From the NCBI GenBank assembly GCA_963796105.1, contig CAWCKJ010000002.1, positions 96,001-160,000 of the forward strand: a DNA stretch of 64,000 nucleotides, written 5' to 3'. This document shows positions 1 to 64,000 of this stretch, piece after piece. A program made the position numbers and the translations under genes. Every line of letters begins with the position of its first letter. Position 1 is the first letter of the stretch. Source of the DNA: a candidate division FCPU426 bacterium. Its GTDB lineage: Bacteria > Oederibacteriota > Muellerivitia > Muellerivitales > Muellerivitaceae. The notes beneath the pieces are model-generated. The model was given only the letters and a program-made list of their open reading frames with translations. It did not search any database and was not told where the DNA came from.

Positions 1-807
1 CCTCATCAGAACGGCGATGGGCTGGAAGCTCTCGGGCAGGTCCGCCAGCCGCACGTCCACCACCTTGTTCTCCTCCAGGCCGGTGATCCGGCAGGCCGCG
101 GTGTTGAAGGTCCTGACTTTCTCGTCCTGGTGGGCCACGACGATTCCAGTCTGGATGCTGGCCAGCACCAGGTGGTGGTAATCCACCAGGTCCTTCAGGT
201 GCTTCTGGGAATCCAATAGTTTCCGGATGGCGGTATCGGCCTGGTCGGAGATGGACGCGTTGATTTTACCGTAGCGGTGGGCCAGCTCCTCCCGCTTCCG
301 GGAGTCCACCGCGAGGTAGCCGCTGAAGGTGGCCACGATCAGGAGGAAGGGAATCTTGAGGATGGTCGTGGTATCGGTCAGCACGAGCTGGCCTGTGATC
401 CGGTATTGGAGGAAAAGGTAGATGAAGCAGGCGGCTACGCCCACGACGAGGCACTCCTTCAGGTTCCGCACCAGCGCGCAGATGAAGATGGTGAGGAAGT
501 AGAGGGCCATGAGGTCCCACTCGTGGACGCCGGTCAAGTAAAGCCCGCAGGCCACGAAGAAAGTGTCCAGGAAGAAGATCAGGATCAGGACCAGCTTGAC
601 CTCCAGCCAGGCCTGGAAAAGGAAGAACATGGCGATGATGGAAAGCAGGAAGAAGGAAAGCAGGATGATGGCGTGGATCTCGTAAGCCTGGGGCGGGGGG
701 TTGAAGATGAGGAAGAGCGTGATGATGGAAAGGGAAAGCAGGCGCAGCGAAATCAGCACCCGGCGGTGCTCGCTGGCGAGGGCGATGTTCATCTGGTTGT
801 CTTCCAT
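1..807 (-). CDS. Membrane sensor protein with PAS domain, probable histidine kinase (3' end outside window)
   Basis: Manual translation from ATG at 807: MEDNQMNIALASEHRRVLISLRLL..., several TM helices, then LASIQTGIVVAHQDEKVRTFNTAACRITG (PAS-like). Follows a receiver gene. Confidence 0.75.
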   Translation of the reverse strand, partial: MEDNQMNIALASEHRRVLISLRLLSLSIITLFLIFNPPPQAYEIHAIILLSFFLLSIIAMFFLFQAWLEVKLVLILIFFLDTFFVACGLYLTGVHEWDLMALYFLTIFICALVRNLKECLVVGVAACFIYLFLQYRITGQLVLTDTTTILKIPFLLIVATFSGYLAVDSRKREELAHRYGKINASISDQADTAIRKLLDSQKHLKDLVDYHHLVLASIQTGIVVAHQDEKVRTFNTAACRITGLEENKVVDVRLADLPESFQPIAVLMR

Positions 808-838
808 GATTCTAGCGCCCCTTTCCGGGCTTTTTCCG

Positions 839-1231
839 TCACCCGTTGATTTGGGGGACAGATTGCTTTTGCAGGATTTCCGCGATGCTTTTCCGTAAGT
901 CTTTCAGGTTGACCGGTTTCTTGAAAAAGGCCCTCACCATGGGCTCGTTGCGCTGGAGGTAGCCCTTGTAGGCTGGATAACCTGAGACCACCACCACCGG
1001 GATGCTGAGTTGGGCGTCGCGAATCCGGGGGATAAAAGCGGTGGCGTCGCCCCCGGGAAGCTTGATGTCCGTCAGGATCAGGTCGATGTGGGTGTCCTCC
1101 AACACCACCAGGGCCTTCAGGGCGTCCGGGCAGGCAATAACTGTATAGCCCGCCTCGGTGAGGTCCTCCTCGAAAAGGAACCTTTGGTTTTTCTCATCTT
1201 CGATCACCAGGATGGTTTTGGGGTCTGACAT
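839..1231 (-). CDS. Single-domain response regulator receiver
   Basis: ILVIEDE, DLILTDIKLPG, VVVVSG and KP motifs. Confidence 0.9.
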   Translation of the reverse strand: MSDPKTILVIEDEKNQRFLFEEDLTEAGYTVIACPDALKALVVLEDTHIDLILTDIKLPGGDATAFIPRIRDAQLSIPVVVVSGYPAYKGYLQRNEPMVRAFFKKPVNLKDLRKSIAEILQKQSVPQING

Positions 1232-1617
1232 ACGCGCGTTCCTTTGCTAGTTCGTCATTTTCACCAAGCTGTTCGTTTAACCCGCCTTGAATAAAACTAT
1301 CCCCGGGATGGTCACTGCCGGGGGTGAATGGGGGATTCGGATACCTTGTGTTGAACCAGCGGGATCATCCGCCGGTGAAACATTTCCTGATTAAATTGTA
1401 TGACTTATCGGGGGGAATACAAGGAAGGCCGTACACTCAAAAGGCGGCAGAGACTAAAATAGTGCAAAAAGGACTCGCGGAAAAACCATCCGACAAAGTC
1501 CAGTAATCAAGGGAAAGAAGCTTCAGGCTTAGCTGGGATTCAGGGGATGGCAAGACATTCTCTACAGGATGAATTTTAATTTTTTAATTTTAAGTTTTAA
1601 ATGAAGGATTGCTTAAC

Positions 1618-1728
1618 GATCGTGTTATATGGCTCGGCCGACGGCCGATGGAAAAATTAATTTTTCCACGGTCCGCAGGCAGGGCCAAAACGCCCATCGG
1701 GCGCAAAGGCAAAGCCTATGCCACGATC
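1618..1728 (+). repeat. Element D: about 110-bp miniature element with GATCGTG...CACGATC termini (also 7303-7552 with nested inserts and 58550-58659 inverted)
   Basis: Three homologous copies with 7-bp terminal inverted repeats and an internal GGAAAA-N4-5-TTTTCC hairpin. Confidence 0.7.
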
Positions 1729-1750
1729 TAGTCTTGTTGTATCCCATGCA

Positions 1751-1843
1751 TACCCGCTAAAATGGCAAAGCCATTTTCTTCCTATAAGTAATTAAGGAGG
1801 CCGGTATCGCAGCAATCTTCAAATAAGTTTTATGGAAGATTGG
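1751..1843 (-). repeat. Element A unit containing the AAAATGGC-NNN-GCCATTTT hairpin (C)
   Basis: Reverse complement reads ccaatcttccataaa...gaagattgctgcgataccggcctcc... The same hairpin occupies the same position at 25237-25259. Confidence 0.7.
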
Positions 1844-1962
1844 CACAACCGTGGCAAAAGATGTTACTGTGGTTTCGATGAAACCCGTGGTGTGTTGTTG
1901 TTGCTTTAGCTGAGTCTCCGTGTCCCTGTGGTGAGAGATGTCCGTTGTCTTCAATCCACCAT

Positions 1963-2643
1963 TCAAATTTTAGAATGGTCCTTCTTGAGCAGGTGATAAC
2001 ATTTTCTCGCCCAATTGAACAACCGGGTCTTCAGCCTTTTATCCTGGGTGTACTCGAAACGAGGGTTGGTCCTGATATCCTCCCCGATGATTTCCTTGAA
2101 CCTCACGCCGGGATGGTTTTTCAAGACGTGGGAGAAGCTGACCTGGTCCCTGAACTGCCACCGGCATAGTTCCGCCCACCAGGATTCGAACAATTCGTTG
2201 ACCCTGGGGATGTTCCTCCTGAGGATGAGATTGGTTTCCCATAAACCGGCCTTCTCGGGGAAACCCAGGCTTCGGTAGTGTTTTTCCTGCTCCTCCAGGA
2301 GCCTCATGAGCCATGGGTCCGACCTGAACCGCCTGTCCGTACGGAGGATTTTGATCTCCTCATAAAGGCAGTCCCGGGCGGGATGCTTGAACACCGCCAA
2401 ATCCGCGTCTCCCAGGTATCTCTTGACCGCCTCCGACTCGCTGATCCTCAATTTGATGTTGGCGTCCATCCAGATCAGGATGCCGCTGTCGGGGAAATAA
2501 AGGTGCCCCAGCATCTTGGAGCGCCTCGCCTCGTAAACAGGGGATAGCAGGCCCCCCTCCGGCCCGAAGCAGGGAATGTCGGTTCTCTTGAAAAAGGCGC
2601 CGTAGCGGTTTTGGGTCAGGGCGGTATAGGAGGCGATTTTCAA
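1963..2643 (-). CDS. DUF616-like glycosyltransferase-domain protein
   Basis: IWMDAN, FKHPARDCLYEE and RDQVSF motifs. Confidence 0.75.
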   Translation of the reverse strand: MKIASYTALTQNRYGAFFKRTDIPCFGPEGGLLSPVYEARRSKMLGHLYFPDSGILIWMDANIKLRISESEAVKRYLGDADLAVFKHPARDCLYEEIKILRTDRRFRSDPWLMRLLEEQEKHYRSLGFPEKAGLWETNLILRRNIPRVNELFESWWAELCRWQFRDQVSFSHVLKNHPGVRFKEIIGEDIRTNPRFEYTQDKRLKTRLFNWARKCYHLLKKDHSKI

Positions 2644-2701
2644 TGGTTTAACCCTTTCCGCCTTTAAATAGCAAATCTCCTCCCCAGATTCAAGAGTTTT
2701 C

Positions 2702-3700
2702 GGGGTCAGGTCTTCATTTTATATTAACTCCTGGTACAATACATGAATGGCCCGACCCCTCCGAGTGCACTTTGAAGGCGCTGTGTATCACGTGACTTCC
2801 CGCGGGAATGAACGGGGGGACATTGTCCGTTCGGATCAAGACCGGGAATTGTTTTTGCGCGTTTTGTCCCATGTGGTGGAAGACCACCATGTGTTGTGCC
2901 ACGCCTGGGTGCTGATGAATAATCATTATCATCTGCTTCTTGAAACACCGGAAGCCAACTTATCGAAAGCCATCCGGCATCTCAATGGGGTCTATACCCA
3001 GAAATTCAACAGGACCCATGACCGGGTGGGTCATTTATTCCAGGGCCGTTTCAAGGCCATCCATGTGGAGAAAGGCTCTCATTTGTTGGAACTGTGCAGG
3101 TATTTGGCGTTGAATCCTGTGCGAGCCGGCATGGTCAAGCATCCCCGGGAGTGGCGATGGAGCAGTTACCGCGCGACAGCGGGGGTCTCCGGGAAGGAGC
3201 CATGGCTTGAGGTGAATTGGGTTTTGAGCCAATTCGGGAAGCGTTTTAAGGTGGCCCAAGCTTCTTACAGGAAATTTGTTTTGGAGGGGATTGGGAAAAA
3301 GGGGTCGCCCTGGGATGAGATGGGCGGGAGCATTTATTACGGAGGAGAGGCGCTCAAGGAGAAGTTAAAGGGGTTGTTGAAGCGCAAAGACCCGGAGATA
3401 CCCTTAAAACATCACCGGATTGAGAGGCCGGCGGCAATGGAGGTGCTGAAACAAGTGTCGAGAGCCTATCGGGTGGATGAGAAAGTGATCACGGACAAAC
3501 GGCATCAAGTGAACGAGGCAAGGGATGTGGGCATGTACTTATTGCGGAAAAGATCGGGAATGTCTCTGGGGGAAATCGCGTCAAAGTTCGGCGTGAAATA
3601 CCCGGCGGTGGGAAATAGGCTGGCGGTGATGAGAAAGAAAGTTGAGACGGATCCTGGATTCAGGGCCAAGTTAGATAATATAAAATGAAGACCTGACCCC
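2702..3700 (+). mobile_element. 999-bp element with perfect 25-bp terminal inverted repeats carrying a Y1 HUH transposase (TIR-flanked RAYT type)
   Basis: ggggtcaggtcttcattttatatta at 2702-2726 and its exact reverse complement at 3676-3700. Confidence 0.85.
2747..3688 (+). CDS. RAYT-like Y1 tyrosine transposase with C-terminal DnaA-C-like HTH
   Basis: YHVTSRGN, LMNNHYHLL (HUH), HLFQGRFKA, YLALNPVRAG, WSSY; C-terminal SLGEIASKFG HTH. Confidence 0.9.
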   Translation: MARPLRVHFEGAVYHVTSRGNERGDIVRSDQDRELFLRVLSHVVEDHHVLCHAWVLMNNHYHLLLETPEANLSKAIRHLNGVYTQKFNRTHDRVGHLFQGRFKAIHVEKGSHLLELCRYLALNPVRAGMVKHPREWRWSSYRATAGVSGKEPWLEVNWVLSQFGKRFKVAQASYRKFVLEGIGKKGSPWDEMGGSIYYGGEALKEKLKGLLKRKDPEIPLKHHRIERPAAMEVLKQVSRAYRVDEKVITDKRHQVNEARDVGMYLLRKRSGMSLGEIASKFGVKYPAVGNRLAVMRKKVETDPGFRAKLDNIK

Positions 3701-3788
3701 AATGCGGGGGTGTGCCGGCTCAAGAATGCTTGGCCTTTTTGCCTTTAATTCATAATTTAAAATTCAAAATTTAGAATTCATTCATGTG

Positions 3789-3860
3789 CCGATCATCTGT
3801 GAAAACAAGATGAGAACGGTACGATACCAGCCTCAGTAAAAGTTTTATGGAAGGCTGGCA
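3789..3860 (+). repeat. Element A single unit flanked by TGTG/TGTG
   Basis: tgtg-ccgatcatct...ggtacgataccagcc...ggaaggctggca-tgtg. Confidence 0.85.
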
Positions 3861-3933
3861 TGTGGTTTTCACGAATGCCTTGGCCCCCTATGCCGAGCCC
3901 ACAAGGCGAGGCGTGAGTCTTGGGTGTGCCGGC

Positions 3934-4671
3934 TCAAGAATGAGCCGGCCAGTTGTCTACGCCGATCACGTGCAGTCCCACCCTCAGCAGGCTTCCCCAA
4001 AGCTTCGCGTATTCCACCCAGAATTCGCGCTCCATCCAAAAGCAGCTGGGCGCCGGCTCATTGGGACAGGAGACCACCTGGAATGAGGCCTTCCGGGGGG
4101 CGCCGTGCCGGTTTTGGGGCTGATCCGGGTAGGCGCCGGTCAGGTGAAAGCCGGAAAGGAAAAGGTACAGCCTGGTCAGCAACAGCGACCGGGGCTCATG
4201 CTGCCAGGTGGTGACGAGCGCGATCCGGTTGAAACCGCGTTGCCGGATAAAGGGCGCGGCTAAGCGGGCGTTCTGGTCGGTCGTGCGGGCGTGGGATTCG
4301 ATGGTGATGGAGATGTTCTTGTCGGCCTCGGGGTTCAGCAGGGGCCGGACGTCCTGGACCATCTCCGAAAAATAAGCCGTGGATTGGTATTGGCGGGCCA
4401 GCGCGATGCCGCGCCGGTCGGATTGGGTGGTGCCCCCGTAAACCAGGACCAGTTCAGGCCTTTCCGGTCCGGGTTTGCCCGCGTAAACCGCCCAGTAATA
4501 GATGAATTGGGCCAGGAGCAGAACCGCCAGAAGGCAGAAGGGGACCAAGAATAGTTTCCGCCGGAGAAGGTAGAGTCTCAGGTTCGGGTAGGAATTGCGC
4601 GAGACGCGTTTTTGCCCCGCGGGGGGTTGATTGGGATATTCTTTTTTATATCTGTTGTTTCTGTCATACAT
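3934..4671 (-). CDS. YdcF/DUF218 (SanA/ElyC-like) protein
   Basis: N-terminal TM, LVYGG, ESHARTTDQNA, LVTTWQHEPR and EYAK motifs. Confidence 0.8.
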   Translation of the reverse strand: MYDRNNRYKKEYPNQPPAGQKRVSRNSYPNLRLYLLRRKLFLVPFCLLAVLLLAQFIYYWAVYAGKPGPERPELVLVYGGTTQSDRRGIALARQYQSTAYFSEMVQDVRPLLNPEADKNISITIESHARTTDQNARLAAPFIRQRGFNRIALVTTWQHEPRSLLLTRLYLFLSGFHLTGAYPDQPQNRHGAPRKASFQVVSCPNEPAPSCFWMEREFWVEYAKLWGSLLRVGLHVIGVDNWPAHS

Positions 4672-4871
4672 AGTCAGTGGTTCCTAGCTCCCGGATAATT
4701 TGTTCTATACCTTTTGGCGGTTAAAGTAAATCTCGTTTAAGGTCATGTTTGTAATCGAATCGCGTCGAACCGTTCGAAATGGCTTGCCAAGTGTTGTTCC
4801 GCGGTTATTGGGTATTTTCTTGAAATTCAAAATTTAAAATTGCCTTTTAAAAATTCGGCCCGTTTGTTTTG

Positions 4872-5480
4872 CTAAAACGAATTCCCGTTAATACCGTGGT
4901 GCTCCGCGGGGTGCCCGGAATGGCCCGGCGTATTCGGCGGGAAAATCTTGGAACTGGCATCCTCCAACAACCTTTCCAGGTCGAGGATGCCGGCGGAATT
5001 ATTCATCAATTCCTTGGCCGGGTGGTCGGGGAACAAGGCGACTTCGACGCGCTTGCCTAGGGCGTTCACCGATTTCAAAAGGTCGGTATATTCCTCGCTC
5101 TCCGAGACCAGGATGGCGGTGTCGAACAAGTTGCGGGCCGCGTAATAAACCATCTCGGAGGCAAGAAGGATGCCCACGCCCTTTTCCCTGAGGCCTGTAT
5201 GCCCGTTGGAGGCCATGTGGCCCAAGCGGACCTCCACGAAGGGGGTTTTGTCGAGGGATTCCAGGAACGGCTGCTGCGTCGCCGCTTTTTCCGGGAAGAG
5301 TTTCTTGTCGTAGGAGCTGTTGTAGTAGAAGATCCTCTCCAGCTTCCTTTCCTTGCCTGTCAGGGCGAGGCCGAATTGGTAATAATCCACCCGGGTCGGC
5401 TGTTGGTTGCGCTTGAGGGCGAAATACAAATTATTCCCGTCGATAAACACGAAAACGCGGTTCATGGGCGATGGTTTCAC
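4872..5480 (-). CDS. NYN domain (LabA/DUF88) protein
   Basis: VFIDGNNLY, EKGV, DTAILVS and GKRVEV motifs; some canonical acidic residues are substituted. Confidence 0.85.
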   Translation of the reverse strand: MKPSPMNRVFVFIDGNNLYFALKRNQQPTRVDYYQFGLALTGKERKLERIFYYNSSYDKKLFPEKAATQQPFLESLDKTPFVEVRLGHMASNGHTGLREKGVGILLASEMVYYAARNLFDTAILVSESEEYTDLLKSVNALGKRVEVALFPDHPAKELMNNSAGILDLERLLEDASSKIFPPNTPGHSGHPAEHHGINGNSF

Positions 5481-5676
5481 TTTCTTTTTCGTTTCAAAAA
5501 AGCTGGCTGATTATAGCCAAAAAAACAACTTGAATGCCAGCTATCAAAAGCGGCGCCGTGCGGTTGATTTACCGGCTGATTTAGGCTCCGTTAAAAGGGG
5601 ATCATCCAGGCCTTTCTATATATAACTGCAATCATGAGTTTTGCTTTTGAATCGTCAATTGTTGAGGGCATTCGTA

Positions 5677-5827
5677 CCGAGCATCCATGCAAACATAAGG
5701 AGATCGGTACAGTACCAGCCTCCTTTAACTGTGTTATGGAAGGCTGGCACGTACCGATCATCCATGCAAACATAAGGAGATCGGTGTTATACCGAGCTTT
5801 CCAAAAAAGTTTCATCGAGGTTCGGCA
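5677..5827 (+). repeat. Two tandem element A units
   Basis: cgta-ccga...ggca-cgta-ccga...ggca. Confidence 0.8.
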
Positions 5828-5970
5828 TTTGGTGAAACGGAATTTTTTTGCCATACCGTGAGTTCGAAGAAACCTGTCGTTTGTAGTTAAATGTATTTTT
5901 TGTTTTGCGGTTTTTGCCTTACCCAAGAGGAAGCTTTTCCGTGACCTCTGTGGTTTCTAAGAAACCTGTG

Positions 5971-6042
5971 CCGATCATCCATAAAAATATATCGAGATCG
6001 CTACTATGCCAGTCCCAATATCATCCTTTTGGAAGACTGGCA
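5971..6042 (+). repeat. Element A unit inserted in a CTGTGGTTTC..GAAACCTGTG|GTGA palindrome
   Basis: TGTG on both sides; empty host versions near 20367, 24289 and 27617. Confidence 0.85.
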
Positions 6043-6198
6043 TGTGGTGAAATGTTGAAGCCGTTTGTTTTACTGTTGTTTTCATTTTTCATTCTACATT
6101 TTCCATTATCCATTTTTGCCGGGTATTTTCCCCCTCCCACGCCCATCCGCCTTATAATTAAGGAAGAAGGCAATCCCATTGGTCAAGGCGGGGCATTC

Positions 6199-7137
6199 AT
6201 GAAATTGAAACTCTTGGTGCCGCTCGGGCTGGTCCAGGAACGCTGGCATTCCGACCGGAAGCTTTTCATGGACAGGGCCAAGGAGCTTGGCGCGGAAGTT
6301 CTCCTGCAGGCGGACCGATTCAATGACGTGCTGAAGACCATCCAGGAAGGGAAGCTCAAGGACCAGGGCGTGGATGTCCTGGTGGTGGTGAGCCACAACG
6401 ACGAGGACTCTGCCCCCATCGTGAACGCGGCCCATGAGGCGGGAGTCCTGGTGGTGGCCTACGACCGGTTGATCCATGACTGCGACCTGGACCTTTACGT
6501 GTCCTTCGACAACGAGGCCGTGGGGGAGATGCAGGCCGAGTACCTGGTGGAAAGAAAACCCAAGGGCAATTACGTCCTCATCGGGGGCTCCCCGACGGAT
6601 GTCAACGCCGAGCTCTGCCGGAAGGGGCAGATGAAGGTTCTCCAGCCCTTCGTGAACAACGGCCGGATCCAGATCGTGGAGGACCAGTGGGCCAAGGACT
6701 GGCTTCCCATGGAGGCCCTGAGGATCACGAAGTCCGCCCTGGACAAGACCGGGAACCAGGTGGACGCGGTGCTGGCCTCCAACGACGGCACGGCGGGAGG
6801 GGCCATCCAGGCCCTGGCGGGAAGGGGCCTGGCGGGCAAGGTGCCCGTCACGGGGCAGGACGCGGACCTGGCCGCCTGCCAGAGGATCGTGGATGGGACG
6901 CAGTGCATGACGGTTTACAAGCCCCTCAAGCGCCTCGCGGCCCAGGCCGCCGAGGCCGCCGCGGCCCTCGCGTTGAAAAAGCCCATTCCGGACACCCGGG
7001 GGATCCACAACGGGAGGAAGGTTGTCCCCAGCATCCTGTTCCAGCCGGTCCTGGTGGACTACACCAACATCTACCAGACCGTCTTTTCCGACGGCTTCCA
7101 CGACGAGTCGAAGGTGTTCAAGAAAGAACCGACCTAA
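6199..7137 (+). CDS. xylF: D-xylose-type sugar ABC substrate-binding protein (XylF-like)
   Basis: ERWHSDR, VVAYDRLI, YVSFDNEAVG, GGSPTD.NA, ASNDGTAGG, VTGQDAD and TVYKP motifs; likely start ATG 6199. Confidence 0.8.
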   Translation: MKLKLLVPLGLVQERWHSDRKLFMDRAKELGAEVLLQADRFNDVLKTIQEGKLKDQGVDVLVVVSHNDEDSAPIVNAAHEAGVLVVAYDRLIHDCDLDLYVSFDNEAVGEMQAEYLVERKPKGNYVLIGGSPTDVNAELCRKGQMKVLQPFVNNGRIQIVEDQWAKDWLPMEALRITKSALDKTGNQVDAVLASNDGTAGGAIQALAGRGLAGKVPVTGQDADLAACQRIVDGTQCMTVYKPLKRLAAQAAEAAAALALKKPIPDTRGIHNGRKVVPSILFQPVLVDYTNIYQTVFSDGFHDESKVFKKEPT

Positions 7138-7302
7138 AACCCACCAAAAGACAATTTTGAATGTTGAATTTTAAATTGCTGAAGACTCAATTAAAGGCGT
7201 CAGGAATAGCTGGGATTCAGGGGATAAACATATTAACCACGGGTTCCCACGGGAACCACAGTGCTTACGCATCACAGAAGAAGATTTAATGGGATCTGTT
7301 TA

Positions 7303-7552
7303 GATCGTGTTCTATGGCCAATGCCGACGACCCCGGGAAAATCTATTTTTCCGAGGACCGCGGGCATGTACCGGTTCACCATAAAGCAGTTAAGGAAATC
7401 GGTACGATACAGGCCGCATGAGGCTACCAGCCGAGAGCGATGGTTGCCGGGGCAGATTTATAGTAAATCTGTACCAGCCTCATTTAAAGGTTTATGAATG
7501 GCTGGCATGGCCATATCGCCAATGGCGCAAAAGCCATGCTCTTGTCACGATC
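7303..7552 (+). repeat. Nested element: D containing A (7371-7507) containing B (7410-7471)
   Basis: Comparison with empty D (1618-1728) and uninterrupted A units. Confidence 0.8.
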
Positions 7553-7790
7553 GCGGTTTTTAACCTATTTGATGTTTTAACTGTGTCTCTGTGTTGTGCG
7601 AAGCACAACTGTGGTGAAACGTTGAAGTTGTTTGTTTTGCTGTTGTTTTCATTTTCCATTGTCCATTTTTCATTATGTCCACTTGTGTCCCTGAAAGTTT
7701 GCGCGTCAACCTGTTTTGGGCGGGTCTTGTGCTATACTGCCCCGCGCTTGATGTGGATTTCCGTAATTAAATAAATGGGGAGCGGATACG

Positions 7791-8036
7791 ATGAGTTTCC
7801 AACAAAAACGCGTCTATTCCTTTTGGCGCAACAGGATCAGGGCCGCCAAGGGCATGGATGCCTTGAACGAGATAGTCAACGGCCTTAACCGGCAATTGAA
7901 CCGGATCATCCAGAACAACGCGGACAAGGGTTTATCCGAACAGACCATTATCGAGCTGTGGGACCTATTGAAGAAAAAAAGAAGAAGTTATTTGGCGCGG
8001 ACCGAGTTCTTCAGGTGCGGGAATTTTTCGGTCTAA
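7791..8036 (+). CDS. Small hypothetical protein
   Basis: 81-aa ORF with a purine-rich RBS-like sequence upstream; no recognised motif. Confidence 0.55.
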   Translation: MSFQQKRVYSFWRNRIRAAKGMDALNEIVNGLNRQLNRIIQNNADKGLSEQTIIELWDLLKKKRRSYLARTEFFRCGNFSV

Positions 8037-8250
8037 CCGCGCGATATTAATTGTTAATTTTTCATTCTACATTGCCTGTCCATCGACCAGTCTTCCGACA
8101 TGTCTCCCGACCTGTGTCCCGTAGCTTGCGCGTAGGGACAAGCTTTAGCAAAGGAAGAAGCTCAAAGAGCGCAGTGGTATGTTGAATTGTTTATTGTGGT
8201 TTTGATATTTTTTATGGTACCTAATGAAATGTTTTAACTGTGTCTCTGTG

Positions 8251-8324
8251 CCAATCTTCCATAAAGATTAAATGGAGATTGGTACGATACCGATCTCCTT
8301 ATTAATTTATTTGGAGGGTCGGCA
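8251..8324 (+). repeat. Element A unit inserted in CTGTGTCTCTGTG|TGGTGCGAAGCAC
   Basis: Empty homologue at 7574-7619; TGTG on both sides. Confidence 0.85.
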
Positions 8325-8360
8325 TGTGTGGTGCGAAGCACCGCTGTGGTGAAATGGGTT

Positions 8361-11300
8361 TTAATGAATAACCGCGACTTTCCCGCTGAAAATTCGTGAT
8401 CCCGCTTGAACCCTATAGATGTAAACCCCCGTCGCGACAGGTGTCCCGGAGTTGTTCCGTAGGTCCCATTCCATCTCGTTCAAGCCCGGGTTTCCGGAGA
8501 TATCTGCGGAATAGACCAACTCACCCACAATGGAATAAATGGCAAGCTTAATGGGTGTCGATTGGCCCGTGAGCATCACCCTGAATTGGATGGGTGTCCC
8601 ATCCTGGGAAATGTTCGGCCATGCCGCGGCTGAATCAGAAGTGGGGAGCGGGGGAGTGGGGTTGGGAGTGGGTGTCAGGGTCATGGCCGGGGTGGGCGTG
8701 GGTTTGGAGCCAAGGACCACGTTCATGATCTTATCCGCCGTGCCGGGTTTATATTCTTCCACGACGGTGGTGCCGCAATCCACCGCGTACAAGTCCCCGG
8801 CGGGATCGAACGAAAGACAGCTGGGGTTGCGAAAATCCAGGACACCTCCGTCTATTTCCCCCGAGTAGGCCCCGGTGTTCGAGGCGTAAACCACCCGGTT
8901 GTTGTCCCAGTCGGAAATGAATAGGTTATTGTTGGAATCCACCACGATCCCGGCGCTGTAGGTCCCCAGGACCTGGGCCCAGCCGGTGCCGTTGAATGAG
9001 CCCTGCGAAACGTATGAGGAATTGTAAGAGGTGATGGAGGTTCCCGGCTCGAGGTAGTTGTCCACATAGAAGTTGCCGCTGGAGTCCATCGCCGCGTCCT
9101 GCGGGTAAACCCCCGGGCCCGCCGGGATGATATTCGATCCGGTCCCATCGACCCATTTCAAAAGCCAAACGCCGGTGTCGTCGGCGATCACCAATCGCTC
9201 GTTCATCCCGCTTCCATTAATCCTTACACTATTGGGTAATACGCAGTCTTCCTCACCGTTCCAAGTGTAATCGCTAACGGCCCCGCTGGGACCCAGGATA
9301 TAACCCACCACCCCCGTGCCGTACTCGGGAACATAAAGCTCGCCATCTGTATCCAGCGCCATATTGCCGAGATAACCCCCGTTAGTGGTGATGGTATAGA
9401 GTGAATTGCCATTGATGTCGTAAACGAAGATATCACCGTTCGCGTCCCCGTCATTCACCGCGATGTAATAAGCCCCGTCGGTCGTCACGCTCCAGGGGTT
9501 GATGTCCCCGTCGAACCCGGAGGGGACGTAATCGGCCGTCAGGTTCCAGCCGGCCAGTTGCTGGGGGGGCGTCGGCGTAGGGGTGAGGGTGTTGACGGTC
9601 ATGGACGTGTACCAGACGTCGTTTAAGGCCGTTGAACCGGTGTACCCGCCCAGGGTCCACATCCTGTTGTTGAAAACAACGGCGCTATTGGAATCCCTCG
9701 GCGGGAAAGCGGCCGAGGCGTTGACCTCGTTCCATTGGTTCCCGTCCGTGGAATTCCAGACGTCGTTTGAAGGCGTACCCCAGTCCTGCCCGCCGATCAA
9801 CCACATGGCGCCGTTATAAACGAGGGATGGAAATGAGTCCTTTTTTCCGAACGCGGAAATTTGGGAGACTTGGGTCCAACTGACCCCGTTGGAGGAGGAC
9901 CAAACATCCTCGAAACCCTGGCCCCCGGCTACCCACATTTTTCCGGCGTAAACAAACGCGGAGGCGAAAGCCCTGGCGGCAAAATTGGCGCTGGCGGTGG
10001 CCTCGGTCCAGTTGACGCCGTCTGGGGAATACCAAACATCATTCAGAAAACCGCTGAGGCCCCACCCTCCGATCACCCACATCTTGCCCGTCGCGGTCCC
10101 GTCCGCGGGATTGTAAACCACCCCGCAATGGCCGAACCTGGCGGGAAAGGCTGCGTTGGTAGTGGCGGACGACCAATTGGCGCCGTCCGGGGAATACCAA
10201 ACGTCTTTCTGGCAGGTAGCGTTTGCTAACCCGCCGATCACCCACATTTTGCCGGTCGCGGTCCCGTCGGCTGGGTTGAAAACCTCGGAGGTATGATCGG
10301 CCCTGGGGCTGAACGCGGCGTTGGTAGTGGCGGCCGACCAGTTGGTCCCGTCCGGGGAATACCAGGCGTCGTTCATCGCGTTGCCTGAATTGCCCCCGCC
10401 GCCGATCACCCACATCTCGCCCGTCTGGGTCCCGTCGGAGGGGTTGTAAACCACCGAGCTATGGCCGTTCCTGGCGGGGAAGGCGGCGTTGAGCGTGGCC
10501 GGGCTCCAGCAGTAGCCCGTGATGGAAGAGGAGCAGGTGGGCGTAGAGGTCGGAGTGGAGGTGGGGGTGTTGGTTGGGGTGTAAGTGTAAGAAAAGGTAT
10601 AAGTAGGTGTGGGTGTCCAGGTAAAGGTCGGGGTGGGAGTCAAGGTAGGGGTCGGGGGCAGGGCGTTTGAATGCCAAACGTCGTTCAGGTAGGGAGTGGT
10701 TAGGTTTCCATCCCAGCCGCCCAGGACCCACATGGCCGGTCCGGACCCATTGTCGAACGTCACTCCGCTCATGCCGGCGCGCGGGGGGAAAGGCGCCGAG
10801 GAGGTAGCCTCTGTCCAGTTGGCCCCGTCGCCGGAGCTCCAGACGTCGTTGTTCTCGGGGCTTGATAGTCCGGTTCCGCCTATGACCCACATTAAACCGT
10901 TATAAACCATGCAAGCGTCGCTGTACCTGAACCCGAAGCCTGGAGAGGAGGTGGCCAGGGTCCAATGGACGCCGTCGGTAGTTGACCATACGTCGCTGGT
11001 GGCCGCGCTTCCCCCGATGACCCACAGCCTTCCACCGTAAACCAGGGCCGAGGCCCAGGATCTCGGGGTGAACGGCGCGTTGGCGGTGGCCTGCGTCCAG
11101 TTGGCGCCGTCGCTGGAGTACCAGACGTCGTTCGCGAAACCGTTTGCCGTGTAGCCCCCGATGATCCACATTTTTCCCGAGGCGGTCCCGTTGACCGGGT
11201 TGAAAACGGCGCTGCACATGCCCCAGCGGCCGGAAAAGGCGGCGTTGGGGGTGGCGGGGTTCCAGTTGATGCCGTCGGTGGAGTACCAGGCATCGTTGGC

Positions 11301-12455
11301 ATAGGCCCCGGAAGAAAGTTGCCCCCCGATCACCCACATCCTGCCCGTCGCGGTCCCGTTTGAGGGGTTGAAAACCACCGAGGCGTGGCCCACCCGGGGG
11401 GAGAAGGCCGCGTTGGCGGTGGCGGGAATCCAGATATCTCCATTCGAGGAATAATAAACGTCATTTAAAAAAGAGGGGGCCGTGCCGTATTGTCCGCCGA
11501 TCACCCACATCTTGCCCGTTTGGGTCCCGTTGGCGGGGTTGAAAACCACCGAGCTATGTCCGGTCCTGGTCCGGAAGGCCGCGTTGGCCGTGGACTCGGT
11601 CCAGCAGGAGCCCAGGACGGACGTGGAACAGGTGGGCGTGTTGGTGATTATGGGGGTAGGGGTTGGCGTATTGGTGCTGGTTGTGTCATTGTCAGAGAGA
11701 ATCTCGATGCCCTGGTAGTCGGCCGTATTAGCTGAGCTTAACGCATAGGTCGGGAAATAGGTTCCGGGTGACGGGGCGGGCATTTCGTCGCCTTCGCTCA
11801 CCTTAGGCATCGGTTGTGCCCATCTTCTGGTTTGTCCCGTGCCCGCCACGATGCTGACCGTGGGATTGGTATTGCCCTGCATGCACATGGAAGCGATGAG
11901 GCTATTGTAGTAGAGGGTGTTGTCCGTAAAGGTCTGGGTCGTATTCGCGGGATTTGAGTAAAAAGTAGTCGCGCCATAAGGGGTGGTTTGGTTCACGTAT
12001 TGGTAGCAAAGAACAGCCATATCCAGGTATGCGCTTGCGCTGATAATGACCGTCACGGTATTGGTACCAACCGCGGGATTGACCAGGTACCAGGTTTCCA
12101 TGGAATCGCCATTGGGCGGGTCAGAATCCCTTCGGATCAAGCTGAAGGGAGTTGTGTTATAAGTCGCGGAAGTGACTGAAACGGCCGAATCGAAGATGGC
12201 GACCTGCAGGAGCAAAAGGGTATCGGTTCCGCTGGGGGATATGTTGGCCCGAAAAGTTGCGGCCTCGGTAGTCCCAGTTCCACCTTCGGTTACGTAAGCA
12301 GGTGAGGTTTGGGCCTGGAGGGAAAAGGGAAGGGACAAAAACAAAATGAATAATGCGAAATGGATCAACAGGAATGGGGAATGAAAAAAATCATTCCGCT
12401 TAAGCAAGGGAACGGTCAATCGGCTCATACAACCTCGCTGTATCTTCATAAACAT
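8361..12455 (-). CDS. Large secreted protein: two kelch-like propeller blocks, Thr/Pro linkers, NHL-like propeller, C-terminal FlgD-Ig-like domain
   Basis: Repeated MWVIGG...NDVWYS.DG.NW...A.F.R motifs, TPTPTP linkers, C-terminal IYSIVGELV...WDLRNNSG.PVATGVYIY. Confidence 0.85.
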   Translation of the reverse strand: MFMKIQRGCMSRLTVPLLKRNDFFHSPFLLIHFALFILFLSLPFSLQAQTSPAYVTEGGTGTTEAATFRANISPSGTDTLLLLQVAIFDSAVSVTSATYNTTPFSLIRRDSDPPNGDSMETWYLVNPAVGTNTVTVIISASAYLDMAVLCYQYVNQTTPYGATTFYSNPANTTQTFTDNTLYYNSLIASMCMQGNTNPTVSIVAGTGQTRRWAQPMPKVSEGDEMPAPSPGTYFPTYALSSANTADYQGIEILSDNDTTSTNTPTPTPIITNTPTCSTSVLGSCWTESTANAAFRTRTGHSSVVFNPANGTQTGKMWVIGGQYGTAPSFLNDVYYSSNGDIWIPATANAAFSPRVGHASVVFNPSNGTATGRMWVIGGQLSSGAYANDAWYSTDGINWNPATPNAAFSGRWGMCSAVFNPVNGTASGKMWIIGGYTANGFANDVWYSSDGANWTQATANAPFTPRSWASALVYGGRLWVIGGSAATSDVWSTTDGVHWTLATSSPGFGFRYSDACMVYNGLMWVIGGTGLSSPENNDVWSSGDGANWTEATSSAPFPPRAGMSGVTFDNGSGPAMWVLGGWDGNLTTPYLNDVWHSNALPPTPTLTPTPTFTWTPTPTYTFSYTYTPTNTPTSTPTSTPTCSSSITGYCWSPATLNAAFPARNGHSSVVYNPSDGTQTGEMWVIGGGGNSGNAMNDAWYSPDGTNWSAATTNAAFSPRADHTSEVFNPADGTATGKMWVIGGLANATCQKDVWYSPDGANWSSATTNAAFPARFGHCGVVYNPADGTATGKMWVIGGWGLSGFLNDVWYSPDGVNWTEATASANFAARAFASAFVYAGKMWVAGGQGFEDVWSSSNGVSWTQVSQISAFGKKDSFPSLVYNGAMWLIGGQDWGTPSNDVWNSTDGNQWNEVNASAAFPPRDSNSAVVFNNRMWTLGGYTGSTALNDVWYTSMTVNTLTPTPTPPQQLAGWNLTADYVPSGFDGDINPWSVTTDGAYYIAVNDGDANGDIFVYDINGNSLYTITTNGGYLGNMALDTDGELYVPEYGTGVVGYILGPSGAVSDYTWNGEEDCVLPNSVRINGSGMNERLVIADDTGVWLLKWVDGTGSNIIPAGPGVYPQDAAMDSSGNFYVDNYLEPGTSITSYNSSYVSQGSFNGTGWAQVLGTYSAGIVVDSNNNLFISDWDNNRVVYASNTGAYSGEIDGGVLDFRNPSCLSFDPAGDLYAVDCGTTVVEEYKPGTADKIMNVVLGSKPTPTPAMTLTPTPNPTPPLPTSDSAAAWPNISQDGTPIQFRVMLTGQSTPIKLAIYSIVGELVYSADISGNPGLNEMEWDLRNNSGTPVATGVYIYRVQAGSRIFSGKVAVIH

Positions 12456-12930
12456 CGTTCAGATTAGAATACGGACAGTTGCGACTTAATGTTTAAAGTG
12501 TAAACCCGGATGGTGTTTTATGCAATTTGCCGGAAGGGGGCTATATAAAGGGTTTTAGGGGCATTTCAGGTTTTTGTAGAAGCTGAGCCTCTGAATACTC
12601 TTTGGTTAAATAAGTTTGTAATTGGTTTAATTTTTAATTGTTCATTTTTCATTGCCGTATTGGTGCCTTTGATTTTCCATTGTTCATAGTACATTTTTCA
12701 TTATGTTCACCTGCGTCCCTGTGGTGAGAGGTAGTCTTTGATACTGTGGTTTCGAAGAAACCTGTGTTTTGGCCTTTGGTTATCTGTATTTGTTGCTTTT
12801 GAAGTTATTTAAAAGGACCCAATTGAAGTTGTTATCGTGGTTCTGAAAGAAACCGTGGTGAGATGGCCGTTGCCTGAAATTCAACATTCAAAATTCATAA
12901 TTTAAAATTCGCGTTCTTTGGTTTTTCGCG

Positions 12931-15114
12931 TTAGTGGAATGCCACGATGCGGTAGTTGTACTTGTCCAAAACGTAGAAGGTGCCGGCCCCGTCCGTGGCG
13001 ACGTCGCTGATCCCGGTGGCCAGATTACCCGACCCGAATTGGCCGGTCACGGTCCCGGAAGGATTGAATTCCCAGACCATGGCGTTGTTGTTGTCCGAGG
13101 CGTAAACGTTGCCGGAGGGGTCCGTCGTGACGCCGGTGGGGTAAAAGCCGGGGGAAAGTCCAGGTATCGTGAGGGTGTTGAGATGGGTCCCGGTCGGGCT
13201 GAATTCCATGACGCCAAAACCATTATTAGCCCCCCAAATATTGTTGCCGGCGTCCATGGCCAGGTTATAGGAGCCCCCGCAGAAGAGGCAGGTATAGGCG
13301 GTGAGGGCGGTATAGGTGGTTCCGCTGATGGAATAGGAGATGAATTCGGCGTAATAAGGGACTGAAACGTAAAGGGTCGTTCCCGCGTCGTTGACGGCCA
13401 AGCCCGCTGAGTATTTAGTGAGGGCGAAAGAGGCCAGGTAGGCGCCGGACGGGTTGAAGACAACCCCCAGGTTGTTGCCGCCGTCCACGACGTAAATGTT
13501 GCCGGTCGTGGGGTCCAGCCCCACGCCCTGCGGCGAGTAAAAGGTGCTGCCTCCGTTGTAGGTGGTGATGGTCGTCACGGGGCTGGTGCCGTTCGTCGCC
13601 CATTCCTGGAGGTTGTTGTTGTACTCATCAGAGACCCAGAGGTGGCCGTTCGTGTATTGGATCCCGTAGAGGCCGTTAAAATAGGAGCCGGACCCGAGGG
13701 TGGCGAAGGCGCTGAGGGAATTGGTGGGCGTGCTCGTGGCGGTATTGGTGGCGGTCGGGGTCGGGGTGAAGGTCGGGGACGGCGTGGGGGAGCCGGTGGG
13801 CGTATTGGTCGGGGTGGGGGTGCTGGTGGGGGTCGGGGTGGAAGTGGCGGTGAAAGTCGCGGTCGGCACCAGGACCGAGTGGGTGTTTCCGTTGATGGGC
13901 CCGCCGATAACCGTCGCGGGGGTTCCCGTTTGCGCGCCCACTGCCGAAATCGTTTCCGCGCTGACAGAGTTGTCAAAGGACGCGTTCCCGGAGGCATCCA
14001 GGCTGAAAACCAGAAGCAGGGTCTGCGGTGTTCCTGGCGAAACCTCCAAAAGGCCCCCGGCTTTGGTGAAAGTCACGGCGCCGCTGGTGAAGGTTCCCCA
14101 GGCCAGGGCGGTCCCGCCGCCCGTGTACAAACCGTTCGCGCCGGAGTCATCCCCGCTTGCGCCGGTATCCTGGTACAAGCTCACGCTGTTGGCTGTCACA
14201 TCCGCGCCGGTCAAAGAGCCCTCCAGGCCGAAGGCGATCTGATTTATCGAGACAGGCTCCTGGCCGAGAACCTTCAAGACGACCTGGATTCCCGTCACAT
14301 CCGCCTGGCTGGTGAGGTAGTTTTGGGACGCCGGATCGCCGTTCCAGGCAAGGATCAGCTTGGGCTGGGGCGTGGGAGTCACGGTGGGAGTTTCAGTGGG
14401 TGTAGGCGTCTGGGTCGGCGAGTCGGTGGATGTGGGGGTGGAAGTATTCGTAATGGTATTTGTCCAGGTGGGCGTTGGCGTCATCGAATCCGTGGGAGTC
14501 CAAGTAGGAGTTAGGAATGTGGAGGTAGGAGTTGTTGAAGGGGTGTAGGTCAGGGTGCCGGGAGGGAAAGTCGGCGAGTAGGTCGGGGTTTCCAGGATCG
14601 TCACGGGCGTGTCCGTAAAAGTCAAAGTAGGAGTTAGGAACGTGGAGGTAGGAGTTGTAGTAGGCGTGTAGGTCAGGGTGCCGGGCGGGAAAGTCGGCGT
14701 ATAGGTTTCAGTCACCAATACGGTCACGGGAGTGTCCGTAGAAGTCAAAGTAGGAGTCAGGAATGTGGGAGTAGGAGTTTCGGAAGGCGTGGCTGTCAGG
14801 GTGCCGGGCGGGAAGGTGCGGGTGTAGGTCGGTGTTTCCAGGATGGTCACGGGGGTGTCGGTCGGCACGGGAGTGTCCGTGGAAGTCAAAGTAGGAGTCA
14901 GGAATGTTGAAGTTGGGGTCGCGGAAGGCGTGGCAGTCAAGGTGCCGGGGGGAAAGGTGGGGGAGGGGGTGGCTGTCACGAGGATGGTGACAGGCTGGGT
15001 GACTGTGACGGGGGAGGAGGGCCCGGCGGTATTGTTCGAGCATCCGGTGGGGAACAGCGATAAAAAGGACGAAAGAACCAAGACGCAGCATGGAATATAA
15101 ATGGAACGGCTCAT
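12931..15114 (-). CDS. Lipoprotein with Thr/Pro-rich tandem repeats and NHL-repeat propeller
   Basis: Lipobox-like FPTGC; four PTFPPGTLT repeats; P.GV..D..GN.YV.D..N repeats. Confidence 0.85.
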   Translation of the reverse strand: MSRSIYIPCCVLVLSSFLSLFPTGCSNNTAGPSSPVTVTQPVTILVTATPSPTFPPGTLTATPSATPTSTFLTPTLTSTDTPVPTDTPVTILETPTYTRTFPPGTLTATPSETPTPTFLTPTLTSTDTPVTVLVTETYTPTFPPGTLTYTPTTTPTSTFLTPTLTFTDTPVTILETPTYSPTFPPGTLTYTPSTTPTSTFLTPTWTPTDSMTPTPTWTNTITNTSTPTSTDSPTQTPTPTETPTVTPTPQPKLILAWNGDPASQNYLTSQADVTGIQVVLKVLGQEPVSINQIAFGLEGSLTGADVTANSVSLYQDTGASGDDSGANGLYTGGGTALAWGTFTSGAVTFTKAGGLLEVSPGTPQTLLLVFSLDASGNASFDNSVSAETISAVGAQTGTPATVIGGPINGNTHSVLVPTATFTATSTPTPTSTPTPTNTPTGSPTPSPTFTPTPTATNTATSTPTNSLSAFATLGSGSYFNGLYGIQYTNGHLWVSDEYNNNLQEWATNGTSPVTTITTYNGGSTFYSPQGVGLDPTTGNIYVVDGGNNLGVVFNPSGAYLASFALTKYSAGLAVNDAGTTLYVSVPYYAEFISYSISGTTYTALTAYTCLFCGGSYNLAMDAGNNIWGANNGFGVMEFSPTGTHLNTLTIPGLSPGFYPTGVTTDPSGNVYASDNNNAMVWEFNPSGTVTGQFGSGNLATGISDVATDGAGTFYVLDKYNYRIVAFH

Positions 15115-15383
15115 GACTTGTCTCCCCTGGAAGAAGGTTATGCATCGCGGGGGAGAAGGTCAACAAGGTAAAACGAATAATGGGGGGCTTTTATATGAAG
15201 AGTTACTTTAGGTAATGGGCAGTCATGCGTTGTATTCATTTTCCATCGTACGTTGTTCGTTGCCCTATCGCGGTGCGGGAGATCTGGCCCCTTTGTCTTT
15301 GTACAAATAGTATGTAACCTCTGAAAAAGTCGGCCATCGCCTCCTTTTTCAGAAAACAAATTATGGAAACCCCACGATTTCCT

Positions 15384-15444
15384 GCGGAAATCTTTGGGGT
15401 CGAAACCTCTGTTGGTCGCTTTTAATAGTTTTTCAGAGGTTTCA
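15384..15444 (-). repeat. About 61-bp hairpin repeat; second copy at 31026-31087
   Basis: GAAACCTCTG-loop-CAGAGGTTTCGACCCCAAAGATTTCCGC in both copies; loops differ. Confidence 0.75.
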
Positions 15445-15561
15445 GTATTACTAAATGTACATATCAATCTCAGGGGAACGGCTGATTCCAGGCCCGTCTT
15501 GCGCCGGGGCTTTCTGGGGTGGTTTAGATTGGGGCGGCCGCTTCCATCACGGCTGGATCGT

Positions 15562-15586
15562 TAATATAAAATGAAGACTTGACCCC
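15562..15586 (-). repeat. Solo terminal repeat of the Y1 element at 2702-3700
   Basis: taatataaaatgaagacttgacccc, one mismatch to 3676-3700, same AATG flank. Confidence 0.85.
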
Positions 15587-15628
15587 AATGGTAAGAGTTC
15601 CCGGGCCTGCCCCGAGCTTGTCGAGGGG

Positions 15629-16219
15629 TTATCGGACCCTATATATCGCCCTGGGTTCCTCCAAATATCCGATCCGGTGCTTGGGCTTCTCGGGCACTTT
15701 CATCAGCTCCCTTAAGGCATCGAAAACAGCCTGGATTTTCGCATCCTGGGAACCCACCTTTTTCTCTAAAGCCTCCAGTTTTCGGGCCAAGTCCTTATGA
15801 ACCGCCAATGCTTCCCGCAGACGCACGAAAGCGCGCACGACAAACACACTCATTCGAACGGCCTGTTTGCTATTGAGGACATTGGCCGCCATTAGTGCGC
15901 CATGCTCGGTAAAAGCCCAGGGAAGGAATTTTCGGTGCTTTCCACGTCCGCTTTTTAAGGTCGCAAATTGCGACCTTAAAGGCTCAATTCGAGTTTTCAA
16001 GTACGACAACTCTTGGGTGGTCAGTTGGAAAGAGAAATCTTGCGGAAAACGTGCTTTGTTGCGCCGCACTTGTTCATTCAGCCGTTTCGTCAGAACGCCG
16101 TAAACACGGGCAAGGTCGGAATCCAATATGACCTTTTGACCGCGAATGATGAGAATCAATCCCTCGACAACAGCCGGAACCTTATATTCACCTTGGACTT
16201 CCGTCATAAACATCTCCAT
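15629..16219 (-). CDS. ORF6N-domain DNA-binding protein
   Basis: IRGQKVILDSDLARVYGV, RNKARFPQDFSFQL, AFTEHGALMAANVLNS, IGY tail. Confidence 0.9.
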   Translation of the reverse strand: MEMFMTEVQGEYKVPAVVEGLILIIRGQKVILDSDLARVYGVLTKRLNEQVRRNKARFPQDFSFQLTTQELSYLKTRIEPLRSQFATLKSGRGKHRKFLPWAFTEHGALMAANVLNSKQAVRMSVFVVRAFVRLREALAVHKDLARKLEALEKKVGSQDAKIQAVFDALRELMKVPEKPKHRIGYLEEPRAIYRVR

Positions 16220-16549
16220 ATTTTGAATTTATATTTTTAATCAGTTAAAAGGGTGCTCCATCTTGAATGTCTTTTGGGCCATATCCCGTTCTAGTGCGAC
16301 ATCGGATGGTTGGTATTTTAAAACCGGGAATTATGGGAGTGAAACAAAAAAAGACCCAAAACGGGTAATAGTTTGCATTGGCCTTAAATCTAGTTAGAAA
16401 AGGCGCAAGAGGATTAGGATTTTGCAGTGTTCTGGTTGGCTGAAAAAAAGTAAGGTTTTTTGGCCCTCAATTTCTAATTTCTAACGGCTAACTCCTAATT
16501 CATTCTGTTATGAATGTCTTGGCGTATTTATTAGGCGGAAAAAGGGGAG

Positions 16550-16795
16550 GTGAATTATCCAACTAGAACCCTGTACAAGATCGCCGATGCCCTGGGATGC
16601 GACGTAACTGATCTCTTTACCGGCTGCCAAGGCCCCGGGCTTGCCCGGGGGCCTAGCCGTGTACTTGGGCGGGATTCCATGCCCGGCCCAAGTGGCGACC
16701 CGAAGGGTCGTCCCTTGATAAAACCCACCACAGATCGGCCCGCTCCGGGGCATTCTTCCAAGAAACCAAAACCCAAAAAACACGTATTACCGTGA
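16550..16795 (+). pseudogene. XRE-type HTH C-terminal remnant with in-frame element E insertion
   Basis: NYPTRTLYKIADALGCDVTDLF; N-terminal helices absent; 99-bp insert at 16621-16719. Confidence 0.6.
16621..16719 (+). mobile_element. Element E: 99-bp non-autonomous IS200/IS605-like palindromic element
   Basis: Starts cggctgcc after TTTAC, three hairpins, ends gtcccttgat; homologues at 26978-27073 and 61121-61219. Confidence 0.75.
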
Positions 16796-16812
16796 TTTCG
16801 AAGAAACCTGTG

Positions 16813-17343
16813 CCAATCTTCCATAAAGATTAAATGGAGATTGGTACGATACCAGCCACCCTATTAGTTTTATGGAGGGCTGGCATGTGCCAATCTTCCA
16901 TAAAGATTAAATGGAGATTGGTACGATACCAGCCACCCTATTAGTTTTATGGAGGGCTGGCATGTGCCAATCTTCCATTAAGCATATGTGGAGATTGGTA
17001 CGATACCAGCCACCTATTAGTTTTATGGAGGGCTGGCATGTGCCAATCTTCCATTAAGCATATGTGGAGATTGGTACGATACCAGCCACCTATTAGTTTT
17101 ATGGAGGGCTGGCATGTGCCAATCTTCCATAAAGATTAAATGGAGATTGGTACGATACCAGCCACCCTATTAGTTTTATGGAGGGCTGGCATGTGCCAAT
17201 CTTCCATTAAGCATATGTGGAGATTGGTACGATACCAGCCACCTATTAGTTTTATGGAGGGCTGGCATGTGCCAATCTTCCATTAAGCATATGTGGAGAT
17301 TGGTACGATACCAGCCACCTATTAGTTTTATGGAGGGCTGGCA
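16813..17343 (+). repeat. Tandem array of 7 element A units (76/77 bp, two variants in order 1-1-2-2-1-2-2)
   Basis: TGCCAATCTT starts at 16811, 16888, 16965, 17041, 17117, 17194 and 17270. Confidence 0.95.
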
Positions 17344-17375
17344 TGTTGGTGTGCGCCCCAAACCTTGGACAGTTT

Positions 17376-18212
17376 TTACTCCAAGTTGAGAATAGGTTTT
17401 CCGGCGATTGGTTTGAGTGACTTTAAAGCCTCGAACTCCTCAGGCGGCATGTAGCCGATAGAAGAATGCAACCGTTTTTTGTTATACACCTCCTCGATGA
17501 AGTATGGAAGTCTTTGAAGCACTTCCTGATAAGTTTCGTAATTGAATAGATGCACCTCCTCATATTTCAAGGTTTTGAAAAAGGATTCCGCATTTGCATT
17601 GTCGTAAGGGTTGCCTGTCCTGGACATGCTGATCCTTAATCCTTTGGACTCAAGCAGGGCCACGTAATCCCAGCAGGCATATTGCACCCCTCTGTCTGAA
17701 TGGTGGATGCATCCCGGAAGAGGATTCCTTTCCTCTAAAGCCATGCGTAAAGCCGAAAGCGACAACTCCCGATCCAGTCTCTTGGAAACCGCCCACCCGA
17801 TCACCTTTCTGGAAAAACGATCCAGAATGGCCGCCAGATAAACAAAGCAAGTGAGGATTCGGATATAGGTAATATCCGCCACCCACACTTGATTGACAGC
17901 AGTTTCTGCCACCCTTTCCAAGAGGTTGGGGAACACCGGCAGGTCGTGATTGGATTGGGTGGTTTGGATCTTGAACCTTTTCCCCCAAATAATAGGGTAA
18001 AGACCGTATTTCCTTACCACCCGCCGAATCCGTTTGGCGTTAATCCTTAATCCCTCCCGTAAAAAGTGGTGGTAGAGCCTCCGATAGCCGTAGTAGGGGA
18101 AGGTCAATCTCACCTGCTCGATTCGGTTCTTTAAGTCCAAATCTCTTTGTTCCTGAATCTCCGGTTCACTTTTAAGTGCAGAATAATAGGTACTTCGAGG
18201 AAGCCCCATCAT
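17376..18212 (-). CDS. IS3 transposase OrfB (DDE)
   Basis: YGYRR, WVADITYI, HHSDRGVQY, DNANAESFFKTLK, RLHSSIGY. Confidence 0.95.
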   Translation of the reverse strand: MMGLPRSTYYSALKSEPEIQEQRDLDLKNRIEQVRLTFPYYGYRRLYHHFLREGLRINAKRIRRVVRKYGLYPIIWGKRFKIQTTQSNHDLPVFPNLLERVAETAVNQVWVADITYIRILTCFVYLAAILDRFSRKVIGWAVSKRLDRELSLSALRMALEERNPLPGCIHHSDRGVQYACWDYVALLESKGLRISMSRTGNPYDNANAESFFKTLKYEEVHLFNYETYQEVLQRLPYFIEEVYNKKRLHSSIGYMPPEEFEALKSLKPIAGKPILNLE

Positions 18213-18556
18213 TTGGCATCCTCTTGAAATTGAGCCAAATTCCTTGAGGTGATCACGGAGGTATCGAGCTTTCTCTGGTTTTCCGCGTATTTTTGGAATT
18301 TTTTTAAAAGGTCTATCGCCATGATCAATTCCCCAATCTTGGCTTTGAGTTTCTCATTCTCTTTTTCCAAGGCTTTTTCACGGGGGGAAGGCTTTTCAAC
18401 CAGTGATCCTTGGCGAAATTTATCCCGCCAATTCTTTATGACGCTAGGGTCGATTTGATATTGGCGTGCGGCCCCATTAATGGACTGGCCAGACTCTATT
18501 TCCCGAACAACCTGTTGTTTGAAATCAACACTGAATTTTCGTCGTATTTTACCCAT
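18209..18556 (-). CDS. IS3 transposase OrfA (HTH plus leucine zipper)
   Basis: RRKFSVDFKQQVV...AARQYQI...W; overlaps OrfB by ATGA. Confidence 0.9.
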   Translation of the reverse strand: MGKIRRKFSVDFKQQVVREIESGQSINGAARQYQIDPSVIKNWRDKFRQGSLVEKPSPREKALEKENEKLKAKIGELIMAIDLLKKFQKYAENQRKLDTSVITSRNLAQFQEDAK

Positions 18557-18646
18557 CTGGAAACGCTCCTTTGGGGGGCTACCCCTTGAGCCGTTTCCCT
18601 ATTCTCTATTTTTTGCTTCAACTGTCCAACCTAAGGGCGCATACCA

Positions 18647-20057
18647 CCCTCTCATAGTTGAAAAGAAGGTGGTGGCTCCTCTGCCCAGACTGTAAAGTCT
18701 GGGTGACCAATTTTTTTAAAAAAGAGAGGAAACCACCATGAAAAAGTTACACCGTAGTGCCTTGAAAGGCGACAAGAATCTTTGGCAGATGCCGCTCAGC
18801 CCGGAAGATCGGGTGGCAATGATTCAGGACGGGCTTAACAGCTTGGCTTACCAGTTAGGGGTGATGGCGGCCCAAGAGTTTTTGCAGGCTGAAATCAAAG
18901 ACTTTTGTGGTCCCCGATACCAACGCCAGCCGGAACGGTCGATCAGCCGTTGGGGAAGTCAAGGCGGAACCGTGGTTTTAGCGGGCCGAAAAGTGCCCAT
19001 CCTCAAGCCCCGGGCTCGGATGAAAGACGGCCGTGAGATCGTTTTAGAAACCTACCAGAAACTCCAAAATCCCGAAGCCATACCTGAAAGCGCCCTTCGG
19101 CATATGGTTCGAGGGGTTTCCTGCCGGGAGTACGAAGGTTGCCTGGAACCGTTGGCCAAAGGCTTTGGGATGAAGCGCTCTTGCGTGAGTCGAGGGTTCG
19201 TAAAGGCCTCGGCGAAACAGATGAAATTACTTGCGGAAAGGCGTTTTGAGGGCCAAGAGTTTCTGGCGGTATTCATCGACGGAGTGCCCTATGGGGGCGA
19301 GATGATGGTAGTAGCCCTGGGAGTGAAAGGCGGAAAAGACGCTGGAAAGAAAGTTATTTTGGGGCTTCGTCAAGGGGCCACGGAGAACGCCCAGGTCTGT
19401 AGCGACCTGCTGACGGACTTGAGGGACCGGGGTCTTTCCTTTGGAAATCCGATGTTGTTCATACTGGATGGGTCCAAGGCTCTGACGGCAGCCGTGAAAC
19501 GGCTTTGTGGGGAAAAAGCGAAAATCCAACGTTGTCAGCAGCACAAAATCCGAAACGTGCTGGGCTATGTGACTAAAAAACATCAAGACGAAATCCGCGA
19601 TCGCATGGCCGAAGCTTACGCCTGCCAGGATTGGCGAGAAGGGGAGAAACGCCTGAATACCCTGGCCGCCTGGCTGACGCGGATTAACCCAGATGCCGCC
19701 GCCAGCCTGAGGGAAGGCCTTGAAGAAACTCTGACGGTGGTCAAACTGGGCCTCCCTGCGGTGTTGGCGAAAAGCTTAGTGACGACGAACCCCATCGAGT
19801 CGGCATTCAGTGTGGCGGGCAAGGTGACCGGGAGGGTGAAACGGTGGCGAGGTGGAGACATGCGCCGACGCTGGTTAACGGCGGGCCTGATGCGGGCCGA
19901 AGAGGCTTTCAGACGCCTGAAGGGATACAGGGAAATTCCAATCTTACAGGCGGCTTTGAGGAGGTGTACGGCGAACGACGTTGACGGGGAAACAGCTGCG
20001 GCTTAAGGTAGTCAAATCGGAGCCGCCACGAATTTCAACTGACGGCGGGACAACTTC
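18647..20057 (+). mobile_element. IS256-family insertion sequence, left tip apparently truncated
   Basis: Left ccctctcatagttgaaaagaaggtggtggctcc versus right ggagccgccacgaatttcaactgacggcgggacaacttc. Confidence 0.8.
18738..20006 (+). CDS. IS256-family transposase
   Basis: GVSCREY, VFIDG, ILDGSKAL, QRCQQHK.RN and TTNPIES motifs. Confidence 0.95.
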   Translation: MKKLHRSALKGDKNLWQMPLSPEDRVAMIQDGLNSLAYQLGVMAAQEFLQAEIKDFCGPRYQRQPERSISRWGSQGGTVVLAGRKVPILKPRARMKDGREIVLETYQKLQNPEAIPESALRHMVRGVSCREYEGCLEPLAKGFGMKRSCVSRGFVKASAKQMKLLAERRFEGQEFLAVFIDGVPYGGEMMVVALGVKGGKDAGKKVILGLRQGATENAQVCSDLLTDLRDRGLSFGNPMLFILDGSKALTAAVKRLCGEKAKIQRCQQHKIRNVLGYVTKKHQDEIRDRMAEAYACQDWREGEKRLNTLAAWLTRINPDAAASLREGLEETLTVVKLGLPAVLAKSLVTTNPIESAFSVAGKVTGRVKRWRGGDMRRRWLTAGLMRAEEAFRRLKGYREIPILQAALRRCTANDVDGETAAA

Positions 20058-20058
20058 G

Positions 20059-20294
20059 CCGATTTTCCATAAATCAGTTAATGAAATCGGTGCTATACCG
20101 AACTTTCCTTTTAAGCCTTATGGTGGTTTAGCATGAGTTCCTGTGCCAATCTTCCTTTAAGCATATGTGGAGATTGGTACGATACCAGCCCCCTATTAGT
20201 TTTATGGAGGGCTGGCATGTGCCAATCTTCCATAAAGATTAAATGGAGATTGGTACGATACCAGCCACCCTATTAGTTTTATGGAGGGCTGGCA
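20059..20294 (+). repeat. Three element A units continuing the array on the far side of the IS pair
   Basis: ccgattttccata...; two ccaatcttcc...ggca units; ends TGTG-GTTAGA. Confidence 0.85.
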
Positions 20295-20534
20295 TGTGGT
20301 TAGATGTTGAAGTTATTGGTTTTGATGGTTTTAGCCGTACCCCAAAGAATGCCTTACCGTGTTCTCTGTGGTTTCGAAGAAACCCGTGGTGAGAAATTGT
20401 TGCTTTCAATTCATAATTTAAAATTCAAAACTTAAAATTCGCTCTTTTGCGCTCTGTGGTGAGAAGGTCGTTGCCTTCGATTCATAATTCAACACTCAAA
20501 ATTTAGAATTGTCCGCGGTTGATGGGTTTTTCCG

Positions 20535-21746
20535 TCAGGAAATTAAATGGGTGATGGGAACGGCCCAGAGGTTCTTGCCCAGGGGAAGGGTTTCCCGCCC
20601 TGTGGTGGCGAGTATCCCCATAGCGGGCCCCGCCTGGGCTTTCAGGAAGGCCTCCAATCCCCTCAGGTCATCCTTCCTGGGGCGGGAACCCCATTTGACC
20701 TCTACCGCCAGGGTTCTTTGACCCGATTCCAGGATGAAATCCACTTCGTGACGGCCTTGGATGTTCCAGTAAAAACCCCCGGCATCCGGTAAAACGGCCT
20801 CGGATAAGGCCAGCAAATTCTGCGCGACCCAATTCTCAAGGAGGGCGCCTTTCAAGGGATGATCCCCCTGGGACGCGCTCATACCGGTCAAATGGGCGGC
20901 CAAACCGGAGTCGGTGAAGTAGAGCTTTGAGGATTTCACGAGGCGGCTGGTTGGGTTTCCAAGGTACGGCGGCAGGCGGCGGATCAGGAAGGATGTTTCC
21001 AGGAGGGAAATGTACCGGGACAGGGTCATCACATTCATCTTCGCGTCCCGCGCCAGGTCGGAGAGGCTCAGGATACCGCCGGTTCTCAGCGCCGCCAGCC
21101 TCATCAACCTGCGGAACCCGGCCAGGTCGCCCACCTGGCTCAAGTCCCTTAAATCCCTCTCCAAATAGGTTTGGACATATCCCTGGAACCAAATCCCGGG
21201 TTTTTTGACCTCACCCAGGATGACACTCGGCATCCCGCCCCTGAGGACAGTCTCAAAGTCGAAGGCCTCGGCCTTGCCTTCCGGGGGGATCCCTTGAAGC
21301 AGGCTTCCCAATACAGGGGGGAAGGATGTCCTTTTCCGCGCCTCGCGGGCGGTAAAGGGCTGGAGTTCCATGTAAACCGCCCTTCCAGCCAGGCTTTCGG
21401 AGACGCTTTTCAGGAGCCGGAGGTTAGCCGACCCGCTCAGCAGGAATTGCCCGGGACGGCGGTGACGGTCCACCGCGCGTTTGACCGCCAAAAGAATTTC
21501 GGGAAACCGCTGGACCTCGTCCAAGGTGAGGGGGCCGCCCTCCAGGAAGGTTTCCGGGTCCCGTTGGGCGGCATCCAGGGTGGCAAAATCGTCGAAAGAG
21601 GCGTAACGCCGTTTCTTGAAGGCGGGATCAAGTTGGAGGAGCGTGCTTTTGCCGGCCTGGCGCGGCCCTGTCAGCGCCACGACAGGCATGTTCTCCAGGG
21701 CCTCCAGTAAACGGGGGGTGATCTCACGGGGATGGTAGTTAGTCAT
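20535..21746 (-). CDS. AAA ATPase with DUF4143 / C-terminal PD-(D/E)xK-like domain
   Basis: GPRQAGKST, LDEVQR, LSGS, ESLAGR, KLYFTDSGL, EVDFI and VEVK motifs. Confidence 0.9.
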   Translation of the reverse strand: MTNYHPREITPRLLEALENMPVVALTGPRQAGKSTLLQLDPAFKKRRYASFDDFATLDAAQRDPETFLEGGPLTLDEVQRFPEILLAVKRAVDRHRRPGQFLLSGSANLRLLKSVSESLAGRAVYMELQPFTAREARKRTSFPPVLGSLLQGIPPEGKAEAFDFETVLRGGMPSVILGEVKKPGIWFQGYVQTYLERDLRDLSQVGDLAGFRRLMRLAALRTGGILSLSDLARDAKMNVMTLSRYISLLETSFLIRRLPPYLGNPTSRLVKSSKLYFTDSGLAAHLTGMSASQGDHPLKGALLENWVAQNLLALSEAVLPDAGGFYWNIQGRHEVDFILESGQRTLAVEVKWGSRPRKDDLRGLEAFLKAQAGPAMGILATTGRETLPLGKNLWAVPITHLIS

Positions 21747-21963
21747 AACTTAACTATAAATGTTAAAATATGACAAGGTCAAGGGGATTCTTGGGGTTTG
21801 TGAATGCCAGGTTGTTGCCTTTTATTTATCATTCTACATTGCCTGGCGGTGAGCGGAAAACCCGTTCTTCGTTTATTGAATCCATCATTGTTCATTGTAC
21901 ATTTTTCATTTTATTCAGCTGTGCACATGGCGCAGAAATGGGAAAGTGGGGAAGTGAATTATC

Positions 21964-22949
21964 CATGCTTCTGTATTAAGTGACCCTTGAAATAAAGGAA
22001 TACATAGGTATACTGTCCGCTACGGGAGGTGGTACATGAGCTACCAGCGGATGAAAAGCATTAAAATTCTGAGGAAAATCCACACGGAAGAAGAAGCCCG
22101 CCAATGGGTGTGGAGATGCCGTTTCGGCGGGAAAGACTTTGTTTGTCCCCAATGTGAGGGCGAAAGCTTCTGGCAACACCAGGCCAAGCCTGAAGTGAGG
22201 GAATGTGACTATTGCCGGAAACGTCTTCGGCTTCGCGCCGGGACGATTTTTGAAAGCTCCAAGCTGCCTCTTTTAACCTGGGTCAGGGCCATCAGTTTGA
22301 TGATGCAGGGCAAACGGGGTATTTCGGCCCTGGAACTGAAGCGGCATTTAAATCTTTCGGATCATTCGGCATGGCTTCTATTGCATAAGATCCGGGAAGG
22401 TCTTAGGCAAAAGGACGAAAGCTATACTCTAAAGGGCGTCATTGAGTTGGATGGGGCGGTTTTTGGGAAAAAGGCCAAGGAAAACCAAGTGGAAGTCTTG
22501 GTGGCGGTGGAAAGCAAGGAATGGGTGGATGAGAATGGTTGCAAGAAGGAAAAAGCGGGTTTTGCCAAGGTGAAGGTAGCTATGGAAACCAAGTGGGAGA
22601 GCCAGGAATTCGTGAATCAGACTATGGAAAAAGGCTCTTTCCTCAACACAGATGCTTCGCCAGCCTTGCGTGAACTCAAAGGAGTGGAGGCAGACTACCG
22701 GGTGATGGCCAATGACCCGAAAGAGTTGGAAAGTTGGTTGCCCTGGGTACACCGGTTCATTTCCAACGCCAAGGCCTGGATCATTGGAACTCATCATGGC
22801 GTTGATGCTAAGTATTTAGGCCGGTATCTAAGTGAATATGCCTATCGGTTCAACCGTCGTCATGATCCCGATTCCTTATTTCACCGTGCTTTGACCGCAT
22901 GTGCCTTAGCAAAACCCATTACAGCACGGTCACTTTGTGCATAAGCATA
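21964..22949 (+). mobile_element. IS1595-family element, copy 1 (986 bp)
   Basis: IRs catgcttctgtattaagtgacc / ggtcactttgtgcataagcata; 8-bp TSD gaattatc. Confidence 0.95.
22036..22944 (+). CDS. IS1595 transposase
   Basis: CPQC..CDYC zinc ribbon, AGTIFESSKLPL..W, IELD, HHGV..KYL..YL.E..YRFNRR. Confidence 0.95.
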   Translation: MSYQRMKSIKILRKIHTEEEARQWVWRCRFGGKDFVCPQCEGESFWQHQAKPEVRECDYCRKRLRLRAGTIFESSKLPLLTWVRAISLMMQGKRGISALELKRHLNLSDHSAWLLLHKIREGLRQKDESYTLKGVIELDGAVFGKKAKENQVEVLVAVESKEWVDENGCKKEKAGFAKVKVAMETKWESQEFVNQTMEKGSFLNTDASPALRELKGVEADYRVMANDPKELESWLPWVHRFISNAKAWIIGTHHGVDAKYLGRYLSEYAYRFNRRHDPDSLFHRALTACALAKPITARSLCA

Positions 22950-23056
22950 GAATTATCCAATTGACACCCTTTACCGGGTCGCTATTGCCCTGGAATGCAG
23001 CGTACCTGATCTTCTTATAAGTCCCACCACGTTATGGCCCTTTACGGGGAGACTTT

Positions 23057-23270
23057 CCAAGCAGCCAAAAACCCCCAAATAGGGTTAAGTGAATTGATTC
23101 GCTGATTTCGTGTTGTTTCCTGAAATTCATAATTCAAAATTTAAAATTGATTTTCCGGGTCGTCCTTCCAAACAGCCAAAACCCACCAAAACAGGGTTAA
23201 GTGAATTGATTCGCTGATTCCGTGTGTTTTCCTGAAATTTAAAATTCAAAATTTAGAATTCAAAATTGTC
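23057..23270 (+). repeat. Two direct copies of an approximately 90-bp segment ending in heptamer repeats
   Basis: cagccaaaa...agggttaagtgaattgattcgctgatt...cctgaaatt..aattcaaaattt occurs twice. Confidence 0.75.
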
Positions 23271-23318
23271 TTTAATATGCCTCGATTGTCTTTCTGAAAG
23301 ATAAACAGTGATTGGGAT

Positions 23319-23825
23319 TTAACGCTTTTTCCTGGTAAGAACCTTCGATTTGGTTTTGCGGACTCTTCGATGGGTTCGTTTGGATTCACCACTGGAGGAT
23401 TGAAGAGGCTGGTAAACGGCATGGGATTCGTTTAGAACAGAATCGCTTTCGGGATTTATTTCACCGAGGGGTAGGCGCCTGATTCGATGTTGTTTCTTAT
23501 CTACTACCACTACACAGCCGGCCAAAAGGGGTTCAACTGAGTCGGCCAAGATCGTCTGGAGACGGCGGATGATTTCGGGATGCTTTACTTTTTGGATTCG
23601 GAAAAGGATGATGCTCGCGCGCTTTTCCCGAGTTAAAAAAGCGATCCTATTAAAATCCAGGTCGAAGGTTAAGAGGATACGTTCTTCAGAACGAGCTTTT
23701 TGGAAGATAAGCTCATCAGACGCGCGGTGTAAGCCCTGATCCCTCAGATGGATTACGTCATGTCCTTGGCTGCTCAGCCATGATGCGACACGGATATCCA
23801 CCCCCATGTCCGCTAGGAATTTCAT
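23319..23825 (-). CDS. DUF5615 PIN-like toxin with basic C-terminal extension
   Basis: MKFLADM, GHDV.H, DELI, LLTFDLDF, RIRRLP. Confidence 0.85.
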   Translation of the reverse strand: MKFLADMGVDIRVASWLSSQGHDVIHLRDQGLHRASDELIFQKARSEERILLTFDLDFNRIAFLTREKRASIILFRIQKVKHPEIIRRLQTILADSVEPLLAGCVVVVDKKQHRIRRLPLGEINPESDSVLNESHAVYQPLQSSSGESKRTHRRVRKTKSKVLTRKKR

Positions 23826-23828
23826 TAA

Positions 23829-24077
23829 TCAGGGAGTTAAAACAGTATCTTGGGTTAGCCACGCCGCGTATTCGAGGGCTTGCCGGATATCCGCTGGTTC
23901 CAAATCGGGATAACCAGCCAAGATCTCGTCTACCGTAGAGCCAGCGGCTACTTGATTAAGCACTATCGAAATGGGTATCCGCATTCCGCGAATGCAAGCT
24001 TTCCCGCCCATTATTTGAGGGCTAAAAGTAATACGGTCGAACTTCACGTTAATACCTCCAGGGGATACCCCCCCCAA
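23829..24077 (-). CDS. DUF433 antitoxin
   Basis: RITFSPQIMGGKACIRGMRIP...EIL..YPDL...DIRQALEYAA; true start may be internal. Confidence 0.9.
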   Translation of the reverse strand: MGGVSPGGINVKFDRITFSPQIMGGKACIRGMRIPISIVLNQVAAGSTVDEILAGYPDLEPADIRQALEYAAWLTQDTVLTP

Positions 24078-24171
24078 TGTGATTGTTTAGAAGTCTATTA
24101 TCTCTTTTCCACATGGTTGCTTCAAGTCGGGTATAAAATGCTGATTTTTCAACAAATCCCCTGAATCCGTG

Positions 24172-24244
24172 CCGATCATCTATAAAAATATATTGAGATC
24201 GGTACTGTACCAGCCACCATCAACTGCCTTATGGCAGGCTGGCA
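24172..24244 (+). repeat. Element A unit flanked by CGTG/CGTG
   Basis: cctgaatc-cgtg-[ccgatc...ggca]-cgtg-gcaaaa; empty host inverted near 54110-54127. Confidence 0.85.
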
Positions 24245-24343
24245 CGTGGCAAAATGAGGTGATGTGTTTTTGTTTTAACTGTGTACTTTGTGGTTTCGAA
24301 GAAACCCGTGGTGAAAAGTAGTTGTTGTTGCTGAGTCTCTGCG

Positions 24344-25263
24344 CCGATTCACCAAAAAGCAGTAAATGAAATCGGTGCGATACCAGCCACATTATTAGTT
24401 TTATGGAGGGCTGGCATGCGCCGATTCACCAAAAAGCAGTAAATGAAATCGGTGCGATACCAGCCACATTATTAGTTTTATGGAGGGCTGGCATGCGCCG
24501 ATTCACCATAAAGCAGTTAAGGGAATCGGTGCTATACAGGCCGCATGAGGCTGCCAGCCGAGTGCGACGGTTGCCAGCGCATGCCAGCCTTCCATAAGGC
24601 TGTTATGGGGGCTGGTATTGCACTGATCTCAAAATCCTTTTATGGTTGATCAGCGCATGCCAGCCTTCCATAAGGCTGTTATGGGGGCTGGTATTGCACT
24701 GATCTCAAAATCCTTTTATGGTTGATCAGCGCATGCCAGCCTTCCATAAGGCTGTTATGGGGGCTGGTATTGCACTGATCTCAAAATCCTTTTATGGTTG
24801 ATCAGCGCATGCCAGCCTTCCATAAGGCTGTTATGGGGGCTGGTATTGCACTGATCTCAAAATCCTTTTATGGTTGATCAGCGCATGCCAGCCTTCCATA
24901 AGGCTGTTATGGGGGCTGGTATTGCACTGATCTCAAAATCCTTTTATGGTTGATCAGCGCATGCCAGCCTTCCATAAGGCTGTTATGGGGGCTGGTATTG
25001 CACTGATCTCAAAATCCTTTTATGGTTGATCAGCGCATGCCAGCCTTCCATAAGGCTGTTATGGGGGCTGGTATTGCACTGATCTCAAAATCCTTTTATG
25101 GTTGATCAGCGCATGCCAGCCTTCCATAAGGCTGTTATGGGGGCTGGTATTGCACTGATCTCAAAATCCTTTTATGGTTGATCAGCGCAGATTTAATGTA
25201 AATCTGTACCGAACTTTCATTAAAAGTTTTATAGAGAAAATGGCTTTGCCATTTTAGTGGGCA
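24344..25263 (+). repeat. Three element A units; the third contains B (24537-25206), which contains an inverted A array, plus hairpin C
   Basis: Units at 24344, 24421 and 24498; TA-[cagg...tctg]-TA. Confidence 0.85.
24582..25189 (-). repeat. Perfect tandem array of 8 x 76-bp element A units
   Basis: tgccagccttccataagg starts every 76 bp from 24582 to 25114. Confidence 0.95.
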
Positions 25264-25356
25264 TGTAGTGAAACGTTGAAGTTAATGGTTTTGCTGTTGA
25301 TTGCATTTTTCATTCTACATTGTCCATTCTTCATTGCCGTTTTGTTGCCTTGTGTG

Positions 25357-26442
25357 TTAAGCCGGGATTCTTTGGGATTCCTCGGGAATGATCCTCAAAT
25401 CGAGTTTGACCGATTTCCGGATGATCGTAAGGGATGTTATCTCCCCCAGTTTTTCCTCGCACAGGAGCCGGTGCAAGTCGTCCATGTTCTCCACCGGGCT
25501 TCCCTGGAACTCCACGAGGACGTCTCTTTCCATCAGGCCGGCCCTCTTGGCGGGGCTGTCATCCTCCACTGCCACGATCAGGACGCCTTTTTCAGCGGAC
25601 AGGCCGAAGTGCCGGGCGATCTGCCGGGGGATGTCGATGTTCTGGCCTCCAATCCCGATATAGCCGCGCCGGACCCTCCCGTATTTCATGATCTGCATGG
25701 CCGCCCGCTTGGCCGTGTCGATGGCGATGGCGAAACAAAGGCCCTGGGCCGAGGGGATCATGGCGGTATTGACCCCTACCACCTCCCCGCGAGAGTTGAC
25801 CAGGGGGCCTCCCGAATTGCCGGGGTTCAGGGCCGCGTCGGTCTGGATGATGTTGTCGATGAGCCGTCCCGATTGCGACCGGAGGGAGCGCCCGAGGGCG
25901 GATACCACGCCCGCGGTCACGGTGGTCTGGAAGCCCAGGGGGCTTCCGATGGCCGCAACCAGCTGGCCTGGCCGCAGGGCCTGGGAAGAGCCCAGGACCG
26001 CCGGATGGAAACCGGAGGCGTCATCCACCCGGACGACTGCCAGGTCCGAATCGGGGTCCTCGCCGATCAGGCGGCCGGGGTGGGAACTGCCGTCCAGCAG
26101 GGTGATTTCCATTTCCTGGGCGCCGCGCACCACGTGGCTGTTGGTCAAAAGGAACCCATCCGGGGTGAAGAAGAAACCGGACCCGCTTCCCGCCTTGCGG
26201 GGGGAATGGGCGGATTCCCGGTACCGGGGGTCCTTCTGGAAAACGTCGATGTTCACGACCGCGGGGCTGGCCTTTTCCGAGGCGTAAATGACGGAGCTGG
26301 AGTAGGCGTCCAAGAGGCCCTCGTTATCATAGGGAGGCTGGGCTTCCTGGGCGCGGTTGGGCTGGCGGTTATCAAACGAGAGAAATTGAATGGATTTCAT
26401 GACGGCCTCCCATTCCGAAAACAATAGGAAGATGGACGCCAA
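25357..26442 (-). CDS. HtrA/DegP-like serine protease with PDZ domain
   Basis: GSGSGF, LTNSHVV, DLAV, IQTDAALNPGNSGGPL, SPAKRAGL; likely start 26400. Confidence 0.92.
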   Translation of the reverse strand: MASIFLLFSEWEAVMKSIQFLSFDNRQPNRAQEAQPPYDNEGLLDAYSSSVIYASEKASPAVVNIDVFQKDPRYRESAHSPRKAGSGSGFFFTPDGFLLTNSHVVRGAQEMEITLLDGSSHPGRLIGEDPDSDLAVVRVDDASGFHPAVLGSSQALRPGQLVAAIGSPLGFQTTVTAGVVSALGRSLRSQSGRLIDNIIQTDAALNPGNSGGPLVNSRGEVVGVNTAMIPSAQGLCFAIAIDTAKRAAMQIMKYGRVRRGYIGIGGQNIDIPRQIARHFGLSAEKGVLIVAVEDDSPAKRAGLMERDVLVEFQGSPVENMDDLHRLLCEEKLGEITSLTIIRKSVKLDLRIIPEESQRIPA

Positions 26443-26595
26443 AATCCAACACGAGGGGTTAAAAAACAGGAAAAATAAAGGATTACTTGAAATGAATATT
26501 TCCGGCTGTTGGTTGGTTGTTCCGCGGTTTCTTAAAATTTGCCTGAAAATTTAGAATTGCCTTTATAGAGACTGACTCCAAAAGTATAGCTCTTG

Positions 26596-27096
26596 TTAAA
26601 TTCGACCCAAAAAATCACGGGCTTTTATGATTTCAATATCTTGATAATGGACCAGCGATAAAAGATCCTGGCGGTCACCGCTGACGATAAACGAGCAAAA
26701 TCCATCCACCGCGCATTCAAGGACGCGGTTATCGGCGGGACAGCGGCTGATGATATTAACCTTCGCGTTTGGGGTTATTATTTCGGCAATATCGAAAAGA
26801 GGTTTGGTAAGGACCCGTGTTTCATTTGGGGTCAAACCGAATTTAGCGGTTTTAAGAACACGCTTTGTTTCTTCCATCAGGAAAGGTGAGGTAATACAAG
26901 CGAATCGACGGTCTAAAGCCGCTTGAATGACCTTTAAAGGGATGCCGCCAAAAAGAAGTCCTGATACCACGACATTCGTCAAGGGACGACCCCACGGGTC
27001 GCCACTTGGGCGGGAACTGAGACTCGCCCAAATACACGGCTAGGCCCGGGAAAAATCCGGGCCAAGGAAGCCGGTATCAATGACCGCCCTAATCAA
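26596..27096 (-). pseudogene. PIN-domain toxin interrupted by element E
   Basis: Reconstructed start TTG 27096 gives (M)IRAVIDT|NVVVSG...CPADNRVLECA..IVSGD; the 96-bp insert contains an in-frame TAG. Confidence 0.8.
26978..27073 (-). mobile_element. Element E copy (96 bp)
   Basis: Minus strand GATAC|cggcttcc...gtcgtcccttgac|GAAT. Confidence 0.8.
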
Positions 27097-27332
27097 AAGC
27101 GCTTCCTCATTTCAGATAGGGACTCCTCGACATCAGTGGGGGTTAAACCCTTCTTTTTCAGGCGCTTCGATACGGTCTTCCTTGTCTCCTCGAATTCCTG
27201 GAGGACCATATATTTACGGACGGCTTCCCGGATGTATTCGCTCACCGTTCGGTGCTCATATTCAGCGTGCCGTTGGATATCCTTTTCAAACTGCGGCGGT
27301 AGGGAAACGGTGATGACTTTGCTGGTTCTCAT
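27093..27332 (-). CDS. CopG/RHH antitoxin
   Basis: MRTSKVITVSLPP...A..EHRTVSEYIREAVRKY; stop overlaps the PIN start (TTGA). Confidence 0.85.
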   Translation of the reverse strand: MRTSKVITVSLPPQFEKDIQRHAEYEHRTVSEYIREAVRKYMVLQEFEETRKTVSKRLKKKGLTPTDVEESLSEMRKRF

Positions 27333-27643
27333 GTGGGTGACCTCCCAAGGATTTAACAGAAATTCCAATGTACTAACAAGTAATACATAGTAATAATAAT
27401 ATCCGCGCCGTTTTTTTCAATAAAAAATGAAATAAAGCGAATAATGCCTGTGGCTGCGGATTTATTCCACTGGTTCTAAGTAATTGTCTTCAATTCAAAA
27501 TTAAAAATTTAGAATTTGGATTTATTGAATCCCATGAATCCCATGAATCCCAGCTAAATGAAGATGTTGGTTTTGATGTTTTTAGTCTTACCTAAGGGAC
27601 GCTTTACCGTGTACCCCGTGGTTCTGAAAGAACCTGTGGTGAA

Positions 27644-28909
27644 TTAGGTGAAAAGCGTCTGCAATTCTTTTTCCCATTTGTTCATGATGATTTTTTTTGA
27701 GAAATGGGCCTGATAGACTTTATGGCAATGCTTGAACATGGCGGATCGCCCGCGCTTGTTGGCGGAAAATTTCAGCAGGGATTTGGCCGTTTCCCCCGGG
27801 TTCGTGGGAGTGAGCACCCAGCCTACACGGTATTCCTCGATCCATCGGGCGATACAGCAATCCGGGCTTCCCTCGAACAGGACCGGGCGGCCCGCCGCTA
27901 GGGCGCCGAAAAACTTGGAGGGCACCACGATCCCGTTCCATTCGGGGCGGAGGGAAACCAGGTGGACGTCGGGCGCGGAAAGGCGGGAGGATAGTTGATC
28001 CCCCGACGCGGGGTCGGCGAAATGGATATTGGCGTCCTCCGGGTTGACCGCGAGCCTCAGCTCCGCCAACCGGCTTCCCCTGGCGCTGAAAACGAACAGG
28101 CCCTGGCTTCCCATCAATCGGGCCAGTTTCAGGATCATGTAAAACTCATGGGCCCGGCCGAAACTGCCGGAGTAAAGGAGGCCGAGCTTGGCCTTGCCGA
28201 AAAGGTTTTCACGTTCCTTCTTATCAATGGGCAAAGGCTTGGCCGGCTCCTCGAGGGCCCAAGGGGTCAGGGTCGCTGATTTCTTAATGGGATATTTTTC
28301 CAACCTTTTTCTCATGCAGGATCCCAAATCCACGGCCAGGCCGCATTGGAAGTAACCCCGTCTCACCAGGGCCGTCAGGGCCATGAGAATCGGGTTATTT
28401 TTTCCGACGATACCGTCGGCCAAGGCGGCTTCCGGGTAAAGATCGAAGCACCAATGGACGATTTCGGCCTTGGGCCTGAGGAGTCTCAGGAAGGGGTGGA
28501 GGATCACCGTGAGCAGGGGGTCGGTGCCGGTGATGATCACGTCCGGCCCGCAGGAGGGGGTGAAGGCCAGCCTCAGCCACCAAAATTTGAGCATCCAGAG
28601 GGCGTTCAAGACCCGGCCAAGGAAAGAATGCTGGCTCAAGGGGGGCCGCCAAACCCGGCGCACCAGCACGCCGTTCAAATCCGCCGGTTCCAGGGAATAG
28701 GCGGCCTTGCCGTGACAGCTTCGGTTGGAGGGCCAAACCTCGACCTTGTAACTTTTTTTGGAAAGGTTTTCGCAAAGGTCCGTGAACAGGCGGGCGGCCG
28801 CCACGTCATCCGGGTGGTAGTAATGGTGTAAAACTAAAATCTTTTGGCTCATCCAAAATTCTTTCCGAAAAAGGGTTTGTGAGGCTTCCTGAAGCCCGGC
28901 TTGGGGCAA
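27644..28909 (-). CDS. GT4 glycosyltransferase (WcaI/WbuB-like)
   Basis: HHYYHPD, DLYPE, YSGSFGRAH, VPSKFFG.LAAGRP; likely start 28852. Confidence 0.85.
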   Translation of the reverse strand: MPQAGLQEASQTLFRKEFWMSQKILVLHHYYHPDDVAAARLFTDLCENLSKKSYKVEVWPSNRSCHGKAAYSLEPADLNGVLVRRVWRPPLSQHSFLGRVLNALWMLKFWWLRLAFTPSCGPDVIITGTDPLLTVILHPFLRLLRPKAEIVHWCFDLYPEAALADGIVGKNNPILMALTALVRRGYFQCGLAVDLGSCMRKRLEKYPIKKSATLTPWALEEPAKPLPIDKKERENLFGKAKLGLLYSGSFGRAHEFYMILKLARLMGSQGLFVFSARGSRLAELRLAVNPEDANIHFADPASGDQLSSRLSAPDVHLVSLRPEWNGIVVPSKFFGALAAGRPVLFEGSPDCCIARWIEEYRVGWVLTPTNPGETAKSLLKFSANKRGRSAMFKHCHKVYQAHFSKKIIMNKWEKELQTLFT

Positions 28910-28945
28910 GGGAAGGGAGATATTACAACATTTAGGCCATGGATT

Positions 28946-29881
28946 TTAACCGCGAAGGCGCCCGGAGTCCTTCTCCGCGAGGAAGCTTTGGTAGGTCTCG
29001 CGGATGCCTTTCTCCAGGCCGATCCGGGCTTTCCAGCCAAGGGCCTTGAGGCGGGACACGTCCAGGAGTTTACGGGGCGCGCCGTCCGGTTTGGAGGCGT
29101 CCCAAAGGGTCTTTCCCTTGAAACCCACGGCGGAGGAAACCAGGACAGCCAGTTCCTTGATGGAAACATCCTCTCCCACCCCCACGTTCACCCAGTCCGG
29201 GGGATTGTCGAGGCCCAGGAGGAAGGCGCAGGCGTCGGCCAGGTCATCCACATGGAGGAACTCCCGCCTGGGGGTTCCCGTGCCCCAAAGGGTCACCTCC
29301 GCCGATCCTTCCGTTTTGGCCTTATGGAACTTGGAGATCATGGCGGGAAGGACATGGGAATCCGTCGGGTGGTAGTTGTCCCCCGGCCCGTAGAGGTTGG
29401 TGGGCATGACCGAATGGTACAGGACGCCGTATTGGGAGCGGTAATATTGGCAGAGCTTCAGGCCCGCTATCTTGGCGATGGCGTAGGCCTCGTTGGTCGG
29501 CTCCAGCGGCCCGGTCAGGAGGCAGGTTTCCGGCATGGGCTGGGGGGCGTGGCGGGGATAGATGCAGGAGCTTCCCAGGAACAAAAGCCTTTTGATGCCG
29601 GCTTGGAATGATCCCTCGACGCAGTTCATGGCGATGATCAGGTTTTCCCGGATGAAGTCGGCTGGATAGCTCGCGTTGGCCAGGATACCGCCCACCTTGG
29701 CGGCGGCCACAATGACCGCGTCCGGCTTTTCCCTCAACAGGAAATCATGGGTTTTTTTCTGGTCCTTGAGGTTCAGCTCCTTGAATGTCCGCGTGAGAAG
29801 TTGGACTGATTTGTCGCCCGTGAAACGGCGCGCCAAGGCCGAACCCACCATGCCGTTATGCCCCGCGATGAATAGTTTCAT
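28946..29881 (-). CDS. fcl: GDP-L-fucose synthase
   Basis: [52 protein letters not shown]. Confidence 0.97.
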
Positions 29882-29905
29882 GGATGATCCTTGAGCGGTA
29901 TTTAC

Positions 29906-30955
29906 TTAAGAATCCCGCTTCTTTTCACGAACGGCCAATTCCAGGTCATGGTCCACCATGCGGCGGATCAACTGCCGGAAGGAAGTCTCGTTCCGCCAGC
30001 CCAGGACCCTCCGCGCCTTGGAGGCGTCGCCCCGCAGGAAATCCACCTCGGAGGGGCGGAAATAACGAGGGTCGATTTTTACGTGTTTTTTCCAGTCCAG
30101 GCCGGCGTAGCCGAACGCCTCCTCGGCCATTTCCCGGACCGAATAGGCCTTTCCGGTCGCCACGACGTAATCATCCGGCTTGGGTTCCTGGAGCATGAGC
30201 CACATGGCCTTGACGAACTCCTTGGCGTCCCCCCAGTCGCGTTTGGCGTCCAAGTTGCCCAGGAACAAGTCTTTCTGGAGGCCGGCCTTGATCCGGCCCA
30301 CGGCCCTGGTGACCTTCCGGGTGACGAAAGTCTCGCCCCGCCTTTCGCTCTCGTGGTTGAAAAGAATGCCGTTGGAAATATGGAGGCCGTAGGCCTCCCG
30401 GTAGTTCCTGGCGGACCAATAGGCGTAAAGCTTGGAGACCCCGTAGGGGCTCCTGGGGTGGAAGGGGCTGGTTTCGTTATAGCCGGACTTGGGACAGTCC
30501 ATGCCCCCGTAAAGCTCCGAACTGCTGGCCTGGTAGAAACGGGCCTTGGGACAGGCTCCCCTCATGGCTTCCAGGAGCTTGAGGGTCCCCACGCCGGTCA
30601 CCTCGCCGGTATATTCCGGCTGGTCGAAGGATACCATTACGTGGCTCATGGCGCCGAGGTTATAGATCTCATCCGGCCTGATCCGCGCCAGGAGCTTGTA
30701 TAGGCCCGAGGAGTCGGAAAGGTCCCCGTAATGGAGGAAAAACCTGCGGCCGTGGACGTGGGGGTCCTGGTAGATGTGGTCAATGCGTCCCGTGTTGAAA
30801 ACGGAGGATCGGCGGATGAGGCCGTGGACCTCATAGCCCTTTTCCAATAGGAGGTCTGCCAGCCAGGAACCGTCCTGGCCCGTGACGCCTGTCACGAAAG
30901 CTTTACGGCCCTTGGAGGATTTCCCGGCCTTACCGCTCATTTTCATTTCATTCAC
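29906..30955 (-). CDS. gmd: GDP-mannose 4,6-dehydratase
   Basis: [53 protein letters not shown]. Confidence 0.98.
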
Positions 30956-31178
30956 TCCGGTTTCCTAAAGGGTGGAACGGCTTGACTCGAATGGGTGCCC
31001 TTAATAAGGAAGAATCATTTTAACTTGAAACCTCTGAAAAACTGAAATAAAGCTTCAAACAGAGGTTTCGACCCCAAAGATTTCCGCGCCATTTTTTCAC
31101 ATAAACCTATAAAGACAAAATGGCATGCCCAGTTATCTTAATCAGATTTCCAACCTAACTGGGCAGGAAATAGGCCGG

Positions 31179-31495
31179 GATAACCCGCCGACAGTACCGT
31201 CGGCCTGGGTCGGTAAGCTGAGATAACCCGCCGACAGTACCGTCGGCATGGGCCGGTAAGCCGAGATAACCCGCCGACAGTGCCGTCGGCATGGGTCGGT
31301 AAGCTGAGATAACCCGCCGACAGTACCGTCGGCATAGGCCGGTAAGCTGGGATAACCCGCCGACAGTACCGTCGGCATAGGCCGGTAAGCTGAGATAACC
31401 CGCCGACAGTGCCGTCGGCATGGGTCGGTAAGCCGGGATAACCCGCCGACAGTGCCGTGGGCATGGCCCGGTAAGCTGAGATAACCCGCCGACAG
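31179..31495. repeat. Tandem array of 43-bp units (7 full plus a partial) with a GCCGAC-N6-GTCGGC palindrome
   Basis: gataacccgccgacag starts at 31179, 31222, 31265, 31308, 31351, 31394, 31437 and 31480. Confidence 0.95.
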
Positions 31496-31612
31496 AGCAT
31501 GAAAAAGGCGAAAAACGGGTATACATAGGTAAAAATGTTGACAGAAATCATATTTATTTTGGCCGGTTTATATTAATTTTTACCCTCTGAAACAAATACC
31601 TATCAAGACACC

Positions 31613-32374
31613 ATGGAGGACGCCATGGAAAATATTAGCCAGGATTCCTTAAATTGGCTGGGTGATCTCAATGACCTTTCCAAACAGGCGCGAAAGGACC
31701 CCACCAAAAGCAACACCGATTTGGCCAAGGAATTAGGCATCCACCGCGGGTCGGTCATTACCCTGAAAGTTCTTATAACCCTGCTCGACCCCTCCGCCAT
31801 TGAAAAGATCCAAAAGGCAGCGCGGGGGAAATACCCCTATACCCTGTCCTTCAGGCAAGCCACGGCCCTGGCCCGATTGGAAGGGGGGATAACCGGCAAA
31901 CCGGGGATTGTCCATGAAACGCTGGATATGGCCATTGCCCGTAGGTTAACCACCAAGGAAATTTTGGGGTTGGTGGCCCATGTCAAAAGCGGAAAACCGG
32001 CCAAGGAGTTCGACCGCACCCAGGTCAAGAGAAAGACCCGTTCCGATAAAAAAGTACGGATCCCGCGCAATCAACGGCAGGGGGTTAGCGGCGGGGAGTC
32101 GGGGACTTCCATAGGGCAACCGGGAGAAAGGGAAGAAGAAACCCAATATCCGGAGTGGGTGCTGAAAATCCGCGCGTTTTTGGAAAAACTGGATAAGTGG
32201 GAGCAAAGCGATCCGGTGGATAGGTTCATTGAGAAACATGCCGGACTGTTATTCTTCATCCTTCTAGTGCTTATATTCGCGAGCTGTAGGGTGACCCATT
32301 GCGGCAAGTCCCAACAACCTGAGGCCCAGCCCCCGGCGGCGGTCTCAACCCCGGCCCAAGATACCAAGCCATAA
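31613..32374 (+). CDS. ParB/Spo0J-like HTH protein lacking the N-terminal ParB domain, with C-terminal TM helix
   Basis: SNTDLAKELGIHRGSV...LL.P...IQ....LSFRQATALARL...RLTTKEI..LV; TM GLLFFILLVLIFASC. Confidence 0.6.
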   Translation: MEDAMENISQDSLNWLGDLNDLSKQARKDPTKSNTDLAKELGIHRGSVITLKVLITLLDPSAIEKIQKAARGKYPYTLSFRQATALARLEGGITGKPGIVHETLDMAIARRLTTKEILGLVAHVKSGKPAKEFDRTQVKRKTRSDKKVRIPRNQRQGVSGGESGTSIGQPGEREEETQYPEWVLKIRAFLEKLDKWEQSDPVDRFIEKHAGLLFFILLVLIFASCRVTHCGKSQQPEAQPPAAVSTPAQDTKP

Positions 32375-32416
32375 CCAAAAGTTGACAACATGACCTCTAT
32401 AGGTCATCATAAGGTC

Positions 32417-32686
32417 ATGATTAAAAATGATAAAACCTCCGTGCGAATGGCTGACTTTAAGGCCCACTTGAGCCGGTATATCCGCGATGTCCGGCAGGGC
32501 CGTCCCTTGACCCTTATGGACAGGGAAACACCCGTGGCGCAAGTTATTCCCTATCCCGGGAAGCCCGGGAATTTGGCGGTTCGTCCGGCCGTCCGCCGGC
32601 CGGGCCAGGTGCGTTTTCCAGCGCCCCACAAGAAAAAGCTGGATGTGGTCCAATACGCCGCGGAGGAAAGGGAAAGATACCGTTGA
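32417..32686 (+). CDS. Phd/YefM-type antitoxin
   Basis: VRMADFKAHLSRYIRDVRQG...DRETPVAQVIP. Confidence 0.88.
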   Translation: MIKNDKTSVRMADFKAHLSRYIRDVRQGRPLTLMDRETPVAQVIPYPGKPGNLAVRPAVRRPGQVRFPAPHKKKLDVVQYAAEERERYR

Positions 32687-33099
32687 ACGCCTACTTGGAC
32701 ACCTCAGTCGTATTGAGGCTTCTCCTGGGCCAGCCTGACGCGCTCAAGGATTGGGGAAATTACGAGAAACTGGTCGGAAGCGCCCTGGTGGAGGTGGAAA
32801 GCCTGAGGACCCTGGACCGAATGAGGCTCAAGGGGGAAATATCAGAGCCGGAATCGCAGGAATTCCGGGCCGGGTTGTATGAATTCCTTGAAACGATGGA
32901 ATTGGTGGAACCCTCCGGGGCCATTCTGCGAAGGGCGTCGGGATCTTTTCCCGCGGTCCTTGGCACGTTGGACGCCATTCACCTATCCACGGCCTTGGCC
33001 TGGCAGGACGAGCGCGCGTCATTCCTGACAGTGGCCACCCATGACAAGACGTTCGGAAAAGCCGCCAAGGCCCTGGGCTTTAAAACCGTGGGATTTTAA
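32683..33099 (+). CDS. vapC: VapC PIN toxin
   Basis: YLDTS, VE, LGTLDAIHLSTA, ATHD motifs. Confidence 0.9.
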   Translation: MNAYLDTSVVLRLLLGQPDALKDWGNYEKLVGSALVEVESLRTLDRMRLKGEISEPESQEFRAGLYEFLETMELVEPSGAILRRASGSFPAVLGTLDAIHLSTALAWQDERASFLTVATHDKTFGKAAKALGFKTVGF

Positions 33100-33102
33100 T
33101 TA

Positions 33103-33200
33103 TCCATTGCCCAGTGGTGAACCTGTCGAACCATTCATTTTTCATTGTTTTTTCGTCAATTCCTAACTGCTAATTCCTAATTGCTTTTCAGAGTGTTCCT
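33103..33200 (+). repeat. 98-bp inverted repeat, left arm (right arm 36788-36885)
   Basis: Manual alignment gives 7 mismatches in 98 bp. Confidence 0.9.
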
Positions 33201-33250
33201 GAATCGCCTTTTGTATTTGCGGCCAATTTCTAATTACTAATTCCGAATTC

Positions 33251-34729
33251 CTAATTTATTAGTTGTTCTATGGCTTCGACCATTTTCGTCAAATCCTTTT
33301 TCCATTTCCCCCAAGCTACCTTTCCTGATGCCTCTTGGACCAGCATCGGGGCGGAAAGGGCGAACCGCAGGCCCCAATATTCCGGGCCGCCTGGTTTTTT
33401 CGCGTCGGGGGGGGAAAGCCTTACGGGCTTACCGAGAAGGTAACCAGCCTGGAACAGTTTTTTCCTTAATTCGGCGAGTTTTTCCTGGCTCATCCGGTCC
33501 CGCTCATTTTTCCTATCAGAGGAATAGACCAAGACGGTAAAGATGGACCGGCAATGATTATCAGTCCCGTCCACCAGGGTGAGACGTTTGGATTTTTGAA
33601 CCGCGTTGGATGCTTCCCGGGACATCCGGCAAAGAACCGCCTCCCTTTTTGGCTGGGGGATGGAGAAGTAAGCCTTCATCTCCGCCAGCGCGGCCTCCCA
33701 ACGCAGAAGCAAGCCCAAGTTCCAGGAACCCAAGGGGTGCTTCGAATTTAATAGGGGAGAGAATTCCGGCCCAAAATCAGCTTTTGTAAGGTAAGGGGAA
33801 AGTAGTCGCGGGAACAGGGAATGGTTCGGGCGGCGCAGGAGCGAATCCAGCTTTTTCCGGGGCATGAGCAGGGCCCCGCAAAAGGGAGGCCCTCCGAAGA
33901 ACTTGGAACCGCTGATAAGGACAAAATAACCCTCCTTAAGGTAGGCCTTGAAACCATCCGGTCTCCACCGGCCCTGAGCCGCGTCCACCAGGACGGTCAC
34001 CTTGCCGGGGTGGGCTTCACGGAGGCGTTTGACGAAACCCAGCGAGGGCGAGGAGGCCCCGGTCTTCGAGGAATCCACGAGCCGCAGAAGGATATGCTTG
34101 CCGGCCTTGATAGCCTGGCCCACAGCCTGATGGAGGCGTTGCTCAACCGTTCTGGCTGGCAGGAATTTTCCTTTGGGGTTCCGGATATGGATTTCGGTGT
34201 TCCAGATGCGCTTGAATTCCTTGCCCACGAAAGGCTTACCATGGACCGCGGAGCGCCCGTTGGGAAGCATGGAGTCGAAATACCTCCCGGAACCGGCCAG
34301 GGCGGAGCCTTGTCCCAGTTCCAGGGGAGCCATGAAGATGTTCCGGATAGGGCCGGGAAAAGCGGTCAGGGTCCAGGCCAGGGGTATCGCCTCGGCGTCG
34401 GTCCCGCTGGGGGAAAGGATGATCTCGTAATCGTCCAGTTCCTTGTAGGCGAGTATTTCCCTCAAACGATCCCGGACCAGGCGCGCGGCCTCAACCGCCC
34501 CAAAAGACGTGGAGTGTTTTTTCTGGGACAGTTTTTTCCAAAGTCCTTGGGCAGCCTTGAATCCCCTGGGAGAGGGGGGAACGGCGGTGCAGGAGGACCA
34601 AATCGAGAGGTTTTTCATGGGATAAGGGGCGCAGTAATAGGGGTTCAACCCGGTGTTGGGGTCCGTGACGGCCCTGCTGTCAGCGCCCTGGCCTAATAGG
34701 ATTGAAAGGGAAGGAATGGAGGAAGACAT
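33251..34729 (-). CDS. Uncharacterised fold-type-I PLP-dependent protein
   Basis: SPSGTDAE, SKTG, VDAAQGR, ISGSKFFGGPPFCGA (PLP lysine). Confidence 0.7.
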   Translation of the reverse strand: MSSSIPSLSILLGQGADSRAVTDPNTGLNPYYCAPYPMKNLSIWSSCTAVPPSPRGFKAAQGLWKKLSQKKHSTSFGAVEAARLVRDRLREILAYKELDDYEIILSPSGTDAEAIPLAWTLTAFPGPIRNIFMAPLELGQGSALAGSGRYFDSMLPNGRSAVHGKPFVGKEFKRIWNTEIHIRNPKGKFLPARTVEQRLHQAVGQAIKAGKHILLRLVDSSKTGASSPSLGFVKRLREAHPGKVTVLVDAAQGRWRPDGFKAYLKEGYFVLISGSKFFGGPPFCGALLMPRKKLDSLLRRPNHSLFPRLLSPYLTKADFGPEFSPLLNSKHPLGSWNLGLLLRWEAALAEMKAYFSIPQPKREAVLCRMSREASNAVQKSKRLTLVDGTDNHCRSIFTVLVYSSDRKNERDRMSQEKLAELRKKLFQAGYLLGKPVRLSPPDAKKPGGPEYWGLRFALSAPMLVQEASGKVAWGKWKKDLTKMVEAIEQLIN

Positions 34730-34897
34730 GGATTCAATAATACAACATAAAGGAAAGTTAGGAATTAGAAGTTAGGAGTGAGGAATGGACGACTAAAATC
34801 GCCATTATAAAATTTGTTGAAAACCACAAAAAAATCAAACAACCGTGAAAACATACCTATAAAATACGATAATTACATTTGGGGAGGTAATTGAAAA

Positions 34898-35272
34898 TTG
34901 GCTTCTAATAGCATTATCCGGGAAAAAAGCTTCGCTTTTGCTTTGAAAATAATCAAACTTTACAAAACACTTCTTAATCAAAAAGAGTTTATTTTATCTA
35001 AACAATTATTGAGGAGTGGAACCAGTATCGGAGCTAACGTAGAGGAGGCATTGGCCGCCCAAACCCGCAAGGAATTTCACTCGAAAATGACCATTGCGTT
35101 CAAGGAAACGCGCGAAACCCGTTATTGGCTTCAATTACTCAAAGAATCAGAATTGGTGGTATTTGATTTTTCTATTTTTTTGACGGATGTTGATGAACTG
35201 AATCGAATATTGTCGTCTATTACAAACTCTACAAAAATTACTTCTGACAAATCAAACAATTCCCATAACTAG
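34898..35272 (+). CDS. Four-helix-bundle protein (23S rRNA IVS / Avd-like family)
   Basis: KSFAFALKII.LY, LSKQLLRSGTSIGANVEEA, KE.RET.YWL.LL. Confidence 0.92.
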   Translation: MASNSIIREKSFAFALKIIKLYKTLLNQKEFILSKQLLRSGTSIGANVEEALAAQTRKEFHSKMTIAFKETRETRYWLQLLKESELVVFDFSIFLTDVDELNRILSSITNSTKITSDKSNNSHN

Positions 35273-35350
35273 TTGGTCTTTTGACTTTTTCCCGGACTTT
35301 GCTTATTTTTAAAAACTCCTAACTTCTAACTCCTCACTCCTAACTGAAGT

Positions 35351-36706
35351 TTATTCTTCTTGGTCGAGTTTATCTTCCATTTCTTTCACCATCTTTTCCA
35401 CCGCGCCTTCCCCCGGCTTGACCGCGAAGAGGGTCCCGTAGGCCCCTCCAGTCTTTTTCCTTTTTTTCACGCCGGGGTATTTCCCGGCTATTTTCACGCA
35501 TTCCGCCAGATCCTTGAGGAACTCACCGGCGACAGGCCCGTGGACGGGGGTAATGACCATGTGGATGGCGGGAGGGTCCATCAGGCAGTCCAGGTTCCAT
35601 TTTCTTTTTTCCAGCTCGTCCGCGACCCTAAAGATGTCCAGGGCAGGGTTGGAGGAGCCAAAGGCGAACACGCTCATCTCGGGCTTGCCCAGGATTTCCA
35701 GGCCCTGGATGGCCTTGATGCCCTCCTGGAGTTTCCGGGTGGTCCTCATGATCCCCTCGAAAAGCCCGAGATAACCTTCCTCGCCCAGAGCCCTCAAGGC
35801 GGCCCAGGCGGAGGCGGCGTTGCCGCCGGACCTTGTTCCCAGCAAGCCGGGGCTCGCGAAGGGGCCGCCGGACCATTGGGTGTCGGCAAAGAATTGATGG
35901 CGCCTGAGATCCGGGTTTTTATAAAGCAGGACCGAGGCGCCCTTGGCCGAGAAGCCGTATTTGTGCAGGTCCAGGGCCAGGGAAGTCACGCCCGGAACCT
36001 CGAAACCGAAAGCCGGGATGGGTTGGCCTAATTTCCGCAGGAAGGGAAGGGCAACCCCGCCAAGGCAGGCGTCCACGTGAAGGCCGATTTTACGCTTCAA
36101 GGCGATTTGCCCCAGGGCGCCGATGGGGTCCAAAGTCCCGTGAGGGAAACTGGGGGCCGAGGCGATGATGGCGGCGGTATTGGGGCGGATTCGTCCCGCG
36201 ATGGCCTTGGGATCAGCCCGGAGATCTGGGCCGCAGTCCACAACCACGGTTTTCAAACCCAGGTATTGGGCCGCCTTGAGGTGGCAGGGGTGGGTGTTGC
36301 GGCTCAGGATGATTACAGGATGGGTCGCGCGGTTTTTTTGGGAATCCCTGTAGGCTTTCAAGGCCAGAAGGGCGCTTTCCGTCCCGCCGGACGTGAAACT
36401 GCCGCGAACCTTGGAATAACCAGGCTGGGCTTTCGGGCCTGCCAGGAGGTTCCGGACCATGGAAACCACCTCGGACTCGATTCTCGCCACGCTGGGGAAG
36501 GCCCTGGCGCTCAAGGCGTTCTCGGACTGGTAAAGCGCGAAGGCCTTTTCCAAAAGGGCCTGGTGCTTTTTGCCGGCGAAGTAAACCAGGCTGAAGGACC
36601 GGCCGGTTTTCCAGTCCCAATCGTCCTTTTTTAGTTTTTGAAGCTCCGCCAGGATCTTTTTGGGGTCCTGGGAACGGGGAGGGAATGGGGGCATAAACAT
36701 AATCAT
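35351..36706 (-). CDS. Group II PLP enzyme, sphingosine-1-phosphate lyase-like
   Basis: TSGGTES, SAPSFPHG..DPI, LHVDACLGG, VPGVTS...DLHKYG..AKG.SV. Confidence 0.85.
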   Translation of the reverse strand: MIMFMPPFPPRSQDPKKILAELQKLKKDDWDWKTGRSFSLVYFAGKKHQALLEKAFALYQSENALSARAFPSVARIESEVVSMVRNLLAGPKAQPGYSKVRGSFTSGGTESALLALKAYRDSQKNRATHPVIILSRNTHPCHLKAAQYLGLKTVVVDCGPDLRADPKAIAGRIRPNTAAIIASAPSFPHGTLDPIGALGQIALKRKIGLHVDACLGGVALPFLRKLGQPIPAFGFEVPGVTSLALDLHKYGFSAKGASVLLYKNPDLRRHQFFADTQWSGGPFASPGLLGTRSGGNAASAWAALRALGEEGYLGLFEGIMRTTRKLQEGIKAIQGLEILGKPEMSVFAFGSSNPALDIFRVADELEKRKWNLDCLMDPPAIHMVITPVHGPVAGEFLKDLAECVKIAGKYPGVKKRKKTGGAYGTLFAVKPGEGAVEKMVKEMEDKLDQEE

Positions 36707-36787
36707 ACAATCAAAACTTCAATTTAAAATGAATAATGAACAATGAACAATCGACAAACGGAAATCAGGAACATGCCGAAGGCAATT

Positions 36788-36885
36788 AGGAACACTCTGA
36801 AAGGCAATTAGGAATTAGAAGTTAGGAATTAACTGAAAAACAATGAAAAATGAATGGCTCGACAGGCTCACCACTGGGCAATGGA
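36788..36885 (-). repeat. 98-bp inverted repeat, right arm
   Basis: Reverse complement of 33103-33200. Confidence 0.9.
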
Positions 36886-36951
36886 AAATGAATACCCGAC
36901 AAAAAGAAATTAGAAGCAACTTCAAAAGAAATTGCTGGTTCAGTAAAACAC

Positions 36952-37350
36952 TTAAGGAATGCAATGAAAACCATGTTCTCGAAAATGCTTATCGAAGGTG
37001 AGGATGTTCTTGATCCCTTTCTTCCGCATCACTTCAAAACTTACACAATCCACCAAGCTTAAATCCCTTTTTTTAACCGCCAGCACGGCGGCAAGGCCCG
37101 CTTCATGCGAGTATTCGTCAATCCATTCCACCGATAGGATTGGGACGACATCATTTTTAAAATCAGATACGGCCTCAAGGCCTAAGCGGTTTTGGAGCAG
37201 GGAAAAAGTCTCCAAAATGATGTAATTGCTGCAAACAAGTGTGGTATCCGACTCCAGCAAGGATTTCCACGCCTGGTCCGCTCTTGAATGAAACCGGTCT
37301 TCCTTAGTTAGAAGGGCGATAAAAAAAGAAGTGTCAACAAAGGTGGTCAC
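36952..37350 (-). CDS. vapC: VapC PIN toxin
   Basis: FVDTS, D..H..A, SLVDCVSF.VM, TFDKHF..GF. Confidence 0.92.
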   Translation of the reverse strand: MTTFVDTSFFIALLTKEDRFHSRADQAWKSLLESDTTLVCSNYIILETFSLLQNRLGLEAVSDFKNDVVPILSVEWIDEYSHEAGLAAVLAVKKRDLSLVDCVSFEVMRKKGIKNILTFDKHFREHGFHCIP

Positions 37351-37592
37351 TTGGCGTAGTTCTCGGCCAAGTATTTATCGTGGTTAATGGAGAGATCGGA
37401 ATAACGAGAATGGAATTTCCCCGAAATGGCGATAGCGCGTTCCCGCCTTTCCTCTGGGCTGGGGGTGCCGTTTTTAAGGTATGCATCAACCCCTTGGCGG
37501 ATGACCTCGGCCATGGAGATGTGCCGTTCCATGGCGATTCTTTTCAACGAAGCGGATTGTCTCTTAGTCAGTTGAATTTGGGTGCGAACCAT
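37347..37592 (-). CDS. RHH/CopG antitoxin
   Basis: MVRTQIQLT...SMAEVIRQGVD...DLS..HDKYL. Confidence 0.9.
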   Translation of the reverse strand: MVRTQIQLTKRQSASLKRIAMERHISMAEVIRQGVDAYLKNGTPSPEERRERAIAISGKFHSRYSDLSINHDKYLAENYAK

Positions 37593-37649
37593 CGAGACCC
37601 CCTAGGTGATAACACATTGACTATAATGATAACACGTCACTCGAAAATC

Positions 37650-38570
37650 TCAAACCCTTGTTTTTCGGGTGGCTAAAAGGACGTTCTGTAGCAGTTTGCG
37701 GCTGAATTCCTTGTCGCGGAAAGGCAACAGCCCCCCGTTGGGCGTGAAGGTGAACTCGCTGAAGTAAACCCCGTCCGGCAGGTCGTACAGATCCACCCGC
37801 ACGAAATCGAAGGGCTTGGACAGGTCGCTGGCGATTTTAAGCATTTGTTTCCAATGCCTGGGCTTTCTGGGCAGGGGATCTGGCAGGGGATTGATGTCGT
37901 CAATGGGGATATGGCGGAAGCCGGGGACCGTGAAAAGGGCCTGCCGGTGGTCAATGAAGCGGTCCTGGTCATATTGGCAGAAAAAGACCTTTCCCCGAGA
38001 GCAAAAGAGCCGGTAATCGGGGGGATTTCCGTCCCCCAGCATTTCCTCAATGATAATTTTCCAGGGAAGGCGCTTGTATTGAACCTCCCGGTCATTAAAA
38101 AAGAAATTCCTTTGGGCTGATTTATAAAGACGTTTCAATTCCTCAAAGCCGGACTTTTTTAAATAAATAACACCACCCGTGACATGGGTTGGCTTTGCCA
38201 CGAGGTTTTTCCCTTTATAGGGAAGAAGGAAGCGTTCCACGTCTGACAATTTGGTTTGTTTTGACAACTCCATGACGGCGATGGTGCGGGGCGCTTTGAC
38301 AGCGGGGCAAAGGGATTGGGCGATAAGTTTAGCGTTCTGCTTGTCCACGCAGATTTCGTGTAAAAGCGGGCAAGGACGGATTTTTCGTGAAAATATAAAG
38401 TCCTCAAAGGCTGCGTCCGGCGCGTGGATAGGTCTTGGAAAGCGCTTGTGATATTTGAGGAAAGGTCGAATGACGAATAACCAATTTAAAACCACGAAGT
38501 CAGGAAGGCATTTGGATATTGTTAATTTGGCCCAATTGAATAATGTGTGAATAATATTTTTCAATCGCAT
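37650..38570 (-). CDS. TupA-like ATP-grasp amidoligase
   Basis: DK, KPTH, IIIEE, DYR, FDFVRVDLY, YFSEFTFTP.GG. Confidence 0.88.
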   Translation of the reverse strand: MRLKNIIHTLFNWAKLTISKCLPDFVVLNWLFVIRPFLKYHKRFPRPIHAPDAAFEDFIFSRKIRPCPLLHEICVDKQNAKLIAQSLCPAVKAPRTIAVMELSKQTKLSDVERFLLPYKGKNLVAKPTHVTGGVIYLKKSGFEELKRLYKSAQRNFFFNDREVQYKRLPWKIIIEEMLGDGNPPDYRLFCSRGKVFFCQYDQDRFIDHRQALFTVPGFRHIPIDDINPLPDPLPRKPRHWKQMLKIASDLSKPFDFVRVDLYDLPDGVYFSEFTFTPNGGLLPFRDKEFSRKLLQNVLLATRKTRV

Positions 38571-38656
38571 TTAACCCTTAAAGTTAGAAGGACTGTTAAG
38601 TAACTTTATTTTGAAGATTATAAAGACGAATAATTTTAAAATTATAAAATCAATAA

Positions 38657-39757
38657 TCATCCCCCCATAAATGGATAGGGTTTTTCAATAGGTCTTTTTA
38701 TCAAATTTCCTTCGTTCCTTATTTTGTTAATCTTTGCACGTTCCCGGCCCTCTCTGGTTTTGTAAAGCTCCAAATCCCGGTACATGTCACATTTTGAGCA
38801 AGTAGAGTTCAATTGATCAGTTCCAAAACTCTTTCGGATATTTTTTAGTTTTTGGCCAATCCAAATTTCACTTAATCTCTCATCGTGTATGTTTCCGATG
38901 GAAAGATCTTTTTCTGAGTCCATAGCCGCGACGCATGAACACGCCAGCACTGTACCATCCCGCAAAACCATGGGGCCATTGTAGGTATTGACGCAGGGTT
39001 CTTTTTTCTTTCCCACAGTCCTTAATTTCATGGTTTTGGGCAGATTATCACTGGTGATACGCCCCCCTGCTGATGTGAAGGACCAGGTAAAATCAAATAA
39101 AGGTTTATATTTGCATATCTTTTGAAAATCCGGATGTTTTTCAACCTCAGCCAACGAAATATCTGGACGCAGGGCAATGGTAATTGGGATGGGAGTCGGC
39201 CTTTTTGAGTTTTCTTCCAAAAGGTTAACAACATTTTTAAGCATAATCTCATAAGAGGAGACGCGATAAACACGCTTATACATTTCTTTGTCGAATCCCG
39301 CCGTACTGATATTAACGAAACTTATGCCGGAATTCAAAAACTCGGTAACCCCGTGTTTGTGAAGCAGAATAGCGTTGGTAGTTACGATTATCCTATCTAT
39401 TTGTGGTAATGCCCTTAGGAATTTCACTCGTTTGATGAATTTCGGATCAATAAGAGCGTCTCCAACTATTGGTGTTAGATCCACCGATCCTCCACCGGTT
39501 TCACAAAAATCGCGAACTGCCTTATCGAATACTTCATCCGGCATAAATTCAGTACTACGTTCCTGGTACTGAAACGGGCAAAAAACACAATTTGCGTTAC
39601 AAAGATTTGTTAACTCCAAATGCAGTTCAAATGGTTTAATCTCAATTTGTGCCAAGGTGGCAGCAATCGGGAATAATTTGCCTACAAAAGCGTCAGTTTT
39701 GCGGGCTAAAATTCGGTAAATCTTATTTAAAAAGATTTTTGTCATTCCTAGTTCCAT
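38657..39757 (-). CDS. Radical SAM protein with SPASM/twitch domain
   Basis: CNANCVFC; C-terminal PC...DG.V..C...GNI....L.EIW...C..C. Confidence 0.9.
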   Translation of the reverse strand: MELGMTKIFLNKIYRILARKTDAFVGKLFPIAATLAQIEIKPFELHLELTNLCNANCVFCPFQYQERSTEFMPDEVFDKAVRDFCETGGGSVDLTPIVGDALIDPKFIKRVKFLRALPQIDRIIVTTNAILLHKHGVTEFLNSGISFVNISTAGFDKEMYKRVYRVSSYEIMLKNVVNLLEENSKRPTPIPITIALRPDISLAEVEKHPDFQKICKYKPLFDFTWSFTSAGGRITSDNLPKTMKLRTVGKKKEPCVNTYNGPMVLRDGTVLACSCVAAMDSEKDLSIGNIHDERLSEIWIGQKLKNIRKSFGTDQLNSTCSKCDMYRDLELYKTREGRERAKINKIRNEGNLIKRPIEKPYPFMGG

Positions 39758-39842
39758 TCCAAATGCTGAACAAAATTTCTGCGATTGTAAATCTAATAAT
39801 CAAAAACAGTGCTTATGAATTAATCACTTTTACGTTCAGAAT

Positions 39843-40637
39843 CTATTCTCTCATTTTGATTGTAATCATGAATTCATAAAAACTTTGAAGAACGCAATAG
39901 ACTAAGCCAGGGGTCCCATCCAGGAAACCACGTTTTAAAAAGTACAAGTAGATAAATTTGAGCATTGGACGGAATGGCATTCGAAAGGACAAAGCTTTTA
40001 GGAATTTCCTGCGCTCATAAGGATCTGAATTCAGAAAACCTTTCAAAGAAATTGGCGTATTAAGTGCTTTTATTCCCTCTGATGCCTCGAATGATGAATA
40101 TCGATTGTGTTTCGCGAACCATTCCTCCAAGCCCTTGCTGAAATTATAGTGGTCGAAATAATTTCTTAAATATCCATAAGAACCGGAAATGACCGGGGTT
40201 GGATTCACCAACCGCTCGAAACGGACATGCTTTGGCTTGAAAAATCGAAGGATATGGCTGGGTGGATAGGCGTGTTTGATCCATTTCCCCTGAAAAAAAT
40301 TCCGGCGCCCGCAGAAATACGCTACTTCTGTTCGAGTTGAATTGGCGGCAAGGGAAAGCAATTCATCTTTCAATTCAGGTGTCATCCGCTCATCGGCGTC
40401 CAGGTAAAAGACCCAGGGGTGGTTGAATTTGATGTTTTTCATGGCCCAATTTTGGTGAGAGGCCCAATTATCGAAAGATCTTTTGACTATCCGGCCATGC
40501 TTCTTTCTTGCCAATGAGATGGTTTTATCGGTGCTCCCTGAATCGAGTACGACGATATCATCGGACCAGGCCACTGAATCCAAACAGTCCTTGATATTGA
40601 TTTCCTCGTTTAAAGTAAGAATAAGTATGGAAATCAC
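39843..40637 (-). CDS. GT2 glycosyltransferase
   Basis: LTLNEE.NI, DSGSTD.T, LDADE, KHNRYS, GFLDG. Confidence 0.92.
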   Translation of the reverse strand: MISILILTLNEEINIKDCLDSVAWSDDIVVLDSGSTDKTISLARKKHGRIVKRSFDNWASHQNWAMKNIKFNHPWVFYLDADERMTPELKDELLSLAANSTRTEVAYFCGRRNFFQGKWIKHAYPPSHILRFFKPKHVRFERLVNPTPVISGSYGYLRNYFDHYNFSKGLEEWFAKHNRYSSFEASEGIKALNTPISLKGFLNSDPYERRKFLKALSFRMPFRPMLKFIYLYFLKRGFLDGTPGLVYCVLQSFYEFMITIKMRE

Positions 40638-42109
40638 TGGTTATTCACCTCGTATAAAACCCAGTTTTGACCACCGGGTAATGTGATTCTTTTTGCCGTT
40701 GCCAAGCGGTCCTTCACAGATTGAAGGATGAAACCAGGGATATCAGATGTTGTTTTATCCCCCAATGTTTTGACTTTATCGAGAGTGAAATTTTTGTATT
40801 CAAGCAAATCAACAAACAGTCGGATTTTTCCAACGGCTGATTGCATTTGGCTAATTTCCTCGGAATTAAAACTTTTTTTTGCCAGTATCGGATGAAAGTA
40901 TGAATATTTCCAAGGTGAGAATATTTTAGAATGGTAATAAATACCCGCCTCATTTCCCCATAACAGGACCTCACTATTTTTATAACCTTTATTATGGATA
41001 TAATCCACGGTTTCCCAATAGGATTGCCAGCGGGGCTTGGCGCGATCCACACGAGCGATGAAACGATAAAAGCCTAAAACGAAAACGATGAGAATAGCAA
41101 TGCCGAAAATTAATCGCCGGCCCATGAGAAACTGGGACAAATCATTTAGGCCCTCCGCGTGACGCAACACGCCAAAAACTAAAGGTATCATCGGGACTAA
41201 AAAATAGTGCGGGGTGGCTCTCCAGGATAGAGAAGATAAAGCCACCTCGATTACAAAAACCAGAGCCAAAAACAGATCTTTTTTATCAAAGAAGGTATTC
41301 CGTCGATAGATTGCGCCTATGTATAAAACTATGAAAGGGGAGAGATATAAAAGGCATTTGATGACGGAAATGAATCTCGATAAAAACGTAACGTCGGAAT
41401 AATGGAGGTTGTATTTGAGAACCGCGTCAATTAAGGCGGACCTGGAAGCAGGGTCCCAAAACCAAACTATAAAGGGAAACGAACCAATAACCAGACCCAT
41501 TAAAACATATAAGGTGGTTTTGATTGGTTTATTAGAAAATAGAATTAACCATACCAAGCATAATGCAGTCGATGCGCCTAAATTGGGGCGAAGCATTATT
41601 TGAGCGATGAGACCTACGGAAAGTGAAAAGGTAACAAGAAAACTCTTTTTATTTTTAATTAGCATGGCCAAAGCCCAAGCTTGGAACGGCAATGCCCATT
41701 GCTCAGTTAAATTCCCGCTTTGCACTAAAAAGGCGAATTCCAAGGAGAAAATTGACAAAATCAAGAAAATAGTCAGAGAGTTTGTTTTTGATTCATTCAC
41801 TATCAAGATAATCGGAATAAAGGTTAAAACCAAAAATAATAATTGAAGCCCCCATACTCCCCAATCACCCCCTAGAAATATACCAAGGGCGTTTATGGCG
41901 AATACGAGTGGCCCTTTGTGGTCCCAAAAATCAATATACGCCCTTTTGCCCTCAAGCAAACTCCAACCCGAGTAAAGAAATACCCCAGGGTCGCTTAAAG
42001 GGGCTTTGCGTAAAAGGGGAAAAAAAAGAGTTGCGAGTATTATTGCGAATACAAAACTTGAAGAAATGACCGGTATGCGGTCTCTGGCAAATAATCCTTT
42101 ATCAAACAT
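40634..42109 (-). CDS. GT-C (PMT/ArnT-like) polytopic membrane glycosyltransferase
   Basis: D.GVF.Y.G, Y.DFWDHKGP, NLTE, PHY; multiple TM helices. Confidence 0.75.
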   Translation of the reverse strand: MFDKGLFARDRIPVISSSFVFAIILATLFFPLLRKAPLSDPGVFLYSGWSLLEGKRAYIDFWDHKGPLVFAINALGIFLGGDWGVWGLQLLFLVLTFIPIILIVNESKTNSLTIFLILSIFSLEFAFLVQSGNLTEQWALPFQAWALAMLIKNKKSFLVTFSLSVGLIAQIMLRPNLGASTALCLVWLILFSNKPIKTTLYVLMGLVIGSFPFIVWFWDPASRSALIDAVLKYNLHYSDVTFLSRFISVIKCLLYLSPFIVLYIGAIYRRNTFFDKKDLFLALVFVIEVALSSLSWRATPHYFLVPMIPLVFGVLRHAEGLNDLSQFLMGRRLIFGIAILIVFVLGFYRFIARVDRAKPRWQSYWETVDYIHNKGYKNSEVLLWGNEAGIYYHSKIFSPWKYSYFHPILAKKSFNSEEISQMQSAVGKIRLFVDLLEYKNFTLDKVKTLGDKTTSDIPGFILQSVKDRLATAKRITLPGGQNWVLYEVNNQ

Positions 42110-42749
42110 TCTTGATTATTCTTTTTGCGATTTTTTGGGCGGGGTTTCCACCGGCGATTGTCCATGGATCTACATTGTGAACGACCACAGCTCGAGCGGC
42201 TACTACCGCGCCATCTCCAATCTTGATCCCGGGTCCGATATAGGCTTCCGCGGCAATCCAGGCCTTTTCACCGATAAAAATGGGGGCGGTTAACAAATCA
42301 AAGGTTGAGGAACGAATATCATGAGTCGCGGTACATAAGAATGTTCTTTGGCTGACTGTAGTCCAAGCGCCAATAGTTATCCTATCCACGCAATAACAAT
42401 CAACTCCTGGGGCTAAACTTGAGCCTTCCGCCATTGTGAGATTCCACGGTGCCCAAATGCGAACACTGGGATAAATATGAACATGGGGGCCGATATATGC
42501 GCCAAATAGTTGTAATAGCATTCTCCGCCAGCCATGGAAGGGAATAGGCGATGGACGAAATAAAATCATCCAAATCAAACCCCATAAAATACGGATAAAT
42601 CTTGAGCCAAAATCAAAATGGCTTGAATAAGCATGAAGTTTTAAGGAATCCAATGAGTCATTTGATTTGGTGTTCAAAACAATTTCCTTACCTTTGAAAA
42701 TTATTCGGGTAATAAAAAAGGTGGTTTTATGCCTTTGCCCAAGATCCAT
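42102..42749 (-). CDS. wcaF: WcaF-like acetyltransferase
   Basis: LFRPSP..WRR.LL.LFGA.IG, WAPWNL, SQ..FLCTATHD, hexapeptide repeats; start probably internal. Confidence 0.88.
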   Translation of the reverse strand: MDLGQRHKTTFFITRIIFKGKEIVLNTKSNDSLDSLKLHAYSSHFDFGSRFIRILWGLIWMILFRPSPIPFHGWRRMLLQLFGAYIGPHVHIYPSVRIWAPWNLTMAEGSSLAPGVDCYCVDRITIGAWTTVSQRTFLCTATHDIRSSTFDLLTAPIFIGEKAWIAAEAYIGPGIKIGDGAVVAARAVVVHNVDPWTIAGGNPAQKIAKRIIKNV

Positions 42750-43861
42750 TCATATAATATTTTCATTTTTTTACCGGTGGATTTCCATGTGTATTTGGAC
42801 TCAACCAATTTTCGACCCCTGAGTCCCATATTCTGGAGTTCTTTTCCAGATATTTCAGTAGCCTTTCTCAAAGCTTGCGATAAAGATTCCGAACCGATAG
42901 GGATCCACCAACCGCAATCATGGGTATTCAGTTCTTCCCAAGGTGTTCCTTGGGTCGTAATGACTGGAATTCCATGAGCCAGGGCCTCTGTGACCGCGTT
43001 CCCGAAATTTTCATTGAAAGAGGGTAGGATAAACAAATCTGATTTTCGATAAAGATTCGATAATTCTTTTCCATAAACCGGGCCGAGATATACAAAATCA
43101 TCTTTCAAACCATATTTTTGAATTACTTTTTGGATGACGGCCATATATCCATTTTCATCCGGGCCTACCAAGATCATCCGCCAGTTTATCGGTCTGACCT
43201 CGGCCCATGCTTTAACGAGGTTTAATAAACCTTTTTTGGGGTGGATACGGGAGACGAAAAGAGCTGTTTTGGTTTTTCTTTTTTTAAAACGCGGATTTTG
43301 ATATTTGGGGATGATCACGCCATGGGGAATAACAGCGATTGCCCCCCTATACCCGAATTTTCTCAAGTCTTCACCCTCGCTTTTGGAAGTGACATGAATG
43401 GCTTTGGCGTTTTCCAAATCTTTTTGTTGATAGAGCCGCCAGGCGAGTTTTTTCTTTAAGTTTTTGTATTGGAAACTCCATTGTGTCAGCATCCCATGGG
43501 GGGTGACAACCATGGGTATTTTTAACTTTTGGGATATTTTGGAGATTGAATGGTTAATGGGCAACCAAACGCCATGATTGTGTATTAAATCAATATTTTC
43601 TTTAACGCAGATTTGCTCGAGCGTTAAATCCAACTGTGGTGAATAAAATTTATTAGAAAAAATAGAGCGAGTACTATTGATTGATATGAGTTTGACCGCG
43701 GTTTCATCTAAAAAATCTGATGTTTCTTCTTTATCTTTTTGAATGGTTACTAAAATTCTTTTGACTTTAAGTTTTGCTAATTCATTACTCCAGGATGGAA
43801 CGCTATAGGAAGTTCCCCCTCCGGATTTAGATAAACCTCCAACAACTGCCAAAGTATTCAT
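42701..43861 (-). CDS. GT4 glycosyltransferase
   Basis: TPHGML, SRIHPKKGL, ENFG.AV.EALA.G.PVI. Confidence 0.92.
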   Translation of the reverse strand: MNTLAVVGGLSKSGGGTSYSVPSWSNELAKLKVKRILVTIQKDKEETSDFLDETAVKLISINSTRSIFSNKFYSPQLDLTLEQICVKENIDLIHNHGVWLPINHSISKISQKLKIPMVVTPHGMLTQWSFQYKNLKKKLAWRLYQQKDLENAKAIHVTSKSEGEDLRKFGYRGAIAVIPHGVIIPKYQNPRFKKRKTKTALFVSRIHPKKGLLNLVKAWAEVRPINWRMILVGPDENGYMAVIQKVIQKYGLKDDFVYLGPVYGKELSNLYRKSDLFILPSFNENFGNAVTEALAHGIPVITTQGTPWEELNTHDCGWWIPIGSESLSQALRKATEISGKELQNMGLRGRKLVESKYTWKSTGKKMKILYEWILGKGIKPPFLLPE

Positions 43862-45126
43862 TTATGATTTCTTTTGAAGTCGGTATTTTGATTAAGGGTA
43901 TATTGCCTCTTAAGAAGTTTTTGTTGAATGACGCAAAAAATATAAAAAGCGAAAATAGGAAAAGCTAAATTGCTTAAGATATATCCTTCGAAGATGGCTC
44001 CGATGAAATAAGCAATAAAACTGGCGAAAATCATTTGGGCGAGATTTATCATATGTGGATCGCCGGTAGTTTGCCGTAAGCCGCGGTAAGAAGTTTTTAA
44101 GGCGGAAAACGCCAGCAAAGTCACGAGCACAAGTCCGAAAAATCCTCCGCGCGCGGCAATGAGAAGGTAAGAACTTACCGACTCTTTGATTTCGTCCAAA
44201 GGAGCGCCGAAAGCAGGTTTACTAAGAAAGGTATTCATGAGGTTTGACCAATGAGAACTGCGGGTATCCTGGGCCGAAAAAATATGGGTAAGGGCGGTGG
44301 AAAAATTGGGGTAAACCAATGTCACTACATATATGGCGAGAATCGTGGAAATTATTATTATTTGCGTTATTAACCGTAAATTCCTGTGGAAATAAAATAT
44401 GAAAGCGATGAACAACATTACAAAACCTGTTCTTGATCCAGTCCAAATGAGGAAGATGAAAAATAGTGTCTCGATTAGATACCAGATAATCGGTTTTAAC
44501 CTTCCACTGGCGGTTTTGGCCATCCAGTGACAAGGTAAAATCAATAAAGCCAGTATGACAGCCGCGTGTTGGGGACTACCGGTGGTTCCGAATAAACGTC
44601 CTTGCCAAATGATTGCGGTGGGATTTAAAAAGAGTTGAGTAGATGAAAAAAGAAGAAAAATTATGCCGCTTCCCACAAAACTCCTTATCAAATCCCGCAT
44701 ATTCTCACCGGATTGGATCCAACTCGGTAGATTCATGGCAAAGACCAGGAATAGCAGGAAATTGAGGATAAGGCGTATTAACGAATCTGATTCATTGCCC
44801 CTGAATAATTCTAGAAAATTAATGTAAAACTGGAGAAAAAAGAAAAGGATAACAGGCGCAAAAACATTTCGGGTCATTTTCTTATTTTTCAAGAAGAAAA
44901 ATAAAAAAAGGGCTAATAAGCACCCGACGCTAATTGGGCGGCTTAAATTCCTGAGTGTTTCAAGTGGACGGATGAGGTGATTGTCCAAGCCTTGGATACC
45001 GGTCGTTTCCATCGAGGAAAGATATACGGTAAATGAAAGGACAAGCCATTTGGCTTTCGGGAAAAATAAAAGAATGGGGTAAGTGAAGAGGCCGAACAAA
45101 AGGAGAACTTCTATCATTTTTTGCAT
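43858..45126 (-). CDS. Wzy polymerase / O-antigen ligase family membrane protein
   Basis: Many TM helices; GRLFG, TGSRTG, R..HW...P.FG. Confidence 0.7.
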   Translation of the reverse strand: MQKMIEVLLLFGLFTYPILLFFPKAKWLVLSFTVYLSSMETTGIQGLDNHLIRPLETLRNLSRPISVGCLLALFLFFFLKNKKMTRNVFAPVILFFFLQFYINFLELFRGNESDSLIRLILNFLLFLVFAMNLPSWIQSGENMRDLIRSFVGSGIIFLLFSSTQLFLNPTAIIWQGRLFGTTGSPQHAAVILALLILPCHWMAKTASGRLKPIIWYLIETLFFIFLIWTGSRTGFVMLFIAFIFYFHRNLRLITQIIIISTILAIYVVTLVYPNFSTALTHIFSAQDTRSSHWSNLMNTFLSKPAFGAPLDEIKESVSSYLLIAARGGFFGLVLVTLLAFSALKTSYRGLRQTTGDPHMINLAQMIFASFIAYFIGAIFEGYILSNLAFPIFAFYIFCVIQQKLLKRQYTLNQNTDFKRNHK

Positions 45127-45200
45127 GATTGTTTTTTAACTTTCAATGAAATGTTGATTCGCGCAAGAATTATTGATTTTCTTGAAACATATTCACTGCT

Positions 45201-46370
45201 TTACCTTTTTGCCAGTAAATATAAAAACACCGAATCAATTAAGTTTGGCTTTTTTCTTATCGATAACAAAGCCTTTTCCATCGTTTTATGAGCGCCTTGG
45301 GCAAAACGGTTAGGCCCCCATTTGGAGATGATTTTAAGGCCGTTAGATGCCCATGTCTTTCGCAATTTATTATCACTTGCCAGTTTCACCATTAACGCTG
45401 ATAAAGATTCAGCGTCACCAGGGGAGAAGGTAGTTCCCGTGTTTTTATCCATTACCAATTCCGGCGCGCAACCACAAATATTTGAGATGATGACAGGCGT
45501 GCCGCAAGCCATACTCTCATTTACGACCAAACCCCAAGGTTCGATTTTACTGGGTAGGATTGTGGCGGCCGCCAGACTATAAATCGCTGGTAAGTTTTCA
45601 TAACCGCATTTACCTAAAAAATGAATATTATTTTCAATTTTCAAATTGCTTGCTTGTGCTTTCAATTTTTCTAATAGGGGTCCATGACCGGCAATGACCA
45701 AATGCCATTGATTTCCAAGACCTTGATTAATAGCGTTAGAAAAAGCCTGGATTGCTGTACTTATGTTTTTTTCTTCGGAAAGGCGGGCGACAATTAAAAA
45801 ATATTTTTCCGGCAAATTTAAACGTTTTCGTGTTTGGCTTCTTTTAAGCCGGGCTGATTGGGCTTGTTTAAAAAAATAAGTGTTGTCCACGACATAAAAA
45901 CCTTTTTGAATGCCGCCTCGAAAACCGAGCTCAATCAAGTATTTTTCCTGCGAGACGCCCGCGACTAACGCCGCGGAAAATAAGTTCACGATCCTGGATT
46001 TGACCCATTCCCCCAAAAAATTCCTAGGCCGGTCCATTTCCGTCGTATCGCTCATGACGATAGACGGCACTTTATTCTTCAAACACCACCCCAAAGCCCG
46101 TAAAGAAAATGGCGAAAACCAGCCCAATATAAACAGGGCATCAGGCTGTAATGTGTTTAACCAAGTGAATAACTCATGACAGGATTCGGAATTCGTGTCA
46201 TCAAACAATCTGGCCTTCAGGCCCCCTGAAAAATCACTTGTTTCATAAGCCACTTTTTTGTTTTTGTTGCTGAAAATTCCCACATGTAATGATACGAGCT
46301 TGGATAATGCTTTAATTCGGGCCCAATGATAGGGACCCGCGTTATTGAATAATAGAACGACTTTTTTCAT
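45201..46370 (-). CDS. GT4 glycosyltransferase
   Basis: GPYH.AR, VVDN.YF, ARL..EKN, EPWGLVVNESMACG.PV. Confidence 0.92.
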   Translation of the reverse strand: MKKVVLLFNNAGPYHWARIKALSKLVSLHVGIFSNKNKKVAYETSDFSGGLKARLFDDTNSESCHELFTWLNTLQPDALFILGWFSPFSLRALGWCLKNKVPSIVMSDTTEMDRPRNFLGEWVKSRIVNLFSAALVAGVSQEKYLIELGFRGGIQKGFYVVDNTYFFKQAQSARLKRSQTRKRLNLPEKYFLIVARLSEEKNISTAIQAFSNAINQGLGNQWHLVIAGHGPLLEKLKAQASNLKIENNIHFLGKCGYENLPAIYSLAAATILPSKIEPWGLVVNESMACGTPVIISNICGCAPELVMDKNTGTTFSPGDAESLSALMVKLASDNKLRKTWASNGLKIISKWGPNRFAQGAHKTMEKALLSIRKKPNLIDSVFLYLLAKR

Positions 46371-46394
46371 GTGAAACCCCGTGATAAACCTTTT

Positions 46395-47357
46395 TTAAGT
46401 TGTTCGATCTGATTTATGGTCGATGGATTGATTCATGCTGGGAGAGGACTCATATTCCTTAAAGTAGGTATTTTTCCCAAATAACGTGCTGAGTTGTCCA
46501 CAAGCCCCGCAAATATAAGTCAGCAATCTAACAAAGGCGGGAAAGGATAAAATAAGGTAAATAGGCGTGATCAATATACCCCCAAGTATTTGGGTGATTT
46601 TTAACATCAACCAATATAATTTTCGGGGAAGGGAATACTCTTTCATATAAATCCTCGCGTTAGTTTGGCCACTGCGGAAACCGCGTCTGCAAACCCAGCC
46701 GATTGTCAGGCGCTGATTCGGCACAGGTTCATTCACGATTCCTTCATTTCCCTGGATCAATTTTCCGCCTAATTTCGATAAACGATAAAAGAATTCCGTA
46801 TCCCCTCCGCCTGTCAACCCATAGGCCGGATCGAATAACTGGGGGGGAGTTCCCAATGCCGCGGCGTGAATGAGTACATTTGAGGTATAACCGGTGGTAA
46901 CCACTTTTCCAGTTACCAATATAGGCCTAACGAAGCAGGGATGGCTTTTGGCCCATTTTGGGGCATTTCCCGGTAGAATGCTTTGTACTTTACCAAACAC
47001 CACATCCACGTTGGACTTATTCATGGCATTAAACAATTCCATAAGCCAATTCGGTTCCGCGATTTCGTCATCGTCGATAAAAGCGAAGTATTCGGATTTG
47101 ACGTTTTGGATAGCCCGATTGCGGGCGTAGGAAATGCCTTGCCGTGGCTCTATATCATAAATGACATCAAAAGTAGAATTGGTTTTGAATGTTTCAGCAA
47201 CACTTCGGGCGCTTGCCGCGGAATCATTATCCACTACGATAACTCGCATGTTTAAACCCGTTAACTTTTGTCCGGCTAGGGAAACCAATAAATTCTTAAG
47301 CCCATTGGGCCGTTTGTAAGTCGCGATACAAACATCAATTGTTAATTTATGGTTCAA
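46395..47357 (-). CDS. GT2 glycosyltransferase (ExoM-like)
   Basis: CIATYKRP, VVDND, GISYARN, FIDDDE, TGGGDT.FF. Confidence 0.9.
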   Translation of the reverse strand: MNHKLTIDVCIATYKRPNGLKNLLVSLAGQKLTGLNMRVIVVDNDSAASARSVAETFKTNSTFDVIYDIEPRQGISYARNRAIQNVKSEYFAFIDDDEIAEPNWLMELFNAMNKSNVDVVFGKVQSILPGNAPKWAKSHPCFVRPILVTGKVVTTGYTSNVLIHAAALGTPPQLFDPAYGLTGGGDTEFFYRLSKLGGKLIQGNEGIVNEPVPNQRLTIGWVCRRGFRSGQTNARIYMKEYSLPRKLYWLMLKITQILGGILITPIYLILSFPAFVRLLTYICGACGQLSTLFGKNTYFKEYESSPSMNQSIDHKSDRTT

Positions 47358-47385
47358 AATCTTTTTCCCTTGTAAATGAATCGAT

Positions 47386-48402
47386 TCAGTTTATTTCCGG
47401 AATTTGGACTGATTTCGTGCGTATTCTTGTGATTGTTTTCCAAAGCCAATGGTTATTGACCCAAAATCTTAAAAATAATCGGGCGATCTTGGGTGAATTT
47501 CGCAACAAATATACGCCAGCAATGCCAAGCTTCATCCTGAATGAAGGAATGGTGAATAGCGCTTGCCAATTCCATTCTTGGAACCCATCAAACCCATCGC
47601 AACTCTTCATTAATTTTTCAACTTTGGAAACCATCTCTACTCGGCTCCGGTAGATGGATATACTTTCAGGGTTACATCCCTTGGATTCAGCGAATTCAGC
47701 CACGTATTTTTGCCCCATCAGCACTTCTTTGGTTCTCGCCGAGAAAATTCCGACTCCAGAGCGATAGATGCCCAGGTATTCATCGATATACCCAACAGAA
47801 CCACATAGGGCGCGGTCAATATACAATAGCCTGTCTATGATTGGCTTCTCAGATTCCCATAAAGTTTGACGGTTTTTCCGAAACATGGTGGAACTGTTCA
47901 CGAAAGGCAGTCTTTTTAATAATAAGTCATCAACGGATAATGAATTCCACGCGATTCCCAATTCCAGGGGAATAAAACTTCCATCCGGGTTCAATTGCCA
48001 TACTTTATGCCCAACCATGCTGAAATCCGGGTGGGAGTCCAAATAATCAGCCTGCCTCTGGAGTTTTCCTGGGAGCATCTTGTCATCCCCATCACATTGG
48101 GCGATATAGGCGCCCTTGGACCGGCGGTATAAATCCAGGACATTATTGGAGGAACCGATGTTTTTCTTCCGCCAAATAGGGATAACCAAATTCGGGAACC
48201 GGCCCGCGTAATCCTTCAAAACACGCCGTGACGGCAAATCAGTCGAGGAATCATCCCCGACCAAAATCTCAAATGGGAAGCTTGTTTTCTGCGTGACAAT
48301 ACTTTCCAGGCATTCAGCCAGCCAATTCCCTTGGTTAAAAGTGGGAACGGTGACAGTCACCTTTGGCTTGGAAATATTTTTGCCATTATTCGCCTTCGGC
48401 AC
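47386..48402 (-). CDS. GT2 glycosyltransferase
   Basis: PTFNQ, GDDSSTD, CDGDD, KLQRQ. Confidence 0.9.
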   Translation of the reverse strand: MPKANNGKNISKPKVTVTVPTFNQGNWLAECLESIVTQKTSFPFEILVGDDSSTDLPSRRVLKDYAGRFPNLVIPIWRKKNIGSSNNVLDLYRRSKGAYIAQCDGDDKMLPGKLQRQADYLDSHPDFSMVGHKVWQLNPDGSFIPLELGIAWNSLSVDDLLLKRLPFVNSSTMFRKNRQTLWESEKPIIDRLLYIDRALCGSVGYIDEYLGIYRSGVGIFSARTKEVLMGQKYVAEFAESKGCNPESISIYRSRVEMVSKVEKLMKSCDGFDGFQEWNWQALFTIPSFRMKLGIAGVYLLRNSPKIARLFLRFWVNNHWLWKTITRIRTKSVQIPEIN

Positions 48403-49921
48403 GCGCTGCCCCCAATAATTGTGATGTTTTTTTTATAATCAATGAAATTTCATCCCTACCCTCACGCGTCACCAAAGAAGTAAAGATGAGAGTCGCGATA
48501 GACCATAGGGCCAACAGGGAAATTGTCCATTTCCGGGATTCGCAGTTTAAGGGCGCCATGCTCATCAGAAAAGCCATAAAAGCCAAGGCTCCGACAACCG
48601 GCAAAATATCTTTTATCAACCAAGTCATATGTTGTTTCGGCAAAAAACGATGATGAACAATGGGTGTCCATCCCAGGAGGAAGAGAAGGTTAATCATCAT
48701 CCACATGAATGACGCCCCCGCCATGCCGTAATGGATTGCGGCCCAAATGATGCTTGGCACCAGAACAATGGGGAAAATAATGTTTCCTTTTATATGAAGA
48801 CGAAGGTCGCCATGCGCGAACTGGAGGTTGTATTGCAGTCTTGAGACGGCCAGGAAAAAATTTCCCAGAGCGTAGAATAAAAGGACTTTTGCAGCTTGGG
48901 AGGCAATGGACAGATCCCCCGTCCAGGCCCATAAGAGAGGTTGGGCGTACATCACCAATATGACGGCCGCGGAACCGGAAATAACGCAGTTGATCCTGGT
49001 CGTTTTCCGGTAAAGGGCGCATAAGTCATCCGGCTTTTTTTCCGCCACGAGGCGGGTAAGCCTGGGCAAAACCGCTTGGGTGATGGGGTTGATCAATATC
49101 ATGATCCCCCCTGCCGCCGTCACCGCGATGGCGTAACAGGCGTACTTGGAAAGGGGGAGTAACTTGGTCAGGACCAGCTTGTCGGTTTGTGTGACCATGG
49201 TCCAAACGAACGATAAAAACGCCACGCTCAGCGCGAACCGCCATATATTCTTGAGGGGGGCCAGGGTCCAGGGGCGTTTAAAACCTTCCGGCCAGGATGG
49301 AAGAAACCGATAGTTTAAGCTGGTCAAAAAAATAAGTTCCAACAACGCGACTAGGGCCTGGTAGGTGAAAAAGACTCGGGGGGTGGCTCCCAGCCAATTG
49401 AAAACCGGGATGATGCCCACGAACCGGATCGTCGCGATCGTGATATTGACGGTATTTAACCACACCTGACGCTCGAAACTGGTGATTACGCTCCGGAATA
49501 TGCCCGACGGCCACTTGAGGGCGAAAACGATGCCCATCAACGCGATTGCCAGGCTGACTTCGTCATAGGGAAGGTTCTCCACCTTGAGCCAATGCTTGGC
49601 GATGATTTCCGATGAGAACCCCACGGCTGTCACGATTACCAGGCCGATACCAGAAAACAACATTAACATCGCCCGTTCAAGGGAGCGCAGTTCGCCCGCG
49701 TCAATCGCTCCGCCCCGGAAACGCGCCACTTCGCGGCCCAAGGCCGGCGTGAAACCCATGTCAATCAAAGCCAGCCAAGTGGTCATAATCCCGAAAAACC
49801 CGACCAGTCCATAGGCTTCCTTGCCCATGAAACGCAAATAGACCGGCAGCATGATGATGCCGATAATAGTCACATAGAATTGTCCTATGTAGTTGGCGAT
49901 GACATTGTGTTTAATCGACAT
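48386..49921 (-). CDS. wzx: Polysaccharide flippase
   Basis: N.IANY.GQ, G.EAYGLVG, DMG, Q.DKL.L..LL.L; polytopic membrane protein. Confidence 0.88.
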   Translation of the reverse strand: MSIKHNVIANYIGQFYVTIIGIIMLPVYLRFMGKEAYGLVGFFGIMTTWLALIDMGFTPALGREVARFRGGAIDAGELRSLERAMLMLFSGIGLVIVTAVGFSSEIIAKHWLKVENLPYDEVSLAIALMGIVFALKWPSGIFRSVITSFERQVWLNTVNITIATIRFVGIIPVFNWLGATPRVFFTYQALVALLELIFLTSLNYRFLPSWPEGFKRPWTLAPLKNIWRFALSVAFLSFVWTMVTQTDKLVLTKLLPLSKYACYAIAVTAAGGIMILINPITQAVLPRLTRLVAEKKPDDLCALYRKTTRINCVISGSAAVILVMYAQPLLWAWTGDLSIASQAAKVLLFYALGNFFLAVSRLQYNLQFAHGDLRLHIKGNIIFPIVLVPSIIWAAIHYGMAGASFMWMMINLLFLLGWTPIVHHRFLPKQHMTWLIKDILPVVGALAFMAFLMSMAPLNCESRKWTISLLALWSIATLIFTSLVTREGRDEISLIIKKTSQLLGAARAEGE

Positions 49922-49988
49922 GTATTCTTTCCGTCGAAAATGTTATTTGAGGTTTAAGCTTTAATTGGCGGCACAATGGGAACGTCTG

Positions 49989-51284
49989 TTAATCAACCCT
50001 GTTGATCAGGGCCTCGATCATACCGCAATCGAAAGTTGGTATGGAACATTTAGCGCTCACTTCAAGTCTTTCCGAGAAACTATCGTCCACGAAAATTGAG
50101 TTTTTATCTTTGACATAATTCGATTTTTTCGCGGTTTCGGGCAAAACATTCACCGTGTCGAAAAGCTCCGAGATGCGGTGTTGTTTAAGGGTTTGGCGGA
50201 TATCCCCCCGATGCCTTGTTAATAGATGGACTTTTTTTCCTGCTTCCACGCACATATGAATCAACAGCATGGCTTGTGAATTTAATTGCCCATGTAGGAT
50301 GAGGGTGTCGTCCAAATCGATATAAAGGGAAGAGTATTCGATGCTCATTTTATAGCGGACGCTATTGAGCGCCCGATCCATCTCAATGGATCCATTGTTG
50401 GTTAAAATGGAAATTGGCTGGCGTTCCTCCTCGAATAGGCTGAGTAAGGGGAAATTCACGCCCATGGCCCGATGAACCGCCATAGCTCCCGCTATCCGCG
50501 GGGCGACCTCCAAGAGCACAAGCTTTCCATCCGCCGCGCGCTTAAGCTGGAAAAACCAGGCGCCTCTCATCCTCAAAGTTTTTCCTATGATTTCGGCGAA
50601 TTCATTGGCACCCGGAAGGTCAATGGTGCGGGTATTGACGGAAATGCCGTTTCTGATTCGGCCGCGAGTCCGAGCGCCATAAAACAAAAGCCCTTGGTCG
50701 CGGTCGGAAAAACAATCGACGGTGAACTCATCCCCGGGTAGGTACTCGCAAATGATGGGATCATTCAATAATTTCATGTTGTAGGCAAGCTCATATTCAT
50801 TCGATACGCGAACAACCCCTTGTGAGCCCTGGCCGCTATCCGGTTTCACGAAAACAGGGTAAGAGGATACATCCGATGGGCTTGAAAACAATTTTGGAAC
50901 TTTGAGCAGGTTGGAAAGCTTATCGTAGGTTTTGGATTTTGAGCGGCATATGACACAGGCGGGGGTCGGGGAAGTAATGACGCGGGCAGGAATATTATCC
51001 TGGTTCAACGCCAAGGCGACTATAGCGTCATCATGGCCTGGAAAGATGTAATCAATGTGAAGCTGTCCGCATAAGGCGGATAATTGCCCCAGCCATCCTT
51101 CCTCATGGACACTTTTTAAAAGGTGGTATTTCTTGTATATAAAGCGCGCGTGGTTGGAGACATCCTGGCCCGCGCCGAACAGGTTTACTTCCTTGCACAT
51201 CGATAAGGAACGGTGAATCTCAAGGCCTATCTCACTGCCAGCCGGGAATAATAAGACATTCCTTTTTTTTATGGCTATTCCCAT
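49989..51284 (-). CDS. CarB-like ATP-grasp protein with C-terminal HAD-like domain
   Basis: KPDSGQGSQG, EYLPGDEFTVD, LLEVAPR; DLDDTL and FVDD motifs. Confidence 0.8.
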   Translation of the reverse strand: MGIAIKKRNVLLFPAGSEIGLEIHRSLSMCKEVNLFGAGQDVSNHARFIYKKYHLLKSVHEEGWLGQLSALCGQLHIDYIFPGHDDAIVALALNQDNIPARVITSPTPACVICRSKSKTYDKLSNLLKVPKLFSSPSDVSSYPVFVKPDSGQGSQGVVRVSNEYELAYNMKLLNDPIICEYLPGDEFTVDCFSDRDQGLLFYGARTRGRIRNGISVNTRTIDLPGANEFAEIIGKTLRMRGAWFFQLKRAADGKLVLLEVAPRIAGAMAVHRAMGVNFPLLSLFEEERQPISILTNNGSIEMDRALNSVRYKMSIEYSSLYIDLDDTLILHGQLNSQAMLLIHMCVEAGKKVHLLTRHRGDIRQTLKQHRISELFDTVNVLPETAKKSNYVKDKNSIFVDDSFSERLEVSAKCSIPTFDCGMIEALINRVD

Positions 51285-52453
51285 TAATGACCGCTGTTGG
51301 AAATGATTTTTACGACAAGGTCCACTTCTTTTACCGTCATCGAGTCATAGATCGGCAGGCAAATGACTTGCTCGGCGATCCTATTCGCGCTTAGGAGATT
51401 ATTGCGCGCAGAGGATTGCAACGCGCGGTACATTTGCATATTGCTGATGAGGGGGTAGAAATACCGGCGGGCATAGATATTGTTTTGTTTTAAATGCGCG
51501 TACAAGGCATCCCTTTTCATGGGATAATTTTCCTCAATTAAGACCGGGAAATAAGCGCCGTTGATGGATATGTTTTTTTGCGGTTCCAATAAACGGATAC
51601 CTGGAATGGCTTTTAACCTGGCGCGATATTGGGCATCCAAAGCCCTTCGCTTTTCCAGGACCTCTTCCATATGCTTCAACTGCATCAGGCCGAAAGCCGC
51701 CTGGACCTCGCACATTTTCCCATTGATTCCCACCTCCGCGATACTGAGCTCATCGACAAAGCCGAAGTTTTTCAAATGATCGATATAACGCTTGGTTTCT
51801 GCGTTCGGGCTGATGATGGCCCCGCCTTCGAATGTGGTGAATACCTTGGTGGCGTGAAAGCTGAGAACGGAAAGGTCGCCGTGACGCAGGACACTGCCGC
51901 CGGTATCCCGGATGCTAAAAGCATGGGCGGCGTCATAGATTAATTTCAAACGGTGTTTTTTGGCGATTTCCGCGAAACGGTCCACATTGCATAATCTTCC
52001 ATAACAATGTACCGGCAGGATGGCCCTGGTTTGGGGGGTGATGGCCGACTCGACCTTTTTCGGGTCAAGATTCATGGTCTCAGGATCGATATCCGCGAAA
52101 ACAGGCGTAAGGTTGTTCCATTTGATCGCGTGCGCCGTGGCGACGAAAGAGAAAGGCGTCGTAATGACCTCGCCTGTAACGCCAAGCGCCTGCAAGGCGG
52201 TTACCAACGCGATGGTGCCATTCGCGAAAAGGGAAATATGCTCAACGCCTAAATAGGATGATAAATCCTTCTCTAGACGTTGGTGGAAAGGCCCATTGTT
52301 GGTAAGCCACTGGGTGTCCCAAATCTCACGAAGATAGGGAATGAATTCTTCCAAAGGAGGCAAATATGGTCGTGTCACAGGAATGATATTTTTATCCAAT
52401 TCGGGAATTCCATAAATTGAAGGTTGAATAGAATTTTTGTAATTTTGATCCAT
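51284..52453 (-). CDS. DegT/DnrJ sugar aminotransferase (VioA-like)
   Basis: WLTNNGP, NGTIAL, YDAAHAF, SFHATKVF.T.EGG, RRYFYP. Confidence 0.92.
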   Translation of the reverse strand: MDQNYKNSIQPSIYGIPELDKNIIPVTRPYLPPLEEFIPYLREIWDTQWLTNNGPFHQRLEKDLSSYLGVEHISLFANGTIALVTALQALGVTGEVITTPFSFVATAHAIKWNNLTPVFADIDPETMNLDPKKVESAITPQTRAILPVHCYGRLCNVDRFAEIAKKHRLKLIYDAAHAFSIRDTGGSVLRHGDLSVLSFHATKVFTTFEGGAIISPNAETKRYIDHLKNFGFVDELSIAEVGINGKMCEVQAAFGLMQLKHMEEVLEKRRALDAQYRARLKAIPGIRLLEPQKNISINGAYFPVLIEENYPMKRDALYAHLKQNNIYARRYFYPLISNMQMYRALQSSARNNLLSANRIAEQVICLPIYDSMTVKEVDLVVKIISNSGH

Positions 52454-52493
52454 GAAATGAATAACCTCGGTTTTATTTTGATGGTAATTAGTT

Positions 52494-53222
52494 TTATTTG
52501 GGTTTTTTACATTCTAACGCCAATGCTTTACCAAATCTTTCCGCTCTTTCTACTTCCTTAAAATGCTTATCGGGGCAATCATTGAATTTGCACTTCCTAA
52601 TTTGAATAAAACCGGCCTTATCTAATGCGTCACGTAAGCTATAATAATCCCACATCCATTTGTGGCGTGAACCCCGTATTGCTTCGTAAATAATTCCCCG
52701 AATTCCAACCGCCTCTTGCTCGATTCCTAAACCGGACGATTTAATAAAATTCATGGAGGCATTCTTATTATGCCTGGAATATTGATGTTGGTACTCTTTC
52801 ACGATATGAAATAAATCCGGCACTACCAATCGGAATATTCCTTCGGGTTTTAAATATGCATAAGTGTTATTTAGTGCTTTTCTGAAATTTTCAAGAGAAA
52901 GATGCTCCAACACGTGACTACAATAAATACCATCGCATGTATCTTTGCTGATGGGTAATCCGGTAACAATATTTCCGTATTTGATATGTTTGGGAAATCG
53001 TATTTTATTTTTTGTATAAAGATTCCCGATTAATGGCAGTCTTTCAAAACGCAGTGTCGGGGACGAGTCGAAATTGAGCCACGTTTCCGGCGCGTCGAAA
53101 CCACAACCATATTGAACGTATTTTGAAATTTTATTATTCAAACAATCCCACTCATTACATTTATTTAAGTAAGGGGTAAGTGTTACATTGAAACATTTAA
53201 AATATTTTTCACGGATTGCCAC
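52494..53222 (-). CDS. Class I SAM methyltransferase (type 11-like)
   Basis: QYGCG, W.N.D, SHVLEHL, LKP.G.FRLVVPD, H.WMWD. Confidence 0.85.
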   Translation of the reverse strand: MAIREKYFKCFNVTLTPYLNKCNEWDCLNNKISKYVQYGCGFDAPETWLNFDSSPTLRFERLPLIGNLYTKNKIRFPKHIKYGNIVTGLPISKDTCDGIYCSHVLEHLSLENFRKALNNTYAYLKPEGIFRLVVPDLFHIVKEYQHQYSRHNKNASMNFIKSSGLGIEQEAVGIRGIIYEAIRGSRHKWMWDYYSLRDALDKAGFIQIRKCKFNDCPDKHFKEVERAERFGKALALECKKPK

Positions 53223-54040
53223 CAGTCAATTTGGGCATCAAAAGGTTGTCCTTTTTTAACCGCGTCCCAAATAATGACTCCATCCGCGTATTCCTTCACG
53301 GTTTGCAATTCCATCTCCCAATAGGTCTTTGGTACATACGTATGAGACAACTTTTTAACTAATTCATGGTACCGAGGCCATATATATGGATAAACGGGTT
53401 TGCCGTATTTAGCGGATTCCTTAAGTCTCGTTATAGATGATTTTTTCCATTTTTCGGAATCGGTGGTGATGGAATAGAGGCTTGGAAAAATGACATCCAC
53501 CATTTGAGCGACGGGGTCCATCCGTTTATTCTCGACTTCCCAATCTTTATAAGATTGGGAAGTCGGGTCTTTTAAAGAATGGGGGAAGTCGAGAGTGGGA
53601 GGAAATCCATAGATACCCAATTTTACATTGGGCGCTTCATCCTTGATCCAGCCGAGGACCTTCTTGAATTTATTCACCGTCCCTAAAACCTTTTCATCAC
53701 TTCCGGTAATGGGCCACCGCTCAATATCCAGGCAGACGAGATCAATATTTTTGATTTTCCAAGTTTTAGCCAAGGCCCGAATACGGTTCTCGTCTTTTAT
53801 GGAAAGATCGTCTTGGGACGAAACGCCGTTTATTGATTTCTGTTTTGGGCTCAAAAGGGAGCTTTCATAAGCAACCACTAATCTTTTGATTTTAGGGTTA
53901 ATGAAGGAAGGACCATTCTGATACCCCGCTGTCCCGTCGAATATTTTGAAATCCGCGCCCGCGGCTGAGCTGGAGACGGGAAATAGTCCCATGAAAATAA
54001 ACAACAAGGTTATTTTTAGGAAAGTTTTTAACTGGTTCAT
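53183..54040 (-). CDS. Secreted hyaluronidase(GH56)-like glycoside hydrolase
   Basis: Signal peptide; LDIERW, GIYGFP, VIFPSLY, PVYPYIW and DGVIIW resemble GH56 motifs. Confidence 0.6.
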   Translation of the reverse strand: MNQLKTFLKITLLFIFMGLFPVSSSAAGADFKIFDGTAGYQNGPSFINPKIKRLVVAYESSLLSPKQKSINGVSSQDDLSIKDENRIRALAKTWKIKNIDLVCLDIERWPITGSDEKVLGTVNKFKKVLGWIKDEAPNVKLGIYGFPPTLDFPHSLKDPTSQSYKDWEVENKRMDPVAQMVDVIFPSLYSITTDSEKWKKSSITRLKESAKYGKPVYPYIWPRYHELVKKLSHTYVPKTYWEMELQTVKEYADGVIIWDAVKKGQPFDAQIDWWQSVKNILNVSM

Positions 54041-54328
54041 TTAATGACCCCTTTTCAATTTTTCTTAGAAATTTTAAATTCTAAAAGGTGTTAAGCAAGA
54101 CCAAGCCCTTTGCCACGGATTCAGGGGATGCACTTGGATAGAATCTAGAAAACAGGCTTTAAGCTTATATTTTTTAAATCCCATGTATCCCATGCATCTG
54201 TGGCTAAATTTTATTTTGGACAGATGTGAATCCTTTTCAATTTTTCCAGGAATCATATTTAGGAATTGATCTCGATAGTTACAATGAAATGCGGAGGGAA
54301 TCAACAATTTCCTCAATGCTGGAAATGC

Positions 54329-56095
54329 TCAGGCTTTTTTCCCTTTGCTTTTTCCGTTTCCGTTATGGTTCTCCTGCCCGTAAACCTTTTTTCCGTAGCC
54401 ATAGCCGTAACCATAACCATAGCCGTAGCCATAACCATAGCCATAACCCAGCCCATAGAGGCCCCGGCTGGCTTCGGCCCCGTTCAGGACGGTGCCCAGG
54501 CACTGGGCCTTGATTCCGATCAGGTGCTCATGGGCATTCCGGAGAACTGAGCGCCGGGTGGAACCCCAGCGGGCCAAAAGAATCACGCCATCCAGCTGGG
54601 TAGAAAGAACTACCGAATCCGTGACAGGCAGAAGGGGAGCGCCGTCAAAGATAACGTAATCAAATTCCTTGCGCATGGCCACGATGCATTGTTTCAAGGA
54701 ATCCGAGCCCATGAGTTCAGCGGGATTGGGGGGAACCGTCGCGTTGGGTAAAAGCCATAAGTTTTTGTAGCCTGACTCAACGGTCATTTCATTTAGCTTA
54801 CCCTTGCCCGCCAATAGGAAAGGCAAACCGCCATTTTCCGGCACGGAAACCCCGAACATCACGTTGATAGTGGGTTTTCTCAAGTCCGCGTCCACCAAAA
54901 GAACCTTGTAACCGGCGTCCGACAAGGTCAAGGCCAAATCCGAGTTTACTAGGGTCTTGCCTTCCTCGGGACCGGGTGAGAGAACAGCCAGGACCCTCGG
55001 GTTCTTATCCACGAGCGCGAAAGTCAGGTTCGTTCGTAGGACCTTGAAGCTTTCCCGGTAAAAGGAAAACTCGAATTGGGGGTCCACGATCAAATGCTTG
55101 GGTGAGAAGCGTTCGGCAATCGGGAAAAGCTGTTTTTTGCCCTCTTTCCGGAAGTTTGGCACCACCGACAGGCTCGGAAGACCCGTGGCGTGTTTCATTT
55201 CCTCGCTGGATTTCACCCGGTCCTGGATCTTGTCCAGGATGAAGGCGAATTGGATACCGAAGAACAAACCCAAAAACAATCCGGCCGCGAGGCACAAGAA
55301 TTTATTGGGCCAAATAGGTCCTTCCGGTACGAAGGCCTTGTCCAGCACCACGATGCCGGGATCTTCAGCCTTGGCCTCGATCTGGGTTTCCTGGTCTTTT
55401 TCCAACAGGACACTATAGATGAGCTCATCGGCTTGGGACTCGCTGGAGGGGTTGAGGTAGTATTTCTTGACCTGTTTATCCTGTTCCATCTTGTCTTTCA
55501 TTTCCTGAAGCTGGTTGTGGATGAACTCATACCGAGTGAGTGCGCTTTCACGGGCGATCTGTGTGTTTTCCATGATGAAACCCTGTGCCCAGGTGTTGGC
55601 GATGTCCGCGGCCAAATGCGGGTCCTTGGTCTTGGCCCTGATTGTGATAATGTTTGATTCCTTGGGGTTTTCAACCTTGATGATACCCTTGAGTTTGTTA
55701 ATGATTCCTTGGTCGGAGAAATTCTCCGGGGGACGGCCCTGTGTGAAAGCGGGCCTGGACCTAAGATCCAAAGCTTTGAGCGTGTAGGCGGCCACGGTAT
55801 TGGACTGGGCGATTTCAAGGTAAGTTTCGATGGGGTCACCGGCTGTGGGCATGAAGGCTAGGGCGCGGATGGCGTTTTCAGTGGCTTGGGAGGATTCCGG
55901 TACCTTGACGGTCGTGATGGCCTCGTAGGTGGGGGGCCAGAAATAAGCGTAAAGACCGAAAACCGCGAGAAAGAATAAAGTGAATCCTAAAATGAGCCAC
56001 AGGTGTTGAAAAATAATACGGAAGGCATCCCCGATGGAGAATGACTCGTCCTGTTGCGGCTGATATAGGGGTAAGTTGTTTTCCATGGAGCTCAC
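54329..56095 (-). CDS. wzc: Polysaccharide co-polymerase / BY-kinase
   Basis: Two TM helices, ESFKVLRTN, EEGKT, DADLRKP, PPNPAEL, C-terminal (GY)9 tyrosine cluster. Confidence 0.93.
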   Translation of the reverse strand: MSSMENNLPLYQPQQDESFSIGDAFRIIFQHLWLILGFTLFFLAVFGLYAYFWPPTYEAITTVKVPESSQATENAIRALAFMPTAGDPIETYLEIAQSNTVAAYTLKALDLRSRPAFTQGRPPENFSDQGIINKLKGIIKVENPKESNIITIRAKTKDPHLAADIANTWAQGFIMENTQIARESALTRYEFIHNQLQEMKDKMEQDKQVKKYYLNPSSESQADELIYSVLLEKDQETQIEAKAEDPGIVVLDKAFVPEGPIWPNKFLCLAAGLFLGLFFGIQFAFILDKIQDRVKSSEEMKHATGLPSLSVVPNFRKEGKKQLFPIAERFSPKHLIVDPQFEFSFYRESFKVLRTNLTFALVDKNPRVLAVLSPGPEEGKTLVNSDLALTLSDAGYKVLLVDADLRKPTINVMFGVSVPENGGLPFLLAGKGKLNEMTVESGYKNLWLLPNATVPPNPAELMGSDSLKQCIVAMRKEFDYVIFDGAPLLPVTDSVVLSTQLDGVILLARWGSTRRSVLRNAHEHLIGIKAQCLGTVLNGAEASRGLYGLGYGYGYGYGYGYGYGYGYGKKVYGQENHNGNGKSKGKKA

Positions 56096-57195
56096 TTTTT
56101 TGAGAGGGCGTTGGCGGCGATGGTTGCCGTATAGAGGACAGTCACCACTATGGCTAGTTCACCCAGGGTGGGCCAGGGATTTTTGGGGACATAAATAATA
56201 TCCCCCGGGTAAACCAAAGGCCCATCCTGGTGATAATTCTTGTCGTTCAAAAGACGGCCCAAGTCGGCTTTGATTTTCTTGCTTCCGTGAGTAATGAGCA
56301 CTCCTCCTAAGTCGGCGTCGGGCATGGGGCCGTTAGCCAGGGCCACCATGTTCACCAGGTTTGGCTGTCCCCGGATCATGTATTGTCCCGGCCTGACGAC
56401 GTCCCCCAGAACTGAGATGTTATAGGTATTAGTCTGCGTGATAAGCACTGTGACTTGCGGGAATTTCATGTAGGGCCTGAGTTTTTTCATGAGAAAGGTC
56501 CCTGCCTTGTTGGGAGCTAGACCCGAGAGCTTGACCATGCCCACAAAGGGGAAAAGGATGCATCCATCGGTATCCACCATATAGTCCGTGGGAAGCGCGG
56601 AATTCTGGTTGGAGGCCTGGCCTGAACCTCCGCCGCTTGGGGAAAGGCCCGCCCCTGAGATCTGGTGCTCATAACCCACCACGTTGATGGTGAGAAGGTC
56701 CCCTGGGCCGATCAGGAGGGGAGGGTATTTGGCGGCTTCTTCCTTAGGCATGGCGCCAATTTTATGTTTGGAAATTGGCACACCCAAGGCTCGCTTCTCG
56801 GCTTGAGACCTCGAAGCAGGGGATTTTTTCACTACAGTTTTCTTAACTTTTTTCTTGTCTTTATGGGTCTTGATAGCGGATTCGACACGTTTTGTTTGCT
56901 CACCGTTCGCTGGGGTAGGGGTACCAATTTCTTTTTTGGAAATTGGCACACCCAAAGCTTGCCCCTCAACTTGAGATTTCGGGGCAGGGGTCTGCGCGAA
57001 AGCGGAAGGGGATATCATTAATAAGGAAAGGACGAGAGCGGTCGAGCGCTTGAAAAAAGAGAAATGAAAAATGGACAATGAACAATAAACAATAAAAGCA
57101 AAGGCGGAAAAGGTATTTCCCTTTAATTTAAAATTTTGAGTTTTAAATTTTGAATTGTCTTTAAGATGTAGGCGTCGAGAGGCGTTTAGTTTCAT
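56092..57195 (-). CDS. wza: Polysaccharide export protein (Poly_export + SLBB)
   Basis: IGPGDLL.I.V, DG.I.FPFVG, VLGDV.RPG.Y, PGDIIYVP; start uncertain. Confidence 0.82.
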   Translation of the reverse strand: MKLNASRRLHLKDNSKFKTQNFKLKGNTFSAFAFIVYCSLSIFHFSFFKRSTALVLSLLMISPSAFAQTPAPKSQVEGQALGVPISKKEIGTPTPANGEQTKRVESAIKTHKDKKKVKKTVVKKSPASRSQAEKRALGVPISKHKIGAMPKEEAAKYPPLLIGPGDLLTINVVGYEHQISGAGLSPSGGGSGQASNQNSALPTDYMVDTDGCILFPFVGMVKLSGLAPNKAGTFLMKKLRPYMKFPQVTVLITQTNTYNISVLGDVVRPGQYMIRGQPNLVNMVALANGPMPDADLGGVLITHGSKKIKADLGRLLNDKNYHQDGPLVYPGDIIYVPKNPWPTLGELAIVVTVLYTATIAANALSKK

Positions 57196-57338
57196 CTTTA
57201 TTCCTATATATTCAATTTAACAACTACATTTAACCAGCAGACTCAGAGACTCAGCCGCGTGAACCGAAGGAATCATTGCTTCGATTCGCTATGTTTACTC
57301 ACCATCCGTCCCACAATTTACACTTTTGCTGTTTGCCA

Positions 57339-57875
57339 TTAACAAACACGATAGGCTGCCTTTGGCTCTTCAAGAAAACCAATCCGATGTTTGGGTTTCT
57401 CCGGTGTTTTCATCAGCTCTCGAATAGCGTTAAATACACCCTGGATTTGGGAATCGTGGACCCCCACTTTCTTTTCCAAATCATCAAGTTTTCGGGCCAG
57501 GTCTTTATGTGTGGACAAAACCTGGCGAAGGCGTACAAAGGCACGCATAATCTCAATATTCACTCGTACGGCCTTCTTGCTCCTTAAAACACTGGAAAGC
57601 ATAGCCACACCTTGCTCCGTGAAAACCCTAGGTAATTTGCGAGTGCCACCCCAACTTGATGTTCCATTCTGGAACATCAAGTTTTCGAACTCGATTTTAT
57701 TAATGAAAAACGAGAAATCATCGGGAAACCGATCCTTGTTCCTGGTAACAGCTTTGTTTAAATTCCGCGTTTCAACGCCATACAATTGAGCCAAATCACT
57801 ATCCAGCATGACCTTTCGTCCCCGGATCAAATGAATTTTTTTCTCGATACCGGAAACCGGGATTAATTCGGCCAT
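57339..57875 (-). CDS. ORF6N-domain DNA-binding protein (paralogue of 15629-16219)
   Basis: IRGRKVMLDSDLAQLYGV, RFPDDF, FTEQGVAMLSSVLRS, IMRAFV, IGF. Confidence 0.92.
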   Translation of the reverse strand: MAELIPVSGIEKKIHLIRGRKVMLDSDLAQLYGVETRNLNKAVTRNKDRFPDDFSFFINKIEFENLMFQNGTSSWGGTRKLPRVFTEQGVAMLSSVLRSKKAVRVNIEIMRAFVRLRQVLSTHKDLARKLDDLEKKVGVHDSQIQGVFNAIRELMKTPEKPKHRIGFLEEPKAAYRVC

Positions 57876-57910
57876 AAGCGGTCCTTTTTCAAGAACACTT
57901 CACACACAAA

Positions 57911-57936
57911 GGGGTCAGGCTTACATTTTACACTTT
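57911..57936 (+). repeat. Solo GGGGTCAG terminal repeat matching 63088-63113
   Basis: ggggtcaggcttacattttacacttt, one mismatch; same ACAAA flank. Confidence 0.85.
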
Positions 57937-58045
57937 AGGCTAAAACCCTTCTCACCACAGGTTCCTGCGGAACCACAGAGTACACGGTAAAGCGTCCTCT
58001 TGGGTACGGCTAAAAACATCAAAACAACAACTTCATCTCACCACA

Positions 58046-58268
58046 TGCCAGCCCTCCATAAAACTAATAGGGGGCTGGTATCGTACCAATCTCCACATAT
58101 GCTTAAAGGAAGATTGGCACAGGGACTCATGCCGAACCACCGTAAGGCTTTAAAGGAAAGTTCGGTACAGATTTACTATAAATCTGCCCCGGCAATCCTC
58201 TCACTCGGCTGGTAGCCTCATGCGGCCTGTATAGCACCGATTTCATTAACTGATTTATGGAAAATCGG
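58046..58268 (-). repeat. Two element A units, one carrying an empty element B (58168-58229)
   Basis: Inverted paralogue of 20059-20217, where B is absent. Confidence 0.88.
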
Positions 58269-58442
58269 CGCAGAGACTCAGCTAAAACAACCATCTTTTA
58301 CCACAGGTTTCTTCGAAACCACAGAGTACACGGTAAAGCGTCCTCTTGGGTACGGCTAAAACATCAAAACAACTACGTCATCTCACCACAGTTGTGCTTC
58401 GCACAGCACAGAGACTCAGCTACTACTTTTGCCACGGATGTA

Positions 58443-58516
58443 ACGATCAACCATAAAAACATATAGAGAGATCGGCACTATACCAGCCCCCGTATCAGCC
58501 TTATGGAAGGCTGGCA
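58443..58516 (+). repeat. Element A unit
   Basis: cgatcaaccata...agatcggcactataccagcc...ggaaggctggca. Confidence 0.8.
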
Positions 58517-58936
58517 TGCATGGGATACATGGGATTTTAAGCAACTTCAGATCGTGACAAGAGCTTTGCTCTTGCGCCCGTTGGGCTTTATGGCGCATCC
58601 GCAGGCCTCGGAAAAATGGATTTTCCCGGTGGCCGTCGGTTCCGCCATAGTACACGATCAATAACCAAGGCTTCATTTAAAACTTAGAATTCAAAACTCA
58701 AAATTCATTCTGTAAAGAATGCCTTGCCCATCCCCCTGCATCCCCTGAATCCCAGCTAAAACTCAGTTATTAACTGTTATCGTACGCACAAAGGGGTCAG
58801 TGGTTCGAGAACCTCACCATCCGCAGGCATTTTACACTTTAGCTAATTTTTTATAACTATCGGTAAACCAATGGGTATTCCTACATGAAGGCCGGAATTA
58901 TAGCATAACCATCTTGGAAATGACGTGAAAACCTTA

Positions 58937-59922
58937 CATGCTTCTGTATTAAGTGACCCTTGAAATAAAGGAATACATAGGTATACTGTCCGCTACGGGA
59001 GGTGGTACATGAGCTACCAGCGGATGAAAAGCATTAAAATTCTGAGGAAAATCCACACGGAAGAAGAAGCCCGCCAATGGGTGTGGAGATGCCGTTTCGG
59101 CGGGAAAGACTTTGTTTGTCCCCAATGTGAGGGCGAAAGCTTCTGGCAACACCAGGCCAAGCCTGAAGTGAGGGAATGTGACTATTGCCGGAAACGTCTT
59201 CGGCTTCGCGCCGGGACGATTTTTGAAAGCTCCAAGCTGCCTCTTTTAACCTGGGTCAGGGCCATCAGTTTGATGATGCAGGGCAAACGGGGTATTTCGG
59301 CCCTGGAACTGAAGCGGCATTTAAATCTTTCGGATCATTCGGCATGGCTTCTATTGCATAAGATCCGGGAAGGTCTTAGGCAAAAGGACGAAAGCTATAC
59401 TCTAAAGGGCGTCATTGAGTTGGATGGGGCGGTTTTTGGGAAAAAGGCCAAGGAAAACCAAGTGGAAGTCTTGGTGGCGGTGGAAAGCAAGGAATGGGTG
59501 GATGAGAATGGTTGCAAGAAGGAAAAAGCGGGTTTTGCCAAGGTGAAGGTAGCTATGGAAACCAAGTGGGAGAGCCAGGAATTCGTGAATCAGACTATGG
59601 AAAAAGGCTCTTTCCTCAACACAGATGCTTCGCCAGCCTTGCGTGAACTCAAAGGAGTGGAGGCAGACTACCGGGTGATGGCCAATGACCCGAAAGAGTT
59701 GGAAAGTTGGTTGCCCTGGGTACACCGGTTCATTTCCAACGCCAAGGCCTGGATCATTGGAACTCATCATGGCGTTGATGCTAAGTATTTAGGCCGGTAT
59801 CTAAGTGAATATGCCTATCGGTTCAACCGTCGTCATGATCCCGATTCCTTATTTCACCGTGCTTTGACCGCATGTGCCTTAGCAAAACCCATTACAGCAC
59901 GGTCACTTTGTGCATAAGCATA
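58937..59922 (+). mobile_element. IS1595-family element, copy 2
   Basis: Same IRs and protein as copy 1; 8-bp TSD aaacctta. Confidence 0.95.
59009..59917 (+). CDS. IS1595 transposase
   Basis: Translation identical to 22036-22944. Confidence 0.95.
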   Translation: MSYQRMKSIKILRKIHTEEEARQWVWRCRFGGKDFVCPQCEGESFWQHQAKPEVRECDYCRKRLRLRAGTIFESSKLPLLTWVRAISLMMQGKRGISALELKRHLNLSDHSAWLLLHKIREGLRQKDESYTLKGVIELDGAVFGKKAKENQVEVLVAVESKEWVDENGCKKEKAGFAKVKVAMETKWESQEFVNQTMEKGSFLNTDASPALRELKGVEADYRVMANDPKELESWLPWVHRFISNAKAWIIGTHHGVDAKYLGRYLSEYAYRFNRRHDPDSLFHRALTACALAKPITARSLCA

Positions 59923-60191
59923 AAACCTTATGTTAACTGTTTAACTTTTCTCCCTTCTTTACATTTTTAAGAGTAAAATTCAAGCCATGGGGGGATTTCC
60001 AGAGGGTGTTTTCAGGTCTTTGGGATATGAGATTGACGCCATCAAATGGACGTCGGATTAAGCCTTACTCCTAATTCCTAATTTCTTTTCAGCGGTTCTT
60101 AACTCCTAACCCCGCCATGAAAGCGCCGCCGATACCCCCGGCGTCCGCTTCAGGGTCCTCATTTTTAATGCCTAACTGCTCTTGAGGGGGG

Positions 60192-60593
60192 TTATTTCTT
60201 TTTGCGGGGGCGGGTTTTTGATTTGGATTTACTCACCTTGTATTCAGCGTGGGGTTCTTGAAGACCTGGCGGCAGTATGTTTTGGAGCTTCTGTTTTAAA
60301 ACCGGAAGATCCTTTACCGTTACTCCCCAAACAACTTCAAGGTCTACTTGGAAATAATCATGGACCAGTATATGCCGCATTCCCTGGATGGCATCCCATG
60401 GTACCTCGGAATGTTTATTCCGGAATTCAGGGGGTACTTTATATGCCGCTTCACCCAAGATTTGGAGATAGTGGAGGATATAAACCTGAATCAATTCGTC
60501 TGCATTGAAGGCTTTGCGGCCCTGCGAAGAATATTTCTCGATCCGATGGATGGCATCAAGCATATCCTGGACCCGATTCAAATGGTCCCTCAT
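60192..60593 (-). CDS. DUF86/HepT RNase toxin
   Basis: IGEA-like LGEA, VPW, RHILVHDY (R-X4-H-X-Y). Confidence 0.9.
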   Translation of the reverse strand: MRDHLNRVQDMLDAIHRIEKYSSQGRKAFNADELIQVYILHYLQILGEAAYKVPPEFRNKHSEVPWDAIQGMRHILVHDYFQVDLEVVWGVTVKDLPVLKQKLQNILPPGLQEPHAEYKVSKSKSKTRPRKKK

Positions 60594-60880
60594 AACCGAA
60601 CGGCCTCCTGAAGGACTCTATCACGGAAGGAATCCCGAAGGCCTTTTTCAGATACGACATCAACCGGACGGCCTAAGAGATGTTCCAGGTCCGTTAAAAG
60701 CCCCCCCATATCCAATAAGGTGCGGCCTGGTTCCATGCGGACGAGAAAATCCACATCACTTCGTTTATCCGAGTCTCCGCGAGCAACTGAGCCAAAAACG
60801 CTTATTTCGCGGGCACCATGGCTGCTGGCAAGTTTAAGGATCTTGTTGCGTTTTTTTTGGAGGATTTGACCGATTGTCAT
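60590..60880 (-). CDS. MNT nucleotidyltransferase antitoxin
   Basis: FGSVARGD...SDVDFLV, LLGRPVDVV. Confidence 0.92.
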   Translation of the reverse strand: MTIGQILQKKRNKILKLASSHGAREISVFGSVARGDSDKRSDVDFLVRMEPGRTLLDMGGLLTDLEHLLGRPVDVVSEKGLRDSFRDRVLQEAVRL

Positions 60881-60883
60881 GTT

Positions 60884-61231
60884 TTATCCCGCTCGGTTAA
60901 CTTGCTGAAGGCCTTCCAGGTAACAAGTAATAGCTTCTTTCGCGTTTTCCAAGGCCTCCTTGATGGTCTCACCTTGGGAGAAGCAACCGTCCAAAGCCGG
61001 GACTCGGACATTGAAACCGCCCTCATCGGCATGTGCCAATCGGACATGAAAATAAATCGGGATTGGTACCATACCAGCCACATTAAAGTTTTGTGGAAGG
61101 CTTGCATGTTCCAGAACAACGTCAAGGGACGACCCATTGGGTCGCCACTTGGCCGGGACATGGTCCCCGGCCAAGTACACGGCTTGTCCCCGGCTAAAGC
61201 CGGGGCCTGAAGGCAGCCGGTCAAATTTCAT
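60884..61231 (-). CDS. hicB: HicB-family antitoxin with two in-frame element insertions
   Basis: Removing the 99-bp and 75-bp inserts gives MKFDVVLEHADEGGFNVRVPALDGCFSQGETIKEALENAKEAITCYLE. Confidence 0.85.
   Translation of the reverse strand: MKFDRLPSGPGFSRGQAVYLAGDHVPAKWRPNGSSLDVVLEHASLPQNFNVAGMVPIPIYFHVRLAHADEGGFNVRVPALDGCFSQGETIKEALENAKEAITCYLEGLQQVNRAG
61036..61106 (+). repeat. Element A unit inside hicB
   Basis: GCATGT at 61029-61034 and 61104-61109, 75 bp apart. Confidence 0.85.
61121..61219 (-). mobile_element. Element E copy (99 bp) inside hicB
   Basis: Minus strand TTGAC|cggctgcc..ggccccggctttagccgggg..gtcccttgac|GTT. Confidence 0.82.
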
Positions 61232-61349
61232 GTTGACACCTTTCTAAAAGGCTTCTGATGGCTTCCATCAATCTGCCTTTGAATTGGAATTATAACCTGG
61301 TAAGACACTCATATGGCCAGGGAACATAAAACAGAAGGGGGTCTCTATT

Positions 61350-61994
61350 TTATGTATTCGGCCCTTTGTTATTCGCTTTTTTGAGAAGTTTTCGATAGAG
61401 ACCGCCAAAAGGGCCTTCCAGGGCGCTTTTCTCGAAATATTCCGCTTCTTCCCTCCAAGTCATGCCTTTAGTCGCCTTGTGGATTTTGCGTTGGATCTCT
61501 TCTTTCATTTTTAAGGCATCGAAACCCTTGATGGGCTTAATTTTTTTAATTTTGCGATGCCGCGTTTTTGGTTTGGGTTTACCTGGTTTATATATGGAAT
61601 GGATTTCGTGGAAGCCGGGTGGATTGAATTCTCCAATAGGTAGACGCCGGATTCGGACATCATCTTTCTCAATAATGATGATGGCGCCATTTATAAGAGG
61701 TTCCTCGATGATTGACCAATTTTTTTCAAGGTTACCGGCCAGGTTAGCGACGGTCATTTTTTGCGTGCGGAATATCACGACTGAAGGCCTGGATTTTCCT
61801 GAAAAAGCCAATATTTTCCCAAAATCCAAATCGTGGGTTAAAAGTACAGAACCCCTTGACTCAGCGAGGGATAAAATAACCTCGTCGCCCGCTTTACTAT
61901 GACCAAGTTTTCCTGAGTGTATGGCTTGATGACCAAGGCGGGCCAAGTGCTGGCAAAGTGATGGGGAAAGGTTGTTATCTAAAAAGAATTTCAT
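61350..61994 (-). CDS. DUF5615 PIN-like toxin with long C-terminal extension
   Basis: MKFFLDNNL, LLTHDLDFG, PSVV.FR, RIRRLP. Confidence 0.85.
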   Translation of the reverse strand: MKFFLDNNLSPSLCQHLARLGHQAIHSGKLGHSKAGDEVILSLAESRGSVLLTHDLDFGKILAFSGKSRPSVVIFRTQKMTVANLAGNLEKNWSIIEEPLINGAIIIIEKDDVRIRRLPIGEFNPPGFHEIHSIYKPGKPKPKTRHRKIKKIKPIKGFDALKMKEEIQRKIHKATKGMTWREEAEYFEKSALEGPFGGLYRKLLKKANNKGPNT

Positions 61995-62230
61995 GGACGA
62001 GAAGGTATGAAGCGTTCCTCGGCCTCAAGGGAGCAATAGGCCAGGGCCTGAAGGATGTCCTCTTCCTCGAGTTCGGGCCATTCTTTTAGGATTTGGCGAA
62101 TGGTCATACCACCGCTCATGTAAGCCAATATACTGGCCACCGGCATGCGGTAACCCCGAACGCAGGGTTTCCCGAAACATTTTTCCGGATCGAATGTGAT
62201 TCGCTCAAATTTGTAATGGTGGTGTTCCAT
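61991..62230 (-). CDS. DUF433 antitoxin
   Basis: RITFDP...GKPCVRG.RMPV...WPELEEEDI..AL.Y. Confidence 0.9.
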   Translation of the reverse strand: MEHHHYKFERITFDPEKCFGKPCVRGYRMPVASILAYMSGGMTIRQILKEWPELEEEDILQALAYCSLEAEERFIPSRP

Positions 62231-62390
62231 AACGCTGCCTTTCAGCGGTAATTATAACATTGGATGGGAATGAATGGTATTCGGCAACTCCTAATTCCGA
62301 ATTGCTAATCGTTCTTTAGGAGTTATTTCTTTTTACGGGGCCGCGTTTTTGGTTTTCTTTGCCTTTGCACAGATTTACTATAAATCTGCG

Positions 62391-62990
62391 CCGATCTACC
62401 GTGAAGAGACATTGAGATCGGTGCAATACCAGCCTCTTTAAAGTTTTTTGGAGGGCTGGCATGCGCCGATCTACCGTGAAGAGACATTGAGATCGGTGCA
62501 ATACCAGCCTCTTTAAAGTTTTTTGGAGGGCTGGCATGCGCCGATCTACCGTGAAGAGACATTGAGATCGGTGCAATACCAGCCTCTTTAAAGTTTTTTG
62601 GAGGGCTGGCATGCGCCGATCTACCGTGAAGAGACATTGAGATCGGTGCAATACCAGCCTCTTTAAAGTTTTTTGGAGGGCTGGCATGCGCCGATCTACC
62701 GTGAAGAGACATTGAGATCGGTGCAATACCAGCCTCTTTAAAGTTTTTTGGAGGGCTGGCATGCGCCGATCTACCGTGAAGAGACATTGAGATCGGTGCA
62801 ATACCAGCCTCTTTAAAGTTTTTTGGAGGGCTGGCATGCGCCGATCTACCGTGAAGAGACATTGAGATCGGTGCAATACCAGCCTCTTTAAAGTTTTTTG
62901 GAGGGCTGGCATGCGCCGATCTACCGTGAAGAGACATTGAGATCGGTGCAATACCAGCCTCTTTAAAGTTTTTTGGAGGGCTGGCATGCG
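62391..62990 (+). repeat. Perfect tandem array of 8 x 75-bp element A units inside element B (62370-63031)
   Basis: ccgatctacc recurs every 75 bp from 62391 to 62916. Confidence 0.95.
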
Positions 62991-63087
62991 CCGGCAATCT
63001 TCTCCTTCGGCTGGTGGCCTCAGGAGGCCGGTATTCAGCGGGGGATTCGTGGACGGCGCCGCCGGACGGCAGGATTTCCAGAACAAA

Positions 63088-64000
63088 GGGGTCAGGCCTA
63101 CATTTTACACTTTACAAATAATTCGCCATTTTTAGAATATGCTTATGCCAAGACCCAGGCGAATTCATTATGAGGGGGCTGTTTACCACGTGACCTCCCG
63201 AGGGAACGAGCGGCGCGAGATTGTCAAGACCGACTCGGACCGATGGATGTTTTACAGACTATTGGGGGAAATGATCGAGGAAAATAAGGTGCTTTGCCAC
63301 GCCTGGGTACTGATGAACAACCATTACCATCTCTTGCTGGAGACGCCCGCAGCCAATCTTTCCATCGCGATGAAGCATTTAAACAGTATTTATACCCAGC
63401 GTTTTAATAAAAAATATCAAAGGGCCGGCCATTTATTCCAGGGGCGGTTCAAGGCCATTGTGGTTGAGAAGGATAGCTACTTGAAAGAGTTATGCCGGTA
63501 TGTGGTTTTGAATCCCGTGAGGGCGAAGGCGGTCAAGGCTCCGGGGGATTGGAAGTGGAGCAGTTACCGCGCGACTGCCGGCCTGGAAAAGGGGGAACCG
63601 TGGCTGGAAACGGATTGGATTCTCAGTCAGTTCGGAAGTACCCTCAATGAGGCACGGAAAAGCTATCGGGCTTTTGTGGCTGGCGGAATCGGGAGCAAGG
63701 TTTCCCCCTGGGAAGAACTTTATTCCCGCGTATATTTGGGAAAAGAGAAATTTTTGATCAAGGTGCATGAGGCGGGGCGAAAGCATAGGCATTTGGATGT
63801 CCCGAAGTACCAGAAACAAGTGGTGAAGGCTGACCCGGAAAAGATTCTCGGGAAAATCGCCGAAGTCTATGGGGGAAAACCCGAGGAGATTTTGCAAGCC
63901 GGAAGAAGGGGGATGGATTCCCGGGACGCGGCGATCTATTTGCTGAAGAGGGAAGCGGGGCTAAGTTTGAGGGAGATCGGCAAAAGGATGGGAGTGGGTT
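63088..64000 (+). mobile_element. Second TIR-associated Y1 transposase element (partial)
   Basis: ggggtcaggcctacattttacacttt at 63088-63113 directly upstream of the transposase. Confidence 0.75.
63145..64000 (+). CDS. RAYT-like Y1 tyrosine transposase (runs off window; not in ORF track)
   Basis: Manual translation MPRPRRIHYEGAVYHVTSRGN...LMNNHYHLL...HLFQGRFKA...NPVRA...WSSY. Confidence 0.9.
   Translation, partial: MPRPRRIHYEGAVYHVTSRGNERREIVKTDSDRWMFYRLLGEMIEENKVLCHAWVLMNNHYHLLLETPAANLSIAMKHLNSIYTQRFNKKYQRAGHLFQGRFKAIVVEKDSYLKELCRYVVLNPVRAKAVKAPGDWKWSSYRATAGLEKGEPWLETDWILSQFGSTLNEARKSYRAFVAGGIGSKVSPWEELYSRVYLGKEKFLIKVHEAGRKHRHLDVPKYQKQVVKADPEKILGKIAEVYGGKPEEILQAGRRGMDSRDAAIYLLKREAGLSLREIGKRMGVG

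Follow-up and report, generated by a model that had tools for sequence, protein, structure and literature searches.

Tail-to-tail REP dimers are the closest described counterparts of the repeat considered here; in GTAG-19 of Opitutus terrae, for example, the partners lie 1-2 bp apart (Di Nocera, De Gregorio & Rocco 2013, PMC3733652). Two further repeat types named in the same account, the CGTC-tagged REPs and Correia/NEMIS and RUP, are also useful for comparison. In the BIME-2 of E. coli and the REPINs of Pseudomonas fluorescens, the doublet is the replicative unit (Bertels & Rainey 2011, PMC3116915; Corneloup et al. 2021, PMC8266576). As these two papers describe them, the two halves of a REPIN, separated by 20-100 bp, form one joint long hairpin, and the RAYT gene is single-copy, vertically transmitted and flanked by REPs. 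For IS608 and the IS200-IS605 group, bases just 5' of the hairpin foot are complementary to the cut/join site, while in the Marinomonas REPtron an altered tag results in an altered dinucleotide being cut; for both, tag- or guide-set cleavage is known in vitro (PMC8266576).

The window, meaning the whole 64,000-nucleotide stretch analysed, comes from an uncultured soil bacterium (genome G000) and carries many copies of a 75-77-base repeat, element A. This repeat falls within the known REP/BIME class of palindromic repeats, as a new variant. It is not without precedent, given an anatomy of the tail-to-tail REP dimer/BIME/REPIN doublet type as described in PMC3733652, PMC3116915 and PMC8266576. 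The initial annotation had called it uncatalogued, and our Rfam search gave no match.

Anatomy and fold of the repeat unit

Each half of element A, read in its own orientation, runs 5'-(G/A)TAC-stem-loop-stem-CA, and the two tags meet centrally (bottom-strand GTAC, top-strand ATAC), abutting as ..GGTAC-N-ATACC... The unit is dyad-symmetric, hairpin 2 corresponding to a hairpin-1-like palindrome in inverted orientation. Its terminal inverted repeats are imperfect and 8-17 nt long; the reverse strand of a unit scores as well, confirming that the inverted repeat noted earlier at the outer ends is real. With tail-to-tail REP dimers, as portrayed in PMC3733652, element A shares two inverse imperfect palindromes whose tags face inward across a gap of about 1 nt, stem subfamilies with complementary changes and G-T pairs, occurrence as singletons, dimers and tandemly reiterated dimers, and a mainly intergenic location that includes insertion inside other short repeats or palindromes. 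However, its tag is (G/A)TAC rather than GTAG, GYAG, GYRG, GTRG, GTMG or GTGG, and departs at the fourth base from every GTAG variant given in that account. Element A also differs in having no REPtron, in its long, locus-variable loops (about 9-20 nt), in a tag partly paired with the 3' tail, and in its restriction to one uncultured family. The earlier remark that a REP foot is lacking is thus only partly right, since the unit matches a tail-to-tail REP dimer: there is no GTAG, but the (G/A)TAC tag occupies the REP-foot position. Like the CGTC-tagged REPs of PMC3733652, the element is apparently without a dedicated adjacent transposase gene, although tag and stems differ and element A contains no CGTC motif. 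Like BIME-2 and REPINs as described in PMC3116915 and PMC8266576, it is a doublet that is non-autonomous and intergenic, forms tandem near-identical copies and clusters near RAYT-class genes; unlike REPINs, its halves fold separately, and the genes here are multi-copy TIRtrons with unrelated ends.

Compensatory changes across the aligned units support both hairpins. Over 20 pairs, 88.8% of cells are paired as against 24-43% in slid controls, and 73 cells are changed on both sides versus 23.8 in shuffles, none of 500 shuffles reaching as high. This bears out the structural constraint proposed in the initial annotation, and its layout, covarying stems (CCAAT/ATTGG, CCGAT/ATCGG, CTGAT/ATCAG) and locus-specific loops can all be seen in the alignments. 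An A.C mismatch at 60-100 is conserved in 46 of 50 units, with a mirror G.T at 8-54 in 38 of 50. For single-stranded DNA of either strand, the twin hairpin is the minimum-energy fold (z -3.7 to -4.8), and no covariation was found for long-range pairing between the two halves.

Copies in the window and in the genome

A profile built from five seed units (threshold E<=1e-3) gave 40 non-overlapping matches at 13 loci in the window, 33 of them full length, 29 on the + strand and 11 on the - strand (Table 1), in good agreement with the earlier count of about 37 units at about 14 loci in both orientations. The three biggest arrays hold 7, 8 and 8 copies. Genome-wide, the profile matched 165 times at 132 loci, and a covariance model (CM) found at least 150 units; the family is far larger than expected by chance. 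Of 124 loci, 111 lie outside called ORFs, despite 85.5% of the genome being called coding.

Table 1. Copies of element A and neighbouring features in the window (TRF, Tandem Repeats Finder)
Feature	Coordinates	Strand	Evidence and remarks
Degenerate unit, hairpin 1 intact, hairpin 2 broken	1743..1851	-	nhmmer 1787-1847 (profile positions 1-61); CM match G000:C2:97743-97851, 39.5 bits
Empty target site, type 4 host context GTCTCCGTGTCCC-TG-TGGTGA	1914..1934	+	Genome regex scan; in filled copies elsewhere the unit sits between the Cs and TGGTG
TIRtron 1, context only, outside element A	2700..3712	+	Pfam Y1_Tnp + Bac_DnaA_C; ORF 2747-3688; inverted repeats GGGGTCAGGTCTTCAT / ATGAAGACCTGACCCC
Single full unit, 100 nt downstream of first TIRYT gene	3785..3860	+	Profile; CM 83.9 bits
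Two adjoining units, first of G58/CG-flanked subtype	5676..5826	+	Profile
Single full unit	5967..6042	+	Profile
Hairpin 1 fused to different 3' module (AGGCCGCATGAGGCT..)	7367..7507	+	Profile
Separate hairpin-2 piece, after the 7367 fusion	7472-7507	+	Profile
Single full unit, CCGATC/GGTCGG hairpin-2 subtype	8247..8324	+	Profile + CM; scores well on reverse strand too
Array, 7 head-to-tail units, two variants a a b b a b b	16809..17343	+	TRF 16809-17346, period 76, 7.0 copies; profile; higher-order period 229
One degenerate and two full units, a/b variants as in 16809 array	20057..20294	+	Profile
Single G58/CG-flanked unit in type 2 host repeat (CCCCTGAATC-CG..CG-TGGCAAA)	24169..24244	+	Profile
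Two full units, then hairpin-1 half with alternative 3' module	24340..24545	+	TRF 24340-24537, period 77, 2.6 copies; profile
Array, 8 identical units, stem variant CTGATC/GATCAG	24582..25189	-	TRF 24575-25189, period 76, 8.1 copies, 100% matches, opposite orientation; profile
Full unit (58046-58121); hairpin-1 half with alternative module (58220-58272)	58046..58272	-	Profile
Unit without first 5 nt, within type 1 host repeat	58444..58516	+	Profile
Single full unit	61032..61106	+	Profile
Array, 8 identical 75-nt units	62387..62986	+	TRF 62387-62993, period 75, 8.1 copies, 100% matches; profile; stops ~100 nt upstream of second TIRYT gene's inverted repeat
TIRtron 2, context	63092..64000	+	ORF from 63139, runs off window; upstream inverted repeat GGGGTCAGGCCTACATTTTACACTTTA

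Insertion sites and the flanking dinucleotide

Element A is mobile, as the initial annotation had held. A regex scan of the source genome recovered paralogous host repeats with the unit and without it, the junction falling at a single exact position (empty/filled sites: 28/22 for the type-1 context, 25/8 for type 2, 15/7 for type 4), and the type-1 position is occupied by several different stem subtypes. At G000:C4:449-468 kb, all four unit-bearing intergenic regions are without the unit in the same-genus genome G001. Insertion is precise, adding the TGCC...GGCA block and one extra copy of the target dinucleotide, and occurs preferentially at a few recurring sequence contexts in intergenic DNA. 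The element was also rightly called non-autonomous, since no ORF fits in 75 nt.

Of 99 distinct copies, 93 have the same dinucleotide on their 5' and 3' sides, and this flanking dinucleotide is complementary to two central tag bases: TG goes with C.A, CG with C.G and TA with T.A. Pair 5-58 is UA in 45 units, CG in 4 and unpaired in none, and for pair 58-102 the counts are 43 AU and 4 GC; across 31 family genomes, A58/T102 was counted 324 times and G58/C102 18 times, with 3 + 2 discordant. Copies with G58 are flanked CG/CG in at least four different contexts and in two species. Empty type-1 sites carry TT (35), TG (28) or TA (6); filled ones carry TG and TA only. The TA subtype is confined to one host context and the CG and TA subtypes represent few lineages, so that few independent events lie behind the coupling. 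A repeated 2-nt flank is also expected from a DDE transposase or a 2-nt-core recombinase.

On balance, we lean towards element A being a lineage-specific, mobile tail-to-tail REP-type dimer, moved as folded single-stranded DNA by a RAYT-class nuclease. The folded unit would be handled in trans by an HUH tyrosine nuclease of this class, and the central tag bases may serve as a guide, setting the cleavage and insertion points by pairing with the dinucleotide. As in the Marinomonas system (PMC8266576), changes in the tag, here natural variants at 56 and 58, match the flanking dinucleotides. The guide-directed work described there was done in vitro with GTAG REPs and CT/CA sites, while the evidence for element A is comparative; unlike in IS608 and Marinomonas, the putative guide would serve both halves.

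Candidate mobilisers and alternative explanations

The best candidates for the mobiliser would be the TIRYT genes, of which the source genome has at least 12 full-length paralogs. The product of TIRtron 1 is a Y1 nuclease of the RAYT class that carries a DnaA-C-like HTH (NF047646, 88.7 bits vs a cut-off of 80). The genes' own ends (GGGGTCAGG..) are unrelated to element A. No Y1 gene has a unit on both sides; in the source genome only 5 of 21 Y1 matches have one within 1.5 kb, and the fetched flanks of 13 Y1 loci in other genomes contain none. Also counting against these candidates, seven unit-bearing genomes have no TIRYT match (G004, G007, G013, G018, G019, G021, G023; 5-38 units each), and three genomes with a TIRYT protein match carry no unit. 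Strand bias is known for IS200/IS605 elements; the orientation of element A shows no bias relative to GC skew (29/20 vs 32/11, p=0.18), which counts against the RAYT-class reading.

An unlikely alternative is that element A is a MITE, the deletion derivative of an IS with TGCC.. terminal inverted repeats, served by an IS630/Tc1-like or IS30-like DDE transposase that makes a 2-bp target duplication, with abutted ends and a 2-bp spacer giving rise to tandem arrays. Correia/NEMIS and RUP are bacterial MITEs with a 2-bp target duplication (TA) and IS-derived ends. Element A resembles them in size class, terminal inverted repeats (imperfect, with ends TG...CA), intergenic location and the short direct repeat at precisely filled sites, and IS630 and IS30 family transposases are present in the source genome. 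However, element A consists of two independently folding tagged palindromes, and this genome yielded neither a parent IS nor any gene-carrying element whose ends resemble those of the unit; its IS30, IS630 and IS110 inverted repeats are unrelated (best local score to the unit end 15-20/38). Random target duplication would also fail to account for a dinucleotide that follows internal bases 56 and 58 or for abundant TT sites that stay empty, and a DDE substrate needs no stem covariation past its termini.

Quite improbable is a small circle-forming element, inserted by a site-specific recombinase that needs identity over a 2-nt core (serine recombinase/IS607-like, or IS110-like), the dinucleotide being part of the element and reappearing at both junctions. 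This would fit a dinucleotide that is shared by both junctions and co-varies with element subtype, empty sites that retain exactly one copy of it, and recurrent insertion at specific contexts. No recombinase could be tied to the unit in a search that did not extend to IS607-type genes, the single IS110 copy has unrelated ends, and dinucleotide pairing with bases 56/58 in the extended hairpins would have no role.

Distribution bears on a further explanation. Of 24 other genomes from one uncultured family, 21 carry element A (14 of 17 genera), with high sequence similarity; none of 16 genomes from outside the family does. Such retention, together with perfectly homogeneous arrays, could suggest anciently dispersed protein-binding or architectural arrays recruited by the host, as with BIMEs that bind gyrase or IHF. 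We consider this very unlikely: relatives carry between 3 and at least 110 copies, orthologous sites differ between congeners, and such a role, while compatible with mobility, explains neither the empty and filled sites nor the flank coupling.

The least probable reading takes the units for structured RNA genes or cis-acting RNAs (mRNA stabilisers, terminators or tandem sRNA genes) whose RNA is selected, hence the covariation: the G.U at 8-54, the slightly better fold of the top strand (-16.6 vs -13.9 kcal/mol) and the RNA-level activity of REPs reported in other bacteria (PMC3733652) agree with it, but Rfam gives no support, the units share no recurrent promoter-like or terminator-like site, intergenic type (71 co-directional, 20 divergent, 19 convergent vs background 2206/511/502) and orientation to neighbouring genes (36 same, 48 opposite) are unbiased, the hairpin-1 G.U is mirrored by a hairpin-2 A.C, as an inverted duplicate rather than an RNA would give, and presence/absence between congeners speaks against a fixed function. 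Dyad symmetry, together with the lack of gene-orientation bias and of promoter or terminator signals, favours the DNA rather than the RNA form of the unit.

If element A moves as a REP-type dimer through a RAYT-class nuclease, an array may start when a unit lands on a TG adjoining an existing unit, a step that we propose would rest on the resemblance of the element's end to its target. The a-b-b higher-order period suggests that unequal recombination could then account for further growth. As a separate observation, an IS3-family element adjoins the 3' end of the array at 16809..17343.

Copies, arrays and structure of the unit

The 75-77 bp twin-hairpin unit is a real, mobile, non-autonomous and structure-constrained element that has so far gone uncatalogued. 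What is established is the precise insertion of a structured, dyad-symmetric doublet, with one more copy of a target dinucleotide gained each time, and the coupling of this dinucleotide to bases inside the unit. In the window, a profile built from five seed units (E<=1e-3) recovered 40 non-overlapping units at 13 loci, in agreement with the unit count of the initial annotation; 33 of the 40 are full length, and 29 lie on the plus strand and 11 on the minus strand. Across the source genome (G000; 4.98 Mb in 16 contigs) the profile finds 165 units at 132 loci, with a density of 11.9 per 100 kb on contig C2, where the window lies, versus 0 to 3.6 on the other contigs. A covariance model gives at least 150 matches in the same genome. 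Searching with a fixed-spacing pattern for hairpin 2 returned only 5 matches because loop length varies, and the profile was used instead.

The tandem arrays and other features are collected in the table below. Neighboring array units share only the dinucleotide between them (..GGCA-TG-TGCC..), with nothing else intervening, and a vestigial TGCGCC/GGCA follows the last unit. This head-to-tail abutment bears out the earlier remark that CRISPR spacers are absent, and a CRISPR array can be ruled out since no unique spacers lie between units. In the array at 16809, the order of the two unit variants is a a b b a b b and the higher-order period is 229 bp, which points to unequal recombination as the way the array grew. 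Single insertions, too, have the element's own junction, GGCA-TG, as a recurring left flank, suggesting that arrays can be seeded by insertion beside an existing end. In at least 7 copies hairpin 1 is joined to an alternative 3' module (AGGCCGCATGAGGCT..), so the family is mosaic, like BIMEs. Immediately after the last unit of the 16809 array comes an IS3-family element, and then an IS256-type transposase gene; the same a/b variants occur on both sides of this pair, and the insertion sequences may thus have split one array. Two copies of an IS1595-type transposase gene, with 302-aa products and identical Pfam scores, are also present.

Table. Repeats, insertion contexts and mobile genes in the window and source genome
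Feature	Position	Description	Source
Unit array	16809-17346	7 copies of the 75-77 bp unit	Tandem Repeats Finder and direct reading
Unit array	24340-24537	2.6 copies of the 75-77 bp unit	Tandem Repeats Finder and direct reading
Unit array	24575-25189	Opposite orientation; 8.1 copies, 100% matches	Tandem Repeats Finder and direct reading
Unit array	62387-62993	8.1 copies, 100% matches	Tandem Repeats Finder and direct reading
Type 1 context		GCCACRGA / TGCATGGGAT; 28 empty, 22 filled (20 with recognizable unit end)	
Type 2 context		CCCTGAATC / CGTGGCAA; 25 empty, 8 filled	
Type 4 context		GTCTCTGAGTCCC / TGTGGTG; 15 empty, 7 filled	
Type 5 context		CTGWGTCTC / TGTGTGGTG; 3 empty, 2 filled	
Empty type 4 site	~1914-1934		
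~50-nt host repeat	24244-24290; 58516-58560	Window examples	
TIRtron 1	2700-3712	Y1_Tnp + DnaA-C-like HTH ORF, 2747-3688	Pfam
TIRtron 2	63092-64000	Y1_Tnp + DnaA-C-like HTH ORF, 63139 onward	Pfam
TIRtrons listed beside the two window copies	G000 C3:193610; C11:133332; C3:664976; C7:99793		
IS200-type TnpA gene	G000 C7:20697-21053; C14:47634-47990	Two identical copies, 151 aa	
IS3-family element	17347-18647		
IS256-type transposase gene	18738-20006		
IS1595-type transposase gene	22036-22944; 59009-59917		
Small hairpin repeats with YGTGG motifs	1866-1890; 16785-16808; 20368-20395; 24286-24310		
14-bp AT-rich motif	3747-3781; 20408-20440; 23235-23267	2.4-2.5 copies each	Tandem Repeats Finder
43-bp tandem repeat	31179-31495	7.4 copies, 92% matches (GATAACCCGCCGACAGTACCGTCGGCATGGGCCGGTAAGCTGA)	
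Short interspersed repeats	15313-15445; 16616-16718	~133 bp; ~103 bp	
Low-GC block	38000-47000	~40% GC versus ~52% elsewhere	
Large Kelch/NHL-repeat proteins	8361-12455; 12931-15114		

Fold constraint was assessed on an alignment of 50 distinct units (11 of them in the window, 39 in the rest of the source genome), with one unit (L001) excluded because of a 20-nt internal insertion. RNAalifold recovered both hairpins, and in the hand-completed 20-pair structure standard pairs make up 88.8% of cells and 13 pairs have changes on both sides. The co-varying stems proposed earlier are confirmed by two controls: doubly changed cells number 73 versus 23.8 +/- 3.4 in column shuffles (0 of 500 reach 73), and pairing falls to 24-43% when the partner is slid by 1-3 columns. 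Hairpin 1 switches between GC and AU at columns 11-51 (39/11) and between CG and UA at 14-48 (31/15), and hairpin 2 between AU and GC at 63-97 (39/10) and between GC and AU at 64-96 (34/11). Folded as single-stranded DNA, both strands have the twin hairpin as their minimum-energy fold (z-scores -3.7 to -4.8). A REPIN-type fold, in which the outer arms pair as one long hairpin, was set aside: it relies on conserved columns with no clear covariation (12 doubly changed cells versus 7.2 in shuffles, 12 of 500 shuffles being as high). From covariation in a palindrome one cannot tell on which form selection acts, be it RNA, single-stranded DNA or a cruciform.

On the opposite strand, the layout of hairpin 2 is that of hairpin 1 (TGCC-RRYC-T-(T)-CCAT ... 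ATGG-A-GRYY-GG), bulged base included, which is why the models match the same units on their reverse strand as well (profile, 9-24 bits; covariance model, 49 and 64 bits). Each half of ~35-40 nt, in its own orientation, reads 5'-(G/A)TAC-stem-loop-stem-CA, and the two tags abut centrally (..GGTAC-N-ATACC..), being GTAC in the left half (bottom strand) and ATAC or GTAC in the right half. The unit ends, TGCCRRYC.., are inverted relative to each other. A conserved A.C mismatch occupies the third pair counted from the base (columns 60-100; 46 of 50 units are unpaired there), and a top-strand G.T at 8-54 mirrors it in 38 of 50. The initial annotation was literally right that the unit has no GTAG foot but missed this (G/A)TAC tag at the expected foot position.

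A crude, ORF-based gene call, which labels 85.5% of the source genome as coding, places 111 of 124 unit loci outside called ORFs. The intergenic regions occupied (71 co-directional, 20 divergent, 19 convergent) match the background (2206/511/502). Beside co-directional genes, 36 units have the same orientation and 48 the opposite; orientation relative to GC skew as a marker of the replication strand has no bias (p=0.18), and in the two arrays scanned the units have no recurring promoter-like or terminator-like site. On these results, a strand-specific RNA role gains no support.

Insertion sites and the flanking dinucleotide

The flanks of 116 full-length copies fall into a few recurring contexts that are also found without a unit; a regex scan for the type 3 context, though visible by eye, gave 0 empty and 0 filled sites. 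Comparison of empty and filled sites defines the insert as the block TGCC...GGCA plus a second copy of the dinucleotide, which the empty site holds just once, and the many such sites fix the insertion point to the nucleotide. In the type 1 host repeat, several unit stem subtypes sit at the identical position, which is more easily explained by repeated targeted insertion than by one event. The commonest landing site is a host repeat of ~50 nt (..ACACCTGTCCAAAATAGACTTTAGCCACRGA-TG-CATGGGATWCATGGGATTTAA..) with ~70 unit-free copies genome-wide, and a related inverse form, ATCCCCTGCATCCCCTGAATC-CG-TGGCAAAGG, also exists. Small hairpin repeats, (C)TGTGGTTTCGAAGAAACC(Y)GTGGTG and its relative TGTGGTGCGAAGCACCGCTGTGGTG, place YGTGG motifs beside unit insertion points, and an AT-rich 14-bp periodic motif (AATTCAAAATTTAA) lies near units and IS elements.

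Between species, positions 1-20000 of the window have no synteny with the congeneric genome (G001) because the region is an island of mobile DNA, and a syntenic core region was used instead (G000:C4:449-468 kb; genes ~80-84% identical). At all four unit-bearing intergenic regions of this core, the unit is absent and the region much shorter in G001; the intergenic DNA is too diverged for exact empty sites, and presence or absence alone was scored. With the empty and filled sites, this bears out the earlier reading of the unit as a non-autonomous mobile element.

The dinucleotide directly ahead of TGCC is repeated directly behind GGCA in 93 of 99 distinct copies, with TG/TG in 81, CG/CG in 10 and TA/TA in 2. 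The dinucleotide is complementary to columns 56 and 58 of the abutting tags, with column 57 looped out: TG is matched by C.A, CG by C.G and TA by T.A. At pair 5-58, 45 units have UA and 4 have CG, with none unpaired, and at pair 58-102, 43 have AU and 4 have GC. In an exact-pattern search of 31 genomes of the family, A58/T102 was counted 324 times and G58/C102 18 times (4 genomes of 2 genera), with A58/C102 found 3 times and G58/T102 twice, counts that overstate the number of independent events since the copies are related. G58 copies have CG/CG flanks in at least 4 different sequence contexts in two species. The T56/TA subtype provides weaker evidence for coupling, as all 7 copies (2 in G000, 5 in G001) lie in the type 1 host repeat. 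Empty type 1 sites carry TT (35), TG (28) or TA (6), while filled ones carry TG or TA only.

Several types of enzyme could leave such a flank. A recombinase with a 2-nt crossover core would yield the repeated dinucleotide and can also account for its travelling with the unit subtype. Alternatively, a DDE transposase with a 2-bp duplication would yield the repeat; even with counts inflated by the relatedness of copies, the observed pattern differs from the expectation for random target duplication. Mini-elements derived from IS200/IS605 (PATEs) leave no flank repeat and insert on the 3' side of a conserved tetra- or pentanucleotide, and this reading fails on the varied left flanks (GGA, ATC, ACC, CCC, CTC, GCA ...) and on the dinucleotide repeated at both sides.

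TIRYT genes as candidate mobilizers

The two Y1 ORFs of the window match the NCBIfam model for REP-associated tyrosine transposases (NF047646) at 88.7 and 86.8 bits, with a cut-off of 80, and weakly match E. coli TnpA-REP (PDB 4er8). The source genome holds 21 Y1 matches, of which 12 are full length (50-63% identity), and the genes are framed by inverted repeats starting GGGGTCAG that are unrelated to the unit. As defined in the TIRtron description of PMC3733652, a TIRtron (TIRYT) is a RAYT-like Y1 gene framed by long inverted repeats with GGGGWSAS; the neighboring Y1 genes are of this type, and their GGGGTCAG repeats fit the motif. At four TIRtrons, tandem arrays of other short repeats abut the inverted-repeat end, with units that include caacccagtattggagg.., ctaccggcatgg.. 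and ggaactctggaactcc... The YGTGG motif of the small hairpin repeats resembles half a DnaA box, a likeness that may be relevant to an enzyme with a DnaA-like HTH.

A unit lies within 1.5 kb of just 5 of the 21 Y1 matches (~2 expected from locus density), none of the 16 PF01797 matches in the source genome is flanked by a unit on both sides, and none of 13 Y1 loci fetched from other genomes has one; a REPtron, in which a RAYT is flanked by its own REPs, was rejected on these counts. Within the family 17 of 24 genomes have a match to the Y1 protein, as do 10 of 16 genomes from outside it. The expected co-occurrence of unit and transposase did not hold, with 7 unit-bearing genomes having no Y1 match and 3 having a Y1 match and no unit, several of these being fragmented MAGs in which absence is unproven. 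Two of the family genomes with no match, G004 and G013, are nearly closed. The four most unit-rich genomes (G000, G001, G016 and G006) all carry several TIRYT copies and are also larger, repeat-rich genomes. On this evidence there is no REPtron, and the TIRYT link is only a candidate.

A parent insertion sequence with unit ends was also sought in the source genome and none was found: its IS630, IS30 and IS110 copies have inverted repeats unrelated to the unit, and no gene is bracketed by isolated unit-like ends. A classic IS200-type TnpA has end hairpins (CCACGGGCTTGCCCGTGG) different from those of the unit; their CCACGG/CCGTGG core recurs in the unit's target host repeats.

We consider it most likely that a RAYT-class HUH nuclease acts in trans on the unit in the form of folded single-stranded DNA. 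The cut and join points would be set by pairing between the dinucleotide and bases 56 and 58 of the abutting tags. To our knowledge, support for tag-guided cleavage so far comes only from in vitro work on one REPtron, and a match between tag bases and flank dinucleotide is the comparative signature to be expected if the tag guides cleavage. In the in vitro results given in PMC8266576, TnpA-REP cleavage falls at a dinucleotide on the 5' or 3' side of the REP, the REP tag occupies the position of the IS608 guide, and changing GTAG to GTGG or GTAC in the Marinomonas REPtron altered the dinucleotide cut. The mechanism proposed for the unit would mirror these TnpA-REP, IS608 and Marinomonas results (PMC8266576).

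A more specific scheme, which we regard as doubtful when taken whole, is that the unit is self-addressed. A TIRYT-type HUH nuclease working in trans would cut out and insert the unit at a dinucleotide chosen by pairing with positions 56 and 58, which the two mirrored hairpins share in their tags, and one base change would retarget the unit (C.A to TG, C.G to CG, T.A to TA). The element's own end would be a preferred target, seeding tandem arrays, and the TIRYT enzyme would act on repeats that bear no relation to its own ends. The TIRYT discussion of PMC3733652 leaves open whether REP-like repeats are substrates of TIRYTs, a question that the self-addressed scheme, if true, would answer; it would also provide natural, population-level evidence of guide-programmed targeting in REP-type DNA. 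The family is in any case a concrete substrate for asking whether TIRYT enzymes use repeats beyond their own ends.

Relation to known repeats and distribution

REP, BIME and REPIN repeats have been studied mainly in Proteobacteria, and their spread is poorly understood. The unit belongs to this known kind of REP dimers and BIME- or REPIN-like repeats, with a different tag, and takes the class into an uncultured lineage of soil and peat. REPs are described in PMC3733652 and PMC8266576 as imperfect palindromes of 20-50 nt, high in copy number and mainly intergenic, and the unit's halves share this size, abundance and location. The tags given in PMC3733652 (GTAG and its variants GYAG, GYRG, GTRG, GTMG and GTGG) always end in G, whereas the fourth base of the unit's tag is C. 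The same source describes TT dimers 1-2 bp apart, with complementary stem subfamilies and G-T pairs, and dimers that are tandemly reiterated or found inside other short repeats; the unit likewise has dyad symmetry and arrays of 7, 8 and 8, and by the terminology of Di Nocera et al. 2013 (PMC3733652) it is a tail-to-tail REP dimer. REPINs, as reported in PMC3116915, form tandem doublet clusters, also beside RAYT genes. Unlike REPtron and REPIN-RAYT systems, the unit system has no RAYT flanked by its own repeats, and repeat and RAYT fail to co-occur across genomes, some of them fragmented MAGs. MITEs have terminal inverted repeats and a target duplication; the unit's ends are inverted and a 2-nt repeat flanks 93 of 99 copies, but this repeat co-varies with internal bases. 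What is new here is the different tag, the lack of a linked RAYT and the coupling of internal bases to the flank.

Of 24 other genomes in the same family, 21 (14 of 17 genera) have the unit by the covariance model, at 3 to at least 110 matches per unit-bearing relative. The 16 genomes scanned from a further nine families of the phylum gave none. A strict pattern run over the GTDB collection, one genome per species, gave at least 22 loci, and all 22 among the matches listed are in uncultured MAGs labelled only (delta)proteobacterium or bacterium. Rfam has no match at gathering score over the whole window, in keeping with the earlier description of the family as uncatalogued; at a permissive threshold, one array gave just sub-threshold chance matches to miRNA models, and a tRNA scan found none. 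No repeat with this tag was found described in the literature, which is not proof that none is in print. For annotation, the covariance model flags about 150 intergenic sites per family genome, which might otherwise pass for RNA genes or CRISPR-like arrays.

Other repeats in the window include the 43-bp tandem repeat, which underlies ORFs with no Pfam match and carries a CCGNCGGCATGG motif that recalls the array next to the C7:99793 TIRtron. The two short interspersed repeats have many copies in G001, at 85-97% identity versus 70-84% for neighboring genes. The low-GC block consists of co-directional minus-strand ORFs and adjoins polysaccharide export and chain-length genes (Wzz/GNVR, Poly_export). 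Both very large Kelch/NHL-repeat genes contain internal 123-165-bp tandem repeats in their DNA, and one of the proteins has C-terminal FlgD-Ig and CHU_C (T9SS-type) domains.

Follow-up and report, generated by a model that had tools for sequence, protein, structure and literature searches.

The window analysed here, a stretch of 64,000 nucleotides from contig CAWCKJ010000002.1 of a candidate division FCPU426 bacterium, contains close to its right end a homogeneous tandem array of a short repeat, hereafter A, at positions 62387-62993 of the forward strand. Tandem Repeats Finder (TRF) gives this array a period of 75, 8.1 copies, 100% matches and zero indels; the 75-bp period is directly visible in the raw letters too, and the units receive eight equal scores with both nhmmer and Infernal, so that the eight identical 75-bp units of the initial annotation are borne out. 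Each unit consists of TG followed by a 73-bp element (CGCC...GGCA), neighbouring units share one duplicated dinucleotide at their junction ([A]TG[A]), and the last unit is followed by TGCGCCG, a heptamer common to A and to B, the repeat in which the array is lodged. The left part of B (62370-62390, forward strand; positions 2-27 of the B profile model) is the hairpin CAGATTTAC-TAT-AAATCTG plus CG, and the right part (62991-63034, forward strand) covers positions 21-68 of the same profile. The two halves around the array, CAGATTTACTATAAATCTGCG (62370-62390) and CCGGCAATCTTCTCCTTCGGCTGGTGGCCTCAGGAGGCCGG (62991-63031), the latter reading CCGGCAATC...GGCCGG, add up to 21 + 41 = 62 bp, exactly the length previously given for B minus the array. 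Since A opens with TGCGCCG and B continues with the same seven bases (TGCGCTG at the other B-borne array, see below), the break point between A and B is ambiguous within 7 bp. Folded as ssDNA, the region 62340-63040 has a z-score of -14.4, which none of 20 shuffles equals. The second Y1 transposase element of the window starts with GGGGTCAGG at position 63088, i.e., at the expected distance of 57 bp past 63031, and the genes around the array are, according to Pfam, DUF433/DUF5615, HepT/MntA, HicB and TIRYT genes.

A second block of the same construction is found on the reverse strand at 24534-25206, with the right part of B at 24534-24577, an A array at 24575-25189 (8 identical units; TRF period 76, 8.1 copies, 100%) and the left part of B at 25186-25206. 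Both arrays thus lie between the same two B halves (19 of 21 positions identical on the left, 33 of 44 on the right), and the 674-bp B::A blocks of the two loci align at 77.9% with different A variants, in agreement with the earlier claim that the same B position was filled by a different A. Segmental duplication as the origin of this pair was rejected, the two loci sharing only the B::A block and an IS1595-like copy (989 bp, 99.9%). The B of the 24534-25206 block is itself inserted in another A array (24340-24537, forward strand; 2.6 units, TRF period 77, 95%), whose third unit is broken after its first hairpin by the B::A block. Further to the left, an array of 7 units at 16809-17346 (forward strand; TRF periods 76, 153 and 229, the last at 98%) combines two subtypes, which succeed each other as a a b b a b b, with nhmmer scores alternating between 76.3 and 71.9. 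Its right end is abutted by an element assigned to the IS3 family from its Pfam-identified genes and its sequence, and a small A array at 20057-20294 (forward strand) comprises one diverged unit plus subtype-b-like and subtype-a units; no A sequence is present past the right end of the IS3 element, which excludes that the 16.8- and 20.1-kb arrays are a single array split by the IS. A single A at 3785-3860 (forward strand) lies 84 bp past the right end of the first Y1 element at 3700, close to the 90 bp or so estimated before, and another copy lies beside an A::B composite at 58046-58272 (reverse strand; C2:154046-154272) in which B is intact, its own site for A being unoccupied, and sits at the TA of the A linker. 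While both B-borne arrays hold exactly 8 units, the five remaining A arrays hold 2.6, 2.6, 3, 3.1 and 7.

A profile built from six window copies was used to search the 4.98-Mb genome with nhmmer, and returned 179 matches for A, or 165 once weaker opposite-strand overlaps were dropped, at about 127 loci. These include 124 full-length copies with 95 distinct sequences, and 133 of the 165 matches fall outside every open frame of at least 150 codons, such frames occupying 85.6% of the genome. With a crude gene proxy, A copies showed no preference as to orientation (27 aligned with their neighbouring genes, 24 opposed to them) or type of intergenic region. The A unit folds as two hairpins in direct order, of about 36-38 nt each, whose feet in the consensus are TGCC/GGTA and TACC/GGCA. 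These hairpins covary: among 14 distinct copies from the window, both partners vary at 7 of 18 pairs, a value reached by none of 500 shuffles. The pair 7-33 is for instance G-C in 69 copies and A-T in 25, the pair 10-30 is C-G in 65 copies and T-A in 25, and the pairs 45-72 and 46-71 switch both partners likewise. At position 4, in hairpin 1, a G.T pair is found in 75 of the 95 distinct copies, and across A copies G.T outnumbers A.C (172 vs 49). Within the taxonomic family, a covariance model detects A in 21 of the 24 other genomes; none of 16 genomes from other families of the phylum gives a match. Copies from other genera retain both hairpins and the G.T pair, and the unit, its linker included, is kept across at least 13 genera. 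A 17-letter degenerate pattern applied to all genomes gave at least 94 stretches, mostly chance, and 4 of the 80 pattern loci submitted to the A model are true A elements.

Several known classes were considered for A and discarded. No Rfam family is found at gathering scores, and with E up to 10 only chance-level microRNA and snoRNA matches appear; together with the absence of tRNA genes in the window according to ARAGORN, this rules out a tRNA or other known RNA. The units abut with zero spacers, unlike a CRISPR; no ToxN-like gene, the partner of a type III toxin-antitoxin RNA array, is detected by Pfam among the neighbours; and both IS200-type genes of the genome (C7:20697 and C14:47634) lack a nearby A, which argues against an end-remnant of IS200/IS605. 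A is best filed as an undescribed dispersed hairpin family, MITE-like and with the looks of REP/BIME sequences.

The element proper is about 74 bp long (TGCC...GGCA) and inserts as a discrete element that duplicates 2 bp of its target. Single copies of A fall into few flank classes, and an uninterrupted target exists for each class. One such target lies in a repeat, F, and reads CCAC[AG]GA-NN-CATGGGAT. Among 72 empty sites, NN is TT in 35, TG in 30, TA in 6 and AT in 1; of the 30 sites with a complete A (from 106 regex matches, the other 76 being chance short-flank pairs or half an A), 28 read TG[A]TG and 2 read TA[A]TA, with no discordant case. F can be split by its right flanks into three subfamilies, each with filled and empty sites, from which it follows that the same F position has been used repeatedly; F was rejected as coding sequence, reading frames through it stopping after 6-46 codons. 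The target CTCTGAGTCCC-TG-TGGTGA is empty at 14 sites and filled at 8, and the target CCCTGAATC-CG-TGGCAA is empty at 32 and filled at 7, the latter with CG on both sides. B, finally, has a single TG in its empty copies and reads TG[A]...TG in the filled ones. A therefore has four recurrent target types, always entered at the same position and all represented by empty sites. Because the duplicated dinucleotide tracks the target (TG, TA or CG), it indicates target-site duplication or recombination with a 2-bp core; a recombinase whose crossover core is 2 bp long could indeed produce the flanking repeat in place of a staggered cut. The ends of the A consensus, TGCCGATCTTCCATAAAAAT and TGCCAGCCTTCCATAAAGCT, form an inverted repeat with 15 of 20 positions matching and are of the TGCCRRYCTTCCATAAA type, although individual copies have weaker terminal inverted repeats (9.3 of 17 positions on average, counted crudely and without gaps). 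No stretch of this genome combines hairpin 1 and hairpin 2 around 0.1-6 kb of sequence with a transposase, and the IS30 and IS630 copies of this genome have ends unrelated to A. The lack of a transposase with matching ends and the weak per-copy inverted repeats both weigh against the history favoured below. In two cases, identical A copies occur in different F copies only 1-4 kb apart (C3:306772/307910 and C11:68011/71965).

B is likewise a small hairpin repeat, of which 6-7 copies sit at the TA of the A linker, with TA on both sides, about 5 are solo and 2 are split by A arrays; the elements of this genome are consequently nested, with A in B, B in A and A in F. None of the roughly 11 other B copies contains a single A. 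A genome of the same genus, G001, has an uninterrupted B that lacks A and shares its flanks on either side with the B at 62370, although the array region itself is absent from this genome, with no syntenic locus there. The right half of the 62370 B is identical to this empty B at 42 of 44 positions, and that of the 24.6-kb array at 40 of 44 positions to the empty B copies at C4:769554 and C2:103405, compared with only 33 of 44 between the two array-bearing copies. Likewise, the A variants of the two arrays are not closest to one another: they agree at about 78%, whereas some single copy matches each of them at up to 83%. As each array-bearing B is nearest to an empty one, independent filling of the same B site is the simpler reading, and the corresponding proposal of the initial annotation is supported. 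For the units at 62387-62993, the nearest A elsewhere in the genome is only 83% identical, and no outside donor is found; units that are mutually identical yet at most 83% identical to any other copy argue for local amplification.

The two Y1 genes of the window are carried by elements of the TIRtron kind. TIRtron 1 (2702-3700, forward strand) has inverted ends, GGGGTCAGGTC..., around the gene of a 313-aa Y1 protein (TIRYT; 2747-3688). TIRtron 2 (63088-64000, forward strand) opens with the left inverted end GGGGTCAGGCC... and contains a Y1 gene that starts at 63145 and runs past the window end, the right end of the element lying just outside the window. The proteins of TIRtrons 1 and 2 score 44 and 50 bits, respectively, with PF01797 (Y1_Tnp), and 88.7 and 86.8 bits with the NCBIfam model NF047646 (REP_Tyr_transpos; cut-off 80). 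Bac_DnaA_C (PF08299) reaches 32.9 bits in protein 1 (cut-off 31.5) and 24 bits, below cut-off, in protein 2, which is clipped by the window end. Compared with solved structures, protein 1 matches TnpA-REP (4ER8, E 5.7e-4) and DnaA domain IV (E 1.8e-4). The Y1 protein contains HYH, in the context ...MNNHYHLLLE, which we take to be the HUH motif. Genome-wide, 21 tblastn matches correspond to about 12 full-length Y1 copies plus fragments; all 12 full-length copies are bounded by AAACAWWGGGGTCAGG-type inverted ends, each in different flanks, and seven form a near-identical, recently spread subfamily. The TIRtron ends, GGGGTCAG, contain GGGGWSAS at both ends, a consensus given in PMC3733652 and PMC6006769, and inverted ends with this motif define TIRtrons in the description by Di Nocera et al. 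(2013, PMC3733652). The forms with a DnaA domain make up subclass 2.1.2, for which, as far as the account of Quentin et al. (2018, PMC6006769) goes, no REP-like partner is reported. The Y1 genes are of the TIRtron/TIRYT kind, and of subclass 2.1.2 by their Bac_DnaA_C match: they share with the published elements the Y1 HUH domain, the C-terminal Bac_DnaA_C-like helix-turn-helix, the GGGGWSAS ends and the lack of a REP partner. Unlike published TIRtrons, they reach about 12 full-length copies within a single genome, including the 7 near-identical ones, and often abut tandem arrays on one side. A tandem array of some kind is indeed found within 1 kb of 10 of the 18 Y1 loci, compared with 1.9 expected (0 of 3000 permutations reach 10), and these arrays belong to at least four unrelated sequence families. 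At seven loci examined in other genomes, no tandem array was found within 1.5 kb of TIRYT genes.

We favour, with some reserve, a history in which A inserted at B, was duplicated a first time and was then expanded by slippage or unequal exchange, the Y1 gene being part of an independent TIRtron; the first duplication and the expansion are both steps that we infer. A would be a small non-autonomous element with MITE-like chemistry, inserting at preferred short targets. One copy would have entered the B sequence TCTG^CGCCGGCAA at its TG, a target similar to the 5' end of A itself, and would thereby have come to lie between 7-bp direct repeats (TGCGCCG), with a target-like junction regenerated. 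A first head-to-tail dimer sharing one TG could then have arisen in either of two ways, slipped-strand copying from one flanking repeat to the other or a further insertion into the regenerated target, and replication slippage or unequal homologous exchange may have expanded this dimer and held its units identical, the adjacent Y1 gene presumably arriving with a TIRtron that landed beside the array. A comparable succession, from insertion-site preference to tandem dimers of transposable elements (TEs) and their expansion, has been described by McGurk and Barbash (2018, PMC5932611). The a a b b a b b order of the 7-unit array, with its period of 229 at 98%, points to exchange of multi-unit blocks, and the 281 tandem arrays of period 30 or more in this genome, from many unrelated families, indicate that tandem expansion is generally frequent in it. 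Against such an explanation of the arrays, none of the 30 insertions at F sites has become one. Against passive slippage, both independent B insertions are exactly 8 units long and no B holds a single A, which hints at something more directed than chance slippage. Finally, unit number and unit identity rest on one assembly.

It had been suggested at first that the arrays could be products of the Y1 enzyme. Following proposals made for TnpA-REP and BIME-2, the neighbouring Y1 (HUH) enzyme would cut the ssDNA hairpins of A, and rolling-circle copying or strand transfer would build the array; this we judge very unlikely, and the Y1 transposase next to the array is most likely unconnected with it. 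That the Y1 proteins pass the NCBIfam model of REP-associated tyrosine transposases and match the TnpA-REP structure is in keeping with such an activity, as are the conserved G.T pair and the excess of G.T over A.C, which suggest that one strand matters. Enzyme-driven models of BIME-2 are in print, and rolling circle is already among those published for the E. coli arrays (PMC3333891). A spatial association was found in part: A loci are nearer to Y1 genes than random ones (30 of 127 within 10 kb vs 7.7 expected, and 7 vs 1.4 expected within 1 kb), and Y1 loci are rich in adjoining arrays, as mentioned above. However, the excess stems from five clusters in islands rich in IS and toxin-antitoxin genes, an A is present within 5 kb of only 6 of 18 Y1 loci and of none of the 7 recently spread copies, and the array at 62387-62993 is alone among the 7 A arrays of at least 2.5 units in lying within 1 kb of a Y1 gene; belonging to at least four unrelated families, the arrays adjacent to Y1 look like landing sites and not like products. 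A leaves a 2-bp target duplication, unlike known Y1 transposition: to our knowledge, HUH/Y1 transposition as represented by IS608 and ISDra2 produces no target duplication. In addition, the TIRtron ends (AAACAWWGGGGTCAGG...) are unrelated to A or B, A is part of neither end, and the subclass concerned is described as devoid of REP partners (PMC6006769). Nor does the expected phylogenetic association hold, A being present without a Pfam Y1_Tnp match in seven relatives with completeness of 80-99% (G004, G007, G018, G019, G020, G021 and G023), and Y1 without A in G008, G012, G017 and all 11 Y1-positive genomes outside the family. E. coli strains lacking tnpA-REP retain their REPs (PMC3333891), which makes A without Y1 weak evidence against a link. 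Across the 25 family genomes, Y1 and A counts correlate with rho 0.31 (p 0.13) and genome size and A count with rho 0.57, and both tests overstate the relation since the genomes are kin.

The other part of the initial suggestion, repeated self-insertion, continues to compete with the favoured history, since the units follow the pattern [A]TG[A]TG... exactly, a single target-site dinucleotide separating each from the next. In that case, a candidate enzyme mobilising A would have built the whole array by repeated insertion beside a resident copy, a possibility that we hold to be real though doubtful. As the B site TG|CGCCGG resembles the 5' junction of A, TG|CGCCGA, each insertion would recreate a preferred target. 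IS30 behaves in a similar way, in that it inserts at its own ends and gives head-to-tail dimers whose copies are separated by a 2-bp spacer. The strong target preference of A for its four recurrent types, the fact that both independent B insertions became arrays, and the identical A pairs in neighbouring F copies, which hint at recent local mobility, all fit this scheme. Opposed to it are the failure of the hairpin-pair, IS30 and IS630 checks to reveal a mobilising enzyme in this genome, the age of the A copies (95 distinct among 124 full-length ones, array units at most 83% identical to others), from which recent transposition is not evident outside the arrays, and the 7-unit array, whose order of subtypes fits block exchange better than one-by-one insertion. 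A more specific version seems unlikely: a new enzyme would mobilise both A and B, cut at a YR dinucleotide and prefer targets like the end of the element itself, array growth then being a controlled, self-templating process that yielded 8 units twice. The same number in two independent arrays could also reflect selection, with A units acting as phased protein-binding or structured-RNA units and the number 8 being maintained. In favour of this, at least 13 genera have kept the two hairpins of the unit together with the G.T pair and the linker, and the genome is rich in other phased short arrays; yet A belongs to no Rfam family when E values as high as 10 are allowed, has no preferred orientation (27/24) or intergenic type by the crude gene proxy, and forms other arrays of variable length (2.6 to 7 units), and the region is absent from the same-genus genome G001. 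Selection on the array thus appears improbable. Slightly more improbable still is that the unit count or the perfect unit identity is an assembly artefact, as could be feared from the use of one assembly only and from the suspiciously similar lengths of the two B arrays (8.1 units each) and of the third array (7 units), all 540-615 bp. Against this, the genome is assembled in 16 contigs, the largest of 1.6 Mb, with hundreds of resolved arrays of many lengths, which suggests a long-read assembly, and independent runs hold the exact A-A junction. The sequence has four public holders, all of them short-read contigs from DNA, with no RNA run among them, and a 105-base piece matching the repeat exactly is found in 3 runs of 2 studies; it reveals the A-A junction, not the unit number. 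The word size of these contigs is 31 letters, and since a piece of 105 bases is expected from a 75-base loop with 31-letter words, it attests tandem A, unit number aside. Neither the B/A junction nor the A core has an exact match in JGI metagenome contigs.

With these results, an appealing but unsupported connection of a Y1 transposase with hairpin arrays gives way to a testable description: in a family of uncultured soil bacteria there is a set of tiny hairpin elements, nested in one another and not described before, which enter precise sites with duplication of 2 bp and are able to expand into arrays that resemble satellites. If array building were driven by an enzyme, they would offer a compact bacterial model of mobile elements turning into tandem repeats. 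REP/RAYT repeats are 20-40-nt extragenic palindromes with a GTAG or CGTC tag in the description of PMC3733652, whereas the A consensus has neither tag; REP repeats and Y1 genes would be expected to co-occur across genomes, whereas A and Y1 each occur without the other. In a REPtron, the Y1 gene is single-copy, vertically inherited and domesticated, and flanked by the repeat on both sides; here, Y1 is multi-copy in different flanks, and A is at neither TIRtron end. The BIME-2/REPtrons of E. coli, as presented by Ton-Hoang et al. (2012, PMC3333891), are close in appearance, with short extragenic hairpin units that form mosaics with other small motifs, a Y1 gene nearby, and tandem copies that are near-identical within a locus and different between loci, as are A arrays (100% within, 78% between). 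Nevertheless, BIME-2 combines a REP with an inverted REP, and not two hairpins in direct order as the A unit does; A insertion, unlike BIME-2/REP, duplicates 2 bp and involves no GTAG or CGTC tag; and the single-copy tnpA-REP gene of E. coli is flanked by the repeat, in contrast to the multi-copy TIRtrons with unrelated ends found here.

Bacterial MITEs are non-autonomous elements with terminal inverted repeats and target-site duplication. A resembles them in being non-coding and shorter than 100 bp, with a target duplication of fixed length, empty and filled sites, dozens of copies and insertion into other repeats; its terminal inverted repeats are apparent in the consensus (15/20) but weak in single copies. 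It differs in having no parent IS of matching ends among the IS30 and IS630 copies checked, in internal arms that form two separate covarying hairpins, and in its homogeneous 8-unit arrays, which are unusual for MITEs. MITEs of the IS630/Tc1 type duplicate a strict TA, whereas A duplicates TG, TA or CG. With the tandem TE dimers described in PMC5932611, where hobo reaches about 16 copies, the present arrays would share insertion-site preference and the succession of head-to-tail dimers and recombination, although those elements are eukaryotic and of kilobase size, and A is bacterial and 74 bp long. The array at 62387-62993 is best filed as a local amplification of A and, as it stands, is a further example of known behaviours, MITE insertion and BIME-like amplification.

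Tandem arrays (period of at least 30 bp, at least 2.5 copies) lie within 1 kb of 10 of the 18 Y1 (TIRtron) loci of the genome, a TIRtron being a Y1 transposase (TIRYT) gene between its own inverted ends, against 1.9 expected genome-wide, and none of 3000 permutations attained this number. On contigs C3, C7, and C11 of the source genome, for instance, the arrays at C3:193292-193543, C3:665965-666468, C7:100784-101599, and C11:132977-133269 adjoin the Y1 loci at C3:193610, C3:664976, C7:99793, and C11:133332, respectively. At several loci, one TIRtron inverted end is in direct contact with the array, which is then confined to that side. Because these arrays belong to at least four unrelated families, with units of 42-53 bp, they look like preferred landing sites of the TIRtrons. 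No adjacent tandem array was seen within 1.5 kb of seven TIRYT loci examined in other genomes.

The right inverted repeat of four of the seven near-identical TIRtron copies (C3:664976, C4:1409137, C11:133332, and C12:332373) carries an inserted hairpin of about 26 bp (CACTGCCACACGCTGCGGAGCGTGTG). A hairpin (GCCGACAGTACCGTCGGC) is also found within the 43-bp unit of the array at window 31179-31495 (7.4 copies), one among many phased non-coding arrays of the genome with units of 42-53 bp. The genome additionally encodes two classical IS200-type Y1 proteins of 151 aa (C7:20697-21053 and C14:47634-47990), which score identically and are unrelated to the TIRYT copies; among the genome-wide profile matches to A, the dispersed two-hairpin element of about 74 bp, none lies near either gene.

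The most frequent landing site of A is F (TTTAGCCACRGATGCATGGGATWCATGGGAT), a dispersed repeat in its own right whose reading frames end after 6-46 codons, and of which at least three subfamilies are told apart by their right flanks (examples at C4:458316, C6:267327, and C8:76593). The right end of the 7-unit A array is directly adjoined by an IS3-family element with rve and HTH_Tnp_1 genes (window 17347-18648), and this element is followed by an IS256-type transposase gene (18738-20006). An IS1595/ISXO2-like element of 989 bp occurs twice (21964-22952 and 58937-59925), with 99.9% identity between the copies, and each copy has, a few kb away, a toxin-antitoxin module of the DUF5615 type as well as a B::A array, that is, the small repeat B split by head-to-tail A units.

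Ahead of B, at window 62330-62368, stands a conserved module (GCCGCGTTTTTGGTTTTCTTTG...), which occupies the same place in G001, a genome of the same genus. On the minus strand, this module yields Lys/Arg-rich tails (KSKSKTRPRKKK-like), which also terminate or break up nearby toxin-antitoxin ORFs, as at the 3' ends of two minus-strand ORFs (60192-60593 and 61350-61994). G001 also contains at least 20 sequences that match, at 78-93% identity, another dispersed repeat, which spans about 110 bp at window 61117-61227.
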